Shown here: piece after piece, positions 1 to 58,866 of the stretch
Numbering within the stretch: position 1 is the stretch's first letter
Layout of the letters: every line of letters starts with the position of its first letter
DNA from: Candidatus Thorarchaeota archaeon
GTDB lineage: Archaea; Asgardarchaeota; Thorarchaeia; Thorarchaeales; Thorarchaeaceae
Assembly (NCBI GenBank): GCA_003345595.1
Contig: PRDI01000050.1
Span: 1 to 58,866 of the forward strand
DNA length: 58,866 nucleotides
Reading direction: 5' to 3'
The notes under the pieces: generated by a model
What the model saw: the letters and a program-made list of their open reading frames with translations, nothing else
The model's database searches: none
Told to the model about the DNA's origin: nothing
Translations under genes and position numbers: made by a program

Positions 1-1419
1 AATGTTCGCTTCAAAGATTCTACAGCTACCGATGGTGCCACCTGGGTCAGTGACAATCTGTCCTCGACGAACTTGGTGTTTGTCAACCTCCTTAATATCG
101 AACCCAAAAGGGTCTCCAGACTTCGCCGCGAATACGCGCTTGTTGAACATCTCTATGCTGAAGAGGCGCCCTTCACTCATTCCCTCATTCTGGCCAGGGC
201 CAATGACAACAGTCTGCCCAGTTTTGAACACCCCCGACATCACCGTACCAGTCACTACTACATTCGTTCCTCTTATGCCGCGGTAGACCTTGTCCACATA
301 GGCACGTGCCGGACCGCTGGGATCGCCGCTCCTGGTGCTCACAGGGAGCAGCCTTAGCACCTCTATAAGGAGGGCCATCGACGATAAGTCGGTCGCCGCG
401 AATTGCAGCACAGGCACGATTACTCCATTCCCGATTTCTTTGACCACAGGCGGAACTTCGTCACTGCTCCTAACGTTGACTGGTATCTTTCCTATTTCCT
501 TTAGAGTCTCACGAACCAGATTGTCTACTAGGGCCAAGTCTTCCCGGCTTGCCTTGTCCGCTTTAGAGAGTATGACCATGAGAGGCGCACCCCTGCTCGA
601 CATGAGAATGAGATGCTCCCGGGTTATATCGTCCAGACGCGCTCGGCCTCCTCCTATCTGCTCACTCTGTATGAGGCGGGCTTCATCCGGAATGGGAACC
701 AGCACAAGTCCGTAGGCGGCATCGCCTCCGAGAATGCTACGTATCATCGTCTTGCTGTGCTCCATGTGACCTGGCGCGTCAAAGAAGGTCACAATCCTTG
801 CCGACTGGTCAAGTGCTCGGCCGGCCTCTTCCTTGTCGAGTGGGTTTTCAAGGTGTACAGCTCTGCCATCTTGAGCAAACCCCATGAAGGCCAGATGTAT
901 GTCGGCTGTCTGCCCTCTGGTGATTTCCTGAGGGTGCTTGAGCAGAAAGGATCTTGCCTTCCCACTGCCATCATCGACAGCTCCAGTGACAAGGCAGCCC
1001 ACCAGAGTAGATTTGCCCGAACTCACTCTTCCTGCAATGTTGATCGAACACGTTTCTTTGATTTCGGGTGCGGGAATCCTCTTTAGCAGATACGATCCCA
1101 CGTAGCCCTTTGCGGTTTCAACTCGATCCTTCTCGACGATGTCGACTCCCGCTTCCTTGCAGATCTCCGATAGCACTTCTTCTGCTAGTTCTATTCCCTC
1201 CTCGCTCAGGCCATCGATTCTCCATTCACTGCCCTTGACATCTTCTATACCTACAAGCAGCCTCCCCTCAAAAGGATCCTCACATGTCATGTATCTTATC
1301 CGTGTCACGAGTTTCTGGAGTCTGTCGGGCTTCAGGTCTGCCCTAGTCAGCCGTTTCTTGAACTCGGTTTCCCTATTCTCTCCAATCCTCAGAATCTCAA
1401 GCACTCTGTCTGTTGACAT
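1..1419 (-). CDS. Archaeal GTPBP1/GTPBP2-like translational GTPase (EF-Tu/EF-1A superfamily) with N-terminal AlbA/Schlafen-like domain; 3' end runs off the window
   Basis: Not in the ORF track; translated by hand from ATG at 1419 (in-frame TAA just upstream): MSTDRVLEILRIGENRETEFKKRL..., G1 AGRVSSGKST, DDGSGKAR..LLKHPQEITRGQT (GTPBP1 signature), G3 DAPGH, G4 SKAD, then a domain II beta-barrel (VDKVYRGIRGTNVVVTGTVMSG). Open to position 1. Confidence 0.88.
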   Translation of the reverse strand, partial: MSTDRVLEILRIGENRETEFKKRLTRADLKPDRLQKLVTRIRYMTCEDPFEGRLLVGIEDVKGSEWRIDGLSEEGIELAEEVLSEICKEAGVDIVEKDRVETAKGYVGSYLLKRIPAPEIKETCSINIAGRVSSGKSTLVGCLVTGAVDDGSGKARSFLLKHPQEITRGQTADIHLAFMGFAQDGRAVHLENPLDKEEAGRALDQSARIVTFFDAPGHMEHSKTMIRSILGGDAAYGLVLVPIPDEARLIQSEQIGGGRARLDDITREHLILMSSRGAPLMVILSKADKASREDLALVDNLVRETLKEIGKIPVNVRSSDEVPPVVKEIGNGVIVPVLQFAATDLSSMALLIEVLRLLPVSTRSGDPSGPARAYVDKVYRGIRGTNVVVTGTVMSGVFKTGQTVVIGPGQNEGMSEGRLFSIEMFNKRVFAAKSGDPFGFDIKEVDKHQVRRGQIVTDPGGTIGSCRIFEANI

Positions 1420-1473
1420 CACTTACATTTCCTGTCTTCGCTTTGTCGTTTCTGACTCCACAGCGGCAATCTC

Positions 1474-3489
1474 CTAGTCCGCTGGAGGGATGCCTTCACC
1501 GAATACATCCTCAGCGAGACCGTCTGCCGCTTGATGGTCTTCGGAGAGGCTTCCTACCCCGGTAGCGGCTGATGGAAAACTCCCCTCAAGCCTCCGAGCG
1601 AACTCACGCAGCCTGTAACGCATATCAAGCGATTCTCTGTCGACGATGAGTGTGACTATTCTGGAGGCCGTGTGCTCGACCATTATGGTGAAGCCCTCGT
1701 GGTCAATCGAACGCAGAAGTCCTCTGTCGCCCATCAGACTCCGGGCGAACGTATTGATGGCAGATAGGAAACCACTCACAAGAGTGCTGTCCATCTCGAA
1801 TCTCAGATCGAAGTAGTGGGCGTATTCAGGGATTCCAGAATAACGATTGAGTGCAATGACTGCATGAAGAACAGGCCTAGCGATCTCTTTGACGCGACCC
1901 GCTGGTTTGAAGCCCGAGAGCCTGTCCAATGACTTGGCGATCTCAGGCTGTAAGCCAGAACCTGCTCGCGCCGTGGAAGCAAGAACACTGTCTAGTCTTG
2001 TCTTCACTTCTTTCTCCAGTCGAGTGTCACCTGCCAACGTCGCGATGCTGGCGGCGCGCCGCAGCTCTCCTGTGGCTTCAGATGCACGTCCAGCTAGCAT
2101 CAGGACGTCACTACGCAAAAGAATCGCTTCTCCGTGTAGTGACTGCAACTCCTGCTCCTGAGCGATTTGGATCAGGTTGCCCAAGTGGTAGGTTGCATCA
2201 ACAAGCTTCTGCGAATCCTGATATGTCCGGTATGCCTCGAGGTGCGCCTTGGCCAGTTCCAGCTCAGCACGAACAAGCATTTCGAGAATCGTATTCTTCC
2301 TTGCTATGTTCAGGACTTCCTCGAAGGCAGTTATGGCTTCATCGAACTCATGTCTTGCAGCGTGATAGATTCCCGAGGCATGAAGGAAGGCACATTTCTG
2401 TAGGGGCTTCTCCGACGCCTGTGCAATCCGGCTTGCCTCTTGTAGCACGCCGTTCGCTTCCTTTAGTCTGCCAGTCCTCGATAACATCACCGAGAGCCAG
2501 GTGTAAGCTTCGATTGGTCCTCCATGGCTCTTCTCCTCAAGCCTTACTGCCTGTCTAAGATGTTTCTCGGCTTCATCATAGCGGCCAAGAATGGTCGTGA
2601 TCTCTCCAAGATTAGACAGAGTGACAACCTTTGCAGAATCCATATCCATTCTCTGCAGAGCTGCTTCGAAGTACTGCAAGGCCTCTTCAAGCCTGAGGCA
2701 GTTGAGTTTCAAGGTTCCCAGGTTGTTCAGAGCCATCCCAAGGCCCAGATTGAAAGATAGCTCATCACTGATTTCCCTGACCCGGAGGTAGTGCTTCTCT
2801 GCATCGACGTAATCGCCCTGAAAATTGCTGATGTTGCCTCTCAGGTTCTCGACAAGTGCCAAGAACATCCGGTGATTCCTGCTCTTTGCCATTCCCTCAA
2901 GGGTATCTGCGATTCTCGATGCCCTTGCTGGCTGGCCCACATCCCTCAGAAGGGTGCCGACAACGTAGAGTGTGAACATGGTTTCGGTGAGCGGCTCTTC
3001 AACCTGCTCCGGATGACTCTCCAGGAGGCTATCAAACTCCATGGCACATGTTATAACGCTCGCATCTCTCGCTGCTGCCGCCTCAAGGACTCTCACTGTG
3101 CTGACTCGCACGAGATCCGAGGCGGGTGATCTGAGATCGACAAGAGTTGTCATTAGCTTCACTATTGCTCTCAGGCCCTCCACGTCTGAGAGCACAAACA
3201 AGGCGATTGCACGGAGGCTCAGCACTGGGACTGACTGAGTTTCGGACGACAGAAACAGAGCCTCTGGAAACCGGCCTCTTGTCAGACAAGCTTCCAAGCC
3301 CAGTATTATTATCTCGTTCTTGGGATCGCTCTTCATGCTTTCTTTCCGGGCGGCCTCTATGGCAGTATCCGTGAACGCGGCAAAGGGCGTGCTACCCTTT
3401 GAGGTACGACGATCGGCTGCACTGATGATGCTGTCCCATGAAGGTGTGCTCGGGCCGAGCAAGTGCTTGAACTCAGGTGGGACCTCCAT
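1474..3489 (-). CDS. Tetratricopeptide-repeat protein with C-terminal longin-like domain
   Basis: TPR helices (ALNNLGTL..EEALQYFEAAL, TLSNLGEI..GRYDEAEKHLRQAV); C-terminal SGIPEY..F...MDSTLVSGFLSAINTFA...LRSIDHEGFTIMVEH matches the Asgard longin pattern. The ORF extends to 3624, but a downstream ATG (3489 or 3510) is more plausible because tldD starts divergently at 3654. Confidence 0.75.
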   Translation of the reverse strand: MEVPPEFKHLLGPSTPSWDSIISAADRRTSKGSTPFAAFTDTAIEAARKESMKSDPKNEIIILGLEACLTRGRFPEALFLSSETQSVPVLSLRAIALFVLSDVEGLRAIVKLMTTLVDLRSPASDLVRVSTVRVLEAAAARDASVITCAMEFDSLLESHPEQVEEPLTETMFTLYVVGTLLRDVGQPARASRIADTLEGMAKSRNHRMFLALVENLRGNISNFQGDYVDAEKHYLRVREISDELSFNLGLGMALNNLGTLKLNCLRLEEALQYFEAALQRMDMDSAKVVTLSNLGEITTILGRYDEAEKHLRQAVRLEEKSHGGPIEAYTWLSVMLSRTGRLKEANGVLQEASRIAQASEKPLQKCAFLHASGIYHAARHEFDEAITAFEEVLNIARKNTILEMLVRAELELAKAHLEAYRTYQDSQKLVDATYHLGNLIQIAQEQELQSLHGEAILLRSDVLMLAGRASEATGELRRAASIATLAGDTRLEKEVKTRLDSVLASTARAGSGLQPEIAKSLDRLSGFKPAGRVKEIARPVLHAVIALNRYSGIPEYAHYFDLRFEMDSTLVSGFLSAINTFARSLMGDRGLLRSIDHEGFTIMVEHTASRIVTLIVDRESLDMRYRLREFARRLEGSFPSAATGVGSLSEDHQAADGLAEDVFGEGIPPAD

Positions 3490-3653
3490 GCCAATCACAG
3501 TCCTACTCATCCGCGCAGTGTTCCCCATACGTTTTGGCTCTTTTGGTGCTAGAGGCGAAGTTGGAGTACGTTGGCTTACGGCTATCACAAGATTATTAGA
3601 GCATATGTAGACGCAACCTCTCATGATTCACTCTTACTGAGGATGATGCACTG

Positions 3654-5042
3654 TTGTTCGACATACTGGACAAGGCGGTCGAAGTGGGCCGTGACCTAGG
3701 TGCAACATACGTTGAACTCCGCGGAGAAACGGGCTTCGTGGAGTACATACAGATGGATGACCTAAGGGTAAATGCTCTAACGCAGAGGATCGAGCGTGGT
3801 GTGGCCATCAGGGTGCTAATGGACGGAGCTTGGGGTTTCGTTTCAACGGGAAACATGGATGCCCTTGACCAAGCAGTTAGAGACGCATTCATGATGGCCC
3901 GGGCAGCCGCAAAGACTCGAAGCGACCAGATTCGACTGGCCGAAACAAAGCCTCACGAGGATACTATTGACATCAAGGTCAAACGCGACCCGCGACAGGT
4001 TCCGATTGAGGAGAAGATCAAGTACATGCAGGACATCACGAAAGTCGTCCAGGGCTTCGATCGCCGAATGGTGGCGGTCACTGTGAAGGTCCGGACAGCA
4101 TCAGGCACCAAGTACGTTGTTACGTCCGAAGGGACAAGGATTCAGTCTAGAGACTTGCTGGTATGGGTGTATCCGTGGGTGACCGCCAAGGAGGGCGCTC
4201 GCCTCAGTGCAGCGAGGTACGAAGACGCATCCACACATGAGGGCTGGGAGTACATGGAGCGCGTAGCCACTCCTGAAGCGATTGGGCTCGCAGCCGCCAA
4301 AAGAGCGAAGCTGCAGCTGGAGGGGGTCCAAGCCAAGGCGGGCTCTTTTCCGTGTATTCTTGGACCGAGAGTGATTGGAGTGCTCGCACACGAAGCGCTT
4401 GGCCACTTGTCAGAGGCTGATTTGACGACCAATAGTGCGTTCAACGGGAAACTGAATCAGGTGGTGGCCTCGGAAGGTGTGTATATGACGGATGATGGTA
4501 CAATCCCGGGTGGTTTGGGTACAGCCAAATATGATGATGAGGGTACTTCATCAACGAGAGTCGCCATAATCAAGGACTCTGTGCTTACGGAACTGATGAC
4601 CAACCGAGAGTATGCCGCCAAGACAGGTCTCAGACCAACTGGCAATGCACGCGCAGAGTCATATCTCTATCCGCCAATCATCAGGATGAGAAACACTTTC
4701 TTCGAGAGGGGCGACGCTGAACCCGATGAGATGTTCGAAGGCATCGACTTCGGCTACTATTGTGCCGATTTTCGAGGTGGTCAAGCCCAGACGAATGCGA
4801 GCTTTCAAGTCGGGCTTCAAGAGGTGTACGAGATAGTCAACGGCAAGCTGGGACGCCCCGTAACAGACCTCTCGATATCAGGGATTGCCACTGACTCTCT
4901 CATGAAGATTGAGATGATATCAAAGAAGGAGTTTCCTTTCGAGCTAGGAAGATGCGGGAAGGGTCAAGAGGCTTTCGTGGCGAGTGGGGGACCCGATATC
5001 AGGTTTGCAGGGGGAGGAATCACTTTTGGAGGCAAGACCTAG
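3654..5042 (+). CDS. tldD: TldD metalloprotease subunit
   Basis: HEALGHLSEAD (HExxxH), YDDEG, GNARA, RMRNTFF and C-terminal GRCGKGQ motifs. Confidence 0.93.
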   Translation: MFDILDKAVEVGRDLGATYVELRGETGFVEYIQMDDLRVNALTQRIERGVAIRVLMDGAWGFVSTGNMDALDQAVRDAFMMARAAAKTRSDQIRLAETKPHEDTIDIKVKRDPRQVPIEEKIKYMQDITKVVQGFDRRMVAVTVKVRTASGTKYVVTSEGTRIQSRDLLVWVYPWVTAKEGARLSAARYEDASTHEGWEYMERVATPEAIGLAAAKRAKLQLEGVQAKAGSFPCILGPRVIGVLAHEALGHLSEADLTTNSAFNGKLNQVVASEGVYMTDDGTIPGGLGTAKYDDEGTSSTRVAIIKDSVLTELMTNREYAAKTGLRPTGNARAESYLYPPIIRMRNTFFERGDAEPDEMFEGIDFGYYCADFRGGQAQTNASFQVGLQEVYEIVNGKLGRPVTDLSISGIATDSLMKIEMISKKEFPFELGRCGKGQEAFVASGGPDIRFAGGGITFGGKT

Positions 5043-5055
5043 GAGGACTGACGAT

Positions 5056-6414
5056 ATGGAAACCGAAAGAGACCTGATTGATCTTTGTCAGCATGCGGTC
5101 ACGATGGGCCAGAAGATGGGTGCAGACGCTATCGAGGTTCAGTCACAAGCGAACTCCAATCTCGATGCAGACGTCGAGTTGGCGCAGGTGAGTAGCGTAA
5201 ACAAGAGGGTGAGCACTGAGTTTGCCATTAGGTTGTACTATGGCAAGAGGATGGGCTGCGCCTTCACGAACATTCCTACGATGGACGCGCTGGATCAGGC
5301 CGTGAAGCTCGCGGTGAGTGCCGCCAGAGCTACGACTGAGGACAAGGACTGGTCGGCTCTTCCTGAGCCTGCAAAACACAAGGTGATTAAGGGTCTTTGG
5401 CATGAGTCGGTAACGAAGTGCGAACCTTCTTGGGTCGTAGAGCTGTTGGCTGATGCCGTGACGCGAGCGAAGGCAGCTGAGGAGGGTCTCATGCTAGCGT
5501 TCGGAAACGCCGGCGTCCAAGTCACTAATAGAGCTTGTGTCAACAGCAGCGGTATCGCCATCTCGGAGAGAGGCACACTTGGAAGCCTCGCCCTTATCGG
5601 CGTTGCGCAAACAGAGTCTACGACGACGCCCCTGATCATTTCGTATGATATCCAGAGAAGCTTACAAGTCGATGTGCCTCGAGTAGTTGATGAAGTCGCG
5701 TCGATGATTCGCGTCTGCAAGAAGACTGCCAAGGGCAGTACAGGCAAGCAGACAGTCATTCTTGATCCATCTGCATACAGTCAGCTTCTCCGCTACACAT
5801 TGCTTGAGTCTGTTCGCGGTGACAACGTCGCCCGAGGCAAGTCAAAGATAGCAGACAAGATAGGAGATCGTATAGCTTCGGACATCCTGACGATATACGA
5901 TGATGGCACAACTCCAAGGGGGGTCAACACAACCGTGGCCGACGATGAAGGCGTCCCGCATCAGAGGACTTCATTGATTGAGAAAGGCGTTCTTCGATCT
6001 TTCCTATGGGACACGTACTGGGCAAATCGAAAGGGCGTCAAGAGCACCGGGAACGCGAGACGCGACATGCGGCAAGGTCTGGTTGACATAGCAACCACTA
6101 ATCTAGTGGTCAGCCCGGGGAAGAGAGAGATATCTGACATCATCTCTGAGATGAAACACGGGTATCTGATACGCGATGTTCAGGGTGCTCACAGCTCCAA
6201 CCCAGAGTCAGGTGACTTCAGCGTAGTCGGTAATCCTGCAATTCTCATCGAGGATGGCAGGATGGTCGGTACAGCACACGGCCTCATGATGGCAGGCAAC
6301 ATCTACAGTCTTCTGGGCAGTGCGGTGGAGGTCGCCAAGACTCCAAGGTACCTGGCTGGAACCATTGGCCCTGAGATTGTCTTCAGGGATGTTGATGTCA
6401 TCGCAAAGGAGTAG
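5056..6414 (+). CDS. pmbA: PmbA/TldE non-catalytic partner of TldD
   Basis: DDEG, STGNA and SGDFS motifs, no HExxxH. ATG at 5056 follows AGGAGG directly after the tldD stop. Confidence 0.9.
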   Translation: METERDLIDLCQHAVTMGQKMGADAIEVQSQANSNLDADVELAQVSSVNKRVSTEFAIRLYYGKRMGCAFTNIPTMDALDQAVKLAVSAARATTEDKDWSALPEPAKHKVIKGLWHESVTKCEPSWVVELLADAVTRAKAAEEGLMLAFGNAGVQVTNRACVNSSGIAISERGTLGSLALIGVAQTESTTTPLIISYDIQRSLQVDVPRVVDEVASMIRVCKKTAKGSTGKQTVILDPSAYSQLLRYTLLESVRGDNVARGKSKIADKIGDRIASDILTIYDDGTTPRGVNTTVADDEGVPHQRTSLIEKGVLRSFLWDTYWANRKGVKSTGNARRDMRQGLVDIATTNLVVSPGKREISDIISEMKHGYLIRDVQGAHSSNPESGDFSVVGNPAILIEDGRMVGTAHGLMMAGNIYSLLGSAVEVAKTPRYLAGTIGPEIVFRDVDVIAKE

Positions 6415-6524
6415 GCTTCGTCTACGCGACATAACCCCTACGCCGTACATAGGCACATCAGTCGCTCAGGCAAAAGAATATCAAGTACGTGCTGAGAACA
6501 GCAGAAGCAGCCTGAGGTAGAGTC

Positions 6525-9500
6525 ATGTACACCCGATACCTAGTCATTGCGATTCTTCTAACATCAACACTACTGGTCATCCCACCTGCTACTAGTCTGA
6601 ACTCGGCCATTGGGGAAGATCGGCTTCGCCCCTATGTCGACTCCGACCTGTTGATGAATCTGCAGTCGAGAGTGGCCGGCGTCGGAGAGTCAACCAACTG
6701 CAGTGCCTTGATGGAGTTCCAGGCCGAGCTGTCGTCACAAGAGATTGCGATGGCGGAATCAATGGGCTTGCAGTTTCTGAGGCGAGGCACTTCCGTGGTG
6801 CATGTCGGTAGGGTCTACTCTGCCCTAGTGACCGGCGTCGATTCACTGGATTCTTTGAGAGAGATGGGTTTGGTGCGTGCATCATCAGGCGGCAAGAAAT
6901 TCTTTACGTCGGTCACTTCTTCGGTCCCCGCTATAGGTGCTCCAACGGTCTGGGAGAACATGAGTCTGAACGGGACTCCCATTGTGGGAAGTGGGGCTAC
7001 TGTCGCAGTGATTGACACCGGTGCCAACTGGCTTCATCCAAGTTTCTGGAGGAAGTCGTCAGGACCTGTCAGCGTGATTGACTCCGGTGGCAAGTACTAC
7101 GCGGACTTGGACAACGACACAGTGGTTGATCCAGGGGAAGGACCAATCAATCATATTGACAAACAGAATCCGTCGACCATCGATGTAGCCAACGAGTACA
7201 TGTACATCGATGTCCTAGACAATGGCGTATTCGATTATGGCGCGGGAGACAGATGGTTAGGTGGCATTGATGCCAACGACGACGGCATCATCACTCTCCC
7301 CTCCGAGGATGTGGTCGTGCTCGGAGAATCCAAAGTGGCTATCCTCTATGACCAAGCGACTGGTCTTGTCTACATGCGTGATACAAACCTAACAACCCTC
7401 GCCCTCAGCGTCGGAGACTCTGACTCTAATGGCCACGGAACACACGTGGCGTCAATCATAGCTGGAGGCCAAATCGGTTTCACTTCGATGTTGGGTGTCG
7501 CGCCTGACGCAGACCTAATCATCATCAAGAGCCCGCTGAACTCTGAAGACATTCTGGATGGTATCCATTTTGCGATACTGCATGGTGCTAGCATAATCAA
7601 CATGTCATTCTCGAGCTACCTCGGGTTCCTGGATGGCACAGATCTTGAGGACTTAGCAGTATCCGAGGCCTTTCTGAAGAACAAGACGCTCTGCACTCTC
7701 GCTGCAGGCAACCTTGGGTACCAGAGCAAACATGCGAGATTCCAGGTGCAGTCTGGCAGTTCTGCTGGCGCCACGCTTTCCGTTTCTTCTCCCCCTCTGT
7801 ACTCGTTCATCAGTTTCCTATGGCGCAGTTCGGATATGGACGAACATGTGGTTCTCACCCCTCCAGCAGGCGACCCAATCGACTTGGGATCTTTCGAGAG
7901 CATCTTGGGTCCGGGATTTCCTGTCTCTTCACAAGACCTGAATGCCTACGTGTTTGCAGACGCAAGCATCCGCGGGACGAACAGACTGCTTGTGCAGCTA
8001 GGGGCAAGCAGCCATAACTGGACGTCGGGAACTTGGAGCGTCAGCATGGCCAACCCCTCTGGTGAAGCAGTGTGGGTTGACACATACGCATGGGACAACA
8101 GCTGGAGTGGGACGTATCTTCGGTTCACGAGCCAACAAGATAACACAAGGACAATCAGCTCGCCGGGAACCGCCGACAACGGAGTGGTTGTGTCTTGGTA
8201 TAATGAAGGAAGCCACTCAGTCAGCTCATCTTCAAGCATAGGTCCTCGGATTGATGGTGTACCAAAACCTGAAGTGACGGCACCCGGCACCGGTATACTC
8301 GCAGCTTCTAAGTACATCAACACACTATGGACTTCGAAGGATGGCACGAGCATGGCGTCGCCCCACGTAGCAGGTTTGTTGGCATTGATCTTCCAAGCAA
8401 GCGGACGTGCAACTGGTGCACGGCTGCTGACAGCCCTGCTGCAGGGGGCGGGCGGCTACTCCGCTCACTATTCGCCGCCCCTAGGTGACTGGGGCTATGG
8501 CCTGTGTGATTCAGTGTTGTCCGTGAGGCACGTGCTTGAGATGCCCATGGGCCCGGGCACGAATCTATCTGACTGGGCGGGGATCGCTCCGATTGTCGAG
8601 AATCCCGAGAACGCAAGCCTTGATGCGGGCTTAGACATAATCTCTGTGAGAGTGTATCAACGAACCGATGTAGTCGCGCTTGCCATTAGCCTTCTTGGTG
8701 AGCCTCGATTCGGGCCAGACGTTTTGAGCGTCGCGTGGGACACGGATTCTAATCTGACGTCTGGCAAGAACGGTGCCGACATACTGGCCAACGTCACCGG
8801 GGGACAGGCGCTTGTCTACGAGTGGTCTGACGGGAAGTATCAACTCTCTACGCTAGTGGCACAGTACTGGAATGTGTCGAACACTGCCTTTCTGACGGTA
8901 GATCAGGCAGACCCGCCTGCCCGCGGGCGCCTGGACGTGAGCACAGGCAACCAGACCCTTCCGATTGCGGATTCGACTGGCTTTGCGAATCTTGAAAATC
9001 AATGGCGACCCATAGTCAGTAGCTTGACATTGAATCACATCAATGATATCTGGCAAGTGGACGTGACCATATCTGACAGAGATACACCCGCTTCATTGCT
9101 AGCAGTAGGTTGGAGCCATGTGGATGGCGGCATGTCAATACTCGAGTCTGGGATTAAGCAAAACTCTACGTTTCTCAACCTGACAGTCGACACAGATGAG
9201 GCTGGGGTCAGACATGTCACTAGTCTTCTGCTCAATGTCAGTGATGAAGAAGCCCGTCTGTTCTTGGCTCCCATTATGTTGTCCTCAGGTGCGGCAACAG
9301 CTCTCCAGTTTACTGGTGCAGTACTTTATCAGACAGTTGTCAGAGTCGGTCCGCTCATCACCCCGATAATCACAGGGGAGTTGATCCTCGAAGGATACCT
9401 GAATGCTGAATCTGTCATTCTGGGACTCAAGTCTGAGTACGGGTACTGGCTGAACTTCACGCTGGACGGTGCCGATGGTACCTATCCCATTTATCTCACG

Positions 9501-9710
9501 CCCTCGGGCTTGGCGGCAGGCAACTATAGCGTATATGCGATTGCCATTGATCAATCTGGTGTCAGAACAGAGGTGCAATTCGCAGTACTACTGGCCGTCA
9601 CTGACAATTCACTGCTCATCCTCATTGCCGCAGGGATTGTGCTCGCTGTGATTGCAGTTGTCGTCCTGCGGCGGCTCAGAGGCAGATTCAGCAAGGAGGC
9701 AGGACAATGA
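6525..9710 (+). CDS. Secreted, C-terminally membrane-anchored S8 subtilisin-like serine protease
   Basis: Signal peptide; catalytic triad VAVIDTG / GHGTHVA / GTSMASPHVAG; oxyanion AAGN; C-terminal TM helix followed by RRLRGR. Confidence 0.92.
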   Translation: MYTRYLVIAILLTSTLLVIPPATSLNSAIGEDRLRPYVDSDLLMNLQSRVAGVGESTNCSALMEFQAELSSQEIAMAESMGLQFLRRGTSVVHVGRVYSALVTGVDSLDSLREMGLVRASSGGKKFFTSVTSSVPAIGAPTVWENMSLNGTPIVGSGATVAVIDTGANWLHPSFWRKSSGPVSVIDSGGKYYADLDNDTVVDPGEGPINHIDKQNPSTIDVANEYMYIDVLDNGVFDYGAGDRWLGGIDANDDGIITLPSEDVVVLGESKVAILYDQATGLVYMRDTNLTTLALSVGDSDSNGHGTHVASIIAGGQIGFTSMLGVAPDADLIIIKSPLNSEDILDGIHFAILHGASIINMSFSSYLGFLDGTDLEDLAVSEAFLKNKTLCTLAAGNLGYQSKHARFQVQSGSSAGATLSVSSPPLYSFISFLWRSSDMDEHVVLTPPAGDPIDLGSFESILGPGFPVSSQDLNAYVFADASIRGTNRLLVQLGASSHNWTSGTWSVSMANPSGEAVWVDTYAWDNSWSGTYLRFTSQQDNTRTISSPGTADNGVVVSWYNEGSHSVSSSSSIGPRIDGVPKPEVTAPGTGILAASKYINTLWTSKDGTSMASPHVAGLLALIFQASGRATGARLLTALLQGAGGYSAHYSPPLGDWGYGLCDSVLSVRHVLEMPMGPGTNLSDWAGIAPIVENPENASLDAGLDIISVRVYQRTDVVALAISLLGEPRFGPDVLSVAWDTDSNLTSGKNGADILANVTGGQALVYEWSDGKYQLSTLVAQYWNVSNTAFLTVDQADPPARGRLDVSTGNQTLPIADSTGFANLENQWRPIVSSLTLNHINDIWQVDVTISDRDTPASLLAVGWSHVDGGMSILESGIKQNSTFLNLTVDTDEAGVRHVTSLLLNVSDEEARLFLAPIMLSSGAATALQFTGAVLYQTVVRVGPLITPIITGELILEGYLNAESVILGLKSEYGYWLNFTLDGADGTYPIYLTPSGLAAGNYSVYAIAIDQSGVRTEVQFAVLLAVTDNSLLILIAAGIVLAVIAVVVLRRLRGRFSKEAGQ

Positions 9711-10990
9711 AGCTGATTGTTGTTGGTTCTGGACCGGGGGGCATGGCCGCCGCTTATGCGGCAAAGATGCTGGCACCTGACGCTGAGGTACGGATATTGA
9801 CCGAGGAAACGGTCGAGTCGCACCGTCGACCCGGGTCTGCTTTGGCTTTGGAGTTTCCTGACACCAAGGACCTGTTCATATCTGACTGGTCTTCTCGTTC
9901 TCTCGTTAAGAAGGGAATCGAAGTCAGCAAGGGTGTTTCCGTGATAGGGGGTGACCTCAAGTCAGGGAAACTTCGAGTGAAAGAACGTGATGGCAGTATC
10001 AGCAGTCTTCAATTTGACAGACTCATCTTGGCTACCGGAGGCAGACCGGTTTTACCTGACATACCCGGGGTGAAGTTGTCAAGAATCTACACGATCAAGA
10101 CCTTGGCCGATACCCGAAGAATAGGACGCGTGCTGAAATCGATTGACTCCGTTGTGATTGTCGGTGCAGGGTTCAGTGGGCTCGAAACCGCCGAGCGACT
10201 GTATCAGCTGGGAAAGGAAGTTCACGTTGTCGTGAGGTCTCGGCTGATGCGCAGGCTACTTGAAGAGCCTCTGAGCGAGGAGCTAAGACGACGAATACCC
10301 AAGGACATACATCTTCATATCGGATCTGCTCCGAAGGCAATCAAGGGTAACAAGAGTGTGACAGGGATCGTGATTGACGGCGAGGAGATCAAGGCCGATG
10401 CAGTCACATTCATGACCGGCGTCACACCCAATGTTGATCTGGCTGGGAGCCTGGGTCTCGCCATCGGCAGCTTAGGTGGAGTGACCGTCAACTCGAAACT
10501 GGAAACCTCGACCCCCGGCGTATATGCAGTCGGAGACTGTGTGGAGATGCCAGATTCGCTGACAGGCAAGCCCGTTCTCATGCCAGTAGGGAGTGCAGCG
10601 GCACGAGCAGGTCGCCAAGCCGCTGCTTATGCTGTTGGACGAGACAAAGAGTATCCGGATGTTTCACTTCGTTTCCAATACGATCGGCTGTTTGGAACCG
10701 ATATCGTCTGTGTAGGTCATTCATCAGTCACCGCCTCGGATCTTGGCTTGGAAGTGAAGGCACATTATCTTGATGATGGGCATGAGTACATGAAAGTCGC
10801 TCTCATAACAGGGCCGGACGGTAGACTTGTGGGCGGGCAGGTGATGGCCGCAAGGATGGGTGCTGTCGTAGGATACCAGATCATGGAAAGAGTGCAATCC
10901 GGAACCACACTTGAAGAGAAGCCACTACTGACGTTCAGACATGAGCGCGCGAAGGAAGTGCTCGAGAGGACCTTTGGCCCTATTCGATGA
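9707..10990 (+). CDS. FAD-dependent pyridine nucleotide-disulfide oxidoreductase (NADH oxidase/CoA-disulfide reductase-like)
   Basis: GSGPGG FAD motif, LILATGG, GAGFSGLE NAD motif, TSTPGVYAVGD; ATGA overlap with the upstream protease gene. Confidence 0.88.
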   Translation: MKLIVVGSGPGGMAAAYAAKMLAPDAEVRILTEETVESHRRPGSALALEFPDTKDLFISDWSSRSLVKKGIEVSKGVSVIGGDLKSGKLRVKERDGSISSLQFDRLILATGGRPVLPDIPGVKLSRIYTIKTLADTRRIGRVLKSIDSVVIVGAGFSGLETAERLYQLGKEVHVVVRSRLMRRLLEEPLSEELRRRIPKDIHLHIGSAPKAIKGNKSVTGIVIDGEEIKADAVTFMTGVTPNVDLAGSLGLAIGSLGGVTVNSKLETSTPGVYAVGDCVEMPDSLTGKPVLMPVGSAAARAGRQAAAYAVGRDKEYPDVSLRFQYDRLFGTDIVCVGHSSVTASDLGLEVKAHYLDDGHEYMKVALITGPDGRLVGGQVMAARMGAVVGYQIMERVQSGTTLEEKPLLTFRHERAKEVLERTFGPIR

Positions 10991-13874
10991 CCGGCGGTGG
11001 ACCGCCATCACCAACTGGAACCTCCCACTCTTCGTCGGGCCTGCGACTTGCTTTCTTGCCCGAACCTATCTTCAGGGCTCCCACATAGATAATCCCCACA
11101 ACCACGATGGCCAGAAGACCGATGACGACAGCTTGCACCAAAACATCATCGGCAGCGTCGACTGGTACAAGAACCATCTTCTCATATAGTCTCATGTTGC
11201 CGCTACCGTCCCGGGCGACCACAATGATGTCGTAGAAGCCGCCTGAAGTGAGTGTGAATGCCATCTGAAACTTGTATCCCAGAGATTCAGTCACAACGCC
11301 GGTCGTGTTGGTGCCATCCGAGCTTCGGACTGTGATTTCCACGTTTGCGAGGTCTTCATCGAAGACATACGCAGTGATGTTCGCGGTTTCACCAATGCGG
11401 CCATGGCTAAACAAGACGTCATAGACTCTCGGGATGACCGGTACTATCACCTTGGCAATGTTCTCCTGAAGCTTCAGATTATCGGCTCCAGCACGATCTG
11501 CGTCGTAGAGGACATCATCATACAGTATTGAGCCGTCCGAAACAACTATGACCTTTCCAAGACCGTACTCGGCCGTGGCGACTATGGCATGAGTCTTGGC
11601 CTCATCTATCCACAGTAGCCCCTGTGCCCCGGCCACTGAAGGCTCCACCTTCAGTGTACTACCGGCAAGAATGTAGAGATTCCTGACCCCGTCGGTGATT
11701 GGGCTGATCTCCACACTGCCACCGTAGTCTGTGCCGTAGACTAGACCAAGGCCATTAGGACCGACGCCGATTCCGATGCTCTCGCATTCAATACCGTATG
11801 GCGCAAGAATCTCGTTGTACGAGTCGATAGCGAAGGACGCCGCACCAGAGGTCTGATTGTAGAATTCCGAGAACATGAGAAGGGTTCCACCTTCGACCAC
11901 GAAGTTGTGGATGGCATCAATCTCTGATTGGGCGTAGGTGATCTCAGTGTCCATTATCATGAATATCTCTGCACTGGACAGGGCACCCTTGTCAATGGTT
12001 CCATCGCCTCCCGGACTGCCAAACACTGATACACGAATGCCCTGCTCCCGAAGGTACTGGGTGAAGTATCTGTAGTAAGATGGATCGTCAGGGTCAGCGG
12101 TCGATTGGTGCGCTTGGTCAGAAAGAAGCCCGCCGCCATACGATGTGATTGAAAGATCCAGTTTCATGCTAGCCACAGTGACGTTTCCAGATATTAGCGA
12201 AATCTGTCCGATGTAGCGGCCTACACCGGAAATCGGCAGGTCTTCTGGAATGTCAAGATTGATGCCGAAATATGAGTATCCTGTGCCTACGTCGAGCTCT
12301 ACCACGCTTGTGTTAACGAGGTCACTCGCATTTCCCGTAACAGCAATTGTCACGTGCCCTAGGTTGGTCGTCGAAAGCACACCAACGCGCTGCTCCTCTC
12401 GCACATCGCCAATGATGAAGACGCTACTGGTTCCTGGGAGTGTAGGGAACGCCCGTGGTGTCATCAACGTGATGATGCCTGACGAATTCGCTATCAGCTC
12501 AGAAGACTTGCTCACATTCGCGAGTCCCCACCCCTGAGCCATAGGGTCTTCACCGAGGTCAGTGGCGCCAGCCATGAGAAAGGCCTTCATCTCGATTGGT
12601 GTGATGACAGCATACTTATCCATAAGTAAGGCAAGAATCCCAGCTATTTGAGGGGCTGATGCGGAGGTGCCTGACCACTCGGCGTAGTTGCCGCCATACT
12701 GCGTGTAGTTGTAGAATGGATACTCAGTTGTGGATGCCGACGCTGCACGACCAGAAACGACCCGTAGACCTGGGGCCACGATGTCCGGTTTAGCATGCAA
12801 GCCAATGGGCTGGAGATGTGTTCTTTCTACTGGTCCTCTACTACTGAAGTCAGTCACGGCAAGGCTGCCTGCAGACGCGCCAACAGTTATCACATCCTCA
12901 ACCACTCCAGGTGCGTTGATTGAGAATGGAGCAGGGCCGTCATTGCCAGCCGCAACGACCACCACAACACCTTCTTCGACTGCTGCGTGTGAAGCGATGA
13001 TCGACGGGTCTGAGATTCCTGTGTCTGTCCATGACCCGCCGATGCTCATGCTGATTATGTCAGCACCGTTGTCAACGGCGAACTCTATTCCTGTTGCGAT
13101 TGCCGAGTCCGTAGCAGAACCGGTATCATCGAGCACCTTGACGATCAGCAGATCTGCTCCCGGAGCCATGCCCTTCAGCAGACCTGCGCTTGCGACACCT
13201 GTACCTGCCACCAGCCATGCAGTTGCTGTGCCATGGCCATTGTCATCATATGAAGTAATGCCATCAGAAGGGTCCATGTCATTCAGACCATTGACAAAGT
13301 CCCGGAAGCCAATCAGCCTTCCTTGAAGATCTGGGTGTGTTGACTGTACACCACTGTCAATCACAGCCACAGTGACGCCTGTGCCATTGTAGCCCTGCGA
13401 CCACAGGTCGTCTGCGCTCAGGACTTCCTGAGGACTTTCGTAGTCAAGGCGTGCCCAGACCGGTTCCTCAGACGATGGCAATGTCAGAGGCATTGCTGAT
13501 CTTTTTGTATCGAGGCCTAGTGTCCTTATGACGTCGCTTTGGGCAAGTGCCTTTACTGCATCCGATGTGGCCAACAAGGAAACAACCGGGATCAAGTGGA
13601 ATGCATGTCGAACAGTGTATCCTTCCGATGCTATGTCCTGAATTGCGTTGAGCATTTCCTCGGCGCCGGTGCCATCATCGAAGTAGGCGACTACCGGAAT
13701 CAGCTCTCCAGATTGAGATGACGCTGCCGCATGCGCCAATGCATCGGTGACCTTGGTCGTCACTCTATCATGGACTGCTGTGCCTTCCACTACGGGAGTC
13801 ACCTGCACTAGTGCTGTAAGCAGAAGAACAAGGAGCACGAAACACCTTGAAACGGTCGCTCGATTCACTGACAT
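10980..13874 (-). CDS. Membrane-anchored S8 subtilase with C-terminal GIFT/GATase-like domain (Site-1 protease-like architecture)
   Basis: Signal peptide, I9-like prodomain, VAVIDSG / GHGTATA / GTSASAP triad, AAGNDGP, post-catalytic DQAH...YLREQG...MDTE..Y...EI......V..GG.LLMFSEFYN domain, C-terminal TM and short cytosolic tail. Confidence 0.9.
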   Translation of the reverse strand: MSVNRATVSRCFVLLVLLLTALVQVTPVVEGTAVHDRVTTKVTDALAHAAASSQSGELIPVVAYFDDGTGAEEMLNAIQDIASEGYTVRHAFHLIPVVSLLATSDAVKALAQSDVIRTLGLDTKRSAMPLTLPSSEEPVWARLDYESPQEVLSADDLWSQGYNGTGVTVAVIDSGVQSTHPDLQGRLIGFRDFVNGLNDMDPSDGITSYDDNGHGTATAWLVAGTGVASAGLLKGMAPGADLLIVKVLDDTGSATDSAIATGIEFAVDNGADIISMSIGGSWTDTGISDPSIIASHAAVEEGVVVVVAAGNDGPAPFSINAPGVVEDVITVGASAGSLAVTDFSSRGPVERTHLQPIGLHAKPDIVAPGLRVVSGRAASASTTEYPFYNYTQYGGNYAEWSGTSASAPQIAGILALLMDKYAVITPIEMKAFLMAGATDLGEDPMAQGWGLANVSKSSELIANSSGIITLMTPRAFPTLPGTSSVFIIGDVREEQRVGVLSTTNLGHVTIAVTGNASDLVNTSVVELDVGTGYSYFGINLDIPEDLPISGVGRYIGQISLISGNVTVASMKLDLSITSYGGGLLSDQAHQSTADPDDPSYYRYFTQYLREQGIRVSVFGSPGGDGTIDKGALSSAEIFMIMDTEITYAQSEIDAIHNFVVEGGTLLMFSEFYNQTSGAASFAIDSYNEILAPYGIECESIGIGVGPNGLGLVYGTDYGGSVEISPITDGVRNLYILAGSTLKVEPSVAGAQGLLWIDEAKTHAIVATAEYGLGKVIVVSDGSILYDDVLYDADRAGADNLKLQENIAKVIVPVIPRVYDVLFSHGRIGETANITAYVFDEDLANVEITVRSSDGTNTTGVVTESLGYKFQMAFTLTSGGFYDIIVVARDGSGNMRLYEKMVLVPVDAADDVLVQAVVIGLLAIVVVGIIYVGALKIGSGKKASRRPDEEWEVPVGDGGPPPVIE

Positions 13875-14059
13875 CTATGCCGGCCCTTCTACACGCTGCA
13901 TCAATGCGACTCAAATAAGCGTTTTCTTGAGTGCGGGATTCGCACCATGGGAGAGCAACTCTTGTGGACTCGGTGATACCGAGGGACGAAGAGATATCTT
14001 GAACTGTGCAATAGATATGTTGGACGCGAAGTCCCGCTAGAACTAAGGAGTAAGCAGAC

Positions 14060-14350
14060 ATGAGTTCAAAGCCGCCTGTGTACGAGAGGCGTCTACAGAT
14101 CAAGCATTTCTATGACGACCGCCAATCGGGTCAGACTAAGAGGACTTGGATGGAGATACAGCTCCAGCTGCCAGAGAAGAGTCCTGAGGGATGGGTCAAT
14201 GATGGAAGGGTGAGACTCTCAATAGGCGAGGAGAAGGATGTCAAAGGCGCCTTCCTGTTGTCACTTGATGAGGCCTCTAGGCTCGTGAAGTCCCTTGAGG
14301 TGGCCATAGAAGAGCACGAAGAGTATAAGGCGAAGCTCTGGCGAGAGTGA
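14060..14350 (+). CDS. Small conserved-looking hypothetical protein, possible PC4/Whirly-like ssDNA/RNA-binding fold
   Basis: Good SD (AAGGAG) before ATG; alternating beta-strand pattern followed by FLLSLDEASRLVKSL helix. Fold is inference only. Confidence 0.6.
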   Translation: MSSKPPVYERRLQIKHFYDDRQSGQTKRTWMEIQLQLPEKSPEGWVNDGRVRLSIGEEKDVKGAFLLSLDEASRLVKSLEVAIEEHEEYKAKLWRE

Positions 14351-14488
14351 GCTGACCACTGGCTTCCCGCCTCACCTCCTAGTTGTGTGTGGCCAACCCT
14401 GATGCAAAGCCGCCCACATCATACTCACGAGGAACAGATTTATGGCTAGGCTCATTGGTTATGCTACAGAGCGAATGGAGGCTATGCA

Positions 14489-15613
14489 TTGACCAGCGCG
14501 AGCCTAGCGGCGAGCTTCACGTCAAAGATCGACTTTCAGTCTCCCATGAGTGACCTTGTGGCAGTCCTCCCTTACGTACTGCCTCTGATCTTCATCGGAA
14601 CTATGCTCCTTCTATTCCAGCGATACTTGCCCCGTGAGGCACTGCGAAGAAACATCTATTGGCTGTCAGGATGGGCATGCCTTGCTGTTTCGTTCATAAT
14701 CGTGCTATACGCGGGTTTTGGCTCAGGCTGGTTGAACTCACAACCGTTCGGATCATGGTGGGCTTTTGTTGGTGTGGTGCAGGGCATAAGCGATATCCTG
14801 TTTGGCTCGATAGGCATAGGCGTTCTGTACGTACTGATTATTGGCCTAGTGTTTGCTGCTCTGGCACATTCGCTGATCATGCCTCCGAACCCGGACTTTG
14901 TGCGTTTGAACGAGGAACTGAAAGAGGCAAAGGAAGGAGCCAAAGAGTTCAAGTCGAAGAGCCAGAACCTGGAGGCAGAGAACAAGAGACTCAAGGAGTT
15001 TGTTTCTGAAAAAGAAGTGGTCTTGACTGCGCTTCAGACGGAGCTCACGACTCTGAAGACTCAAGTCGGCGAAGGAAAAGAATCATACACCAGTCTTGAG
15101 GACAAGCTGAAGGCCGCAGCAGCGGCGACTGAGTCCGCTGAAGGCAAGGAAGACGAGCTACTTGCGACTCTTTCTCAGAAGGACCAGACGATTGGGGTAC
15201 TTCAATCGGAGCTAGCGAGTCTGAAGCGAATGGTGGAAACTTCGTCGAAAGCGGCGCCGGCGGGAGCTCCGGTCGTTGAGCCAGCACTCGCGAAGACACT
15301 CGAAGCTAAGCTCAAGACGACTGAAGCAAGGCTAGAGAGTTATTCTAGGCGTGCCGAAACAGCAACCGAGGTGGCTGACAGCGTGATATCGGACATGGCA
15401 CAGCTGATGTCGCAGGTAGAGACGAGCAAGATGGACCCACAGGCAAAGAAGGTCTTGACCGCACTCATCGAAGGCCTCGGCAGAGCTGTTGGAAGGATCT
15501 CCAGACCAGCGCCGGGCAAGGTGAGCGAGGAGCCCAAGATTGAGATGATTGGTGCCATTATGATGATCCATGAAGTGCTCGATTTCATCAAGAAAATGTC
15601 AAGAGCCTCGTGA
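14489..15613 (+). CDS. Membrane protein (3-4 N-terminal TM helices) with long cytoplasmic coiled coil
   Basis: Hydrophobic segments in aa 20-130, then heptad-rich E/K/L region (LNEELKEAKE...LEAENKRLKE...LQSELASLKR); GGAGG SD before TTG. Confidence 0.75.
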   Translation: MTSASLAASFTSKIDFQSPMSDLVAVLPYVLPLIFIGTMLLLFQRYLPREALRRNIYWLSGWACLAVSFIIVLYAGFGSGWLNSQPFGSWWAFVGVVQGISDILFGSIGIGVLYVLIIGLVFAALAHSLIMPPNPDFVRLNEELKEAKEGAKEFKSKSQNLEAENKRLKEFVSEKEVVLTALQTELTTLKTQVGEGKESYTSLEDKLKAAAAATESAEGKEDELLATLSQKDQTIGVLQSELASLKRMVETSSKAAPAGAPVVEPALAKTLEAKLKTTEARLESYSRRAETATEVADSVISDMAQLMSQVETSKMDPQAKKVLTALIEGLGRAVGRISRPAPGKVSEEPKIEMIGAIMMIHEVLDFIKKMSRAS

Positions 15614-15784
15614 TTGCCGGCGGAGAGTTCTCACCTGCAGTGTGCCTGCGATCTTGGAAGGTAAGATGTGCGTCGATGTGATAACGACACCCCTTAACGT
15701 CCGGCTAGACATAACGCTTATTAACAGCGCCTGACGCGATGGTTACCAATCACACGACGATAGAGAACGCGTATTGAGGAGACC

Positions 15785-15819
15785 TGTCTGAGGGTTCCTA
15801 CAGATGTTTTCCTCAGACA
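15785..15819 (+). promoter_or_regulatory. Inverted repeat in the probable 5' leader of the large subtilase gene
   Basis: TGTCTGAGG (15785-15793), 17-nt spacer, CCTCAGACA (15811-15819); lies downstream of a TATA-like CTTATTAA (15717-15724). Confidence 0.35.
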
Positions 15820-15914
15820 TCGAGGTATGCGACGCACAAGAGCCTTGCTAGCTGCTGGGTTCGACAGGTGCGTTTCGGTTCTCTGCTTCAGAGTTGTGAG
15901 GTGTGAAGGAAAAC

Positions 15915-18900
15915 ATGAACAATAAGAGGATGTATCTCGCTCTGTTTCTCGCTGTTACCATGGGCCTATCCATGTTCTTCTTGCCCATGGCACCGGTGAC
16001 GCGAACAGAGGTCAGTACTCCTCCGGCGTTCACACCCGAAGAAGTGGAGCAGATTGAGGACTTCTACGAGCAAGTCAATCAACCTGGCTTCACACCTGAG
16101 GTCGATGCACTCCTCACTGCTTGGCAAAGCGGTGAAGCGCTAGACACAAGGGTTGTGGCTGTGGGTGGAAAGCCGAGTGTACTGATATTCGGTGCTCCCT
16201 GGGTGGACATCGAGAGCATCAGACAGGTCGTCGACCTGAACTGGTGGGTAAACCTTGAGCTATTCAAGGTTGTAAAGGCAGTCCTGCCTGACGCAGCTGC
16301 CCTAGATCTACTGCTTGCAATAGACGGTGTCAGCACAGTCAGTGCTGACAAGGCTCCGATCTCCGTGAACGAAGGCATTGTCACACCTGTGGCTCCTGTG
16401 GAGGAACCCGGTCTCGACATGACTGAGCTTCGCGACGTGGTCGGTGCTACCGGTGCAGTGGCCAGTCTCTACACAGGAGCTGGTGTTCTTGTCGGCCATG
16501 TTGACACTGGTGCTGACTTCGGACAGCCCGATCTTCAGGCTGCATACAGCACGGACAGCTATGACCCGACAGGACAGGGTGTCATCTACACAAACATGCA
16601 TGGTAACACCACGAACGTCGCGAATGCCACCAAGTGGCTCGAGGACGGAAACGTCCTGACATTCACGAATGCAACTGGAACTTACCTCAATATCTCGCTT
16701 GATATTGACCCACTATGCAACTACATGGCTCTAAACATACTGTCACCACAGTACTATGTCTATAGCACCAGCGGTTCCAACGCAACGGCGACAACGGCGG
16801 CACGTACGTTCTTCGCGGCGCGGATTTGGAAGCCTGTTAAGGTTCCCGCTCCGAGCGCGATTGTCGGTGACTATCACTGGGGCTTTGCCCTGCAGTCAAG
16901 GCCAACGATCGCTGGTGGCTCTGCAAGACTGTTTACTCCAGTCCTTGTGTACAATGATACAATAACCCATCAGTGGACAACCGCGATTGACTGGGACGGT
17001 GCCTGGGTATGGAGCAACTTCTTCAACGGTGGCTGGAGGTATAATACTTGGAACTTCGGCTATCAAAGCACCAGAGACAAGATTCTGGCTGTGCTTGACA
17101 ACGACTTCACTGATGATATAGCTCAGGAGGTCTACACACTCTCCAACCCGAACATCGCACATGACTACACAGGTGACGGGATCGATGACTACACAATCGG
17201 CTCCTTGTGCTGGGTGTACGATTCTACGACAAACGCCACAGGCGCAATGGGTGCAGTCGTACTGCCAAAACAGACTGTGTTCCACGGCTTCAGGACAGAT
17301 GGTGACGCAATCGCCGTCTACTTTGATGCCGGAACTCACGGGACTGCAACCGCGGCACATGTTGCGGCTGCTGGAATCTACAACTACTACGATGTGAACA
17401 ATAAGACCACGTTCAAGATGAAGGGTATCGCCCCTGGTGCAAAGATCATGTCTGCGAAGGCAATCACCAGTGGTGCCGATTACGGCTCATACCTCTGGAT
17501 GTGTGGCTTTGACTACAACCAGACAACAGACGCGTTCTACTACACAGGCAACCACCGTGCTGACCTCGTGACCAACTCTTGGGGTTGGATCACTGAACCG
17601 TCTAGCCAGTTCAACTACCTGACATTCACTTGGGAGATCTTGTCGACTCCTCAGTACCTCAGTTCCAGCTATCCTGGCGTACTTCACGTCTTCTCAGCTG
17701 GCAACGAGGGTGAGGGATTCATGACAATTGGCCCGCCGGGTGCTGCCACCGCCGTTCTGACCGTGGCCGCTTCTACAAGCAACAAGTGGCTTCAGTACCT
17801 GTATGGTCCAGACCAGGACATTGAAGGCATAGCGAGTTTCACAAGCAAGGGTCCAGACTTCGATGGCTATCCGAAGCCTGATGTGCTAGCGCCGGGTGCC
17901 GCTGCATTCTCAGCAACACCCCTGTGGGCACCCTACTGGGTACCTCAGTGGAGACCCGGTTCGAGTTCTGCGAACTACACGCTGTTCTCAGGCACAAGCC
18001 AGTCAGCACCAGTTGCAGCAGGTTGTGCTGCACTTCTGATCGAGGCTCTTGAAGCTAGGCCATTCACCTGGGATCCCATGGATGTCAAGACCATCATCCA
18101 GAACACAGCTGAGGACATGGGTTATGACCCAGCCACACAGGGCTTCGGCAGAATCGACGCAAACGCAGCATGTGACTTTGCCAAGAACGATGTGGGTGTT
18201 TGGAGCTGGAACTATGACTCTTACCACACCAATGCTCACCTAGTGGACGAGGCGTGGAGCTATTGGGGCATTATTCCAGGCATTGGTGCGACAGTGAACC
18301 AGACTATCACGAAGCTTAGCGACGCAATTGTGGCAGATGGTGCCATCTACTTTGGAGCTGTCCTGCCCGACGATGTCGTGACCGTACACCAGACGATATT
18401 TGAGCTTCTAGCAGGGCCGGTGGTTACCTCCCCCGCATGGACTACAACAGCACTCTACATGAGAGAGGCTGAAACGCACAGCTTCACTGGTGTCACCTTC
18501 GCGTACAACGACACTGTCATGAAGGGAACCGAGATGTACGGCTTCTACAACCTGCGCGACATGCTCACACCCGCAGTCTATGACGCTGCTTTCTCGGCAT
18601 ACACCTACGTGACAGTCGGAGTGTCGTTCAATGCGACGCAAGTCTCTGGCAATGAGCCATGGATGTTCCTGTACGACTGGACGGACAACGACCCGAACGA
18701 TCTCAAGCCTAACCTCTGGAATGTCACAGCCGATCTGGGCGATGAGCTGACACGTCTGACAAGCGCACAGAACCCGAGCAACACCAACATGATGCCATTC
18801 GCGACCAACGACGCTAGTTTGGCTGCTGCTCTCGACGGCAACATGACACTCATCATCCACGACCCGACCCACGACGTGAAGATCACCAATCCTGGGCACA

Positions 18901-20669
18901 ATTTCGTCTGCACCGTGATCTTCTGGGAGGAAGCGACTGCCGCTGAGATTGGCATTGTGACGGACGACGTCTACACATACAACTTCACTCTGACAGTGCC
19001 AAGCAATGCCGAGGCTGGTATCCACCAAGGTTTCATATCCGTCAACAGCGGAGATCTGCGCATACCCTACAGCTACAACGTTGTGGCTGACATCGCAGCT
19101 GCTGAGACTGTCGTCAACACGATCGTTCAAGGCCACGGTGCTGAACTCAGCCCGTACGACAGTGCGATGTACGGATGCATGGGCTTTGACACAGGCGTGT
19201 GGGATTACAGGAGCTACGTAATCCAGAACACCCACGCGACCGCAAAGTACCTAGGTATCCGTGTCATCTGGGCTGGCAAGGGCAATGACATGTACGTTGC
19301 TCTGTACACGAGAAACAACTCGCTAGTCGTTGAGGGTGCAATGTCAACATCCACGACCACAGCTCTGATTGCAACCCTGCCAACTGTCAACACAGGTTAC
19401 TTCTACATGTTGATGTACCCGCAAGCTTTGAACGGTACAGCAGGACTGCCAGTAGAATACACCATTCAGATCATGTGGTACACGACCATTCCTGGCATCC
19501 CAAGCGAACTACAGTTCTCGTGGACGGCCAATGATTCGCCAACACCAGCTGCCGTCACCCCACCTGCCACTCTTGTGGGCGATCACGTTGTGCTGAATGG
19601 GACATACCCAGTGTTTGCTTTGACCAACATGCCTGAGTATGAGGTCAATGGTGTCACTATCTCCTTCCTGTCAGGCCTGTACGTCACTAAGACTGGACCA
19701 CTTGTGGTTCCACCATCTAGCTACGACCCGTTCTCGGGACCTGTCGTTCTCGCCAACTTCGCTTGGTGCAGGATTGACGGAATCGTAGCGGGTGACAATG
19801 TCGGTGTGACAGTGGGCTTCTCGAACGGTGACTGTGACATCATGATGTGGTGGGCTGGCACGGACAACTCGACCTGGACCTACGCCAACAACCTGATGGG
19901 AGCCGTCATGGCCTCTGGCGCCAAGCCTGAGCATGGCCACTTCACAGCTGCCCAATCCGGATCCATAATGATAGGTATCTTCGACTATGATGGACAGACA
20001 GGTACCTACACTGCGACAGTCGACACCCGGGTTGGCGTGAATCACAGCCACACTGGCCGCACCGTGACCTACGACACATACCAGTTCCTGAAGAACGGGA
20101 CCTTCTCAGTGAAGATTTCCGCAACTACCCCGACGAACATGGCGTTCGAAGTGGAGTTGGGCAACCTTCGGTTTGAGAACTTCTTCGCTCCTAAGTTGAC
20201 TGGTATCGCTGTTGCAGGAGCGGGAGTGGTCAAGACCATCACATGGAACGCCACAGACAGGAACGCAGGTGACGATCTCTACTACGAGATCGCGTTCTCC
20301 TCTGACGGTGGATTGTCCTACCAGCTCCTTGCTGTCAACCTAACAGCAACCAACTACACTTGGAGCTCAGCAGGGTTCTTGGCAAGGAACACCTACAAGA
20401 TCAGAGTCGTTGTGTACGACAATGACCCCAATGTGGGCGTTGCAGCTCCGGGCTACTACTGGATGGGTCTGACTGACACCATCTACAGTGGAACCTTCTC
20501 AGCTGGTGACGTCACAACCACAACTACCACGTCGACAACGACAACAACCACAACAACGACAACAACAACGGTGGTGCCAACGATCGATCCGCTCTTGATC
20601 GGTTTGTTCGGCGGCATCGGTGTCGGTGTCGTGGTCATACTGATCCTGTTCCTAGTCAGGAAGAAGTAG
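15915..20669 (+). CDS. Large pyrolysin-like S8 serine protease, surface-anchored via Thr-rich linker and C-terminal TM helix
   Basis: Signal peptide; VGHVDTG / THGTATAAH / GTSQSAP triad with a ~270-aa insert between Asp and His; SAGN; many N-x-S/T sequons; poly-Thr, TM, RKK end. ATG 15915 preferred over GTG 15903. Confidence 0.92.
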   Translation: MNNKRMYLALFLAVTMGLSMFFLPMAPVTRTEVSTPPAFTPEEVEQIEDFYEQVNQPGFTPEVDALLTAWQSGEALDTRVVAVGGKPSVLIFGAPWVDIESIRQVVDLNWWVNLELFKVVKAVLPDAAALDLLLAIDGVSTVSADKAPISVNEGIVTPVAPVEEPGLDMTELRDVVGATGAVASLYTGAGVLVGHVDTGADFGQPDLQAAYSTDSYDPTGQGVIYTNMHGNTTNVANATKWLEDGNVLTFTNATGTYLNISLDIDPLCNYMALNILSPQYYVYSTSGSNATATTAARTFFAARIWKPVKVPAPSAIVGDYHWGFALQSRPTIAGGSARLFTPVLVYNDTITHQWTTAIDWDGAWVWSNFFNGGWRYNTWNFGYQSTRDKILAVLDNDFTDDIAQEVYTLSNPNIAHDYTGDGIDDYTIGSLCWVYDSTTNATGAMGAVVLPKQTVFHGFRTDGDAIAVYFDAGTHGTATAAHVAAAGIYNYYDVNNKTTFKMKGIAPGAKIMSAKAITSGADYGSYLWMCGFDYNQTTDAFYYTGNHRADLVTNSWGWITEPSSQFNYLTFTWEILSTPQYLSSSYPGVLHVFSAGNEGEGFMTIGPPGAATAVLTVAASTSNKWLQYLYGPDQDIEGIASFTSKGPDFDGYPKPDVLAPGAAAFSATPLWAPYWVPQWRPGSSSANYTLFSGTSQSAPVAAGCAALLIEALEARPFTWDPMDVKTIIQNTAEDMGYDPATQGFGRIDANAACDFAKNDVGVWSWNYDSYHTNAHLVDEAWSYWGIIPGIGATVNQTITKLSDAIVADGAIYFGAVLPDDVVTVHQTIFELLAGPVVTSPAWTTTALYMREAETHSFTGVTFAYNDTVMKGTEMYGFYNLRDMLTPAVYDAAFSAYTYVTVGVSFNATQVSGNEPWMFLYDWTDNDPNDLKPNLWNVTADLGDELTRLTSAQNPSNTNMMPFATNDASLAAALDGNMTLIIHDPTHDVKITNPGHNFVCTVIFWEEATAAEIGIVTDDVYTYNFTLTVPSNAEAGIHQGFISVNSGDLRIPYSYNVVADIAAAETVVNTIVQGHGAELSPYDSAMYGCMGFDTGVWDYRSYVIQNTHATAKYLGIRVIWAGKGNDMYVALYTRNNSLVVEGAMSTSTTTALIATLPTVNTGYFYMLMYPQALNGTAGLPVEYTIQIMWYTTIPGIPSELQFSWTANDSPTPAAVTPPATLVGDHVVLNGTYPVFALTNMPEYEVNGVTISFLSGLYVTKTGPLVVPPSSYDPFSGPVVLANFAWCRIDGIVAGDNVGVTVGFSNGDCDIMMWWAGTDNSTWTYANNLMGAVMASGAKPEHGHFTAAQSGSIMIGIFDYDGQTGTYTATVDTRVGVNHSHTGRTVTYDTYQFLKNGTFSVKISATTPTNMAFEVELGNLRFENFFAPKLTGIAVAGAGVVKTITWNATDRNAGDDLYYEIAFSSDGGLSYQLLAVNLTATNYTWSSAGFLARNTYKIRVVVYDNDPNVGVAAPGYYWMGLTDTIYSGTFSAGDVTTTTTTSTTTTTTTTTTTTVVPTIDPLLIGLFGGIGVGVVVILILFLVRKK
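20514..20570 (+). repeat. ACN trinucleotide run encoding poly-threonine linker
   Basis: acaaccacaactaccacgtcgacaacgacaacaaccacaacaacgacaacaacaacg encodes TTTTTTSTTTTTTTTTTTT. Confidence 0.9.
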
Positions 20670-20681
20670 TCTAGTACAACA

Positions 20682-20718
20682 TATGGGGACAGAAATGTCC
20701 CCATACCCCTCTTTTTTT
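20682..20718 (+). terminator. Hairpin plus T-tract transcription terminator
   Basis: Perfect 10-bp stem TATGGGGACA-GAAA-TGTCCCCATA starting 13 nt after the protease stop, followed by CCCCTC and T7. Confidence 0.8.
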
Positions 20719-20909
20719 CGGCCTACACGCACGGTATCGGGTTTCGTCTTACTGTTCAGTGTGCCCGTGAGTACAGGCCTCACCATGTTTGACAACATGG
20801 AAATTGATGCTCTCATCGGTGCGAGTGTCTGCTTGTGTCCATTCACGGTGCTATTCGGTTGTCTAGACGACTTCAGCTGGACAGTGCAGCCATCATACGC
20901 GCCACTGCG

Positions 20910-21902
20910 CTATCTGTGAATCAAGACTTCGGGGTTCACGATGTTGGGTGGTCTGTTTCCTCTTAACGCGAGGACTAGGTTCTCTGCACACATGACTGCC
21001 ATTTTCGATCTGGTCGCGAAGCTGGCGCTGCCTATGTGTGGCACGAGGACGACGTTAGGGAGCCTCAGAAGGGGACTCGTGGATGGCAACGGCTCGGTTG
21101 CGAAAACATCAAGCCCGGCCGCGTGAAGTCGGCCTGAAGAGAGGGCACTCACAAGTGCATTCTCGTCAACGACGGCACCGCGCGAAGTGTTTACGAACAC
21201 GGCTCCCTTCTTCATGCTTGCGAACTCTTCGGCACCAATCATGTTCTTCGTTTCGTTCGTCAAAGGAACGTGCACTGTAATAATATCTGACTCCCTCAAT
21301 AGACTCGCAAAGTCAGTTCTGGCAGCTCCGGTTTCCTTCTCAACACTTCTCGTGAAATCGTTTTCCTGTGTGTCAGAGTATAGTATCCTCATTCCGAATC
21401 CTTTAGCCCGCTGTGCTACTGCCGCTCCTATCCTTCCCATGCCCACTATCCCAAGCGTCGCTGAGTAGATGTCAATGCCGAGCATCAGCATTGGTCCCCA
21501 TGCAACATGCCATAGACCTGCGCGAACATATCGATCAGCCTCTGCAATTCTTCTCGATGCAGCCATGATCAATGCCCAAGCTAGGTCTGCGGTGGTCTCA
21601 GTCAGCACTCCAGGGGTGTTCGTCACAATCACTCCTCTTTTGGTCGCAGTTGTGACATCTATGTTGTCGAAGCCCACGGCGTATTGAGCTATTACCCTCA
21701 GTTTCGGTAACGAGCCGATGACCGACTCATCAATCTTGTCTGAGAGCAGGCTGACGAGAGCTGAACACCGCTTGGCGCGTGCGACCATTTCCTCAGAGGA
21801 CGGCGGCATGTCTGCACTCCAGACCGAAGTTCTAAAGTTCCTCTTGATTATGTCTAATCCCTCATCTGGTATCAGCCTTGTCACGAACACACTGTCGGTC
21901 AT
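20910..21902 (-). CDS. gyaR: Glyoxylate reductase / D-2-hydroxyacid dehydrogenase
   Basis: AQYAVGFDNID, NTPGVLTETTAD, GMGRIG, NTSRG, LDVF..EP, PHIGSAS. ATG 21902 chosen (ORF extends to 21935). Confidence 0.92.
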   Translation of the reverse strand: MTDSVFVTRLIPDEGLDIIKRNFRTSVWSADMPPSSEEMVARAKRCSALVSLLSDKIDESVIGSLPKLRVIAQYAVGFDNIDVTTATKRGVIVTNTPGVLTETTADLAWALIMAASRRIAEADRYVRAGLWHVAWGPMLMLGIDIYSATLGIVGMGRIGAAVAQRAKGFGMRILYSDTQENDFTRSVEKETGAARTDFASLLRESDIITVHVPLTNETKNMIGAEEFASMKKGAVFVNTSRGAVVDENALVSALSSGRLHAAGLDVFATEPLPSTSPLLRLPNVVLVPHIGSASFATRSKMAVMCAENLVLALRGNRPPNIVNPEVLIHR

Positions 21903-22122
21903 CGATGCCACTTCTCTTTCGCTGCGCTGGTCCATCTATCGTCTGTACCCTCTCTTCAATGATGCTGTGTGAAGTTAGTCGGCCGTCTTCCAAGCCACTT
22001 CAGGACCAGTTCGCACCACGATGGATACCTTCCTTCTAACTGCGGAGAAGAGATGCCTTATATTTGACTGGGAAAAAGCCATATAACGGGTTTGCATCTG
22101 AGTCCGTTCAGATGCAGCCGAG

Positions 22123-22404
22123 GTGAACAAGACGAGTTTCACGATGGAACTACCGCGAAGCGCGATAATCGTCCTTGACCGTCTTACACACGAAGGACCG
22201 ATGACACCTAAGGGAATCAGTCAGAAGGTGGACCTAGCGCCTCGGACTGTGTCATTCGCCCTGAGGAAGCTCATGGGACAGAGGCTATGCCGCAAGATTC
22301 CGAACCTACATGACATGCGACAGCCCTTCTACATTGCTGACGTTGAGCGCGCTAAAGAGCTCAGGATACGATACGAGCATGTTTTCCGCCAGGTTCTGGT
22401 GTGA
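22123..22404 (+). CDS. Small winged-helix (MarR/ArsR-like) transcriptional regulator
   Basis: LPRSAIIVLDRL..EGPMTPKGISQKVDLAPRTVSFALRKL....L..KIPNLHDMRQ..Y, a typical archaeal wHTH. Confidence 0.82.
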   Translation: MNKTSFTMELPRSAIIVLDRLTHEGPMTPKGISQKVDLAPRTVSFALRKLMGQRLCRKIPNLHDMRQPFYIADVERAKELRIRYEHVFRQVLV

Positions 22405-22548
22405 AACTGCTACATGCCTGTCGAGCACTTTCACATTCTAGTGCAGGTGTTCGAGACTCCGACGATATCACTTCTGGTCAGAGCTACGCCCAACAGGGGA
22501 ATATAGGCGTGAATTCTCGGATCGTACTACTTGCTTGTCTTGCTGTTT

Positions 22549-23514
22549 TCATGGGTAAATGATGCTGACCAGCTTGCAGAATGTGGCCGCCGAAACCAGG
22601 TCTGCCGTCGTTCCAGGATTCAGTCTATTGCCGTCCTTTCTGAGCATCTTGTCAAATTGCCGGAGCAGCTCTCCCGGGCGAGATTCGCCGCCCTTTTCAT
22701 CCAGAACTCTCTTTGCCATGGTTCTCACCTGCTCTGCCTTCTCGGTGCCCGCCTTCTTGGCTATTAGCCCGTCTGGCCGCCTCGAAAGCAGCCAAAGGAA
22801 GGTTTCGACTATGGCCTCCTCAATGTCCTCAAGTCCATGACTGAGAGAATCGAGATGGGGAAACACCTCGTTGAGTGTGAGTCTGAAGTGTTCTGCCCAT
22901 TCCCTGCTTATGACATCAACGTCTGCAGAAGCACGGAACAGATCATAGAGCGTTATCCGATCCTTTCTGATGTTGTGATACACTTCGGGGTTGTCGATGT
23001 CATACCTGTCTTGTTTCTCGGTCCAAGCCGGGCCTTCCTTGTTCATGCTTCCACCGGGCCGTGCAAGGTGAAATGCTCGATAGACGTCTATGGTGTCCTC
23101 TACAGATGTGTTTCTCAGAATCGGTTCAATCCACGTCTTTGCAGTCTTGAGAGTGAAGCTGCCATCCGACTGGACAGTGGCAGCTAGGGCGACGACAAGC
23201 GGAGCTTGGAGGAGTATAGTTCCGAGGATTGTGTTCCTTCTGCTCAGCCCCGTGAAGACGTCATCTGCACACTTCAGAATCACCCGACCGATTCTGACTC
23301 TCTCAAAACCCATCTGGCCTTTGGCCAGTCTGACTCCCACTTGTGCTCCAGCATACAGCCCCCTACCGACTAGGCATGCGCTAGCAACGAAATGGCGGTA
23401 GCCCGTGTCAGAGAATCTTCTCAGTCTGTTGACATTACCTGGTTTTGGTGAGCTTGCCTCCATCAAAACTGAGAGCTGGCCCATGCTTGCCAGAGTCCAA
23501 GATAGTTCCTTCAT
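22549..23514 (-). CDS. citG: Triphosphoribosyl-dephospho-CoA synthase (CitG family)
   Basis: EASSPKPGNV, NTILG, DGLIAKKAG and LNPGTTADL motifs. Confidence 0.88.
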   Translation of the reverse strand: MKELSWTLASMGQLSVLMEASSPKPGNVNRLRRFSDTGYRHFVASACLVGRGLYAGAQVGVRLAKGQMGFERVRIGRVILKCADDVFTGLSRRNTILGTILLQAPLVVALAATVQSDGSFTLKTAKTWIEPILRNTSVEDTIDVYRAFHLARPGGSMNKEGPAWTEKQDRYDIDNPEVYHNIRKDRITLYDLFRASADVDVISREWAEHFRLTLNEVFPHLDSLSHGLEDIEEAIVETFLWLLSRRPDGLIAKKAGTEKAEQVRTMAKRVLDEKGGESRPGELLRQFDKMLRKDGNRLNPGTTADLVSAATFCKLVSIIYP

Positions 23515-23618
23515 CTTGTATGTCGGTACTGTCGGTCGTTTAAGGATTTCACGCTGTACTGATGCAGTGCCTTGTTTACTCGGATTCGACGAGATGGCAC
23601 AGGACGAATGACTGCTGT

Positions 23619-24377
23619 CTATAGCCCGATCACCTTGGGAACGACTTCGGTAGCCCGCCCTCTTATTACGATATCAGCCGGAATAGGCGTTTCGTCAAGC
23701 GTTACTAGTACAACTTTCGCCCCTGACTTCTTTGCCAGTTCGGGTAGATAAGCTGCTGGGTAGATCTCAAGGCTTGTTCCAATCACTAGCATCAGATCCG
23801 TGCTGCGGCACAGACTCACTGCCTTCATCATGGCGTCTTGGGGGAGGGGTTCACCGAACAGGACTGCCTCTGATTTGAGAACTCCATGGCATTCGTCGCA
23901 CCGGGGGGGTATCTCTCCGTTTGCGACACGCCTGTGCACGGTTTCGCCAACATAGAGCTTTCCACATTCTATGCAGTATGTCCTAAGGTAGTTACCGTGT
24001 AGCTCAATCACGTTCTTGCTGCCTGCGGCTTGGTGAAGGTTGTCTATGTTCTGCGTTATTACACCCTTCAATCTCCCTTCTTCTTCAAGCTTCGCGAGCG
24101 ACTTGTGAGCAGCGTTTGGTCTGGCCGCCAGCAGTACTGCTGCAAGCTCTCGCCCCATAGTCCAGAACAGTGCGGGGTTCTTGAGGAAGCTGTCATACGT
24201 GGCATACTCATGAGGGTCGTATTTCCTCCATAGCCCACCCTCAGAACGGAAGTCGGGTATGCCGGAGTCAACACTTATTCCTGCTCCAGTAAGAGCTGAG
24301 ATTCTAGTGGCTCTAGCGACTAGTTCTGTCGCCATCCGGATGCTGCTTCGTACGGGCACACCTAGGCGGGCTAGCAT
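23619..24377 (-). CDS. cobB: NAD-dependent protein deacylase (Sir2 family)
   Basis: GAGISVDSGIPDFR, TQNIDNLH, HG, CxxC...CxxC Zn ribbon, GTSL. Start could be a downstream Met. Confidence 0.93.
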   Translation of the reverse strand: MLARLGVPVRSSIRMATELVARATRISALTGAGISVDSGIPDFRSEGGLWRKYDPHEYATYDSFLKNPALFWTMGRELAAVLLAARPNAAHKSLAKLEEEGRLKGVITQNIDNLHQAAGSKNVIELHGNYLRTYCIECGKLYVGETVHRRVANGEIPPRCDECHGVLKSEAVLFGEPLPQDAMMKAVSLCRSTDLMLVIGTSLEIYPAAYLPELAKKSGAKVVLVTLDETPIPADIVIRGRATEVVPKVIGL

Positions 24378-24633
24378 CCGGTAAGATGTCGTTTTCGGTA
24401 GGAGTCACTTCCTGTGTACGCCACGGCTGGCGCCACTTTCTCATGCTTTCCGCACGCAAGGGTGTGCGGAATGGTTCCGCTGGGTGTTCATGCCATGACG
24501 AAAGCTTTTTCTTCTGAAAGCTGACTCTGCGCTGAAGAGTCACCTAGGGGTTCAGTTCCTCAATCTCAGCACCCCCACCGAGTTCAGGTCTCGGGAATCT
24601 TCTGTACAGTCGGTTAGGCAGACCTGTCTATAG

Positions 24634-25260
24634 ATGGGCAGAGTGGCTCCTATGCGCAAGAAAGGTAAGAGAGATCCGGAGATGGGAGCAGCCTCGGAGC
24701 GGAGCAGCGACAGCAGTGATGCGTCAGCTTTCGACGTCGTCACCGAAGATGCTCTCGAAACCGAGAAGCTGAGAGCTGAGGATTTCTTTCAGAGGCTGCA
24801 GCGAGTGCAAGCTGAGTTCGATAACTACAGGAAACGAACTGAGAGCAGATACGCCGAGTTCACTAAGTATGCCAGCGAAGGCATTCTGTTGCGGGTCCTC
24901 GAAATAAACGATGACCTCGAGCGTGCACTAGAGGTGGACTTCACAAAGGACCCGGAGGCTGCCAAGAATGGGCTGGCGGGGATACAGGAGAACGTGCTGA
25001 AACTTCTTGCACATGAAGGAGTACAGCCGATTGATGCTGTTGGCAAGCCCTTCGATCCCTACTATCAGCATGCGGTCCATCGCACGAATGATCCGGCAAA
25101 ACCAGATAACATGGTAGTAGAGGAATTCCAAAGAGGTTACATGCTTAGGGAGAAGGTGCTCCGGCCTGCACTGGTGTGCGTTAACCGGCACGAAAGAACG
25201 CCTGAGGAAGATATGGATGCCGCAGGTAGCGACACTCATGTGGACAATGGAGGCAACTAG
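24634..25260 (+). CDS. grpE: Nucleotide exchange factor GrpE
   Basis: [35 protein letters not shown]; directly upstream of dnaK. Exact start uncertain. Confidence 0.93.
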
Positions 25261-25262
25261 AC

Positions 25263-27170
25263 ATGGCTAAGGTAGTTGGTATAGATCTTGGAACTACTAA
25301 CACACGTATCGCTTATGTTGAGGGCGGCAAGCCCACAATGATTCCGAATGCAGAAGGCAGGAATCTCACGCCTTCTGTGGTGGGTATAACACCGAAAGGC
25401 GAGGTAGTCGTTGGAGAACTGGCTAAGAGACAGTCTGTGTCCATGCCAGACCGTACAGTGAGGTCAATCAAGCGCAAGATGGGCCAAGACTACAAAGTGA
25501 AGATCGGTGACAAGGAATACAGTCCACAGGAGATCTCCGCAATGATTCTTCGGAAGGTCAAAGCCGATGCGGAGGCGTTCTTGGGGGAGAAGATCACACA
25601 GGCCGTGATTACCACACCGGCCTATTTCAACGATAGTCAGAGACAAGCGACCAAGGATGCAGGCAAGATTGCAGGGCTTGAGGTTCTAAGGATTATCAAC
25701 GAGCCGACTGCATCGGCACTCGCGTATGGCCTGGACAAGGGCAAGGAAATGAAGGTGCTCGTGTATGACCTAGGTGGTGGCACGTTCGATGTGTCGATTC
25801 TGGACATAGGCGAGAATGTCTACGAGGTCCTCTCGACAAACGGCAACACACACTTGGGTGGGGATGATTTCGATCAGAGAGTCATCGACTGGGTGGTTTC
25901 AGAGTTCAAGAGACAGAACGGTATTGACCTCTCCAAGGACCTATCTGCAGTGCAGCGTATCCGAGATGCATCTGAGCAAGCAAAGATTGAGCTCAGCACT
26001 GTCATGCAGACAACTGTCAACCTGCCTTACATCACAGCGGACTCCTCCGGGCCAAAGAACATCAACATTGAACTGACCCGGTCCAAGTTCGAGCAGCTCA
26101 CTGACGACCTCATACAAGCAACGATCGGACCGATCCAGCGGGCCCTGTCTGACGCCAAGCTTGAGCCTGAGCGGATTGACAAGATTCTGCTTGTGGGCGG
26201 CGCCACTCGCATGCCGCAAGTTCAGAAGGTCATTAGAGATATGTTTGGGAAACAGGGCGACAAGACAATCAACCCTGATGAGTGCGTTGCGATGGGTGCA
26301 GCGGCACAGGCTGGTGTGCTTACAGGTGAGGTCAAGGACATCCTTCTGCTAGATGTGACCCCGCTCACCCTGAGTGTGGAAACCCTTGGTGGTGTGGCCA
26401 CTCCGTTGATTGAGCGCAACACAACCGTCCCCACTAGGAAGAGCAGAGTGTTCACTACCGCGGCAGACGGCCAAACTGCCGTCGAGATACACGTTGTGCA
26501 AGGCGAACGACCCATGGCGAGAGACAACATGACTCTGGGTACGTTCCAGCTGGTGGGCATTCCTCCCGCCCCTCGAGGTACTCCTCAGATTGAAGTGGCG
26601 TTCGACATCGATGCTAATGGAATAACGCATGTAACCGCCAAGGATCTTGCCACCGGGAACAAGCAGTCAATTACGATTACGGCGACGACCAATCTCTCTG
26701 ACAGTGAGGTCCAGAGGATGGTGAAGGACGCGGATAGGTACTCGCAGGAGGACATGAAGCGGAAGACGCAGGTCGAAGCTAAGAACAACGCTGACCAGAT
26801 GATCTACCAAGGCGAGAAACTACTGAAGGATTTCGCCGACAAGATCCCTGATGAGCTGAAGAAGGAATTCCAGACCAAGTCCGAGGCGCTGAAGAAGGCA
26901 ATGGGAGCTGATGACTTCGAGAAGATAAAGGCCGAAACCGAGGCTCTGCAACAGGTTATCTTCAAGATTAGCGAGAAGCTCTATGCTGCTGGTGGACCCG
27001 GCGGACCCGCCGGACCTGGTCCTCAAGGACCTGAAGGACCAAGTTACGGAGCTCCAACCGGCGGCGCAGGCGGTAGGCGTCCGAAGAAGCCGAAGCCTCC
27101 ACCGAGCAAGAAGCCCTCCGACGAGGACGAAGAGGCCGTCGACGTGGACTTTGAGGATTTAGGAAGCTAG
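25263..27170 (+). CDS. dnaK: Chaperone DnaK (Hsp70)
   Basis: [30 protein letters not shown] and PAPRG motifs. Confidence 0.98.
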
Positions 27171-27194
27171 TCGTATTAGCGAAGGTGACCATCG

Positions 27195-28250
27195 ACGTCC
27201 GAGCCTGATGACTACTATGCCGTCCTAGGAGTGAGCAGGTCCGCTTCCGAAGAGGAAATCAAGAAGGCATACAGGCATTTGGCTAAAGAGTATCATCCTG
27301 ACCTGCATCCGGGTGACAAGGCCGCTGAGGAGAAGTTCAAAAAGATCAACGAGGCCTACGAGGTCCTAAGCGACTCTGACAAACGTGCGAACTATGATAG
27401 GTATGGCACAGCAGACGCCAGTGGAATACGCTGGGACGCGGAATCCGGATTTGGAGACATTTTCAGTCAGATATTTCGGGACTTCTCAGGTTTTGGATTC
27501 GGCGATATGGGTGGTGGGGGACGCGCAGGCCCTCCACCTGGTGACAATCTTCGGGTCACAATCAAGCTGACATTCGAAGAGGCCTTCTTTGGCTCCGAGA
27601 AGGAGATTGCATTCCAGCGACTTGTGAAATGTGACACATGTGGAGGCTCGGGCGCCAAGCCTGGCTCAAGTCCCATCCGGTGCAAAACGTGCGGCGGACG
27701 CGGTCAGGTGGTCCGGTCCATGGGAGGATTCATGACGATAGCCCAAACGTGTCCCACATGTGGAGGCAGAGGCGAGTCTATAGGGTTTCCATGTTCCAAG
27801 TGCCGAGGCTCTGGTGTCATGAAAGAGAGAAGAGAGATCAAGATACCTGCGCCTGCAGGAGTGGAGGACGGAATGTACCAACGCATACGAGGAGGCGGAA
27901 ACTCTGGGCAGAGGGGTGGGCCGTATGGGGATCTCATTGTCGTATATGCGGTCGAAGCCGACCACAAGTTCAAGCGACGCGGTCTCCATATATATTCGGA
28001 AATGAGCATCCCCTTTCATATTGCAGTCCTCGGCGGCGAGGTCGAAGTGCCGACCATGTACGGTGTCAGTAAAATGAAAGTTGGAAAGGGCACGGAGTCG
28101 GGCAGCCTATTCCGTCTCAGAGAGAAAGGTGTTCATGCGGCGGATGGCAGGAAGGGTGACCAGCTCGTCCGCGTCAACATCAACGTGCCGAAGAGTCTCA
28201 CAAAGGAGCAACAGGAATACCTTCGGCGTTTCGAAGAAGTCTTCAGTTAG
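27195..28250 (+). CDS. dnaJ: Chaperone DnaJ (type I)
   Basis: J domain with HPD, G/F region, four CxxCxGxG repeats. The conserved DYYAVLGV start of the J domain lies upstream of the called GTG (27231); the only plausible initiator after the in-frame TGA at 27186 is ACG at 27195, behind AAGGTGA. Confidence 0.93.
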
Positions 28251-28816
28251 AACTGAGCCGGCTTGCATAGGCACGCTCTCATCTTGAGGTCAGGGAAGCT
28301 GCTTGTGTTGACAGGGCGTACGATCCATGCTGTGTCCGCCCCTCTGCCAGTGCCTCCTATACAGATGACATCATTGTCTGTTGGAACGAGACCCGCATCC
28401 GCAGCCATCATGGCAATCTCAGCGCAGACCTTTGTTCCTTGGCCGAAGGTCCGATAGGCGACAGCGAGCAGTTCGCTGATTTCCCAGGTGCCCAGAGCTT
28501 TTCTTATACCTCTGGCGACTCCTGCGAAAGCATGAGTTGTAGTGAGCACTTGGCCGCCTAGACGCTCAATCTGTTTTCTCTTGTCCTCTCCGAGTTCGTT
28601 CTCATTTGGAGCGGCGAAGCCGGCTTGATGGGACACAGCGACTACTTTCTTTCCCTTTAGTGCCTGTGCGACTGCTATACCGGTGTCTCCCTTGGTGGTA
28701 GCCACTAAGACGTAGTCAATACCCGGATTGCTCTCCAGAAACTCACGCACGATAGATACTACTTCCGACGTGTGTTCAGATGACACTTGATCAAAGTACG
28801 TTGTACGGATATGCAT
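28247..28816 (-). CDS. Pyruvate kinase C-terminal (alpha/beta) domain-like protein (MTH1675-like)
   Basis: [43 protein letters not shown] and [10 protein letters not shown] motifs. Confidence 0.85.
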
Positions 28817-29383
28817 GAGTCGTTCAAAGTGCAGGTCCCACATTAGGCTTGCCTTACCTTGGCAATCTTTCTTCAGCCCCTCGAAGACTGCATGCCTATG
28901 TCAGACGGCCGCTCTCCCCACAATGCATCACGTGGGGCCGGATTTAAGGCCGTGCATTGTCTTAGACAGGATGATGGGAATCTACGTTCTTTGAGGTTCG
29001 GTTCGGACACCAGCGTCATAACGGGTGCATCGGCTTTCGTTTTCACATGTTCTCGGTGAACAACCAATATGAATACAGAACAACTATTCCCCGCAGACCC
29101 TCCAAACGAGCCCTGGCTATTCTAGAGGGGCCAGAGTACGATCAGGTAGAGTGCCCTGTCACCGTTGAACGCTGACATGCACTCTGCCTGACGACAATGG
29201 GTCGACAAAGATGTATGAGTCGAATTCGGGTTTTGCCTTTCTTCGTCAAATAGGTGTTTCCTCTGTAGTATCTTGAGGCACTTCAGCTTCCGTTTGCGCG
29301 TATCTCGGCATTTCAGTTTCTCTGCAGCCGATTGCATTCACAAGACGAAAATAGCGGTGTACTCTGCCTGTTTCGTGACCATA

Positions 29384-31399
29384 ATGAACACGAAGCAGGG
29401 GTGCATAGGACCCATCAGACTTCATGTGGATGTGCCGCTGGTGCCTAGAGGGTACGCAAGCGGCGTTCTGACATGGACTCCAGAAGGTCCCACACTGAAG
29501 CTTGGTTCTGGCCAGTTGGTCCAGTGGCCAGATCAAAACGCAAGATATGGGCTTCATGAGAGGGTCATCATAAGGAAGCCAAGTGTGCCCGAAGCAAACC
29601 CACTTCCGAAGATGGCTATGATTAGATTGAACCCCGTCCTGATTGCTCGGCGGCAGTACAGCCCGTGCATTGTGCGCGCAGTTGAGGATATCTATCCTCC
29701 TTCCACTTATCATTGGAAGAGTAGGCTCGTTCGTGACGGGATTGACGCAGTCTTCGCGGTTCAGACGGTCGAAGGTTCTGATTTGTTCTGGCTGACCATA
29801 TTCGATTCCGAAACTGGATCCATCTATGAATCACATGAGATACACTCTCATGAGATATGGGTCATAGGAGTAAGAGAAGACTGGGAGATAGACCAGGAAA
29901 CAGAGCGCGCTGTCGCCCCCAGCAGTCCCGACCTTGCACGACTTCAGGCCTTGAAAGTCTTGGATGGTCTTCCGCCGTCCTGGAAGCGCATAGCGGCACT
30001 TACGGAAGGCGTTGCGATCCCCGGACTTCACAGAGGAGAAACGATGCGAGAATTCATGGATCAGCTGGTTCCCTCATCCTTTCCTCCCAACGTGAGAGAA
30101 GAGCTTATGGTGTTTCTGGCTTGGGTCACGAGAAGTGGGACACCCAATAGAGATCCCGTGGAGTTCCTTCAGAAACTCTCTTCTATGTCACTGCTGTGGC
30201 GGCTCTGCGCAGGGCACTTTCGTTGTATTCTGGATGGCGTCAGCAGTCCTCCTTATGTCAAGGTCTTCAACCTCGCGGCGAATGGCCATTTGAAGATGCC
30301 TCGGAGAGCACCTCCTGTGGCCGCAGGAACGTCCGCCTCGATGATGATTTGGTACAAACTCGCAGAACAGTTTCCTGACTGGAGGAACAGACCGATCCAA
30401 TTCGCCAAGAAACTGAATGATTCGGGGGCCGTGGTGACGAAACTGCCTGTGTCAAAGTCCGAAGCACACAGTAGTGCGAAGGCTTGGGGTGACAGGCTCG
30501 CCATACTGTCACACGGTCTCTTGCTCAGAACCTACGTGAATCCGGAACCGATTGGATTACACCATATCGTCTATGTGGGACGGGCCCATGGGTGGCCCCA
30601 CAAACACCTTGCATGGTCAGCTCGTTTAGAGGGTTCGGGTGGTATCTATCCTCATGTGGATCTCATGGTGATGCCGCAGACGGCAGTGGAGCGAGTCCGA
30701 AGACAGAGAATCAGACTGATTGAGTCGAAGTGGTCAACGCGAGCCACCAATCTGAGGCTGTTTGACGAGAGGAGAAGGCAATGGGTAGTGTCGACAAAGC
30801 GAATCGTTGATTCGCTTGACAGACATGGATCGATGCAGCTGCTTACAAGGGATTTCGGCGGTTCGGCTGAGTCCACTATTCAGCCTGTGACTGGAACCGA
30901 GTCGAAAGCTCTGGATGCTGTTTCCGGTGACATGTACTTGACACTAAGCGAGAGTAACAGGTATTGGTCTTACGTAGGCCTTGACCGAAAAGTGTTCCAG
31001 GCCACTCTGACTTCGCTCAGGGATCGTGGAGTGGTACGATTGCAGTATGGTACGGTACTGGAAGGAGTCGCCACGGTGTTTGCAATGGCTCAAGGCCCCG
31101 CGGACCGCGTTTGCAGTCTGGCTCGGTCACTACTCTTACATGCTCCGTCGACGCTGGTCGAGATGGCTGACGACGGCGGGATTTGTCTAGCTATGTTACG
31201 AATCCCTGAGATGAAAGTCCACGAACTTACGGCCTCAATGCTGGAAGCAGCGTCAGACAGTGAGGTGCGTCTCTCATGCTCAAGGGTGATTTCCTACACT
31301 GGCTACATGCGCAGTCTATACCGGCGACTTCTCAGACCTGATGGAACTTGGGATGATGATGTTTCTGCAATGTTGAGTCAACAAAGAACATCGCCCTAA
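29384..31399 (+). CDS. Large hypothetical protein; C-terminus resembles wHTH plus Lrp/AsnC RAM-like module
   Basis: Long ORF (track start 29273; ATG 29384 preferred, start uncertain); C-terminal region aligns by eye with that of 40216..42090. Confidence 0.65.
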   Translation: MNTKQGCIGPIRLHVDVPLVPRGYASGVLTWTPEGPTLKLGSGQLVQWPDQNARYGLHERVIIRKPSVPEANPLPKMAMIRLNPVLIARRQYSPCIVRAVEDIYPPSTYHWKSRLVRDGIDAVFAVQTVEGSDLFWLTIFDSETGSIYESHEIHSHEIWVIGVREDWEIDQETERAVAPSSPDLARLQALKVLDGLPPSWKRIAALTEGVAIPGLHRGETMREFMDQLVPSSFPPNVREELMVFLAWVTRSGTPNRDPVEFLQKLSSMSLLWRLCAGHFRCILDGVSSPPYVKVFNLAANGHLKMPRRAPPVAAGTSASMMIWYKLAEQFPDWRNRPIQFAKKLNDSGAVVTKLPVSKSEAHSSAKAWGDRLAILSHGLLLRTYVNPEPIGLHHIVYVGRAHGWPHKHLAWSARLEGSGGIYPHVDLMVMPQTAVERVRRQRIRLIESKWSTRATNLRLFDERRRQWVVSTKRIVDSLDRHGSMQLLTRDFGGSAESTIQPVTGTESKALDAVSGDMYLTLSESNRYWSYVGLDRKVFQATLTSLRDRGVVRLQYGTVLEGVATVFAMAQGPADRVCSLARSLLLHAPSTLVEMADDGGICLAMLRIPEMKVHELTASMLEAASDSEVRLSCSRVISYTGYMRSLYRRLLRPDGTWDDDVSAMLSQQRTSP

Positions 31400-31435
31400 T
31401 TACGAATCTCGCTGTTCGCTGTGTCTGACCTTCGT

Positions 31436-34400
31436 CTATTCCTCCCAGTCAATCGGCATTGTCTGTATCAGGCTTCTCAGTTTCCTTCTGACTGCAAGTC
31501 CAAGAATCGACACAATCCCTGTTTCCGCGACGACATATGTTGTGCCTGCGTCCGTCTGTATCAGCATGATGGCGTTCCTGGCATAGAATACTAAGGGCTC
31601 GGTATGTGACATGACGATTGGAAGACCAGAGAGTGTGACCTTAAGCCTGTACGTACCTTCTTCGACCGGCAGGAATCCTAGCTCTACCTCTCCATGGTCT
31701 GAAACCACGGAAACCCATGTATCCATGGTTCTATTGCTGGGTGCGAAGAGCGTGATATTGAGAATTCCTCGCCATTCCGCTGTCACACCGATGACTGTCG
31801 AGATCACTGTCACGGAGCCGCCAAGTCCCTGGTACAATGCGGGTTCTTCTCGGAACTGAATGGTTACGACAGGGACCAGCACCAAGTTGGCTGTCACTGT
31901 GCAAGGTGCTAGAAGATGCGAGCCATTGTAGGAAGCCAGGATTGTATAATTGCCGGCGAACAGCCCTTTCAAGGTCAGACGAGCGGTGCCCCTACTGTCT
32001 GTTGTGACGACCTCTGTTGACTCAAAGGTACTGTTCATTGTGAAGATAATTGACACATTGGTGCCACTGACTCTTCCTGCCTGACGGGTCAGAGTAATCG
32101 ACAATTGAACCACGTCATCACAGTTGACAGGGCTTGGAGCATTCAGCTCTATCCACGTTTCGTACCTTGTCAGTGTCACAATCACAGCGGCTGTCCAATT
32201 GAAGTATGTGCTGCCTTCCACAACAAGACCGAGCGAGTAGTTGCCTGTCTGTGAGGGAACCCACTCTACATGGATGCCTCCTCCAACCACTGCGACAGCG
32301 GTCCGATTTGTGAGGGGGCTTCCGTAGACCTCTCTTCCATCGGGAGCATAGAGGCTGACGTATGCGAGGAGCCCGGTGGTCACTTCGCCAAGAGAGTCGA
32401 TGACAATAAACTCGACAATGTGTGTTCGCCCTATGATGCCTGATAGCGACTGGCTGGTGACACTGATATTCGTTTTGGCTGTCACATAGAACACTACAGA
32501 GGCATTGCAGCCGAGCCACAGCCGAGAGTCAACGACGGACGCGTTTAATGAATAGCGGCCAACACTGAGGCCTCTCAAGGATATGCTCAGGAGAGATCCA
32601 TTGATGGAAATCCGATCGATCAGCTTGACAGTGCCTTCGGGGCCTCTCAAACTGAGAGATGGACTCAAGACGTCGATGGGCAGGCTCAACCTACATTCAT
32701 CGAGAACATGAAGCGCGATTACAGTATTGTCCGCTCTGTCAATGTGGTCGGGACATTCGATGCTCAGGCCTGTTATTCCTGTGGCCCATAATGCCACAGC
32801 ACTCTCAGTTGGGAGATAGTGCGTGGTACCCAAGAAGCTGACAACAACTGTGAAGTTGCCCATTCTTGAGAGAGTAACGTTGAGCCATACGGGTCCTTGG
32901 CCGGTTTGAATGACATTACCGACTGACATGAGTCCGCCAATCTGATGATAGATCTCGAACTTCATGCTGAATCCTTCCATGGGTGTGCTCTGTGAGTCAC
33001 ATAGCAGAAGGAGAAGACAGGCTGGGTTTCTCACTGCCACGATGTCATCAGAGTTCGTCAACTCGATAGTCAGAGTGGTCCCAAGCATTACGTCGATTTG
33101 GGTCGTTGTGCTGACTGGCAAGTAGACTCCAATGCCCCTGAATCTGACTTCCAGGTTCCAGACCCCCAGCTGTTCGATAGTCACACTCCAAGTCACATAG
33201 CCCGTCGTATTGCTCTGGGCCTGAATGGGACCGATCGCACTGCTGCCCGGTCCATCTAGTAGCATCTCCAGAGCTCTTCCTGAGAGGGGCACACCTCCAT
33301 CATCAAGAAGCAATGCGACAACGATTAGAGTTCCGCCAACTTGCAGCTGACGGTCTTTGACAGTTGTCTCAAGTATTGTGATGGTGTAGACTGTGTGAAT
33401 GCTCGAGTCGGAGAAGGGGCGAACAGACACCGACCCGGCGCACGAAATCTCAACGGTGTATAGACCTGCTAGATCGGGTTTGAAGGGCACTACAGCAATT
33501 CCGCCGTAGATCGGTACTGTGATTGAAGATGAAAGGGCACCCAGTCTAACCTGTTGCCCAAAGGGATCATAGAGTTTCACCACGACATTGACTGAATCGA
33601 TTGGTCTTCCCAATTGATCACTCAATGCAATTGTGATGTTGGCAAGACGATTGGAGCATGCAGGTGCCGGTGTGAAACTGACCGCGACTTGGCATCCCGT
33701 CGTGACTGTGAATTGCTCTTGCGTGTCGCAGCGTAAGAGATACTCGTCCGGAGTCGGCCCGACTTGCAGGGTCAATATGCCGTGGGCGTGACTCGCCGTG
33801 TAGACTGTTCGAGCGACACCTGACCCATTAGTCAGAGTTTCTATGCTCCACACAGGCACAAGGTCGACACCCAAGACGACGAAACGCACTGATATGTCAC
33901 GAACTTGACCCGATGATAACAACACGTAGACTAGGGTCACATTGTCGAATAGACTGACCTGTTGCGGTGCAAGAGTTGTTCTTCCGCTGGCGACCTCCAT
34001 GATTGAAACTTGACCCGTGACAGAGCTCGCATAGTAATAGACATCACCGGGATGCATCAGTTTCAATGTGACGAGCCCGCGGACAAGAGGAGTCACACAG
34101 ACAGACAAGGGAATATAATCACTCCTCACCTGATCTTCGAAGATCACTGTGCCGTTCTGTTCAACTGAAAAGAGGAGAACGCGGCCTGGAACATGATTGC
34201 CTTGAGAATCGAACAGACTCAGGTTGACGCATAGCGCCTCTCCGGCTAATGACAAAACTGGATGTTGCAGGACTGGGTCTGTTACTGTGTAGACCCTTTG
34301 AGGCTCTGACCGGCTCACGTGCCCGTTGAGCCCATCTCCCAGAAACGTTGCATTGATCACAAAGTCGCCAATGGAGTTGAAGTCGTACACCAAGGTGCAC

Positions 34401-37400
34401 TTGCCGGCGGAGCCAGTGGTCTTCAGAGAGTAGACAAGGACTGAACCGTCTGCCGCACTCAATGTCACTGCTATCTCGCCGCCGAGAATCGGATTCCCTG
34501 CGTAGTCTGATAGTGTAACGACGACACCCACTGCTGAACCCTGCATAACAGGCTGACCAGGGGTCATGAGATCCATTATGGTCCTGCCAAGGACCGTACG
34601 TTCCACCACGGTCGATGTTTGAAGAAGCCACTCCTGAGCAGGGAGTGTGGCATTGACCAGAAGATACCCTGGTCTGGAAACGACAAGCCTGATTACAAGG
34701 GTTCCATCAACAGAAGTTGTGTTAGTTGTCGTGAGTATAGGTTCTCCGTCTAACGAGGCAACTACTGTCAGCGTGACTCCAATGAGAGCCGATTGGTTCT
34801 GTCCATTTACTCCTATAGTGACTATGAAGACATCAGGAGCTTCTCTTTCGAGAGGCAGTTCGACCTCCAGATGCGCCGACTCGACGACTCTGACCTCTAT
34901 TGTTGAGTCAGCTGACTCATACCAGTCTTGACGAGCGCAGGCTGCCAAGATCGTGTTGTCGCCCCTCGTGACCGGCGTCCAGAGAATCCGCATGGACCCA
35001 TCATCAGTCACACCACTGGTTTCCAGGTCGAGTGCACCCCAGCTGTTTCTCACTGTCAGAGTGAGAATGAGGCCTGACACGTTTCTTCCTAGGTGATCTG
35101 AAACAACAATCACGATCCAGCCGACTTCGTTCACTCGTAGACTCCCGATCGTCGATATAGTGAGTGTCAGTGGGACTCTGAGTTCGAATTCAAACGAAGC
35201 AGATGCAGATCCTCTGGACGGAGTCGAATCGCAGACTGCCGCTAACGTATATAATCCTGCAGTGCTGCCCGACCACTGGAGGGACACATAACCAGTGGAG
35301 TTTGTGTACAAGATTTCTTGTAGTATGATTGTGGAAGGAACGAAAGTGAGCATAAGGAAGACTTGCCTATTACCGACAGCTGTTCCTTTGGAGTCTGTCA
35401 CGCGTACCCAGAGGTTCCATGTGTTTCCCACCAAGGTTTCATGACCGATGCCTCCGACCGTGATGTCAGTCTTGGACCATGACATCAATCCTGCTCTTGC
35501 GAATGACTGAAGAAGCATCCGGGATGTGTAGAACTCTGCGTCCAGCATATAGGCTCCATTGTCGGCGAGCATTATCGTCACCGAGATGTGTCCCGTGGAA
35601 TTCGTAGTGAGTACCGTGTCCATCAGTATGTTGAGTGATGGAGTCATTACTGTAATGTGCACGGAGTAACCTGAGAGTGAATCTCCTGATGCTGTGGACA
35701 GTCTGCATGCGACGCTCACGCTGCTGTACTGGTCTTGGACTGCAGGACTCATCCAATCCAAGACTGTGTTCTCATACACTCGAATGACGCCATTAGCGTC
35801 TGATTCCATAAGACTGCCGTTTCCTCGGAAGAGAAGTGAGTATGTGAAGTTGCCTCGGCGCTGCGGAGTCCAATACGAGGGATTGCACGATGTCGTGCTT
35901 TGGTGAATGACCTCCCCGGTCGCACTCAGGACAATGAGGGTGACTTGTTGGAATTCTATTCTGGTATCATTGACAGTGTATTGAAGCGTCCAGTCTATAC
36001 CAATGACTTCCGATACATTCCCACTGACAAGTTCAGGGGCTGTAAGACGGGTAGAAACGGGCTCGTATATGGTGATTCTGTCTTGCAGCACGAGATTCGA
36101 ACAATAGAGTCTTGATACAGTCACAGTTAGGTTGTGTGTCCTTGTTGTGACTCCACTCGTCGGGATAGAGAACGCGAATGGTGACTCACTCACATACTCC
36201 CATTGCTGGTAGTCGGGCGGGTCGCCAAGTGTGAGTGTAATCTGAGACTGTCCGACTGGCTGGCCCGTGTCCAAGGCCCAGTCCAGAGTGCCATTGAGGA
36301 GTTGTCCTGCCAGCACTGTTATTGTTTCCAAGTTCAAGTGGCCCTGAAGCACTCCAGACACCTTGACAGGAACACAGTCGAATCCCCTCGAAGAACCGAA
36401 GTCGCAGATAATCACGGAGATGTTCCAGTGACCCAGAGCATGTTCGCTGTCGGGCACAGGCACAGTAATTGTGTCCTCGTTCGCGACATTCTCGAAGAGC
36501 CACCATGCTTCGAAGGTCTGTGCGAGCACAGTATGCGTGCTGGACTGTGAAACTATTGAGACGCCTACGCTAAGGCTTCTGCCAGCCTCGACGGTGTCAA
36601 ATGCTGTTGCTTCAATTGTGTTGATTGACGAACTCCGCACACGAGTGCGCAGACCGAGCGTTGAGACCATCTCAAACACGCCTGCAGTGTACACTGGCTG
36701 CCAGAGTTCAGTCGAGTTGGCCCAACCCGATGACAAAGGTTGCGCTCCAAGCGAATTGAGGACCATGTCTGCGTTGACAACGTTCAAGTTGGCCGAGAAA
36801 CCTGACGCGTTTAGAAGAGCAAGAGTTGCAACATCTCTGCTGAGCGCCCAGAGATCGTTGTACTGTATCCTTGATTCAATCGTCGCCGCCAGTTCCTGAG
36901 CCATCTCGCTGCTCAGCACGCCCAGTCTGATAGCGGTCCGCGTGGACAGCCAGTCAATCGCTGATTGCTGGCCAGCGAACGGCCTCAAGGTCCATCCTGT
37001 TGTGGACCAGTACCCGGACGCATAGCTGGCAGCGACGGATGACTCCAGGCTCGCTCTGTAAGGCACCGCATCAAGCGAGTCCAGCAGATAGAACGCCTCA
37101 ACCGCAGCGGCGGTGTACTGCATATGGGCGGTGCCGGCCGTTGTCGCTGCCTTGAAGTGCCCCGTGCTGCTTTGAGATTGAGCAAGATACGACACAGTGG
37201 ATGACACGACACCCGATGTCAACTGGGCGCCGAGCGCAGATGACATGGCGACTCCAAAGTACTGAGTCCACACGCTCTGCATCCTGTACTGGGTGGGTCC
37301 GTACTCGAGCGCAGTCACTGCGGTGACGCTACTCGGATACTGCAGCCATCCAACCAGAGAGTCAGCATACCCCCTTGCAAGGACATAATTAACAGATCCC

Positions 37401-39265
37401 TGTGCATGCGACATCCTAGATGCCACTGAGAGCCAATGACTCCAAGTGAGGGACGGGATAGGCTCCATCGCCTCGAAGCCTACGGGAGTTTTTGTCAGAC
37501 TGACATAGTTGATTATGCCGGCAGCCATCGCACCTGACTGCTCTCCAAGAGCGTTCAGGCAGCGAGCTGCACAGGATGTGGGGGAGGACTTGGCCACAGA
37601 GTCCGATGCTGCGACTGTCAAACCGAAACCACCAGACTCGAGCTGGTTGGAAGCCAACCAGGCCAGGCCCGTCGCCTTGCGCCCCGGGTCTAGAGTGCCC
37701 ATGACAGCCATCGTGGTCAGCGCAGATGTGGTACCTGTAACAAGTTCCCCTGCACCAGTCAGGATTTCGTCATAGGATCCGTCCTCGTTCGACGTTCGAG
37801 TGAGTATCCAGCTAGTGAGCTTCAGGGGATCGTGATGGGTCTTGCCAATGGCTTGCAGTGATGTAATGTACTGCGTTGCATAGGAGTTCCTTGCGGCAGT
37901 GCTATCGGGTTTCTCTCCTACACCACCCCAGAGATCAGGATCCGGCGTATCCGCCGCATCTATGACACATGCCCGGAGCCATGACTCAAGAGTGCTTACA
38001 TCGATGCATGCGACACAACCAGCGGATGCCAGAGCCTCAAGAACAAGGTGTGTGCTTGTTATATGATTGCCGAATCCTCCTGCCGGGTCTTGGCGTATGC
38101 TCAGATAACTCGCGAGTTCGGTCACGTTGTACGTCGTCGCGAGGTCCATTATCGAGACCAGCCAGAGTCCCTGTGCTGTGCTCTGAATACTGACCGAACC
38201 TTCACTGACCGAGCTGGCGAAACCTGCTTCAATCCCATAGTCAACATAGAGACTGTCCAGGAAATGATCAATGAACACAATGTGTTGCGATCGCCACTCA
38301 TACCATACCGATTGATTCGTAGCCGACCTGACTGATTGAACCGCATAATATGCGGCCTTCATTGTAGGTTCGTGAAGGTAGCAAAGTCCACCAGCGAACT
38401 GGTTGTTCTCAGGGACCTGTAGTCTGCCTATCGTTTGTGATGTTGAGCTTTCCTTGAGAGAACTTGCATAGGCAACGACGTTGACAAAGAGCCCCCGACC
38501 TTGGTCAGTTAGGTCGGTTGGGTTCTCTGGTCCGTACAGGAAGACATCTAGCGGGTATGAATCGTAACGCAATGCCGAAAGATGTGCTGGGGAATCGCGC
38601 CCAGTCAGTTCGACTATCCGGGAGAGTTCTCCCTGAACTGCGTCCACAGGAATTAGGGTTGTTGGCTCGCTCGTGAGGCGGGCGGAAACGTTGAGAGAGA
38701 CTGGACTTCTCATGAAGGGCGCAGACTCATAGTCGTATGAGACGAGTAGGTGTTGCGAGACTGGTGCCACCAGATGTGGTTCGCTCGTGCCCTTAAGCCG
38801 ATGAAGAACCCATGCCGCACGTCCAGTTAGTATGAGACATGAATCATACGCGATAAGCGTCTGGATGAACAGGTCTGGAAGCAGAGACCCGTTATCAGCT
38901 CCAGTACTTGCATCAAGGATTACGACTGGGGCGTTCTCTATGATAGCATCGTGGGCGAGGATCTCGTCAACAGTTGAGGTGTGACTAGCGACTCCTGAAT
39001 TGTTCAGAAACCGACTCCACTCTGCTGCCCTTGCCGGAATTGACGCCCCCAGCATTTCGATGACGAGGTATGGTGTTGGGTTGACACGTGTGCCGGGGCC
39101 GGATGCAACATCATGCTGCGCTCTTGCATTCGACAGCGGTGTTGACTCCAAGATGCCAGTTGTCGCTTCTTTGGCTTCTAGGGGGCTGGTGGGAAACCAG
39201 CAGAGAGCAGAACCGCAGGTGGCGAGTATGACAAAGACCATTGCCAGACGACGTGCCTCTATCAC
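31436..39265 (-). CDS. Giant (2609 aa) surface protein: prenyltransferase/squalene-cyclase-like alpha-alpha toroid repeats followed by many Ig-like repeats and a C-terminal membrane anchor
   Basis: AAGGAGG SD plus GTG; signal peptide; repeats YLSIRQDPAGGFG, WILTRTSNEDGSY, WLASNQLESGGFG, YLAQSQSSTGHF; ~95-aa beta repeats with TNSTG / G.Y.L.A.F.G...Y..S motifs; C-terminal hydrophobic segment plus RRK. Confidence 0.8.
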   Translation of the reverse strand: MIEARRLAMVFVILATCGSALCWFPTSPLEAKEATTGILESTPLSNARAQHDVASGPGTRVNPTPYLVIEMLGASIPARAAEWSRFLNNSGVASHTSTVDEILAHDAIIENAPVVILDASTGADNGSLLPDLFIQTLIAYDSCLILTGRAAWVLHRLKGTSEPHLVAPVSQHLLVSYDYESAPFMRSPVSLNVSARLTSEPTTLIPVDAVQGELSRIVELTGRDSPAHLSALRYDSYPLDVFLYGPENPTDLTDQGRGLFVNVVAYASSLKESSTSQTIGRLQVPENNQFAGGLCYLHEPTMKAAYYAVQSVRSATNQSVWYEWRSQHIVFIDHFLDSLYVDYGIEAGFASSVSEGSVSIQSTAQGLWLVSIMDLATTYNVTELASYLSIRQDPAGGFGNHITSTHLVLEALASAGCVACIDVSTLESWLRACVIDAADTPDPDLWGGVGEKPDSTAARNSYATQYITSLQAIGKTHHDPLKLTSWILTRTSNEDGSYDEILTGAGELVTGTTSALTTMAVMGTLDPGRKATGLAWLASNQLESGGFGLTVAASDSVAKSSPTSCAARCLNALGEQSGAMAAGIINYVSLTKTPVGFEAMEPIPSLTWSHWLSVASRMSHAQGSVNYVLARGYADSLVGWLQYPSSVTAVTALEYGPTQYRMQSVWTQYFGVAMSSALGAQLTSGVVSSTVSYLAQSQSSTGHFKAATTAGTAHMQYTAAAVEAFYLLDSLDAVPYRASLESSVAASYASGYWSTTGWTLRPFAGQQSAIDWLSTRTAIRLGVLSSEMAQELAATIESRIQYNDLWALSRDVATLALLNASGFSANLNVVNADMVLNSLGAQPLSSGWANSTELWQPVYTAGVFEMVSTLGLRTRVRSSSINTIEATAFDTVEAGRSLSVGVSIVSQSSTHTVLAQTFEAWWLFENVANEDTITVPVPDSEHALGHWNISVIICDFGSSRGFDCVPVKVSGVLQGHLNLETITVLAGQLLNGTLDWALDTGQPVGQSQITLTLGDPPDYQQWEYVSESPFAFSIPTSGVTTRTHNLTVTVSRLYCSNLVLQDRITIYEPVSTRLTAPELVSGNVSEVIGIDWTLQYTVNDTRIEFQQVTLIVLSATGEVIHQSTTSCNPSYWTPQRRGNFTYSLLFRGNGSLMESDANGVIRVYENTVLDWMSPAVQDQYSSVSVACRLSTASGDSLSGYSVHITVMTPSLNILMDTVLTTNSTGHISVTIMLADNGAYMLDAEFYTSRMLLQSFARAGLMSWSKTDITVGGIGHETLVGNTWNLWVRVTDSKGTAVGNRQVFLMLTFVPSTIILQEILYTNSTGYVSLQWSGSTAGLYTLAAVCDSTPSRGSASASFEFELRVPLTLTISTIGSLRVNEVGWIVIVVSDHLGRNVSGLILTLTVRNSWGALDLETSGVTDDGSMRILWTPVTRGDNTILAACARQDWYESADSTIEVRVVESAHLEVELPLEREAPDVFIVTIGVNGQNQSALIGVTLTVVASLDGEPILTTTNTTSVDGTLVIRLVVSRPGYLLVNATLPAQEWLLQTSTVVERTVLGRTIMDLMTPGQPVMQGSAVGVVVTLSDYAGNPILGGEIAVTLSAADGSVLVYSLKTTGSAGKCTLVYDFNSIGDFVINATFLGDGLNGHVSRSEPQRVYTVTDPVLQHPVLSLAGEALCVNLSLFDSQGNHVPGRVLLFSVEQNGTVIFEDQVRSDYIPLSVCVTPLVRGLVTLKLMHPGDVYYYASSVTGQVSIMEVASGRTTLAPQQVSLFDNVTLVYVLLSSGQVRDISVRFVVLGVDLVPVWSIETLTNGSGVARTVYTASHAHGILTLQVGPTPDEYLLRCDTQEQFTVTTGCQVAVSFTPAPACSNRLANITIALSDQLGRPIDSVNVVVKLYDPFGQQVRLGALSSSITVPIYGGIAVVPFKPDLAGLYTVEISCAGSVSVRPFSDSSIHTVYTITILETTVKDRQLQVGGTLIVVALLLDDGGVPLSGRALEMLLDGPGSSAIGPIQAQSNTTGYVTWSVTIEQLGVWNLEVRFRGIGVYLPVSTTTQIDVMLGTTLTIELTNSDDIVAVRNPACLLLLLCDSQSTPMEGFSMKFEIYHQIGGLMSVGNVIQTGQGPVWLNVTLSRMGNFTVVVSFLGTTHYLPTESAVALWATGITGLSIECPDHIDRADNTVIALHVLDECRLSLPIDVLSPSLSLRGPEGTVKLIDRISINGSLLSISLRGLSVGRYSLNASVVDSRLWLGCNASVVFYVTAKTNISVTSQSLSGIIGRTHIVEFIVIDSLGEVTTGLLAYVSLYAPDGREVYGSPLTNRTAVAVVGGGIHVEWVPSQTGNYSLGLVVEGSTYFNWTAAVIVTLTRYETWIELNAPSPVNCDDVVQLSITLTRQAGRVSGTNVSIIFTMNSTFESTEVVTTDSRGTARLTLKGLFAGNYTILASYNGSHLLAPCTVTANLVLVPVVTIQFREEPALYQGLGGSVTVISTVIGVTAEWRGILNITLFAPSNRTMDTWVSVVSDHGEVELGFLPVEEGTYRLKVTLSGLPIVMSHTEPLVFYARNAIMLIQTDAGTTYVVAETGIVSILGLAVRRKLRSLIQTMPIDWEE

Positions 39266-39380
39266 TGCCTAACCTCCTTCTTCGCTCTAGAGAGAAGCGC
39301 AGCATCGCGACCGAGAACAGTCTCTGAACATTGTTCTAGACTGTCGCTACTGGTGGCTGAATGAGTTCCTGCGTCTTGCT

Positions 39381-40031
39381 TCACATTACCACCCCTACGA
39401 TTTGAGTGTAGAAGAGAGCAAGTGCTGCAATCACGAACACCAGCTCCAATACCCCGCGTTCCCCGTGTTTCTTGAGAGATTCTCCGAGTAGTATGATATC
39501 GCCGCTGCGGATGCAGCTATTGAGTAGTACACTCATTGCCACGTACCAACATAGCATTACTATCGGTACACCCATGAGGAGCACAAACGGTATGAAGAGA
39601 AGCGAGAGGGACACGAAGACAGACAAGACCGAACTGGCAAACAGTGCGCTGAGGAGAATGGCTACGTGTGGCGGCTTTCCGACCTCGAGGAAGAGGTTGA
39701 ACTCCGCATAGGTACTACCTCCGCCCACTCCTTCTATATCGATTTTGAAGAGGGCACAGACGACATAGCGGATCAAAGTGTTCACAATCATGCCTGGTGC
39801 GAACACAATAGTCAGCACAGAGAGTAGGGTATTACGTGTCCATGTGTGAAATGCGCGCTTCCTGCCTGTGAGCAGCAGGACACTCCTCACAAGAGTGGCT
39901 GCTACTATCACTAGAGGTGTTATTCTCAACGAGAGCTGAAGGCTCGCCAGCAGTACGATTACAATGTCTGATTGCACTATCGTTCCCAGCGTGTTACGTG
40001 ATCTGAATCGGTATGGAGTACCTATTGTCAA
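39381..40031 (-). CDS. Polytopic membrane protein, possibly a degenerate M50-like metalloprotease homologue
   Basis: About 5-6 hydrophobic helices; FAPGMIVNTLIRYVVCALF resembles the PG.++HELSH...C..+ motif with the His/Glu ligands lost. Confidence 0.6.
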   Translation of the reverse strand: MTIGTPYRFRSRNTLGTIVQSDIVIVLLASLQLSLRITPLVIVAATLVRSVLLLTGRKRAFHTWTRNTLLSVLTIVFAPGMIVNTLIRYVVCALFKIDIEGVGGGSTYAEFNLFLEVGKPPHVAILLSALFASSVLSVFVSLSLLFIPFVLLMGVPIVMLCWYVAMSVLLNSCIRSGDIILLGESLKKHGERGVLELVFVIAALALFYTQIVGVVM

Positions 40032-40215
40032 ACATAGATTAGTTTGTCTAAGGAACGAGAGGGATAATATCAGGCTGCGAAACCGTCATTGTAGCAGACA
40101 AATGATGCGCCCTATGCTAAATATGGTTATGAGACTTCCTTGCGCCTGACGTGGCATCCATGTGCCTCATAACTGCTGCTCAGTGCAATAAATTCATAAG
40201 TATGCAGAAGCATTC

Positions 40216-42090
40216 ATGGTGGCCACCATGTCCAAGAAAGCTCTTGTTACAGCTGACTGGCTTGGAAAGGGGCGAGAGACAGACGACGTCACGTTGATCA
40301 GACAGATCATACGGAATGTTTCTGCCGGAAACGGGGTATGTGACAAGGCTCTCTCAGAGCCGAAGTCAGGAGGATCTGAGATCCCGGATTCGCCTATTCC
40401 GCAAGGAAGGATAGATGCTGCTTTGGGTCTCAGCGAAGCGTCTGAGGAAATCGGTGTTTGGGAACGTCCCATTAAGGTGACTGGTGTATCTCTCAGAAGC
40501 CAAATCGAATCTATCATACCGGACAATGTTGAGGAAGGTATGAGAGAGTCACTTGTCTACACCCTGTCTCGGGTGATTGTTGGGAAGTGGCCCCGCTTCG
40601 TGGAGTGGCAGCCGTATCTCTCTGGTATCGACTCGGCAAGCGCCGCCCTCATCACGCTTCATTGCATTAGTCGAGCACTCAAGACGAGACCGGACTGGAT
40701 GAAGGTCCTATGGCGAATGAGCATTGAGAAACTGAAGTCAGAGCTGCTGACAAGTCTTCTCGGCGACATGACTGGTGATCGCGAGGTTAAGTCGATCATA
40801 GGACTACTCGAGCGGGCTAGGGAAACACTCCGAGAGAAGATACCGAGAGATATGCTCCTCACCAATCGCACAATCGATGATTGGATAGCCATGTTGTCCC
40901 CTAAGTCGAAAGAGCAGGCCGACGTAGATACCATTAGCGAGCTGAGAAACAGGATTGGGGCAGAACTGCTGTCGCTGAGATCCCGCGAAACCTTATGGGG
41001 CGTCCTGACGCTAAGGCCTGATGGTCCAGCCGCAAGTCAAATCGAACCTATGTTGAACAGGCTTCGCGAGAAGATTAACGCACTCGATTATGGGCCAACC
41101 ATAGCTGTCTGTACATATCTCGCCGACTGCCAGATTCCCGGCAAGCCGACTGCTAGGGAGATCATTGAGGCGACAGGTGCGAGCGGGTGGAATGCTCACC
41201 TGGCACTGGCTCTCTTGGAAACCCTTCTAACAGAGAGGTACATACCTTCAGTCAGTCTTTTGGGGCTGAGATACCGCGTTGTCATATCCACAAGAGAAAG
41301 AGGTGTGCCAAAATCACGAGGCCTTGCCGCCAAGTATCTGCTTCGCGACACGATGTTTCAGAGTGCATCTCTCCACATTGAGCCCATAGACTCACCAGGC
41401 CCGAATGAAGCAGCTGATCCAGCAAGCATCTTCGACGTCGTCGTCGACTCCGAACTTGTTTCTGTGCGTCTTGATTTGTATGACGCGATGCGATCAGTGT
41501 GGAAAGAACCTTGGTATGAGCCAAAGATTCCCCCAAGACTCTCACCTCATTGCCTGATGAGGTCCTCTGTTTCGGCAAGCGGAAAGATACTGGTGCCAAG
41601 GCCGCGCGATCTGCAGGCGCTAGGTGTACTTTGGGCCTTCAGAGGGATGCGACCTGCGAGGAATTGGATGATGAGATCGATTCACTTCTCCCAGAGCACA
41701 CTGCGACATGCCCTCCCAAGAGTACTTGAGAGCGGTCTGCTGACTCTTCTCTATCATCCAACACTTGAGTATTGCGCGCTCCCAGAGGGCCTGCTGGTGG
41801 CCACGAGGAAGATGACCAGCAGGAGAGCGGACTCACTCGCGACATGGATTACGAGGGCATTCCCATATTGCAGACTCCTGACAAGCAGACCGGCCGGTCA
41901 GGCCGCTGCTGTGGTGCGAGTTCCTGCGCTCAAGAGCGACACTGCCAGAGCGATAATCGAAGAAAAGCTGAAGGAGATGGACTGTGAGTATGTCGTTGCA
42001 GGCATTGAGTCGTGTAGATCGTACTATATGACTGTGCTCAACCGCATTTACGACTCGCGCACCAAAGCATGGGCTGATCCATGGTTGTGA
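40216..42090 (+). CDS. Large hypothetical protein with putative tandem wHTH/Lrp-like modules
   Basis: HTH-like PTAREIIEATGASGWNAHLAL followed by YIPSVSLLGL (Lrp-type linker); second module LQALGVLW...FSQSTLRHALPRVLESGLL..YHP.LEYCAL. Confidence 0.65.
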   Translation: MVATMSKKALVTADWLGKGRETDDVTLIRQIIRNVSAGNGVCDKALSEPKSGGSEIPDSPIPQGRIDAALGLSEASEEIGVWERPIKVTGVSLRSQIESIIPDNVEEGMRESLVYTLSRVIVGKWPRFVEWQPYLSGIDSASAALITLHCISRALKTRPDWMKVLWRMSIEKLKSELLTSLLGDMTGDREVKSIIGLLERARETLREKIPRDMLLTNRTIDDWIAMLSPKSKEQADVDTISELRNRIGAELLSLRSRETLWGVLTLRPDGPAASQIEPMLNRLREKINALDYGPTIAVCTYLADCQIPGKPTAREIIEATGASGWNAHLALALLETLLTERYIPSVSLLGLRYRVVISTRERGVPKSRGLAAKYLLRDTMFQSASLHIEPIDSPGPNEAADPASIFDVVVDSELVSVRLDLYDAMRSVWKEPWYEPKIPPRLSPHCLMRSSVSASGKILVPRPRDLQALGVLWAFRGMRPARNWMMRSIHFSQSTLRHALPRVLESGLLTLLYHPTLEYCALPEGLLVATRKMTSRRADSLATWITRAFPYCRLLTSRPAGQAAAVVRVPALKSDTARAIIEEKLKEMDCEYVVAGIESCRSYYMTVLNRIYDSRTKAWADPWL

Positions 42091-42105
42091 TATTTGGAGA
42101 TGAGA

Positions 42106-43095
42106 TCAGACCCATTGTTCCAGTGTGGATTGTACATTTCTGAACTCGCGCCATGCTTTCACGGTTCGTTCTGCAACAGACTGGCTCTGGTCGCTGCCGA
42201 TTGCCGGTATGAGGGTGTCGATTATTCTGGAAGCGATTGGGGGTCGAATGGTCAGGTCGACTCCTCGGAGTGAGATACGGCACACCTCGTCGAAGATCTC
42301 TCTTGCTCGCATAAACTGCTCCCTTTCTATCGGGCCACAGCCATGTGCTCTGAGCACACTATCCAAGTTGCCGTGTCTTTTGAGCAAGACCGCACCTCGT
42401 CTTGGTCCAACGCCTCTGAGTCCCTCGTTATGGAAATCGCACCCACACATGACCGCAAGGTCTCTGATTTGGTCAAGTCGAAGACCAAGTGTGGTTTCAA
42501 GATCGCCAAGAGTCGCTCGGAATACCCTTCCTCGCGATAGAAGCATCTGTCCCGTCATATGAGGGCTACCGAACAGCAGAGCATCAGCATCGGTCGAAAC
42601 TACAGTTCGAACTAGTGACTCTCGACACAATGCGGCGGCCAGCATCTCGGCTTCAGAGGGAGCTGTGCATGTGGGAATCCCCACTGCGCCTGCTAGGTCT
42701 CTAACGTGTTCCAGTGCGAAGTACATCCTGAGTGCAGGACTCTGGGTAAGGTTGGAGGATACATCAATGTCGAGCCGGTCGCCACTTCGCTGGAAGCTGA
42801 GATACAGGTCATGTGCTGTCCTAATCAAATCTGGGTTAGGTGCTCTCTTGAGGGTTTCAGGCGGGCCGTCGAATATCATTACGGGGAGTATGCCTGTCCG
42901 TAGTGTCATCGTGATGAGGCCAAGTCCAATACGGAGATGCCCTAGAGGAACTCCTTCCTTTCTCTTGCGGGTTTTCTCGATGACCGACATTCTCCGTGTC
43001 ATGTAGTTTGGCATGTCGATTGCTATCTTTCCGCGAATCTCGTCCGCGGAGGCCCAGACCCAAGGAAGCACGTTGAAGTTCTTGACACCCATCAC
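42106..43095 (-). CDS. fen: Flap endonuclease FEN1/XPG-family nuclease (divergent paralogue) with C-terminal PIP box
   Basis: MGV N-terminus, IAID, FDG, SEAE, TDAD, GCDF (all seven acidic metal ligands), H3TH GVGPRR, C-terminal QSTLEQW. Confidence 0.88.
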   Translation of the reverse strand: MMGVKNFNVLPWVWASADEIRGKIAIDMPNYMTRRMSVIEKTRKRKEGVPLGHLRIGLGLITMTLRTGILPVMIFDGPPETLKRAPNPDLIRTAHDLYLSFQRSGDRLDIDVSSNLTQSPALRMYFALEHVRDLAGAVGIPTCTAPSEAEMLAAALCRESLVRTVVSTDADALLFGSPHMTGQMLLSRGRVFRATLGDLETTLGLRLDQIRDLAVMCGCDFHNEGLRGVGPRRGAVLLKRHGNLDSVLRAHGCGPIEREQFMRAREIFDEVCRISLRGVDLTIRPPIASRIIDTLIPAIGSDQSQSVAERTVKAWREFRNVQSTLEQWV

Positions 43096-43102
43096 TGCAG
43101 CC

Positions 43103-43831
43103 TCACTTGAAACCCCGGATGCCTTTGGAGGTGATGCTGATGATCACTCCTTTGGGCGGCTGGGTCAGTGTACAGCGTTCAACGAATATGCTGACAAGGT
43201 CGTCACGAGCATCCAGTCTGCCGATCCTGACAACAGAGTCTACATTGTGAGCTACGATGTTGCCGCCTATAGGGGATGGTTGGCCTGATGTCCAGTCAAG
43301 TGATGAGTGGTCAGTCATAAGTACGTGCGTCCCGGTCTTGTTGACCATAGCCCTCAATTCCTGGAAGGTTCGGAATAGTTCTCGCTGTCTTCCCGCACTG
43401 GAAGGACCCCCGCTCATGTTGAGCACAGAGGTCAAGCTATCAATGACGACGATCCGGACGTCGGTCATTGCTGCTAAATCTGATGCGGCTTGTCTAAGGT
43501 CCGATAAACTCAGAAGCCGGCCAACTGCAATTCGGCCGAGGACTTCAGGCGCATCAGAACTTCCACACAGAGTCCTAGCAAGCGCCGGGCTGTAGTTGCT
43601 TGCCGCATCTAGAAAGAAAGACCGCCCAGTCTTCTTCTTTGCTGCACACACGGCTGCCAAGTGAGCAAGTGCGGTCAAGGGGCCTCGACCAGTTCCGTGT
43701 AGTAAGCTGATCTGTTGCGGGATGAGCAGTCTGCCCAAGACTGCATCCAATGCTCGCGGCAGTAGTGAGAAACGTGGTCCCTCATCCAGTTCAATCTCAT
43801 CAAGCGGTCTTTGGTACATCAATCCCAACAC
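43103..43831 (-). CDS. RecA/RadB-like paralogue with degenerate Walker A (probably ATPase-dead)
   Basis: ALDAVLG, HGTGRGPLT in place of GxxGxGKT, FLDA, VVIDSL Walker B, PIGGNIVAHNVD (RadA-type GG..+.H motif). Confidence 0.78.
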   Translation of the reverse strand: MLGLMYQRPLDEIELDEGPRFSLLPRALDAVLGRLLIPQQISLLHGTGRGPLTALAHLAAVCAAKKKTGRSFFLDAASNYSPALARTLCGSSDAPEVLGRIAVGRLLSLSDLRQAASDLAAMTDVRIVVIDSLTSVLNMSGGPSSAGRQRELFRTFQELRAMVNKTGTHVLMTDHSSLDWTSGQPSPIGGNIVAHNVDSVVRIGRLDARDDLVSIFVERCTLTQPPKGVIISITSKGIRGFK

Positions 43832-44771
43832 CCCGAACGACTGAGTAGTCGCGGAAAAGCACGGTATCCACTTCGAAACCCATCGGTATTGCTTCGACTT
43901 CTATGCCGGGCACTGCGGACTCCGGCACGATCACCCTGAGGCCCTTCTTGGTGGGTACAACAGTCATCCTCTCCGGCCAGAGTGATAGGAGGTGGGTCAC
44001 GGTTGCCTCGCCTGCGGCTATTCGATAGTCTCGTATGTGTAATCCGTAGTTCTCATCGACCAGAGGTAGCATGAGCACAGCTTCTGCTAACAGTGGAGAA
44101 GCTGGTTTCGTGCCTTCGATTTTGGCTTCACTGAGTGCAGCATTGACCTGCTCGGGTTGATGCGAATCCGAGTTCGTGGATACAACTAGAGCACAACACT
44201 GGTTCAAGCATGTCAATGATACCGGCAGAAGGGGTCTGTCTCGCAGTAGCTGTACGACTGAATTACGTGCCTGATGCGGAACAATGATGACTCTGAACAT
44301 GCTCTGCAATAGCTCGGACCAATGCACTGCCGTCGAGGGCTTGATTCTACCTGACATGATCCCTATACGGAGAGAGGTTGAGCGTGTTTTCAGGAGCGGA
44401 GCTTTCGATGCAATGGGCAACGAATCTGTCACTAGGGAATATACTGCAGCGGTTGCGGCCGCAGCCGCAAACGACCAATGGATTCCCCACGGTAAAACTA
44501 CCAGGAATGAAACTGCGACCACATAGCCAACTGCACCGAATGCAACGATGACGAGCGGCGAAGGGACTTTCCGTCGCCTATGGCATCGCCGCGTCAGCCA
44601 TGATAGTATGAACGCAACCGATGCAACCATGACGAAGGGCACTGAGTTACCATTCCTGGTGGCTAGGACGATACTCACAACTGATGCGAGCAATTGAGAT
44701 CCCCCAGCCAGGGCCAGAGCAATAGTGACAGCAAGTCCGACTGCCTTGTAAAGGAATCCACCGAACATCAA
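43800..44771 (-). CDS. Membrane protein (about 4 N-terminal TM helices) with soluble C-terminal domain
   Basis: Four hydrophobic segments in aa 5-115; abuts or overlaps both neighbours. Confidence 0.7.
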   Translation of the reverse strand: MMFGGFLYKAVGLAVTIALALAGGSQLLASVVSIVLATRNGNSVPFVMVASVAFILSWLTRRCHRRRKVPSPLVIVAFGAVGYVVAVSFLVVLPWGIHWSFAAAAATAAVYSLVTDSLPIASKAPLLKTRSTSLRIGIMSGRIKPSTAVHWSELLQSMFRVIIVPHQARNSVVQLLRDRPLLPVSLTCLNQCCALVVSTNSDSHQPEQVNAALSEAKIEGTKPASPLLAEAVLMLPLVDENYGLHIRDYRIAAGEATVTHLLSLWPERMTVVPTKKGLRVIVPESAVPGIEVEAIPMGFEVDTVLFRDYSVVRGVGIDVPKTA

Positions 44772-44772
44772 G

Positions 44773-45438
44773 TCACCACCTCACTGAGGCTGACAGCGAA
44801 ACTTCTACAATCCCTGTTTCGAGTAGCTTGATCTTTCCCAGCGGTACCTCTAGACCAGCGCGATTCGTGCCGATGATTGTGGAATAAGGACCAATCGCGT
44901 CCCTCCGCACGGCAAGATCATGATCGACCCACTGTTTGATGGTCTCATGATGCACAGGACAGGTGATGGCACCGTCGATGACTCTGTTCTCGCTAATGAC
45001 GACTACTTTCACACCGCTGCTGACAACTCCTGCAAGAGTCGGCAGAACTTCCTCGATGAGTTCCTGTCCCCATAAGGTCGGGTTGAGGCGGGCCATGTCA
45101 ATCACTCTTGTGACCGGGTCCACGACCACCAGCGACGTGAGTGGTGTGATCCGGCTTGCCACATTCATGACGCAGTCGCGCGATTGGGCATAGTCCAGAG
45201 TGACAAAGGTTGTCACAGCGGACATCTTGCCGCCACATGCTTTGACGTTCCGCCTTAGATGTTTCACAAACGACATCTTGCCATCTGTGTTGATCCATTC
45301 TACTGCGGAGCTTACGGACTCGTCTGCCGCAAAGGCGACTGCAAGAAGAGTCTTGCCTGATCCAGCAGGACCCCAAATGTGGGTTAGACCCTCTAAGCCC
45401 ATTGAGTGCATTAACCTGGCATCATTCTTCCGCATCAT
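44773..45438 (-). CDS. RadB-like RecA-superfamily ATPase
   Basis: HIWGPAGSGKT Walker A, WINTDG, LVVVDP Walker B; no N-terminal HhH domain. Start taken at 45438 (45411 also possible; track start 45531). Confidence 0.8.
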   Translation of the reverse strand: MMRKNDARLMHSMGLEGLTHIWGPAGSGKTLLAVAFAADESVSSAVEWINTDGKMSFVKHLRRNVKACGGKMSAVTTFVTLDYAQSRDCVMNVASRITPLTSLVVVDPVTRVIDMARLNPTLWGQELIEEVLPTLAGVVSSGVKVVVISENRVIDGAITCPVHHETIKQWVDHDLAVRRDAIGPYSTIIGTNRAGLEVPLGKIKLLETGIVEVSLSASVRW

Positions 45439-47191
45439 CAAGGCCCCACATTCTCTCTGCCTCTTTCGGGTCTGATACAGAAACTTCTCTCTCAGGAACT
45501 GGACCTGCCGAGGACTCGGATGGGCGTCCACTCATCCCTGCGATTCTAGCACTAACGATGTCTGCAGCTCGCTTGGGAGGTTCGAAGCCATCAGGATTAT
45601 CGCTTGTTTCGGCATCGGAACTCATGTCGTGCTCGCTAGACGTGAGGGTGCGAGTTGCTGATGTTAGATCTGGTTCACCTGGCCGGGAGTTCCTGCGTAT
45701 GGACTCGAAGAAGTCTGATGTGGCCTCATGTCCTCTAAGAGCTGTAGAGGGTATTCCCTCAATTGTGTGCACAGCATCATCTCTCGTCGCAAGGACCGGG
45801 ACTGGAGTTGCAGTTTCTTCTTCTTCGGGCTGTGTCAGCATCTCGCCCAGCCTTTCCGCCGTCTCAGACATGGCCCTAATGTTCATCAGGTCGTCAATCG
45901 CGTTCTTGACGTCGAAACGAAGGACACCGATATCATAGAGTGAGTTGTTGAGTAGACCAATGTGACTCACGGCCTCCCCGAATGTCATGGGATTAGACAA
46001 GTGTGCAGTCAGTCCTACATACATCAGAGCGAGCATCTCCTCATTCGCATCAGACCCTAGGTGTCGCAGTAGGCAGAGGAATCTCCCCAGTCCCATGTCT
46101 GAGGTTCTGATTGGCGTGCTTTCATCAGGCTCTTCAGCTGGGGCGAACCTTACACACTCGTCGAGCACAGAGCATGCCAAGCTCACTGCATGATCCGTAT
46201 TGCCAGACTCTAGGGCCTCTCCCGCGGCTGCCATTAGCGGTGTCACTGTGAAATGAAGATCCCCTACAAGCCGCAATGCCTGCTCGTTCTCTGAGACCGC
46301 CTTCGATATTCTACTCCAGTCACCCAAAGCAGACACATGCGAGCGTTCATGTTTCACCTTGGATTCGAAGAGTCGGAGTTGCTTTCTTGAGACTGCCAGG
46401 AGGAAGGCACCAGCGATACCCCCTGCGGCTGTCAGCAGAAGTGGTAGTAGAAGCCCACCGGATCCGGTAATGGCCAATTCAATACAGGTCAGCGCACCAG
46501 CCACGGAGAAGACAGAGGACAAAACACCGTACCATCCTCGCTCCACTGCGTTCTGAAGTCCGCTCCACTTGTCGCCAGCTATTCCCCTCCTTACGTCTGG
46601 AACTATGGACCTCATATCACTCTGGCATGCAAACGAAAACTCTTCCGGCCTCACTATTCTTTTCTGGTCTGTTAGCCAGCCGAGATCATTAAGAGGACGG
46701 ACACCTTCGGCCACAACGTAGACTGTTCTCGTTTCGTGCATCATGGAGCTTCCCTTCTCATTCAATGAACGAAGGAGCTCCAGTCGAACACGTCCCCAAG
46801 GTGTGGCAATCGCTCTCTTTCTTACAAGTCCATCGAGCCCGACATCGGTAAGTATCCTCGCCAAGGGCCTGGTCACGGCATCTAGCACTTCGGCTTTCAG
46901 GCCAAGATCGCTCTTACCAGAGCGGCAAGAGCGCATATCGAGTACAAAGACGACAGCAAGGTGAACACCCCCTGTACCTGGGATTGCTTGTAGCCGTACT
47001 CCCACGGTAATGCCACTTGGGTATTGGCAGGTGTGGTGTTGAGTGCTGCGCAGGACGCCAATGATGTCCTGTTCCTTCGATGGTTCTTTTGGCACCCGAC
47101 TCCCCCCAGCTGAGGCAGCCGGAATCTCTGTTCTCTTCTCAGGCAGACTCATTGTGCTCATATCCTCCATTGTCACTACCGGTTGGTCCAT
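45422..47191 (-). CDS. Hypothetical protein with central TM hairpin, helical C-terminal domain and acidic disordered tail
   Basis: Two hydrophobic helices (WYGVLSSVFSVAGALTCIELAI; LLLPLLLTAAGGIAGAFLLAV); start may be a downstream Met. Confidence 0.7.
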   Translation of the reverse strand: MDQPVVTMEDMSTMSLPEKRTEIPAASAGGSRVPKEPSKEQDIIGVLRSTQHHTCQYPSGITVGVRLQAIPGTGGVHLAVVFVLDMRSCRSGKSDLGLKAEVLDAVTRPLARILTDVGLDGLVRKRAIATPWGRVRLELLRSLNEKGSSMMHETRTVYVVAEGVRPLNDLGWLTDQKRIVRPEEFSFACQSDMRSIVPDVRRGIAGDKWSGLQNAVERGWYGVLSSVFSVAGALTCIELAITGSGGLLLPLLLTAAGGIAGAFLLAVSRKQLRLFESKVKHERSHVSALGDWSRISKAVSENEQALRLVGDLHFTVTPLMAAAGEALESGNTDHAVSLACSVLDECVRFAPAEEPDESTPIRTSDMGLGRFLCLLRHLGSDANEEMLALMYVGLTAHLSNPMTFGEAVSHIGLLNNSLYDIGVLRFDVKNAIDDLMNIRAMSETAERLGEMLTQPEEEETATPVPVLATRDDAVHTIEGIPSTALRGHEATSDFFESIRRNSRPGEPDLTSATRTLTSSEHDMSSDAETSDNPDGFEPPKRAADIVSARIAGMSGRPSESSAGPVPEREVSVSDPKEAERMWGLDDAEE

Positions 47192-49319
47192 GACCTCGGG
47201 CGAGGTCCAAGGCCTGTATCATGTTCTCTGCTATCGTCACTACTGGAAGCAGTCCTCCTAGACGACCCACTGCATGAATAGAACGAAGCAACCAAGTTGT
47301 GGTTTCAATGAGCCCATTGATGTCTCCTTCGTGGAAACCAGATCTCTTTGCCAATTCAGAGATTGGTGCACGGTTCGATGTGATAGCGTCTATGAGTTGG
47401 TCATAGGACTCCCCTAGTGATCCACCGCTCTCAATACCGACCAGGTGTCTCAACAACCAGAGAAGCGAGGTCTTGTCTTCCGTTTGAGGCAAAAGAGCCA
47501 GCATCTCCCGAGCCGTAGGTATGCTGAGATACAGTCTGTTGATGAGGCGACCCAGCCTGGTAGGCTTCAGCTTCCCGGCGGTTCCTCCCTCGACAAGACC
47601 TAGCTTCAGAAGGATTCCGGCTGGGCTCGATTCACTGAGAGAGAGTGGTATTACGTAATCTGCAATAGCACCAAGTTCTGTGGCCGCTGAAGCTCCTAGC
47701 AGCAGAAGGTGTGAACACAACATGCCATGCGCATCGAGAGACCTGCCACAGGAGCATTGTGGTCCCTCGAGACATCCGGAGAACGAAGTGCGTGACGAGA
47801 AACGACAAGCATACTGCGAGCCGTCCCAGTCAGTGACAATCGCGCCGACCACGTTGTCTCCTTTCTCCCGGATGTCGACTGCTCCGAATGAACCCTGTTT
47901 TGCCGCTCGAACAGATTCCGGCAGGGCATGTCGTTCGATTGCCGCCTCGGCTGAGATTTCGCCTAGATTGAGCAGTCTCATGGGTGATTCTGCGTCTTGC
48001 ATAGCGCAGTGAATGAGGTACGAATCGTTCAGCAAACTATCTTCAACTTCCTCAAGTGAAGTCTCACCCTGTTCGTCAAGCGCGACTAGTAGTAGCTCTG
48101 TCATGGAGGAAGGAGTATTGAGCACGCTTCTTACCCTATCATACCTTGGGACAAGTAACACCTTTCCAGATTCTTCTACTTGGTCGAAGTACCTCTTCTC
48201 AGCCTCTTCGGCCTCACCCTCACTCCCTGTAAGAACGACTCCGAATCCCACTTTGTCATGGTTTGGTCTCCCGGCCCTGCCCAGCATTTGATGGAGCCGG
48301 TTTGCACTCAGCAGTTGTCCATGTTCCTTAGGTGTCTTCACGTTCGTGACCACGACAGTCCTTGCAGGGAGGTCCATACCTGCAGCGAGCGTCGTTGTCG
48401 CACAGACTACTCTAACCCTTCCAGTCTGGAACAAATGCTCGACGAGGCCGCGCGCGTTGGGCCCAAGGCCAGCATGATGAAAAGCTGTGCCGTCGTGTAG
48501 AACGGTTCTGAGTTCGGGCGGTAAGCTTACGCCCCAGTTCTCCACTGACCCGAGTTCGCTATCGAGTCTAGCCTTCTCCCCCTCTGTGAGCTGTCGGCCC
48601 ACGTCTGCAGCCAGCCGAAAACACTCCACCTCCGCCTCTCGACGAGTCCTCTGAAATACAATCGCTTGTCCATTGCTCTGTATGGTTGTCAAGACGAGCT
48701 CTCTGACAGTCTTGTCCTTGTTGCTCGTAGACAGGACTTTGCAGTGAAGTGGCACGGGTCTCTCATCAGATTCTATGAGCTCACACTGCAACCACTCTGA
48801 GAGATCCAATGGTGTTCCCACGGTGGCTGAGAGAGCAATCAGCTGAAGATCGTGAATCAGGCGTTTCAGTCTGATGATTGCACTCTCAAGCCGGGCTCCT
48901 CGCCGGACCTCTCCGAGGTTCTGAATCTCGTCGATGACTACAGTTCCCACGTCCAGAAGCCATGGGGCTCCGTGCCGAAGCAGAGAGTCTGCCCTTTCGT
49001 AGGTTGTGACGATGATGTCGCGGTCAGACAGTTCATTACCTTCATTCTGGTAATCGCCCGTGCTAAGTCCGACCCTGATGCCGTGACTTTCGTACCGTTC
49101 TCTAAGGCCATTCCAGACTTGAAGACCAAGCGCCCGCAACGGTACTAGATATAGGCCCTTCTTCCCTGCTATCACGGACCTGAGGAGTGCCATCTCCCCG
49201 ACAAGCGTCTTGCCTGACCCGGTGGGACTACATACCATGATGCTCTTTCCGTCAAGCAACCCCTTATCGATGGCAGATTTCTGGACTCCTCTTGGTGTGA
49301 CTCCAATGGAGTCCAGCAT
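47139..49319 (-). CDS. Hel308/Ski2-like SF2 DNA helicase with inserted SWIM zinc finger
   Basis: SPTGSGKT, PLRAL, TYE, DEIQ, LSAT, HHAGL, TTTLAAGMDLPA, QMLGRAGRP; CSC-x9-CSH insert; T.LGRLI.RLYL ratchet helix. Confidence 0.9.
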   Translation of the reverse strand: MLDSIGVTPRGVQKSAIDKGLLDGKSIMVCSPTGSGKTLVGEMALLRSVIAGKKGLYLVPLRALGLQVWNGLRERYESHGIRVGLSTGDYQNEGNELSDRDIIVTTYERADSLLRHGAPWLLDVGTVVIDEIQNLGEVRRGARLESAIIRLKRLIHDLQLIALSATVGTPLDLSEWLQCELIESDERPVPLHCKVLSTSNKDKTVRELVLTTIQSNGQAIVFQRTRREAEVECFRLAADVGRQLTEGEKARLDSELGSVENWGVSLPPELRTVLHDGTAFHHAGLGPNARGLVEHLFQTGRVRVVCATTTLAAGMDLPARTVVVTNVKTPKEHGQLLSANRLHQMLGRAGRPNHDKVGFGVVLTGSEGEAEEAEKRYFDQVEESGKVLLVPRYDRVRSVLNTPSSMTELLLVALDEQGETSLEEVEDSLLNDSYLIHCAMQDAESPMRLLNLGEISAEAAIERHALPESVRAAKQGSFGAVDIREKGDNVVGAIVTDWDGSQYACRFSSRTSFSGCLEGPQCSCGRSLDAHGMLCSHLLLLGASAATELGAIADYVIPLSLSESSPAGILLKLGLVEGGTAGKLKPTRLGRLINRLYLSIPTAREMLALLPQTEDKTSLLWLLRHLVGIESGGSLGESYDQLIDAITSNRAPISELAKRSGFHEGDINGLIETTTWLLRSIHAVGRLGGLLPVVTIAENMIQALDLARGHGPTGSDNGGYEHNESA

Positions 49320-49341
49320 CTGATGAACATGTATTGAGAGA

Positions 49342-51702
49342 TCAGAAACCGCCGATATCTTTGGAGCCCTCCTTGGTTTCTGTCTCTCGGAGCAGCATTG
49401 TGCCCTTCATCGTGATCCTGTAGTTTGTGTATGAAACGCCAGCATGGAGTTCATGTCCACGAAGAATGAGACCTGCCCTCTCAAGTCGCGTTATCACACC
49501 CTGGACATCGTCGCTTGCGCTTCCTCCGCTTGAAACGATGAACCTCTTGACTGCCTCTTCGGTCAGCGGCTCATACTTCATGAGTAGACGTAGAACGCGC
49601 AATGCGAGGTTTCTCTCTCCTCCTGCGACACAATCCAGAAGAGAGTCGGGACCGTGGGGTGACTTTACCGTGTCAGCTCGGAGTACTTGAGCGAGTCTGC
49701 GAATCATCTCGTCCTCGGTCAGCGGACGAATGTCAGACTGAGGAAGGCTGAGCTTGACGGGCATGCAGGTTTGCGAGCCACCGCGTATCATGAGCGCCAC
49801 TCCGGGTTCCATTACCCTGAGGAAGGAAGTTTCCCGCATACTCTGACGTGACTTGCTGTGAATACCCGTGGCAATCACGCTGAGACCCAGAAAATCTATC
49901 GCAACCTTGAGGTCCATTCCCTCTCTCAGCTTGAGCGAAACAAAGGATGAGAGGACTCCGAGAGCTCCGGATGACATGTCTGCAGGATGGTCGAGGCCGA
50001 CAATAATCGGCCCCCTCCTCTTGAGCGTTCGCAGCAGTGTTTCGGACCAGACATCTCGGTTACCGTATTGCCTGTTGCGTACTCTCAAGTTGTCTGGGCT
50101 ATCGAGAATCACGATCAGATTCTCATCATGAGTGAGGCCAGCAAGCTTGACGCATAGGAGATCCCATGCGTATCTGTCCAATGGAGGCGACCCAAGGGAA
50201 AGAAGCAGGACTGCAAGAGGCACTTCTGTGAGGACACTCATGGGCGCAGTCTGACACCCGTAGAATGCTCTTGCACCTGAACCTTGGTGCAGCATGCGAA
50301 TTGCGTTGATCCCAATCAGAGAGACCTTGGAGTGGCCCTCTACAACAGGAATGTTTGAGTCTGGAGTGTTTTCAGTGTCAGACGAATCTCCTAGGTGAAC
50401 ATCAGCGACAGTCGCATTACCAAGTGCCACAGCCTTGTTGAGCGCAATCTCAAGATCGACTGCCCCTCGCAAGTCCATGCCGCAAAGTACCTCAAGTGTT
50501 GTCAGTAGTTGCGGAACATATTCGCTTCGAGGAGCCCCGTCTGGATCGATTGGGTTCAGGACTAGATTCCTGCCCAGCTCCAAGCTGATGCCTTGCTCTG
50601 AGAGTGCTGCGATATCCACGGCCTCGCGATCACCAGTAGCAAAGAGAACGCGCTTGCCAGAATCGAGGAGCCTGTCGATGATGACCTTCAACAGCTCTTT
50701 TCTCTCTGACTGACCTCCCCCACAGATGAGCAAGCCTCGTTCAAGATCGCTGTCTGCGAGTCCAACCGATGGGCCCAACCTTAGCGTTTCAGGATTGATA
50801 GACACTCCAAGAGCGTAATCTGCCTCGTCTGATCTGATCGGAGACACAAACTCGGCTGGTACGCTTGCGCCCACCTCTGGTGCGAGTTCGCTTGGCAGCT
50901 GGACTAGCCATTCAGAAAGCTCTGATCCAGCTGCATAGAAGGATGTCAGACCGTGATCGACCTCCACCTTCCTGAAACGGTTACAGAGGCCGTTGGCACT
51001 GACTCTCTGCCACTCGCGCTCCGGTATAGCGGCTCTCATGGCTGACTCGAATCCGGATAGATCCTCAGGTCTCTTGCCATATCCAACAGCTAGGACGCCC
51101 GTACTCCACATGCCGCCTCGTCTTGCCGCATAAGCACCGACGGCATCCTTGGAGAGGTTATCCAAGAACGAGGCCAATGAATCTGATAATCGGTCTTTCT
51201 GCAAGATGTTCTCGATCTTCTCAGGCTTCATCGAAACAGACACGAACAGACCCATCGAGTCATCCATTGCTCTGATGAGTGCACCGAGGTCTCCGACAAG
51301 ATCAGATCCTGCCGAGTCCAGTCTCATTGCAGCAGCAAACTTCCGTCCCCTTACGTCTCTCACTTGTACTGAGCCCTCGACAAGTGAGAACCCGACATCA
51401 CCTGTACGTACGCTCTTCCATTGGTCGTTTACTGATTGTCTGGATCCTGACGACCCCATCGTGCGGGTCACAATGATGATGCTGATGAGCACGGTCGCTG
51501 TGCCAACAAGCACAACGTCGGGATACCATATTCCCGTAACAACTGTCACCGTTGAAACCAATGCAACCAGTGATAGTGAGTGTCCGACTTTCCTGTTGTC
51601 CCACCTGATTTCTGTGCTAGGGGTCGCTCCCTCTCCTTGCCGAGCTCTGTCCTTGAATGGGTCGAAAGCGGGCTCGGGACCCAGCACAAGTCGTCTACTC
51701 AT
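49342..51702 (-). CDS. Membrane-anchored HerA/VirB4/FtsK-like protein with degenerate ATPase motifs and C-terminal winged helix
   Basis: Two N-terminal TM helices; RGLLICGGGQSERK (Walker A position), LGRNLVLNPID, LIVILDSPDNL (Walker B position), LRTLKRRG.IIVGLDHPADM (R-finger/TQ position), FLRVMEPGVAL; C-terminal wHTH ending YRITMKG. ATG 51702 follows GGAGGAGG. Confidence 0.68.
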   Translation of the reverse strand: MSRRLVLGPEPAFDPFKDRARQGEGATPSTEIRWDNRKVGHSLSLVALVSTVTVVTGIWYPDVVLVGTATVLISIIIVTRTMGSSGSRQSVNDQWKSVRTGDVGFSLVEGSVQVRDVRGRKFAAAMRLDSAGSDLVGDLGALIRAMDDSMGLFVSVSMKPEKIENILQKDRLSDSLASFLDNLSKDAVGAYAARRGGMWSTGVLAVGYGKRPEDLSGFESAMRAAIPEREWQRVSANGLCNRFRKVEVDHGLTSFYAAGSELSEWLVQLPSELAPEVGASVPAEFVSPIRSDEADYALGVSINPETLRLGPSVGLADSDLERGLLICGGGQSERKELLKVIIDRLLDSGKRVLFATGDREAVDIAALSEQGISLELGRNLVLNPIDPDGAPRSEYVPQLLTTLEVLCGMDLRGAVDLEIALNKAVALGNATVADVHLGDSSDTENTPDSNIPVVEGHSKVSLIGINAIRMLHQGSGARAFYGCQTAPMSVLTEVPLAVLLLSLGSPPLDRYAWDLLCVKLAGLTHDENLIVILDSPDNLRVRNRQYGNRDVWSETLLRTLKRRGPIIVGLDHPADMSSGALGVLSSFVSLKLREGMDLKVAIDFLGLSVIATGIHSKSRQSMRETSFLRVMEPGVALMIRGGSQTCMPVKLSLPQSDIRPLTEDEMIRRLAQVLRADTVKSPHGPDSLLDCVAGGERNLALRVLRLLMKYEPLTEEAVKRFIVSSGGSASDDVQGVITRLERAGLILRGHELHAGVSYTNYRITMKGTMLLRETETKEGSKDIGGF

Positions 51703-52015
51703 GCTTTGCCTCCTCCTCAACCGGAAACCAGCTGAAGTCTTGCCTCTGAAGGATCTCGAGAACTCTCCTGAACCGCTCTGCGTACACAGGCCCTCCGCCA
51801 GCCATCACGAGCGTCCTGTTACTGGTGAGCAAGAGCTCGGGCATGTTTTCACCATGTGAAGGTGCACCGTAGGCAATGAGCACAGGACTCCGGGACAAGA
51901 CTATCCATTGGTAGCCGTGTCCTTTCTGTAGTGCATCCATGAGCGTCTGAGGTTTGACCCCTCTCGGCAGGTCTACGCCGGTTCGATCACTTTGAGGACT
52001 GCTCATCCTGTTCAA
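51695..52015 (-). CDS. Hypothetical protein (106 aa)
   Basis: AAGGAGG SD; overlaps both operon neighbours. Confidence 0.62.
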   Translation of the reverse strand: MNRMSSPQSDRTGVDLPRGVKPQTLMDALQKGHGYQWIVLSRSPVLIAYGAPSHGENMPELLLTSNRTLVMAGGGPVYAERFRRVLEILQRQDFSWFPVEEEAKHE

Positions 52016-52601
52016 TTCCTCCTTTGACTGCCCTCATGATATCGTTGAGCCCTGCGTTCTCGATTGGAATGTGGGGGTAAGCAGTCCTCATTGCCTTCTC
52101 AAGTATCATCACGTCAGCAGACAGGTCTTTCGACAGCTTCTGCGCTATCGCAGAGGCATTGCCGACTCTGAGGCAGGTCCTGACAATCATCATGCCGATA
52201 ATTGTTGGCCCCTGCCCGAGGGGTCTGTAGAGAAGAAATCTCACCGAGCCGTTCTTACTCTCAGACAGCCTCGCGTGCATTGCCTGTAGCACTCGGGAAG
52301 CAGCATGGCTCAGGTCTATTCCAAGAGGCACACTAGTCATAAGTCTGGCTCCGAATGCCTCAAGTTTCCACGTCCTGACAAGGGCCAGTACTCCATACCT
52401 CTCGTTCCACAGCATCATCGGCGTCCCAGATGACCGCTTAGCTACGACTATCAGGACCGTTGTGAGCAGGAGTCCGATTACTGCTTGCTGCGCTTGAACA
52501 AGCCGCTGGCTTCCAGCCAATAGTGAAAGGAACCAGATAGCTAGCAGAACCGAGGCAATGATCCATCCATCAGACAATGGTTCATTGTGCATCAATACCA
52601 T
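51987..52601 (-). CDS. Membrane protein (2 TM) with soluble alpha/beta domain
   Basis: Two N-terminal hydrophobic helices; GGGAGG SD; overlaps the XPD stop. Confidence 0.7.
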   Translation of the reverse strand: MVLMHNEPLSDGWIIASVLLAIWFLSLLAGSQRLVQAQQAVIGLLLTTVLIVVAKRSSGTPMMLWNERYGVLALVRTWKLEAFGARLMTSVPLGIDLSHAASRVLQAMHARLSESKNGSVRFLLYRPLGQGPTIIGMMIVRTCLRVGNASAIAQKLSKDLSADVMILEKAMRTAYPHIPIENAGLNDIMRAVKGGIEQDEQSSK

Positions 52602-54546
52602 TCTCCTCCCTTCTCTTTACGAATCTGCTGATTGCGTATCTCAGCTCTTCTGAACCCTCATATGGCCACATGTCTGAAACCATATCTTCACTGAATACAG
52701 AAGTATACCTGAGGAATCGTCTGTCAAGAAGGACCGCGACCCCCCAGTCAGCGGGCGACCTCCTCAGACGACCTAGAAGCTGCGCGACTTGTCTTATAGA
52801 TGGAATGACACTTGCATAGTAGTACCCCATTCCTTGGCCGAATCTATTGTCGAACCATTGCTCCATCGCCTTCAGGTAGCTACTTGGCGGCGTGAACGGA
52901 ATGCCCACGCCTATGATAAGGTCGACCATGCTGGAGCCGCCCTGCGCTAGATCCACACCCTCACTGAACTTGCCACCATAGACGCAAAAGACAGCATGGG
53001 GACTGCTCTGAATCGCCTCGGCTACTGTTTCAATCCTCTCTTCTGGACTCTCCATGAGAGGTCTTCTGTGACCGGTGTGAACGTCATGACTCAGAACCTC
53101 ACGCATGATTGCATAACTGGGAAATGCGACCAATGCGCTCTTGTTTGCAGGCATCACCTCCAATACTCTCTGAACGGTGGCCGCGATCGTACGCCAGAGC
53201 TCATCGTTGCGGTCTTGGTACTTCGTGGTGATTCCTTTGTCGACAAGAACTAGCCGTGTCCCACGTGGATATGGGCTTGCCAAGTCTTCCATAAGGGCGC
53301 TCGAAACCCCCAGCAGCTTTGAGTAGTGCTCAAGGGGTCTGAGAGTGCCAGACATGAGGAGAGCAGAGCGAGCTTCCCTCAAAACCGGTGCAGCCAGGCC
53401 AGCGGAGTTCATGGGCCGAATGAATAAATCCGCATCAGAGCGGCTCTCCTCTTCCTGTAGCTGCTTGCGTTTCCTGATCATTGCATGCCAGTCATCGCTC
53501 TTGGCGGCCCTCGTCGCGGCGAGTAGGAATTCCAGCAACTTGTCAATGGGCGTTTCCGCCAAGGATGCTGCATCAGGGTCGCCCATTATTGGGTTGGTGG
53601 CATCCGTGAGCTGCTTCAGTGCTGCTTCTTCGATGAATCTGGGTGCCACATCCCACTTGTCAAGACGTTTCTCTAAACGCCCCTTCATGTCGTCAAGAGC
53701 TACCATCATGGTCTCCCAGAGAAACTCTATAGTGTCCCCCAACCAAGGTGCAGATGTTTCTCGCACAATCTCTGCGCGATGCTCTCTAAGCCATCTGAGT
53801 TCCTCCCAGCCTATCTTTGCGGTTTCTGAATCAAGGATATGAGAAGGGAGGTTGTGAGCTTCGTCAACAAGAACATCAACTTCTGGGAGGGCGTTTCCCA
53901 GAGACCCGAGAGTGGCATCCCGTACGCGCGAGCGAAACAGATAGCTGTATGGACCAATGACAATGTGACTATCCCTTGCGCAATGCCTCATCAGTTCGTA
54001 GGGGCACAGATCTCCCGTGCCTGCGACGCTTTCGACACGCTCTCGAGTGATAACACCTGAACCCAGCATTTCAGATATGGTGCTCCGCACGTGATCCCTC
54101 ACCTGTGTTCTGCCTTCTTGCTTCCTGTAGAAATTCCAGTAGCAGGTGCACTGGCCGCTCTTGACCATCAACACACAGGCCTTCATGAAGCCCATCGAGC
54201 TCAGTGGACGTATCTGCTCTTTGAGTGGGCACGTGTGGACTCTCGAGAGAAGAGTTGTTGCAGTCAAGGAGGGAAAACGTTGCCTCAGGACATCGAGTTC
54301 GTTTTCGAAGACTCGGGATTGGGAATGTGTTCTCGTGAGGACCATCAGCCTGCAAGTCCTATCATGTGCACGCGCCGCGAGATACCCGGCCAATACTGCG
54401 ATAGTCTTGCCAACACCGCAATCGGCAGAAAGGAATCCGACTCCTCCCTTTGAGAAGACCTGCGCAGCGAGAGTCACAGCTCGATCCTGAAACGGTCTGG
54501 GATTGTAGGGGAAGAACTGCATTGGGTTCATCGCTGCGACTGTCAT
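52582..54546 (-). CDS. xpd: XPD/Rad3/DinG-family Fe-S 5'-3' DNA helicase
   Basis: Q motif RPFQ, ADCGVGKT, RTHSQ, Fe-S cysteines (TCP..., C, C, CPY), DEAH, SGTL, GKFSEGVD, Q..GRLRR..D. Confidence 0.92.
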   Translation of the reverse strand: MTVAAMNPMQFFPYNPRPFQDRAVTLAAQVFSKGGVGFLSADCGVGKTIAVLAGYLAARAHDRTCRLMVLTRTHSQSRVFENELDVLRQRFPSLTATTLLSRVHTCPLKEQIRPLSSMGFMKACVLMVKSGQCTCYWNFYRKQEGRTQVRDHVRSTISEMLGSGVITRERVESVAGTGDLCPYELMRHCARDSHIVIGPYSYLFRSRVRDATLGSLGNALPEVDVLVDEAHNLPSHILDSETAKIGWEELRWLREHRAEIVRETSAPWLGDTIEFLWETMMVALDDMKGRLEKRLDKWDVAPRFIEEAALKQLTDATNPIMGDPDAASLAETPIDKLLEFLLAATRAAKSDDWHAMIRKRKQLQEEESRSDADLFIRPMNSAGLAAPVLREARSALLMSGTLRPLEHYSKLLGVSSALMEDLASPYPRGTRLVLVDKGITTKYQDRNDELWRTIAATVQRVLEVMPANKSALVAFPSYAIMREVLSHDVHTGHRRPLMESPEERIETVAEAIQSSPHAVFCVYGGKFSEGVDLAQGGSSMVDLIIGVGIPFTPPSSYLKAMEQWFDNRFGQGMGYYYASVIPSIRQVAQLLGRLRRSPADWGVAVLLDRRFLRYTSVFSEDMVSDMWPYEGSEELRYAISRFVKRREENGIDAQ

Positions 54547-55169
54547 TGGTCCTCCTCCACATGCAGCATAGATTCGCTTCTGTGTATCCGGAAGCGTATC
54601 GAGAAGTAGCTCTCCATGACCTCATTGAATCGCTGAATGTGTGCAGGTGAGTCATAGTGCTCTTCCTCGAGTGCCATTCTTTTGACAATGTCAGGACTGA
54701 AGCCCTTCCGCCTCGCCGCTACCCAGAACCAGTCTTCCACTTCTTTCATTGTCGAGAGTATGTGCGCAACCGTGTCCTCGATCAACGACATCAGGAACAT
54801 GACTGCATCCCTGGAGTTCTTGGGGAGACCTGATACATTGATGCCTGTGGGGAGGTAGGCCACGATTCCGTCATTGCTGTCCAAATGTATCTCACTTGGC
54901 ACTCCTCTTGTTCCTCTGAGCGTTTCCAGCAATGATAGGAGTCTTGGCAACTGCGACAGTAGCGGTTCTTTCGAGTCCCTGCCATGCCAGTCGATCCTGG
55001 ACACCACGAATAGCTCAGGATCTGGTCCGTCACTACGCTGAAGCGTAGCAACTCTATGCGATGTTTCTCTGAGCAGCAAGTTGGTCAAGTTGATCAACGA
55101 GCTGCTTAACACAGTCGAAGGAGTCTTGGGCACCCAGACCTCTGAAATCACGGCTTCAGTATCGGACAT
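54543..55169 (-). CDS. Hypothetical protein (208 aa)
   Basis: ATGA overlap with xpd and overlap with the upstream gene; no recognised motif. Confidence 0.7.
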   Translation of the reverse strand: MSDTEAVISEVWVPKTPSTVLSSSLINLTNLLLRETSHRVATLQRSDGPDPELFVVSRIDWHGRDSKEPLLSQLPRLLSLLETLRGTRGVPSEIHLDSNDGIVAYLPTGINVSGLPKNSRDAVMFLMSLIEDTVAHILSTMKEVEDWFWVAARRKGFSPDIVKRMALEEEHYDSPAHIQRFNEVMESYFSIRFRIHRSESMLHVEEDQ

Positions 55170-55614
55170 AAGTTCCCTTTCTCCCGGATAGTGTGATTTC
55201 GGAGCCGTCGTTCACAAGGCACCCGTCCGAAAGCATTGCGTCAATGAATGCACTTGCTTTGTCTTCATCAATGCCCGCGTCCGAACATTCCTGAAGTATT
55301 CGCATTATGCTCACGGGCCTGCCGCGGTTTGTATCCACCAAGGCCTCAACTATGTTGAGCACCCTTTTCCTCACTCCGTAGCTTCTTGGGTCTCCGCCCG
55401 GCAGGCTTCTCTGCGTGGAGTCTACAACAAGCTCTCTGATCATGGACTCGGCCTCTTCGACTGTTGCGGCGTACCTCGTAGAGGAACTATGGGGAATCTT
55501 GGCCTGACATAAGCTGCAGACAGAGCTGTCTTGGAAGTTCTCTACTGGAGCATATCCTACATTGCGGCATCTCGGGCATCTGTACACGCGGAGCAATCTC
55601 CTCTCCCCCATCAC
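55156..55614 (-). CDS. Zinc-ribbon plus winged-helix protein
   Basis: CPRC...CSLC Zn ribbon; C-terminal VLNIVEAL...PVSIMRILQECSDAGIDEDKASAFIDAM..DG resembles the MCM C-terminal wHTH. Confidence 0.75.
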   Translation of the reverse strand: MMGERRLLRVYRCPRCRNVGYAPVENFQDSSVCSLCQAKIPHSSSTRYAATVEEAESMIRELVVDSTQRSLPGGDPRSYGVRKRVLNIVEALVDTNRGRPVSIMRILQECSDAGIDEDKASAFIDAMLSDGCLVNDGSEITLSGRKGTYVRY

Positions 55615-56741
55615 TGCTCCTCCTCTTCATCGACCTCTTCCTTGACATCACCCTCGGATTCCTTTTCTGCATGAGCAGCTTTCTTCCTTTTCTTCCTCGC
55701 ACTCTTCTCTGAAGCAGCTTGCTCTTCCTCTCCACTCTGTGCGCTCCATCCTCTCATCTTGAAATAGTCGAGAATCCTGCTCTCCGTTTCCTTCTTCTCA
55801 TCGGTATCCATATAGAATCCGCCCCAACCCATCATCACTTCGACTTTGAACTCGGGTATGCCAGCGTTATCTTGAAGCTCGACGAGCCTCACCACGCCTG
55901 ACTTCCTTCTTGTGTAGAACCTGTAATCCGAGGCGTGCGAGATAACATGGCCCCCGGCCGGGGCGTTGGGATTTCCACCATAGATGCTGACCGTACTCAT
56001 CACTTGATTCGTGTACACGAATACTGCGTTTGTGGCAGCTGCGATACGTCTCATCTGGTTCAACAGCTGATTCATGGTCTGTTGTCTTGTGGTAAGTGCG
56101 TTGAGTCCTTTGTACTCAGCTCTGAAGAGCCCCGTTAATGAGTCAATCACAACAAGCTTGTAGTCCTGCTCGGCACATAGCTGGGGTATGCTTTCGAATA
56201 CATCTGTGATTTGTTCGCTGATCACTATGTGAGCCAAGCCTATGTTTCCTAGGGCTACGTCCGGGTCTAGGCCGAATCTCACTGCATTTGCTCGTATGAC
56301 CCAGGGTTTGAATGAGTTCTCCGTGTCCAACCACAGGATGCGGCCTTCGAGTCCTCCTTTCTCTCTAGGGAGTTGGGCAACGACTGCGAGCTGGCAGCAC
56401 CATTGGGTCTTGCCACCTCGCGCGGGGCCGTAGAACTCAACGATTGAGCCACACTCGATGCCGCCAAACATCTGTCTGTTCATTTCTTTGAGACCGCTGC
56501 TGAGGCGAGGCTTGGATGCCATCTCCTGCTCAACTTCAAGACCTGACTTGAAACCGCACAGGCCGACCAGCTGCCTTGCACTTCGTATGATCTTGAGTGT
56601 CGTACCCTCGCCAAGCTTCGTCTTCGTTGCCAGTTCGACCGGATTCTGAACTGCCAACAGTTCAGCAGTTGTTACAAGGACTTCCCGGAGCCTCTTCGAT
56701 GCGGCAGGACCCACACCACTTACAGCCTCAAGTTCGGTCAC
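55611..56741 (-). CDS. radA: DNA recombinase RadA/Rad51-family protein (full length, divergent) with charged C-terminal tail
   Basis: N-terminal HhH (GVGPA), GFKSG polymerisation motif, GGIECG, GPARGGKT, DTENSF, VVIDSL, FRAEY.G...L..RQQ, TNQV, GGHVISHAS. Confidence 0.9.
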   Translation of the reverse strand: MTELEAVSGVGPAASKRLREVLVTTAELLAVQNPVELATKTKLGEGTTLKIIRSARQLVGLCGFKSGLEVEQEMASKPRLSSGLKEMNRQMFGGIECGSIVEFYGPARGGKTQWCCQLAVVAQLPREKGGLEGRILWLDTENSFKPWVIRANAVRFGLDPDVALGNIGLAHIVISEQITDVFESIPQLCAEQDYKLVVIDSLTGLFRAEYKGLNALTTRQQTMNQLLNQMRRIAAATNAVFVYTNQVMSTVSIYGGNPNAPAGGHVISHASDYRFYTRRKSGVVRLVELQDNAGIPEFKVEVMMGWGGFYMDTDEKKETESRILDYFKMRGWSAQSGEEEQAASEKSARKKRKKAAHAEKESEGDVKEEVDEEEEQ

Positions 56742-57205
56742 AGAATCCCCTCCTTCACAAGTCTGTCAGCTATAGGCCCGCGCACGGGTACAAGGTTCAG
56801 GAAGGGCGCCAGCTCACACCGAGGAAGCAGGAATCCTCCCTTTATTCTCGCCAACGTGAACCCCGGAAGAAGGCCTGCAACACACTCCACGCTGGCGGAG
56901 GGCAGCTCTACCTTCAGACCTTGAGGGCATAGTCTGCCCGCAGTACTGATGTATCCTCCAAGTGTATCATAGCATGAGAAAGACTGTCCGTCGCCGTCGA
57001 CCATGCAGGCTCCGGGTTCAGCCGCCTCGATGCCCCCCAGATCATCCGCTGATTCATAGATATCTTCGATGAAGTTGTCCCATTCCCAGCCCTGTTTCTG
57101 TCGACCGACTACGTTGATACCCGCAATAGCTCCTGCCAGCCAGGCGATATGAGGAATACAACTGCTGCCAGCCTTGAGTCTTTCAGAAGCATCTTCACAC
57201 AACAC
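56738..57205 (-). CDS. Cys-rich hypothetical protein (155 aa)
   Basis: GAGG SD; overlaps both neighbours (GTGA overlap with radA). Confidence 0.65.
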   Translation of the reverse strand: MLCEDASERLKAGSSCIPHIAWLAGAIAGINVVGRQKQGWEWDNFIEDIYESADDLGGIEAAEPGACMVDGDGQSFSCYDTLGGYISTAGRLCPQGLKVELPSASVECVAGLLPGFTLARIKGGFLLPRCELAPFLNLVPVRGPIADRLVKEGIL

Positions 57206-57971
57206 TCTGGCTCTCTACCTCCTCGGTGCTCTCCAGGCCTCCAGCAACCTCGACTACCGGCGTTAGCTCATCCAGCCAGCTGACAAGGCTTTTGATTATT
57301 GGGTCCTCTGTCTGCGTCTGGTTCAGCACAGAAGTGATGAGCGACTTAGAAGTCACTACGACTCTCTCAAGGGCAAGTGCTCTGCTTGGGTATGTCATAG
57401 GTTTGAACCAAGGCATATTGACGAAACCTGATTCTCCTGCCAAGAACTCACGCCAATCGAAGTCCCATTCAGCGACACAGGGGTCGCGTCTGATTGTGCT
57501 CAACAGGACCTCAGTCCAGTCGGACCACCTTTTCATAAAGGCCCAGACAGACGTCGTGAGTGATCTCATGCTATCTGATTTCGAATCGGGCTGCCCCTCA
57601 AACACCAACACCAGGTGAGTAGCAACGCCCTTTGCGATAGCACTCACAGCTAGGCCGCTGTTCTGGTGGGCGACCATGAGTGAAAGACAGGGAACAAGAC
57701 TCAAGATGTCACATGGCTTGTACAGCCCACCCCTTCCGTTATCGAACCTCGCGAAGGGGGCTAGGATGTCGCTTCGCAGACCTACTACCATTGCCAACCA
57801 TGAGCCGCAACCGGGTCCTTGGTAACGAAGACGGGCTTTCACAACGTTGCGATCCGCATTATTGAAGACGACCTGCAAAGGCAGCGTTACATCGATAGTC
57901 CCATTGGCCGTGCGATACTGGCTACATAATGACAGGAGCTGTTTCTCTAGTTCGGCAATCATCTTGAGCAC
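57195..57971 (-). CDS. Hypothetical protein (258 aa), first gene of the operon
   Basis: Long ORF with a Trp/aromatic-rich motif (WDFDWREFLAGESGFVNMPWF). Confidence 0.7.
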   Translation of the reverse strand: MLKMIAELEKQLLSLCSQYRTANGTIDVTLPLQVVFNNADRNVVKARLRYQGPGCGSWLAMVVGLRSDILAPFARFDNGRGGLYKPCDILSLVPCLSLMVAHQNSGLAVSAIAKGVATHLVLVFEGQPDSKSDSMRSLTTSVWAFMKRWSDWTEVLLSTIRRDPCVAEWDFDWREFLAGESGFVNMPWFKPMTYPSRALALERVVVTSKSLITSVLNQTQTEDPIIKSLVSWLDELTPVVEVAGGLESTEEVESQSVV

Positions 57972-58624
57972 CGCGTATTTGCGCGCACAGATTATCGAAG
58001 AACTTTCTCTAACCGGTCAAGAAGACACCATAAGACTGCAAAGTGAACTTGCGATAGCTATAGGCTCTCCCCCAGAGTAATGTGATGAATAGCATCCACG
58101 AGGTGCACTTAGAGAACTCAAAACACCGTCTCGATATGGCCAGTGCCAAGAACTGTCACTATGACTGAGGCAGGTGAGAGGACATCCTGCATCAGCTTTC
58201 GCGGAGGGAGAAAGGCTTCATGCTCAAGGCGTGCGAACCTTTGAGCGTTCGTGGGGTTGTCTGCCTGTGCTGGATTTCACATTGGGGACATTTCAGAAGG
58301 TAGGTCAAGACTCATGCCCAGAGAATCATGCAGATCGATCCTCCCGCTTGAAATCGATGTCAGTGGGACAAAGCTTGGGACCGTGAATATGCAAGCTTTC
58401 GGCCATAGGTACTTTCAGAAGTGGCTTCATAACGGTAAATAGCGCTACTTGAGTTCTATGAAGACTTTTCAAAACAGGGGAGATGGTCAAAGCTGGTTAA
58501 AAACCCGGGATGGCAGTCATATCACTTCAGGCTCTGCTCCCAACAGGTTATGATTCCCCTTATTTGAATGCCCTCCAACGTACTGGGATTTCTTGGCCAG
58601 GCGTTTCGGAGGCAACATGAGCAG

Positions 58625-58866
58625 ATGTCGATAATGAGGAAGCTGATTACTGAAGTGGCCAAGAGGAAGGCCAAGGAGATCGAATACATCCTCAACAATC
58701 CTATTGAGATGACAGAGAAGAAGCTACTCTCGGTGCTCTCTCGTCATAGGGACACAGTCCTAGGTAGAAAGTACGGCTTCGATACAATAAGGACCCCTGA
58801 GGAGTATTCGTCAAGGGTTTCTCTTTGCGATTACAACTCAATGGAACCATTCCTGAGAATGACATA
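58625..58866 (+). CDS. GH3-family acyl-adenylate/amido synthetase, N-terminal part (runs off the window)
   Basis: Not in the track; hand translation MSIMRKLITEVAKRKAKEIEYILNNPIEMTEKKLLSVLSRHRDTVLGRKYGFDTIRTPEEYSSRVSLCDYNSMEPFLRM matches the GH3 N-terminal pattern (T..G+KYGF..I....+...VP+.DY..+.P). Confidence 0.8.
   Translation, partial: MSIMRKLITEVAKRKAKEIEYILNNPIEMTEKKLLSVLSRHRDTVLGRKYGFDTIRTPEEYSSRVSLCDYNSMEPFLRMT

Follow-up and report, generated by a model that had tools for sequence, protein, structure and literature searches.

A Thorarchaeota operon coupling a duplicate recombination toolkit to envelope proteins suggests an undescribed DNA-handling machine of the cell envelope

Why would an archaeon encode a second set of recombination and repair enzymes in one operon with membrane proteins? 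The window analyzed here, a whole stretch of 58,866 nt, carries 15 co-directional ORFs on the minus strand, from position 57971 to 42106, and the majority of them overlap. With g12 taken to begin at its likelier ATG, position 45438, 12 of the 14 junctions overlap, by 4 to 53 nt; the gaps elsewhere are 1, 7, and 22 nt, and GGAGG/GAGG-type motifs lie upstream of most start codons. The 15-gene operon is translationally coupled. It encodes a RadA, an XPD, a SWIM-Hel308, a FEN1 with a PCNA-binding tail, and a RadB-like pair of which one member has a dead P-loop, together with four membrane proteins, among them a membrane-anchored HerA-like pseudo-ATPase, and five further soluble proteins, of which one combines a Zn ribbon with a winged helix and four are uncharacterized. 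The layout and ORF lengths match those of the original prediction, and profile searches recovered the RadA, XPD, Hel308, RecA-fold, and FEN1 families that it had assigned. Its limits of 42106 to 57971 enclose the 15 genes and fall short of the full unit, which also takes in a membrane protein (f216) and a 2609-aa surface protein. A literature search found no paper describing the operon.

Searches of the genome located separate RadA (better-scoring), FEN1, XPD, and Hel308 copies on other contigs; all four enzymes searched are thus duplicated, as expected of the dedicated paralogous set that had been proposed. All operon coordinates given below are on the minus strand. The divergent full-length RadA paralog g03 (55611..56741; Pfam Rad51, E 3.5e-55, plus HHH_5) has an HhH N-domain, intact Walker A/B motifs (GKT/VVIDS) and L1/L2 loops, and an additional C-terminal tail with an acidic end. 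It scores 188 bits, whereas the canonical RadA, encoded on contig C58, reaches 324. Cluster-linked RadAs of three families form a group apart from canonical RadAs in a tree (support 93/85) and share the C-terminal tail in an alignment; the long branches of the cluster paralogs indicate that they evolve fast. The XPD/Rad3-family 5'-3' helicase paralog g06 (52582..54546; Pfam DEAD_2, HBB, and Helicase_C_2) has archaeal XPD as its best PDB matches (139 bits) and retains its Fe-S cluster and motor motifs, with C106, C124, C133, C181, GKT, and DEAH conserved. A separate XPD copy, on contig C75, is only 27% identical to it. NCBIfam and PDB searches identified g10 (47139..49319) as a 726-aa Hel308-type SF2 helicase (DEIQ) into which a SWIM zinc finger is inserted. 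It scored 346 bits against the NCBIfam Hel308-type model (cut-off, 887) and 246 bits against PDB Hel308, a match limited to residues 13 to 382. Hel308 motifs I and II are intact, and the SWIM CxC...CxH motif is conserved in orthologs, shared by HerA-linked helicases in other Asgard families, and absent from the other Hel308 copies of the same genome.

Two RecA-fold proteins resemble RadB. In g12 (44773..45531; likely start, ATG at 45438), an ATPase that aligns with RadA (hhalign, 97%) and scores 28 bits against the RadB model, the P-loop GxxGSGKT is intact and conserved in orthologs. In g14 (43103..43831; Pfam Rad51, E 6e-9; hhalign versus RadA, 99%), HGxxRxPLT replaces GxxGxGKT in 16 of 16 sequences, so that the P-loop called dead in the original prediction is dead in every ortholog aligned. 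The last gene, g15 (42106..43095; XPG_I, E 1.5e-15), encodes a divergent FEN1 paralog that scores 98 bits against the fen_arch model (cut-off, 352) and is 31% identical to a separate FEN on contig C7. Its active site is intact, with seven acidic residues conserved, and its C-terminal PIP-like motif, Q[ST][ST]LExW[VIF], is kept in most orthologs and degenerate or missing in a few. Catalytic motifs are clearly under purifying selection across the family, and their integrity suggests that the operon enzymes are a working dedicated toolkit rather than decaying duplicates.

With every recognizable enzyme being of a repair or recombination type and intact in its motifs, the operon might serve repair at the membrane: a platform would anchor broken, cross-linked, or stalled-fork DNA, and the dedicated RadA, its mediators, two helicases of opposite polarity, and FEN1 with PCNA would repair it with no membrane crossing. 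We regard this as the main rival to the DNA intake reading developed below, and as somewhat doubtful. It leaves unaccounted for the need for a full duplicate toolkit beside the housekeeping copies. HELQ-BCDX2 and the Shu complex are eukaryotic interstrand-crosslink and HR mediator modules, and their combination of Hel308/HELQ, RAD51 paralogs, and SWIM offers tethered repair a parallel. HELQ with the RAD51-paralog complex BCDX2, and Shu/SWS1-SWSAP1, share with the operon a Hel308/HELQ helicase, a recombinase, a RecA-fold pair, and SWIM, and an active/inactive pair of RecA-fold paralogs is found on both sides. The operon differs in having SWIM inserted in the helicase itself and in being a single prokaryotic operon with membrane proteins.

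What would hold such enzymes at the membrane? The 792-aa protein g09 (49342..51720), characterized by PDB profiles, ESM Atlas, and hydropathy, comprises two N-terminal TM helices, an N-domain, a P-loop domain, and a C-terminal winged helix. Its PDB profile matches are HerA-type NTPases (E 6e-5, and E 0.005 in another search) and its ESM Atlas neighbors are DUF87, CedB, and VirB4-like proteins; features and structure concur in identifying it as a predicted member of the HerA/FtsK/VirB4 DNA-pump superfamily. Walker A reads CGGxxxER in 20 of 20 homologs aligned, including distant Asgard ones. Since the P-loop lysine is gone, g09 is predicted to be unable to hydrolyze ATP by the canonical mechanism. 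The fold and membrane anchor of the TM-HerA/VirB4-like protein originally proposed stand. An ATP-dead pump-family protein with a winged helix would suit a scaffold or DNA anchor, as tethered repair supposes. The loss of the ATPase motif from a VirB4/HerA-superfamily fold, and the fast evolution of the paralogs, could also mark the remains of an element, conjugative or viral, that has been domesticated and fixed in the chromosome: once a T4SS-like DNA export or replication-recombination module, now of reduced or changed function. We consider this origin very improbable: the window holds no integrase or tRNA gene and is uniform in composition throughout, searches of viral contigs and of plasmids gave no relatives, the flanks are syntenic, and the catalytic motifs are maintained by selection.

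The other membrane proteins of the operon are g07 (51987..52601; 204 aa, two N-terminal TM helices and a soluble domain by hydropathy), g11 (45422..47191; 589 aa), and g13 (43800..44771; 323 aa, three to four N-terminal TM helices and a soluble domain by hydropathy). Profile searches (Pfam, NCBIfam, and PADLOC) gave no family for g07, whose resemblance to the g09 N-domain is confined to a 27-column motif (hhalign, 42%), and profile searches gave no family or PDB match for g13. The AF2 model of g11 (pLDDT >90 over residues 37 to 458) shows an alpha/beta domain, a TM helical hairpin, a helical domain, and a disordered tail; g11 has no sequence match, and its PDB structure matches are generic helical hairpins only. 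By hydropathy, the operon's own four membrane proteins have just two to four TM helices each, and their large non-membrane domains make them resemble anchors rather than pores, a point in favor of tethered repair. Profile, PDB, and structure searches matched none of g07, g09, g11, g13, and f216 to a known transporter, in line with the original prediction.

Five soluble proteins complete the operon. Opening it is g01 (57195..57971; 258 aa), which has an ortholog in the equivalent position at 16 of 18 loci, no Pfam, NCBIfam, or PADLOC family, and an empty PDB profile search. Profile searches of the same three collections gave no family for g02 (56738..57205; 155 aa), which has syntenic orthologs, or for g08 (51695..52015; 106 aa), which has them at 14 loci. 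The 208-aa g05 (54543..55169) is always upstream of XPD and belongs to the order-level core, being found in the second family (G025) as well; its AF2 model (pLDDT 81) has no structural match (VIA Z <=6; Foldseek E >=0.009). For the 152-aa g04 (55156..55614), the Zn ribbon of the original Zn-ribbon-wHTH label is well founded, with C13, C16, C33, and C36 invariant in the ortholog alignment, and the probable MCM-type winged helix is weakly backed (MCM C-terminal WH, E 0.006 to 0.02); weak matches to RpoP/Rpb9 ribbons were also obtained, and the sister family has an ortholog (hhalign, 98%).

Gene order was compared at 18 loci from relatives within one Thorarchaeota family. All 15 genes were found in one order at seven; at the other 11 the order is unchanged, with at least one gene lacking a detectable match or a contig end interrupting. 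The order is retained in a second family (G025) of the same taxonomic order, and enzymes and membrane genes vary together, not independently of each other; both results accord with the original prediction. Four genomes of the family, 85 to 92% complete, yielded neither the operon nor f216, which indicates that the system is dispensable and counts against the DNA intake reading. More widely, the dead HerA-like protein and SWIM-Hel308 co-occur in five other Asgard families sampled, and most of these loci also have a divergent RadA or RadB-like gene; the three make up a looser Asgard-wide core. Two of them (f22 and f24) include a FEN paralog, and two (f21 and f12) a large membrane/secreted M28-domain protein.

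Imm5-like, TPR, and LRR genes adjoin the distant Asgard versions, and HerA-family NTPases are found in several defense systems, including those that supply the best PDB profile matches of g09. Together with matches of g10 to the models of HamB (Hachiman) and BrxH (best E, 2e-36), this raises the possibility of a membrane-sited sensor of entering DNA that directs helicases and nuclease against an invader, as membrane-anchored helicase/nuclease defense systems do. Such a role seems unlikely, given that g10 is much stronger as a Hel308, that a PADLOC scan of 10 uncharacterized and membrane proteins left eight without a matching model, and that g04 gave only a weak Zn-ribbon match to LmuB. Across the family, order and flanks are fixed and GC is uniform, with no island-like patchiness, and the absence of relatives from viral contigs and plasmids weighs against defense too. 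Strand exchange by a recombinase with its mediators and flap removal by a PCNA-linked nuclease, moreover, serve to build DNA rather than destroy it.

New in this analysis are two proteins tied to the operon and encoded just downstream of its 15 genes, one a polytopic membrane protein, the other a giant surface protein. f216 (39381..40031, minus strand; 216 aa, five to six TM helices by hydropathy) is syntenic in G003, G022, G012, and G014 and has no family and no HExxH motif. The 2609-aa protein (31436..39265, minus strand), identified by Pfam, topology, and synteny, has an N-terminal signal/TM segment, Ig-like, filamin, MG, and alpha-alpha-toroid domains, a C-terminal TM helix, and a tail of ~140 aa; Big_1 is above the Pfam cut-off, and Prenyltrans, Filamin, and MG2 are sub-threshold. 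It is syntenic across four genera. In G025, counterparts of f216 and the giant protein (~2,600 aa) lie between those of g11 and of RadB and FEN, with overlapping stops. This embedding in the sister-family operon makes the envelope link stronger than first proposed and suggests that both proteins belong with the operon, bringing the linked membrane proteins to six; inherited synteny could be a partial cause of the giant protein's adjacency. Between f216 and the operon, a 624-aa soluble protein is encoded convergently (40216..42090, plus strand). It has no family by profile searches, is syntenic at most loci of the family, and was not found in G014 or G025; it is a family-specific conserved gene whose membership in the system is uncertain. 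Tethered repair offers no role for an extracellular protein of 2,600 aa and a polytopic membrane protein within the operon, and repair of the cell's own chromosome is hard-pressed to explain an extracellular component.

How does the operon compare with known systems? Bacterial natural-transformation machinery comprises the ComEC channel, ComFA helicase, DprA, RecA, and the ComM/RadA helicases. The analogy is functional only: in both, a membrane apparatus is combined with a helicase that might pull DNA, with branch-migration helicases, and with a strand-exchange protein that has its own dedicated loaders. No component is homologous bar the RecA fold, and the operon has no ComEC, competence pilus, or DprA. 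The archaeal herA-nurA-mre11-rad50 end-resection operon likewise encodes a HerA-superfamily protein with recombination enzymes. That HerA, however, is a soluble active hexameric translocase working with NurA, whereas g09 is membrane-anchored and ATP-dead, and NurA, Mre11, and Rad50 are missing here. Ced (Sulfolobales) and Ted (Thermoproteales) are domesticated type IV secretion systems that import DNA (PMC9905601). Like the operon, they are archaeal and chromosomal and include, next to small membrane proteins, a VirB4/HerA-superfamily protein anchored in the membrane, and Ted loci carry recombination genes. Unlike them, the operon has a VirB4/HerA-like protein without the P-loop lysine, no recognized six- to seven-TM VirB6/CedA-like channel or VirB2/CedA1-like pilin, and a complete spare recombination toolkit and giant surface protein, both absent from Ced/Ted. 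The Ced analogy of the original prediction, read as membership, consequently fails: the ATPase is dead in every homolog examined, and neither channel nor pilin was recognized.

Taken together, the operon points to an undescribed machine handling DNA at the cell envelope. DNA intake is favored by the membrane anchoring of g09, which is CedB-like and of the DNA-pump superfamily, and has a precedent in Ted import loci, whose HerA and Rad50 genes have been read as import-recombination coupling (PMC9905601). Against it, the only pump-family protein is predicted to be ATP-dead, and neither a VirB6/CedA or ComEC channel nor a pilin was recognized among the operon proteins, nor were a secretion ATPase and a strand-degrading nuclease. 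In the arrangement that we infer, the ~2,600-aa surface protein and the polytopic membrane protein would face outward and contact another cell or DNA, and the ATP-dead HerA/VirB4-like protein would form a ring or platform on the cytoplasmic face, joined by the three membrane proteins that hairpins anchor. Dedicated helicases, SWIM-Hel308 (3'-5') and XPD (5'-3'), would supply the motor force that g09 no longer provides. The active/dead RadB-like pair would load the spare RadA onto single-stranded DNA as it arrives, where RadA would form the filament, and the PCNA-linked FEN1 paralog would trim the flaps that remain once strand invasion and synthesis are complete. The gene content, the state of the motifs, the paralogy, the strict synteny, the surface-protein link, and the Asgard-wide core are observed, whereas a single complex, passage of DNA through the membrane, and the part given to each enzyme are inferred. 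We tentatively propose, as the most plausible of these readings, that the operon may encode an Asgard-specific, vertically inherited machine for DNA intake at the envelope or exchange between cells, with recombination of that DNA into the chromosome.

Fifteen ORFs make up the operon on the minus strand (57971 to 42106), here called g01 to g15 in transcription order, with lengths of 258, 155, 376, 152, 208, 654, 204, 106, 792, 726, 589, 252, 323, 242, and 329 aa. Successive genes overlap by 4 to 53 nt at 12 of the 14 junctions, and other gaps measure 1, 7, and 22 nt, counts that assume the likelier start of g12, the ATG at 45438. Most starts are preceded by GGAGG/GAGG-type motifs. GC content is uniform throughout the window, no tRNA gene was found in it, and no upstream operator or promoter motif conserved across genera was found.

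Distribution of the operon was analyzed by comparison with other genomes, all of them MAGs. The arrangement described in the original prediction is conserved: all 15 genes occur in one order at seven of 18 loci of family relatives, at 23 to 72% identity, and the remaining loci, in the same order, either show no detectable match for at least one gene or are truncated by a contig end. Within the window's GTDB family, a g09 profile had matches in 53 of 85 genomes; among the 19 genomes of 90% completeness or more in a sample of that family, g09 turned up in 15. One more genome, G002, has part of the operon at the end of a contig. The flanks are syntenic as well, with a GH3-like gene upstream and, downstream, a 624-aa gene, a polytopic membrane protein of 216 aa (f216, 39381-40031), a giant 2609-aa surface protein (31436-39265), and a 708-aa gene. 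The 624-aa (40216-42090, +) and 708-aa (29273-31399, +) neighbors are soluble proteins encoded convergently to the operon and surface gene; they are conserved in the family, match no known protein family, and were not found in G025, a genome from a second family of the same order. Upstream of the operon, a divergent gene (58568-58864, +) runs off the window end, and its position is kept in three other genera; the corresponding position in G025 holds a GH3-family acyl-adenylate enzyme (PF03321) that is co-directional with the operon. Beyond the 708-aa gene lie housekeeping neighbors (22549-28250; CitG-like, Sir2 deacetylase, then grpE-dnaK-dnaJ), a block that is syntenic within the genus only, and further large ORFs of 1061 aa (6525-9710, +), 964 aa (10980-13874, -; putative subtilase), and 1588 aa (15903-20669, +). 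At two loci of genome G003 (L028 and L071, 916-kb contig), the orthologues of XPD, the helicase, and the giant gene are each broken between reading frames; every other genome has them intact, so indel errors of long-read sequencing are a likelier cause than true pseudogenization.

Six of the encoded proteins were assigned to known recombination or repair enzyme families, and their motifs were checked in about 16 orthologues per protein. g03 is a RadA/Rad51 protein (Pfam Rad51, E 3.5e-55, and HHH_5) with an HhH N-domain, a RecA core, a polymerization motif, and intact Walker A (GxxxxGKT), Walker B (VVIDS), and L1/L2 loops. g06 is an XPD/Rad3 helicase (DEAD_2, HBB, and Helicase_C_2) with an SF2 motor carrying conserved GKT and DEAH motifs, an Arch/HBB domain, and a four-Cys Fe-S domain in which C106, C124, C133, and C181 are conserved; its score of 158 against a cut-off of 247 for the rad3 subfamily model marks it as a divergent XPD paralogue. 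The helicase core of g10 is of Hel308 type, scoring 346 bits with an NCBIfam model of that type, and its motifs I and II (DEIQ) are intact. Its best PDB matches are archaeal Hel308 proteins, which align over residues 13-382 only. For the C-terminal half, where Hel308/Hjm proteins have winged-helix, ratchet, and HhH domains after a Ski2-like core, no match to any sequence was obtained; this half contains a SWIM insertion, whose CxC...CxH motif is conserved in g10 orthologues and absent from the other Hel308 copies of the window's genome. g12 and g14 have the RecA fold and are related to RadA (hhalign 97% and 99%, respectively); the P-loop is intact in g12 (GxxGSGKT) and dead in every g14 sequence (HGxxRxPLT). 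g15 is a FEN1-like nuclease (Pfam XPG_I) with an XPG N/I core and all seven acidic residues (D27, D76, E148, E150, D169, D171, and D220) conserved; most orthologues end in a PIP-like tail, Q[ST][ST]LExW[VIF], and a score of 98 bits, where the cut-off is 352, marks the protein as divergent.

The proposal that these genes are a dedicated set of paralogues was borne out by separate copies elsewhere in the window's genome (2.7 Mb, 83% complete). These include a RadA on contig C58, a FEN on C7 (31% identical to g15), an XPD on C75 (27% identical to g06), and Hel308-type genes on C49 and C82. Because g03 scores below the TIGR02236 cut-off (236 against 361) and a canonical copy is present on C58 (324 bits, against 188 for g03), g03 is judged from these scores not to be the orthologue of canonical RadA. 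A better-scoring canonical RadA accompanies the cluster-linked one in each of four other Asgard genomes; none was recovered in the fifth genome checked, G130.

The original prediction also likened g09 to the membrane-bound ATPase of the Ced DNA importer, and here only the fold was retained. g09 had no Pfam match, and a 20-sequence profile matched HerA-type NTPases in the PDB (E 6e-5 and 3e-4), DUF87 (1e-3), and, weakly, the viral B204 packaging ATPase. Its ESM Atlas feature and structure neighbors fall in DUF87, CedB, and VirB4-like clusters, the structure neighbors being 70-100% DUF87. The ATPase domain thus belongs, by sequence and fold similarity, to the HerA/FtsK/VirB4 P-loop superfamily, and it is preceded by two TM helices and followed by a winged helix. 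However, its Walker A reads CGGxxxER, without the P-loop lysine, in 20 of 20 aligned homologues, whereas an active VirB4/CedB-like ATPase with intact Walker A/B defines the Ced and Ted systems. No protein from g01 to g15 has more than about four TM helices, and f216 has 5-6, compared with 6-7 for a VirB6/CedA-type channel. A VirB2/CedA1/TedC-like pilin would be a small protein with two hydrophobic helices; among the candidates judged by TM count, g07 has two TM helices and a 140-aa soluble domain and g08 has none; no VirB6-like channel or pilin was recognized in the operon and linked genes. Ced/Ted and natural transformation are nearest to the operon in concept, and it is a member of neither.

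The other membrane proteins and small ORFs gave few matches. TM helices number two in g07, two in g11, and three or four in g13, and all three proteins have large soluble domains. g01, g02, g05, g08, g11, and g13 had no Pfam or NCBIfam match; g01, g05, g11, and g13 matched no PDB sequence, and profiles of g01, g11, and g13 found nothing in the PDB. AF2 models of g11 (pLDDT above 90 over residues 37-458) and g05 (pLDDT 81) revealed no convincing structural neighbor in fold searches, which returned generic helical hairpins with Z at most 10 for g11 and Z at most 6 for g05. g04 has a four-Cys ribbon and a weakly supported MCM-type winged helix. An earlier suggestion that g07 is a paralogue of the g09 N-domain could not be established (hhalign probability 1%); with split Asgard N-domains added, the value was 42% over 27 columns, which corresponds to a common motif.

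Ten unknown and membrane proteins were scanned with PADLOC models. Eight of them, including g01, g02, g05, g07, g08, g11, and g13, had no match; helicase g10 was the only strong matcher (HamB and BrxH, more weakly than to Hel308), and g04 weakly matched the Zn-ribbon region of LmuB (E 1.5e-4). By these component models, the operon would correspond to no described PADLOC defense system. That it serves in defense is improbable, and that it is a domesticated mobile element is very improbable: beside the PADLOC result, synteny and flanks are fixed, no relatives of g09 were found among viral contigs or plasmids, and the enzymes act to build up DNA, not to degrade it.

The G025 operon includes the genes for f216 and for the giant surface protein. 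The minus-strand order there is RadA, the orthologues of g04 and g05, XPD, proteins of 141 and 118 aa, the orthologue of g09, SWIM-Hel308, the orthologue of g11, that of f216, a surface protein of ~2,600 aa, RadB-like, a 404-aa protein, RadB-like, and FEN-like, with stops and starts that overlap or abut. In genome G014, f216 and the giant gene directly follow FEN, and in the genus of the window they are set apart from FEN by the 624-aa gene. The embedding in G025 argues for a functional unit of ~17 genes that reaches outside the cell. In four genomes neither operon nor f216 was found, which is not independent evidence since the genes are adjacent. A signal or TM segment forms the N terminus of the giant protein, and a TM helix near the C terminus is followed by a tail of ~140 aa; Big_1 exceeds its Pfam cut-off, and filamin, MG2, and alpha-alpha-toroid matches are weaker and sub-threshold. 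A thioester alpha-2-macroglobulin assignment was rejected, as there is no CGEQ/CLEQ motif. An Atlas lead (score 0.84) to M50B/DUF3267-type membrane proteases was likewise rejected for f216, which has no HExxH and no family match.

These observations are consistent with a dedicated recombination apparatus that is built on a platform in the membrane. We tentatively prefer, at somewhat short of even odds, that the operon couples DNA intake or exchange to recombination, because genes for a giant extracellular protein and a polytopic membrane protein lie within it, because the scaffold g09 descends from a DNA-pump family, and because recombination genes are also present at Ted import loci (PMC9905601). 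As the pump itself is ATP-dead, a helicase would have to act as motor; by analogy with ComFA in bacterial transformation, force might come from SWIM-Hel308 or XPD. The main alternative, repair of the cell's own DNA tethered to the membrane, explains a dead scaffold well but leaves the surface protein unexplained, and we regard it as rather unlikely.

Other Asgard families have shorter g09 homologues (~535 aa). In these the TM/N-domain comes from a separate upstream gene, the P-loop is dead as well (seen in homologues from four other families), and the adjoining Hel308-type helicases also bear the SWIM motif. Most of these loci further encode a divergent RadA or RadB-like protein, two encode a FEN paralogue, and two encode a large membrane or secreted M28-domain protein; their extra membrane proteins, compared with g11, g13, and f216 profiles, gave nothing above 32%. 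Related clusters in these families lie beside an Imm5-like immunity protein, a TPR protein, and an LRR protein (L048, 11851-12366, -; L051, 6565-7323, -), which hints at neighborhoods more variable and conflict-type than in Thorarchaeota. In a maximum-likelihood tree, cluster-linked RadAs from Thorarchaeota and two other families split from canonical RadAs (support 93/85). They have several-fold longer branches than canonical RadAs and a common C-terminal extension with an acidic end, and their grouping in this tree, built without eukaryotic sequences, may reflect long-branch attraction. Full-text literature searches turned up no account of the cluster or of a Hel308 with a SWIM motif. What the present comparisons appear to add is the embedded surface module, a pan-Asgard SWIM hallmark, and a RadA paralogue clade. 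It is doubtful, if conceivable, that these parts (dead DNA-pump scaffold, SWIM-Hel308, second RadA, and RAD51-paralogue-like mediators) form an ancient Asgard-wide, envelope-spanning apparatus that exchanges chromosomal DNA between cells and recombines it; if so, it would be a prokaryotic precursor of eukaryotic HELQ/RAD51-paralogue/SWIM mediators as well as of sex-like gene exchange.

No known prokaryotes are more closely related to eukaryotes than Asgard archaea, and in eukaryotes the SWIM finger binds RAD51 paralogues. For testing, the operon provides a well-defined and conserved group of 15-17 genes. It encodes a second recombinase, an active/dead pair resembling RAD51 paralogues, a HELQ-type SWIM helicase, and a putatively PCNA-linked flap nuclease, genetically wired to membrane and surface proteins. 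On either reading, about ten of its protein families are without known fold match or function. Membrane-tethered repair, if that is what the operon does, would be a principle new to archaeal genome maintenance, and transfer of DNA between cells, if that is its role, would bear on the origin of sex-like exchange.

Follow-up and report, generated by a model that had tools for sequence, protein, structure and literature searches.

A conserved VirB4-like pseudo-ATPase, probably a membrane platform, in a recombination operon of Thorarchaeota

Thorarchaeota (Asgard archaea) encode a protein that appears to descend from the type IV secretion ATPase VirB4 and to have lost the motor, and on balance we think it probable that this protein serves as a membrane platform. 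Its gene lies at 49342..51702 on the minus strand of the window, by which we mean the whole stretch of 58,866 nucleotides analysed here; all features below are on the same strand. Since the ATP-binding loop is rewritten in the relatives as well and the protein is strongly conserved within a recombination operon, a docking platform is the likely role, not a pump.

To our knowledge, type IV secretion and conjugation have VirB4 as their only universal component, and the ATPase activity of VirB4 is considered essential. In the family described here the whole VirB4 body is under selection, with an invariant Arg in place of the catalytic Lys, across many Asgard lineages, which suggests that the scaffold has a conserved job free of ATP turnover. 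The constant link of the family to a spare recombination set, in the archaea closest to eukaryotes, offers a testable entry point into DNA handling or exchange at the membrane, with implications for how recombination and sex arose in eukaryotes. No description of the family was found in the literature on Thorarchaeota or Asgard VirB4, HerA or DNA import.

Gene, architecture and fold

The intact open reading frame covers window positions 49342-51720, and its longest form begins at a TTG at 51720, from which all residue numbers are counted. The start taken in the original prediction, the ATG at 51702, gives 786 aa and is backed by the SD-like GAGGAGGAGG 7-8 nt upstream, by an 8-nt overlap with the upstream gene and by the first residue of the orthologues, which coincides with it. 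Four parts follow one another in the predicted model: a two-helix membrane hairpin, a VirB4-type N-domain, a VirB4/HerA-class P-loop domain and a PadR/ArsR-like winged helix.

The hairpin (51460..51573; residues ~50-87), preceded by a short tail, is drawn from model helices at residues 49-65 and 67-90 and from hydropathy peaks. It is hydrophobic in 36 of 36 orthologues and poorly conserved in sequence, and the membrane anchoring predicted earlier agrees with these two helices. It also gives the protein the same layout as a VirB3-VirB4 fusion. The alpha/beta domain behind it (50941..51408; residues 105-260) was assigned from structural matches, in which residues 100-286 align with the ESM-Atlas CagE_TrbE_VirB and VirB4_TrbE_N models over ~170 residues (TM by query 0.62-0.67). 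Between this domain and the P-loop domain lies the best-conserved segment of the protein, an acidic helix with a PGEF..PIR stretch (50824..50940; residues 261-299), in which 19 of 39 columns reach 90% conservation or more and the model is of low confidence (pLDDT 41-55).

The P-loop domain, which carries a helical insertion (49726..50823; residues 300-665), was delimited with VIA and Foldseek. The best Foldseek matches of the protein are full-length TrwK/VirB4 (E 2e-14) and HerA, and the alignments with full-length TrwK run from model residue 101 to 675. The top VIA match is the C-domain of Thermoanaerobacter VirB4, 4ag6_A (Z 27.9, rmsd 2.8, 323 residues), and other matches include the DndH C-domain (Z 25.8), Sulfolobus HerA 4d2i (Z 24.7), TrwB (Z 22), defence HerA rings (Z 20-23) and the FtsK motor (Z 14-15). 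The HerA/FtsK/VirB4-class fold that had been proposed is thus upheld. Its description as HerA/VirB4-like stands for the VirB4 half and not for the HerA half, since the N-domain is of VirB4 type and a HAS barrel is lacking. Sequence models gave no such signal: Pfam, NCBIfam and PADLOC had no match for the protein, and Pfam and NCBIfam found nothing in the 36 orthologues with a threshold as loose as E 1, with PF03135, PF27097 and AAA_10 included. A single-sequence search of solved structures likewise returned no match, and a profile search of them returned only HerA 8ziq at E 2.2.

The C-terminal winged helix (49375..49620; residues 701-782) has the order H-H-H-beta-beta in the model, and residues 701-790 match PadR, ArsR, MarR and HTH_45 winged helices structurally (TM 0.76-0.78), in agreement with the domain foreseen from the sequence. 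Conservation reaches at least 90% in 35 of its 82 columns. Its net charge of ~0 and slightly acidic third helix, together with the acidic P-loop domain (mean -7), do not favour a winged helix that contacts DNA directly. A homodimer prediction with two copies of residues 255-670, run without controls, scored 0.00 and has no bearing on oligomerisation. A ring form through which DNA would be pulled by the helicases, as the original prediction suggested, stays a hypothesis.

The rewritten ATP site

The three motifs quoted in the original prediction are present, and the alteration extends to all catalytic motifs, namely Walker A, the Walker B Glu, the sensor and the Arg finger. The degenerate Walker A CGGGQSERK (50698..50724; residues 333-341, contained in LLICGGGQSERK, residues 330-341) has R340 at the place of the Lys, and the Lys of GK[ST] in the canonical relatives P0249 and P0257 aligns with it. 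G334, G335 and R340 are invariant in 36 of 36 orthologues, position 341 is fully variable, the Mg-coordinating Ser/Thr is absent after R340, and the second P-loop Gly position is occupied by S, D or E. Among distant Asgard relatives, 87 of about 105 (~83%) have Arg at the R340 site.

The Walker B-like strand LIVILDSPDN (50089..50118; residues 535-544) keeps D540 in 33 of 36 orthologues, and the following residue, the site of the catalytic Glu, is G, E, S, N, D or T among them. In place of the Arg-finger and sensor-Gln motifs stands an LKRRGP....LDHP region (49984..50025; residues 566-579, LKRRGPIIVGLDHP), in which R569 and G570 never vary and P571 occurs in 34 of the 36. Here the sensor Gln of TQ.P is missing, with position 577 being E, D, N, R or K, and position 567, which aligns with the canonical Arg finger, varies among orthologues. 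An NP.D motif is invariant. Motif chemistry suggests that the ATP site is inert, although the invariant R340 and the kept D540 could still bind nucleotide.

The same residues bear on the alternative of a non-hydrolytic switch, in which occupancy of the pocket by ATP/ADP or a phosphate ligand would control complex assembly or gating and the site would be regulatory instead of simply dead. The invariance of G334, G335, R340 and NP.D and the retention of D540 would be unexpected in a decayed pocket, and the prevalence of Arg at the site in distant relatives points the same way. However, the Mg-coordinating position is free to vary and the second P-loop Gly has been exchanged, and we consider such a switch unlikely.

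The operon and its neighbours

The gene belongs to a 15-gene operon (42106..57971) whose genes overlap or abut. Besides the pseudo-ATPase, the operon contains RadA, XPD, Hel308, RadB-like and FEN1-like genes and three further membrane proteins. Better-scoring copies of RadA, XPD and FEN1 are found elsewhere in the genome, as is a better-scoring Hel308 gene on contig C49, and the RadA, XPD, Hel308 and FEN1 genes of the operon are thus diverged, additional versions of housekeeping genes. Immediately downstream lies the Hel308-like SF2 helicase (47139..49319), identified by Pfam and NCBIfam and a paralogue of the housekeeping Hel308; a Hel308-like gene adjoins the relatives of the pseudo-ATPase in 12 of 12 further loci. 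Immediately upstream lies a gene of ~100 aa (51695..52015) that has no Pfam match and is translationally coupled to the pseudo-ATPase, and its orthologues occupy the same place in 14 loci.

The gene order of the operon is shared by four distant loci (L001, L002 and L027/L044), its synteny extends across Thorarchaeota with 12 further flanks in agreement, and its chromosomal position is constant, the genes on either side being shared by distant genera. In other Asgard lineages, distant forms stand beside RadA-like (GPAKAGKT), Hel308-like, XPG/FEN-like and RadB-like genes. A count of 53 of 85 family genomes, together with missing Hel308 orthologues, had suggested true absence. In some genome bins, however, the apparent lack results in part from the assembly: the operon tail is cut by a contig end in G332 and by a scaffold gap in G368, and G352, counted as absent, still carries the 589-aa membrane protein. 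On account of these three cases, the reading of the operon as an optional cassette was dropped as unproven.

It had been stated that the operon encodes no intact ATPase of the HerA/VirB4 class, and this held, the only Walker A motifs in it being those of RecA-family and SF2 proteins. By Pfam, no VirB2 pilin, VirB6/CedA-like pore, VirB8, VirD4 or relaxase is recognised among the 15 operon proteins, a scan that divergent forms, as in Ced/Ted, would escape. Pfam families of NurA, Mre11, Rad50 or a defence effector are likewise absent from the operon.

In another possible arrangement, the protein would be the regulatory or anchoring half of a heteromeric motor, its partner in the mixed ring being an active ATPase of the HerA/VirB4 class whose gene lies elsewhere. 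In another lineage (L026), the next gene after that of a distant 847-aa relative encodes a 794-aa HerA_C/P-loop_TraG protein whose GIPKTGKS is intact; the Thorarchaeota genome itself encodes, on contig C49, a 1272-aa membrane protein with a DUF87 match and an intact GATGTGKT, and it has a canonical HerA elsewhere. Nevertheless, no such active gene stands in the Thorarchaeota operon at any locus examined, and the C49 gene brings no support through linkage or joint occurrence. Moreover, the protein lacks a conserved residue at the canonical Arg-finger position and hence the usual means of activating the site of a neighbour. We therefore regard the mixed ring as improbable.

HerA-class rings organise nuclease or helicase effectors in SIR2-HerA/Nezha, DUF4297-HerA and DndFGH. 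By analogy with HerA in the first two or with DndH in the third, the protein might serve as the platform in a system that defends the cell against viruses or plasmids. The fold similarity to the DndH C-domain and to the defence HerA rings is consistent with such a role, as is the presence of two helicases and a nuclease in the operon, the helicases matching the Hachiman HamB and type IV DinG profiles of PADLOC. Yet these helicase matches are generic SF2 ones, and the pseudo-ATPase and the tested operon proteins of no known family have no PADLOC match. The single chromosomal position with constant flanks also argues against a defence function, the full-length RadA paralogue and the RadB-like proteins fit recombination, and the patchy occurrence is in part the assembly artefact described above. 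We give defence a low probability.

Conservation and selection

Full-length intact homologues number 108, with identities of 36-82%, and 71 columns are invariant, the new R340 and R569 among them. Between orthologues dN is 0.12-0.16 and dS is saturated at 1.7 or more, so that omega is ~0.05-0.1. From the alignment and these rates we conclude that the degeneration of the ATP site is ancient and under purifying selection, the pattern for which the original prediction had called for a comparison of orthologues; the lineage-specific decay that it had named as the opposite outcome is at odds with the invariance of R340. Pseudogene decay is ruled out by the conservation and by omega. A relic of a decaying conjugative element, now functionless, would agree with the loss of every catalytic motif but is contradicted by the intact frame in all 108 homologues, the low omega, the invariant columns and the fixed operon synteny, and its probability is negligible.

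Proposed role and comparison with known systems

In the platform model, VirB4 ancestry would account for the retained hairpin, N-domain and P-loop C-domain with its insertion, from which the chemistry of ATP hydrolysis would have been lost and to which a C-terminal winged helix would have been added. The product would be a non-pumping, membrane-anchored cytoplasmic platform of the apparatus encoded by the operon, holding helicases, recombinase, nuclease and perhaps DNA at the membrane via the 261-299 linker and the winged helix. The SF2 helicases and RecA-family ATPases would supply the energy. As for the former nucleotide pocket, it is probably locked in one state by the conserved Arg-loop, being either filled by this loop or holding a phosphate-bearing ligand that is not turned over.

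A more specific proposal, which we put forward tentatively and with rather low confidence, is that the protein may be the hub of a pan-Asgard, motor-less, VirB4-derived membrane apparatus for DNA uptake or exchange between cells. The DNA would pass directly to a dedicated second recombination set (the RadA paralogue, the RadB-like pair and the Hel308-like, XPD-like and FEN1-like proteins), and the apparatus would be an Asgard counterpart of Ced/Ted in which helicases, not a VirB4 motor, provide the power. As no pore, pilin or coupling protein is recognisable by Pfam, the DNA-transfer apparatus remains a proposal.

With VirB4/TrwK (4ag5/4ag6, 7o43, 8rtd) the protein shares the two-domain body and the N-terminal two-helix membrane attachment. 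VirB4, however, has GxxGxGK[ST], a catalytic Glu and a sensor Gln, all three of which are lost here, whereas the present protein has an extra C-terminal winged helix and no match to the Pfam VirB4 model. Its neighbours are enzymes of recombination type, while VirB2, VirB6, VirB8 and VirD4 go unrecognised.

A precedent for a VirB4 with a structural role that needs no ATPase is the duplicated VirB4b of Rickettsia (RvhB4-II). Seven residues of its NTP cleft are substituted, and its authors proposed it to be a non-powering gate that stabilises the channel (PMC2653234). The gene has been retained despite these substitutions, as in the present family. Unlike the latter, VirB4b is bacterial, recognisable as VirB4 by sequence and found alongside an active VirB4a in a type IV secretion system, and it has neither the winged helix nor the recombination operon.

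In archaea, CedB/CedD of Sulfolobales and TedB of Thermoproteales are described as VirB4/HerA-like ATPases that power DNA import, and Ted loci often include Rad50 and HerA-like genes (PMC9905601, PMC11868833). Compared by published descriptions, these proteins resemble the present one in being archaeal, membrane-associated, VirB4-derived and linked to DNA exchange and repair. They differ in working with a polytopic pore, CedA or TedA, and with a pilin (CedA1 in Ced), neither of which is recognised here, and in that the ATP site of the Thorarchaeota protein is rewritten.

HerA, whether of NurA-HerA end resection or of SIR2-HerA and DUF4297-HerA defence, has the P-loop fold in common with the protein (Z 20-25), but the latter lacks the HAS-barrel N-domain and a NurA, SIR2 or DUF4297 partner, and its motifs are dead. 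FtsK, SpoIIIE and Streptomyces TraB present the same order of membrane anchor, FtsK-HerA-class P-loop and winged helix. In FtsK the gamma domain, and in TraB the C-terminus, is a winged helix that recognises DNA. In comparison, the FtsK match is much weaker than that to VirB4, the N-domain is VirB4-type, the active site is missing and the winged helix is not basic.

The upstream 204-aa protein

Further upstream, the operon encodes a 204-aa protein (51987..52601) that is modelled as a membrane hairpin followed by an alpha/beta domain, in the same element order as residues 49-250 of the pseudo-ATPase. BLASTP gave no match between the 204-aa protein and the N-domain of the pseudo-ATPase, and hhalign gave E 0.007-0.03, for which one shared motif, LE[SK]AMR[AT]A.P, is responsible. 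Its top Atlas match is the N-part of archaeal DUF87/HerA_C ATPases (TM 0.52), its Foldseek matches in the PDB are only generic ferredoxin-like and YbjN folds, and the wide VIA search gave T3SS-chaperone/YbjN folds at Z 8-9, with VirB4 absent from the matches listed. On the strength of the model, the protein may be a free-standing counterpart of the VirB4-like N-terminal part, in the sense of a separate copy. In Ced, the VirB4-like N-domain is distributed over two proteins that each hold part of it (PMC9905601, PMC11868833), an arrangement which, compared by published descriptions, recalls that of the pseudo-ATPase and the 204-aa hairpin protein.

Fold and domain organization

The VirB4-like pseudo-ATPase gene (window 49342-51702 (-), 786 aa) was modelled with AlphaFold2 from a 36-sequence alignment (pLDDT 74). 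With residues counted from the TTG at 51720, six regions are seen in the model: two long hydrophobic helices (49-90), an alpha/beta domain (105-260), a very conserved but poorly modelled segment (261-299), a P-loop type alpha/beta domain with a helical insertion at ~398-500 (300-665), a variable spacer (666-700) and a helix-helix-helix-hairpin-helix module (701-789). Translation of window 49342-51720 (-) gives an intact ORF. The ATG at 51702, the start given originally, is supported: it is preceded by GAGGAGGAGG 7-8 nt upstream, overlaps the stop of the upstream gene by 8 nt and corresponds to the Met that starts all orthologues in the alignment.

The top Foldseek match of the model in the PDB was the full-length R388 plasmid protein TrwK/VirB4 (E 2e-14); Sulfolobus HerA, TdpAB, SIR2-HerA and TrwB came next. 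VIA re-alignment gave Z 27.9 (rmsd 2.8, 323 residues) against the Thermoanaerobacter VirB4 C-domain, compared with 25.8 for the DndH C-domain, 24.7 for HerA, ~22 for TrwB and 14-15 for FtsK. Further, residues 100-286 resemble the N-domain of VirB4-family models (CagE_TrbE_VirB, VirB4_TrbE_N; TM 0.62-0.67). These matches establish a VirB4 body behind membrane helices. The HerA/VirB4-like fold predicted originally is thus borne out and narrowed to VirB4-like; lacking a HAS barrel, the protein is not of the HerA type. The C-terminal winged helix is borne out by structure matches of residues 701-790 to PadR, ArsR, MarR and HTH_45 winged helices (TM 0.76-0.78). As modelled, the layout with its N-terminal hairpin is that of a VirB3-VirB4 fusion with an extra winged helix.

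Sequence-based tools did not detect this relationship. Pfam, NCBIfam and PADLOC did not recognize the protein, its 36 orthologues had no relevant Pfam match even at E up to 1, and PDB sequence searches were empty save for a profile match to HerA at E 2.2. By its catalytic residues and by sequence models the protein does not qualify as a VirB4, and it is best named a VirB4-derived pseudo-ATPase family. No account of this family turned up in searches of the literature.

A rewritten but conserved ATP site

All of the altered motifs quoted in the original prediction were found: the Walker A region (LLICGGGQSERK, residues 330-341), a Walker B-like region (LIVILDSPDN, 535-544) and a third motif (LKRRGPIIVGLDHP, 566-579). 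Across the 36 aligned sequences, G334, G335 and R340 never change, while position 339, the second P-loop Gly, is S/D/E and position 341, the Mg-binding Ser/Thr site, is K/R/M/L/F/H. When all profile matches are aligned to the family HMM, the few canonical relatives at the detection edge, which carry GTHGSGKT or GSPGKGKS plus DEAH, have their Lys at R340 and their Thr/Ser at position 341. Of the Walker B residues, the Asp (D540) is retained in 33/36 orthologues, whereas the site of the catalytic Glu varies. At the sensor Gln site (577) the residue is E/D/N/R/K, and position 567, aligned to the canonical Arg finger, is variable. Another Arg, R569, is invariant together with G570, as is the structural NP.D motif past the second strand. 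The claimed loss of the catalytic motifs thus extends to all 36 orthologues, with the Lys site occupied by invariant R340; a check for orthologues with intact motifs found none.

Distribution and selection

A word-indexed search of ~5.8 billion proteins returned 108 homologues of ~780 aa (36-82% identity), the named ones all being "hypothetical protein" from Thorarchaeota bins. Pairwise Nei-Gojobori estimates gave dN of 0.12-0.16 with dS saturated at >=1.7, and hence omega of ~0.05-0.1, so the gene is under purifying selection. Searching 1.84 billion representatives with a profile yielded 153 proteins, in which the non-orthologue forms measure ~500-550, 750-850 and 1230-1340 aa; named distant members come from Lokiarchaeota, Freyrarchaeia, Sigynarchaeota and "Promethearchaeota" bins. 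Among ~105 distant relatives covering the site, the Lys position is Arg in 87 and Lys in 5. The Arg-loop is therefore old and common to a pan-Asgard family, not a product of local decay.

The gene is single-copy in its own genome. Across 400 genomes of the phylum, orthologues occur in 53/85 of those belonging to the window's family, which is a lower bound. A sister family with a single genome has one divergent orthologue, and eight other families have distant forms. Of the genomes seemingly without the gene, G332 has a contig (C37, L048) that ends directly after the operon tail, and G368 (C1, L049) has a 100-N scaffold gap within the Hel308-like gene with the operon tail present; G352 also retains the 589-aa membrane protein gene of the operon. 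Because 53/85 is a lower bound, we do not endorse an "optional cassette" reading. Short-read assemblies seem to break repeatedly inside the operon, for which strain heterogeneity could be a cause.

Operon and genomic context

Fifteen co-directional genes (57971 to 42106) overlap or abut, with gaps of -110 to +22 nt, and the pseudo-ATPase gene is the ninth of them. Pfam/NCBIfam assignments give, in the order of transcription, two proteins with no assigned family (258 and 155 aa), a RadA-like protein (GPARGGKT), two more with no assigned family (152 and 208 aa), an XPD-like helicase, a 204-aa hairpin membrane protein (window 51987-52601 (-)), a protein of ~100 aa, the pseudo-ATPase, a Hel308-like helicase (window 47139-49319 (-)), a 589-aa membrane protein, a RadB/PhoH-like P-loop protein (GPAGSGKT), a 323-aa polytopic membrane protein, a second RadB-like protein without Walker A and an XPG/FEN1-like nuclease. 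This order is repeated in three distant loci and the immediate neighbours are kept in 12 further loci; the pseudo-ATPase is thus in fixed linkage with enzymes of the recombination type and with further membrane proteins. Other contigs of the same genome encode better-scoring RadA, XPD, FEN1 and Hel308 as well as a canonical HerA; the operon copies are therefore extra, divergent paralogues. A second RadA clade has been reported for certain Asgard lineages, with no context given (PMC12722695).

Three genes follow the operon (window 31436-42090), encoding a 2609-aa surface-type protein, a 216-aa protein and a convergent 624-aa protein. The same trio follows it in locus L001 and in G332, and the giant gene also in L027; the giant protein may be part of the functional unit. 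In G333, of the same genus, the Hel308-like gene beside the VirB4-like gene is read as two parts and has a single in-frame TGA (C3:602303-604466); frameshifting, pseudogenization or a sequencing error could explain this. Elsewhere in the window's own genome (C49, L047:5131-8949 (-)), a 1272-aa protein with 3-4 N-terminal membrane segments, a DUF87 match and intact GATGTGKT is apparently an active membrane HerA/VirB4-class ATPase encoded outside the operon.

The upstream 204-aa protein

The model of the 204-aa protein (pLDDT 77) comprises a membrane hairpin, three strands, a helix, two strands, a long helix, a strand and a helix. This order is that of residues 49-250 of the modelled pseudo-ATPase, save a helical insertion in the latter, and LE[SK]AMR[AT]A.P closes the hairpin-alpha/beta unit in both. 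The hhalign match between them is weak (E 0.007-0.03). PDB searches gave only T3SS-chaperone/YbjN-like folds (Z 8-9), and the top Atlas row was the N-part of archaeal DUF87/HerA_C ATPases (TM 0.52). Paralogy with the N-part of the pseudo-ATPase is possible. If paralogous, the two would resemble the CedB-CedD pair, in which each N-domain spans part of a VirB4 N-domain (PMC11868833).

Proposed role and known systems

We propose that the protein would act as a non-motor platform on the cytoplasmic face of the membrane, organizing the operon enzymes, while the operon's SF2 helicases and RecA-family ATPases would do the work. VirB4 offers precedent for a structural, ATPase-independent role (PMC2653234). 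The best-conserved parts in the alignment are the winged helix and, above all, segment 261-299 (window 50824-50940), in which 19/39 columns are >=90% conserved and pLDDT is 41-55. This segment has an acidic helix with invariant W271, Q274, E278 and E282, and may need a partner in order to fold. With a net charge near zero and a slightly acidic third helix, the winged helix is no less likely to bind protein than the DNA also suggested originally. Judged from sequence, both parts are the likeliest partner-binding surfaces. Rival readings are that the protein is a non-hydrolytic ligand switch, that it joins an active ATPase in a mixed ring or that it is a defence platform.

The proposed platform shares its body with VirB4/TrwK, whereas its own ATP site is dead. 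Among the closest known proteins are Rickettsia VirB4b, which has an altered NTP cleft, and, from the Ced and Ted systems of archaeal DNA import, CedB/CedD/TedB (PMC9905601; PMC11868833). The likeness to FtsK/SpoIIIE/TraB is in domain order only.

Relatives in other Asgard lineages

Distant relatives in other Asgard lineages lie near RadA-like (GPAKAGKT), Hel308-like, XPG-like and RadB-like genes. At L026:10001-14931, an 847-aa relative with a weak C-terminal PadR/HTH_34 match is directly followed by a 794-aa HerA_C/P-loop_TraG protein with intact GIPKTGKS, a predicted pairing of dead and live P-loop proteins in that lineage. In a short form of ~530 aa, the hairpin and N-domain are missing, and a 280-325-aa gene lies upstream (L042:10779-11756 (-) and L041:8531-9379 (+)). 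One of these two genes has a weak match (E 9e-7) to the N-part of the family profile, which suggests split versions of the protein. Two genes downstream of an 814-aa Lokiarchaeota relative, a LAGLIDADG-domain protein is encoded (L025:5346-6638), with an XPG-like nuclease and a Hel308-like helicase within the same 14-kb stretch.
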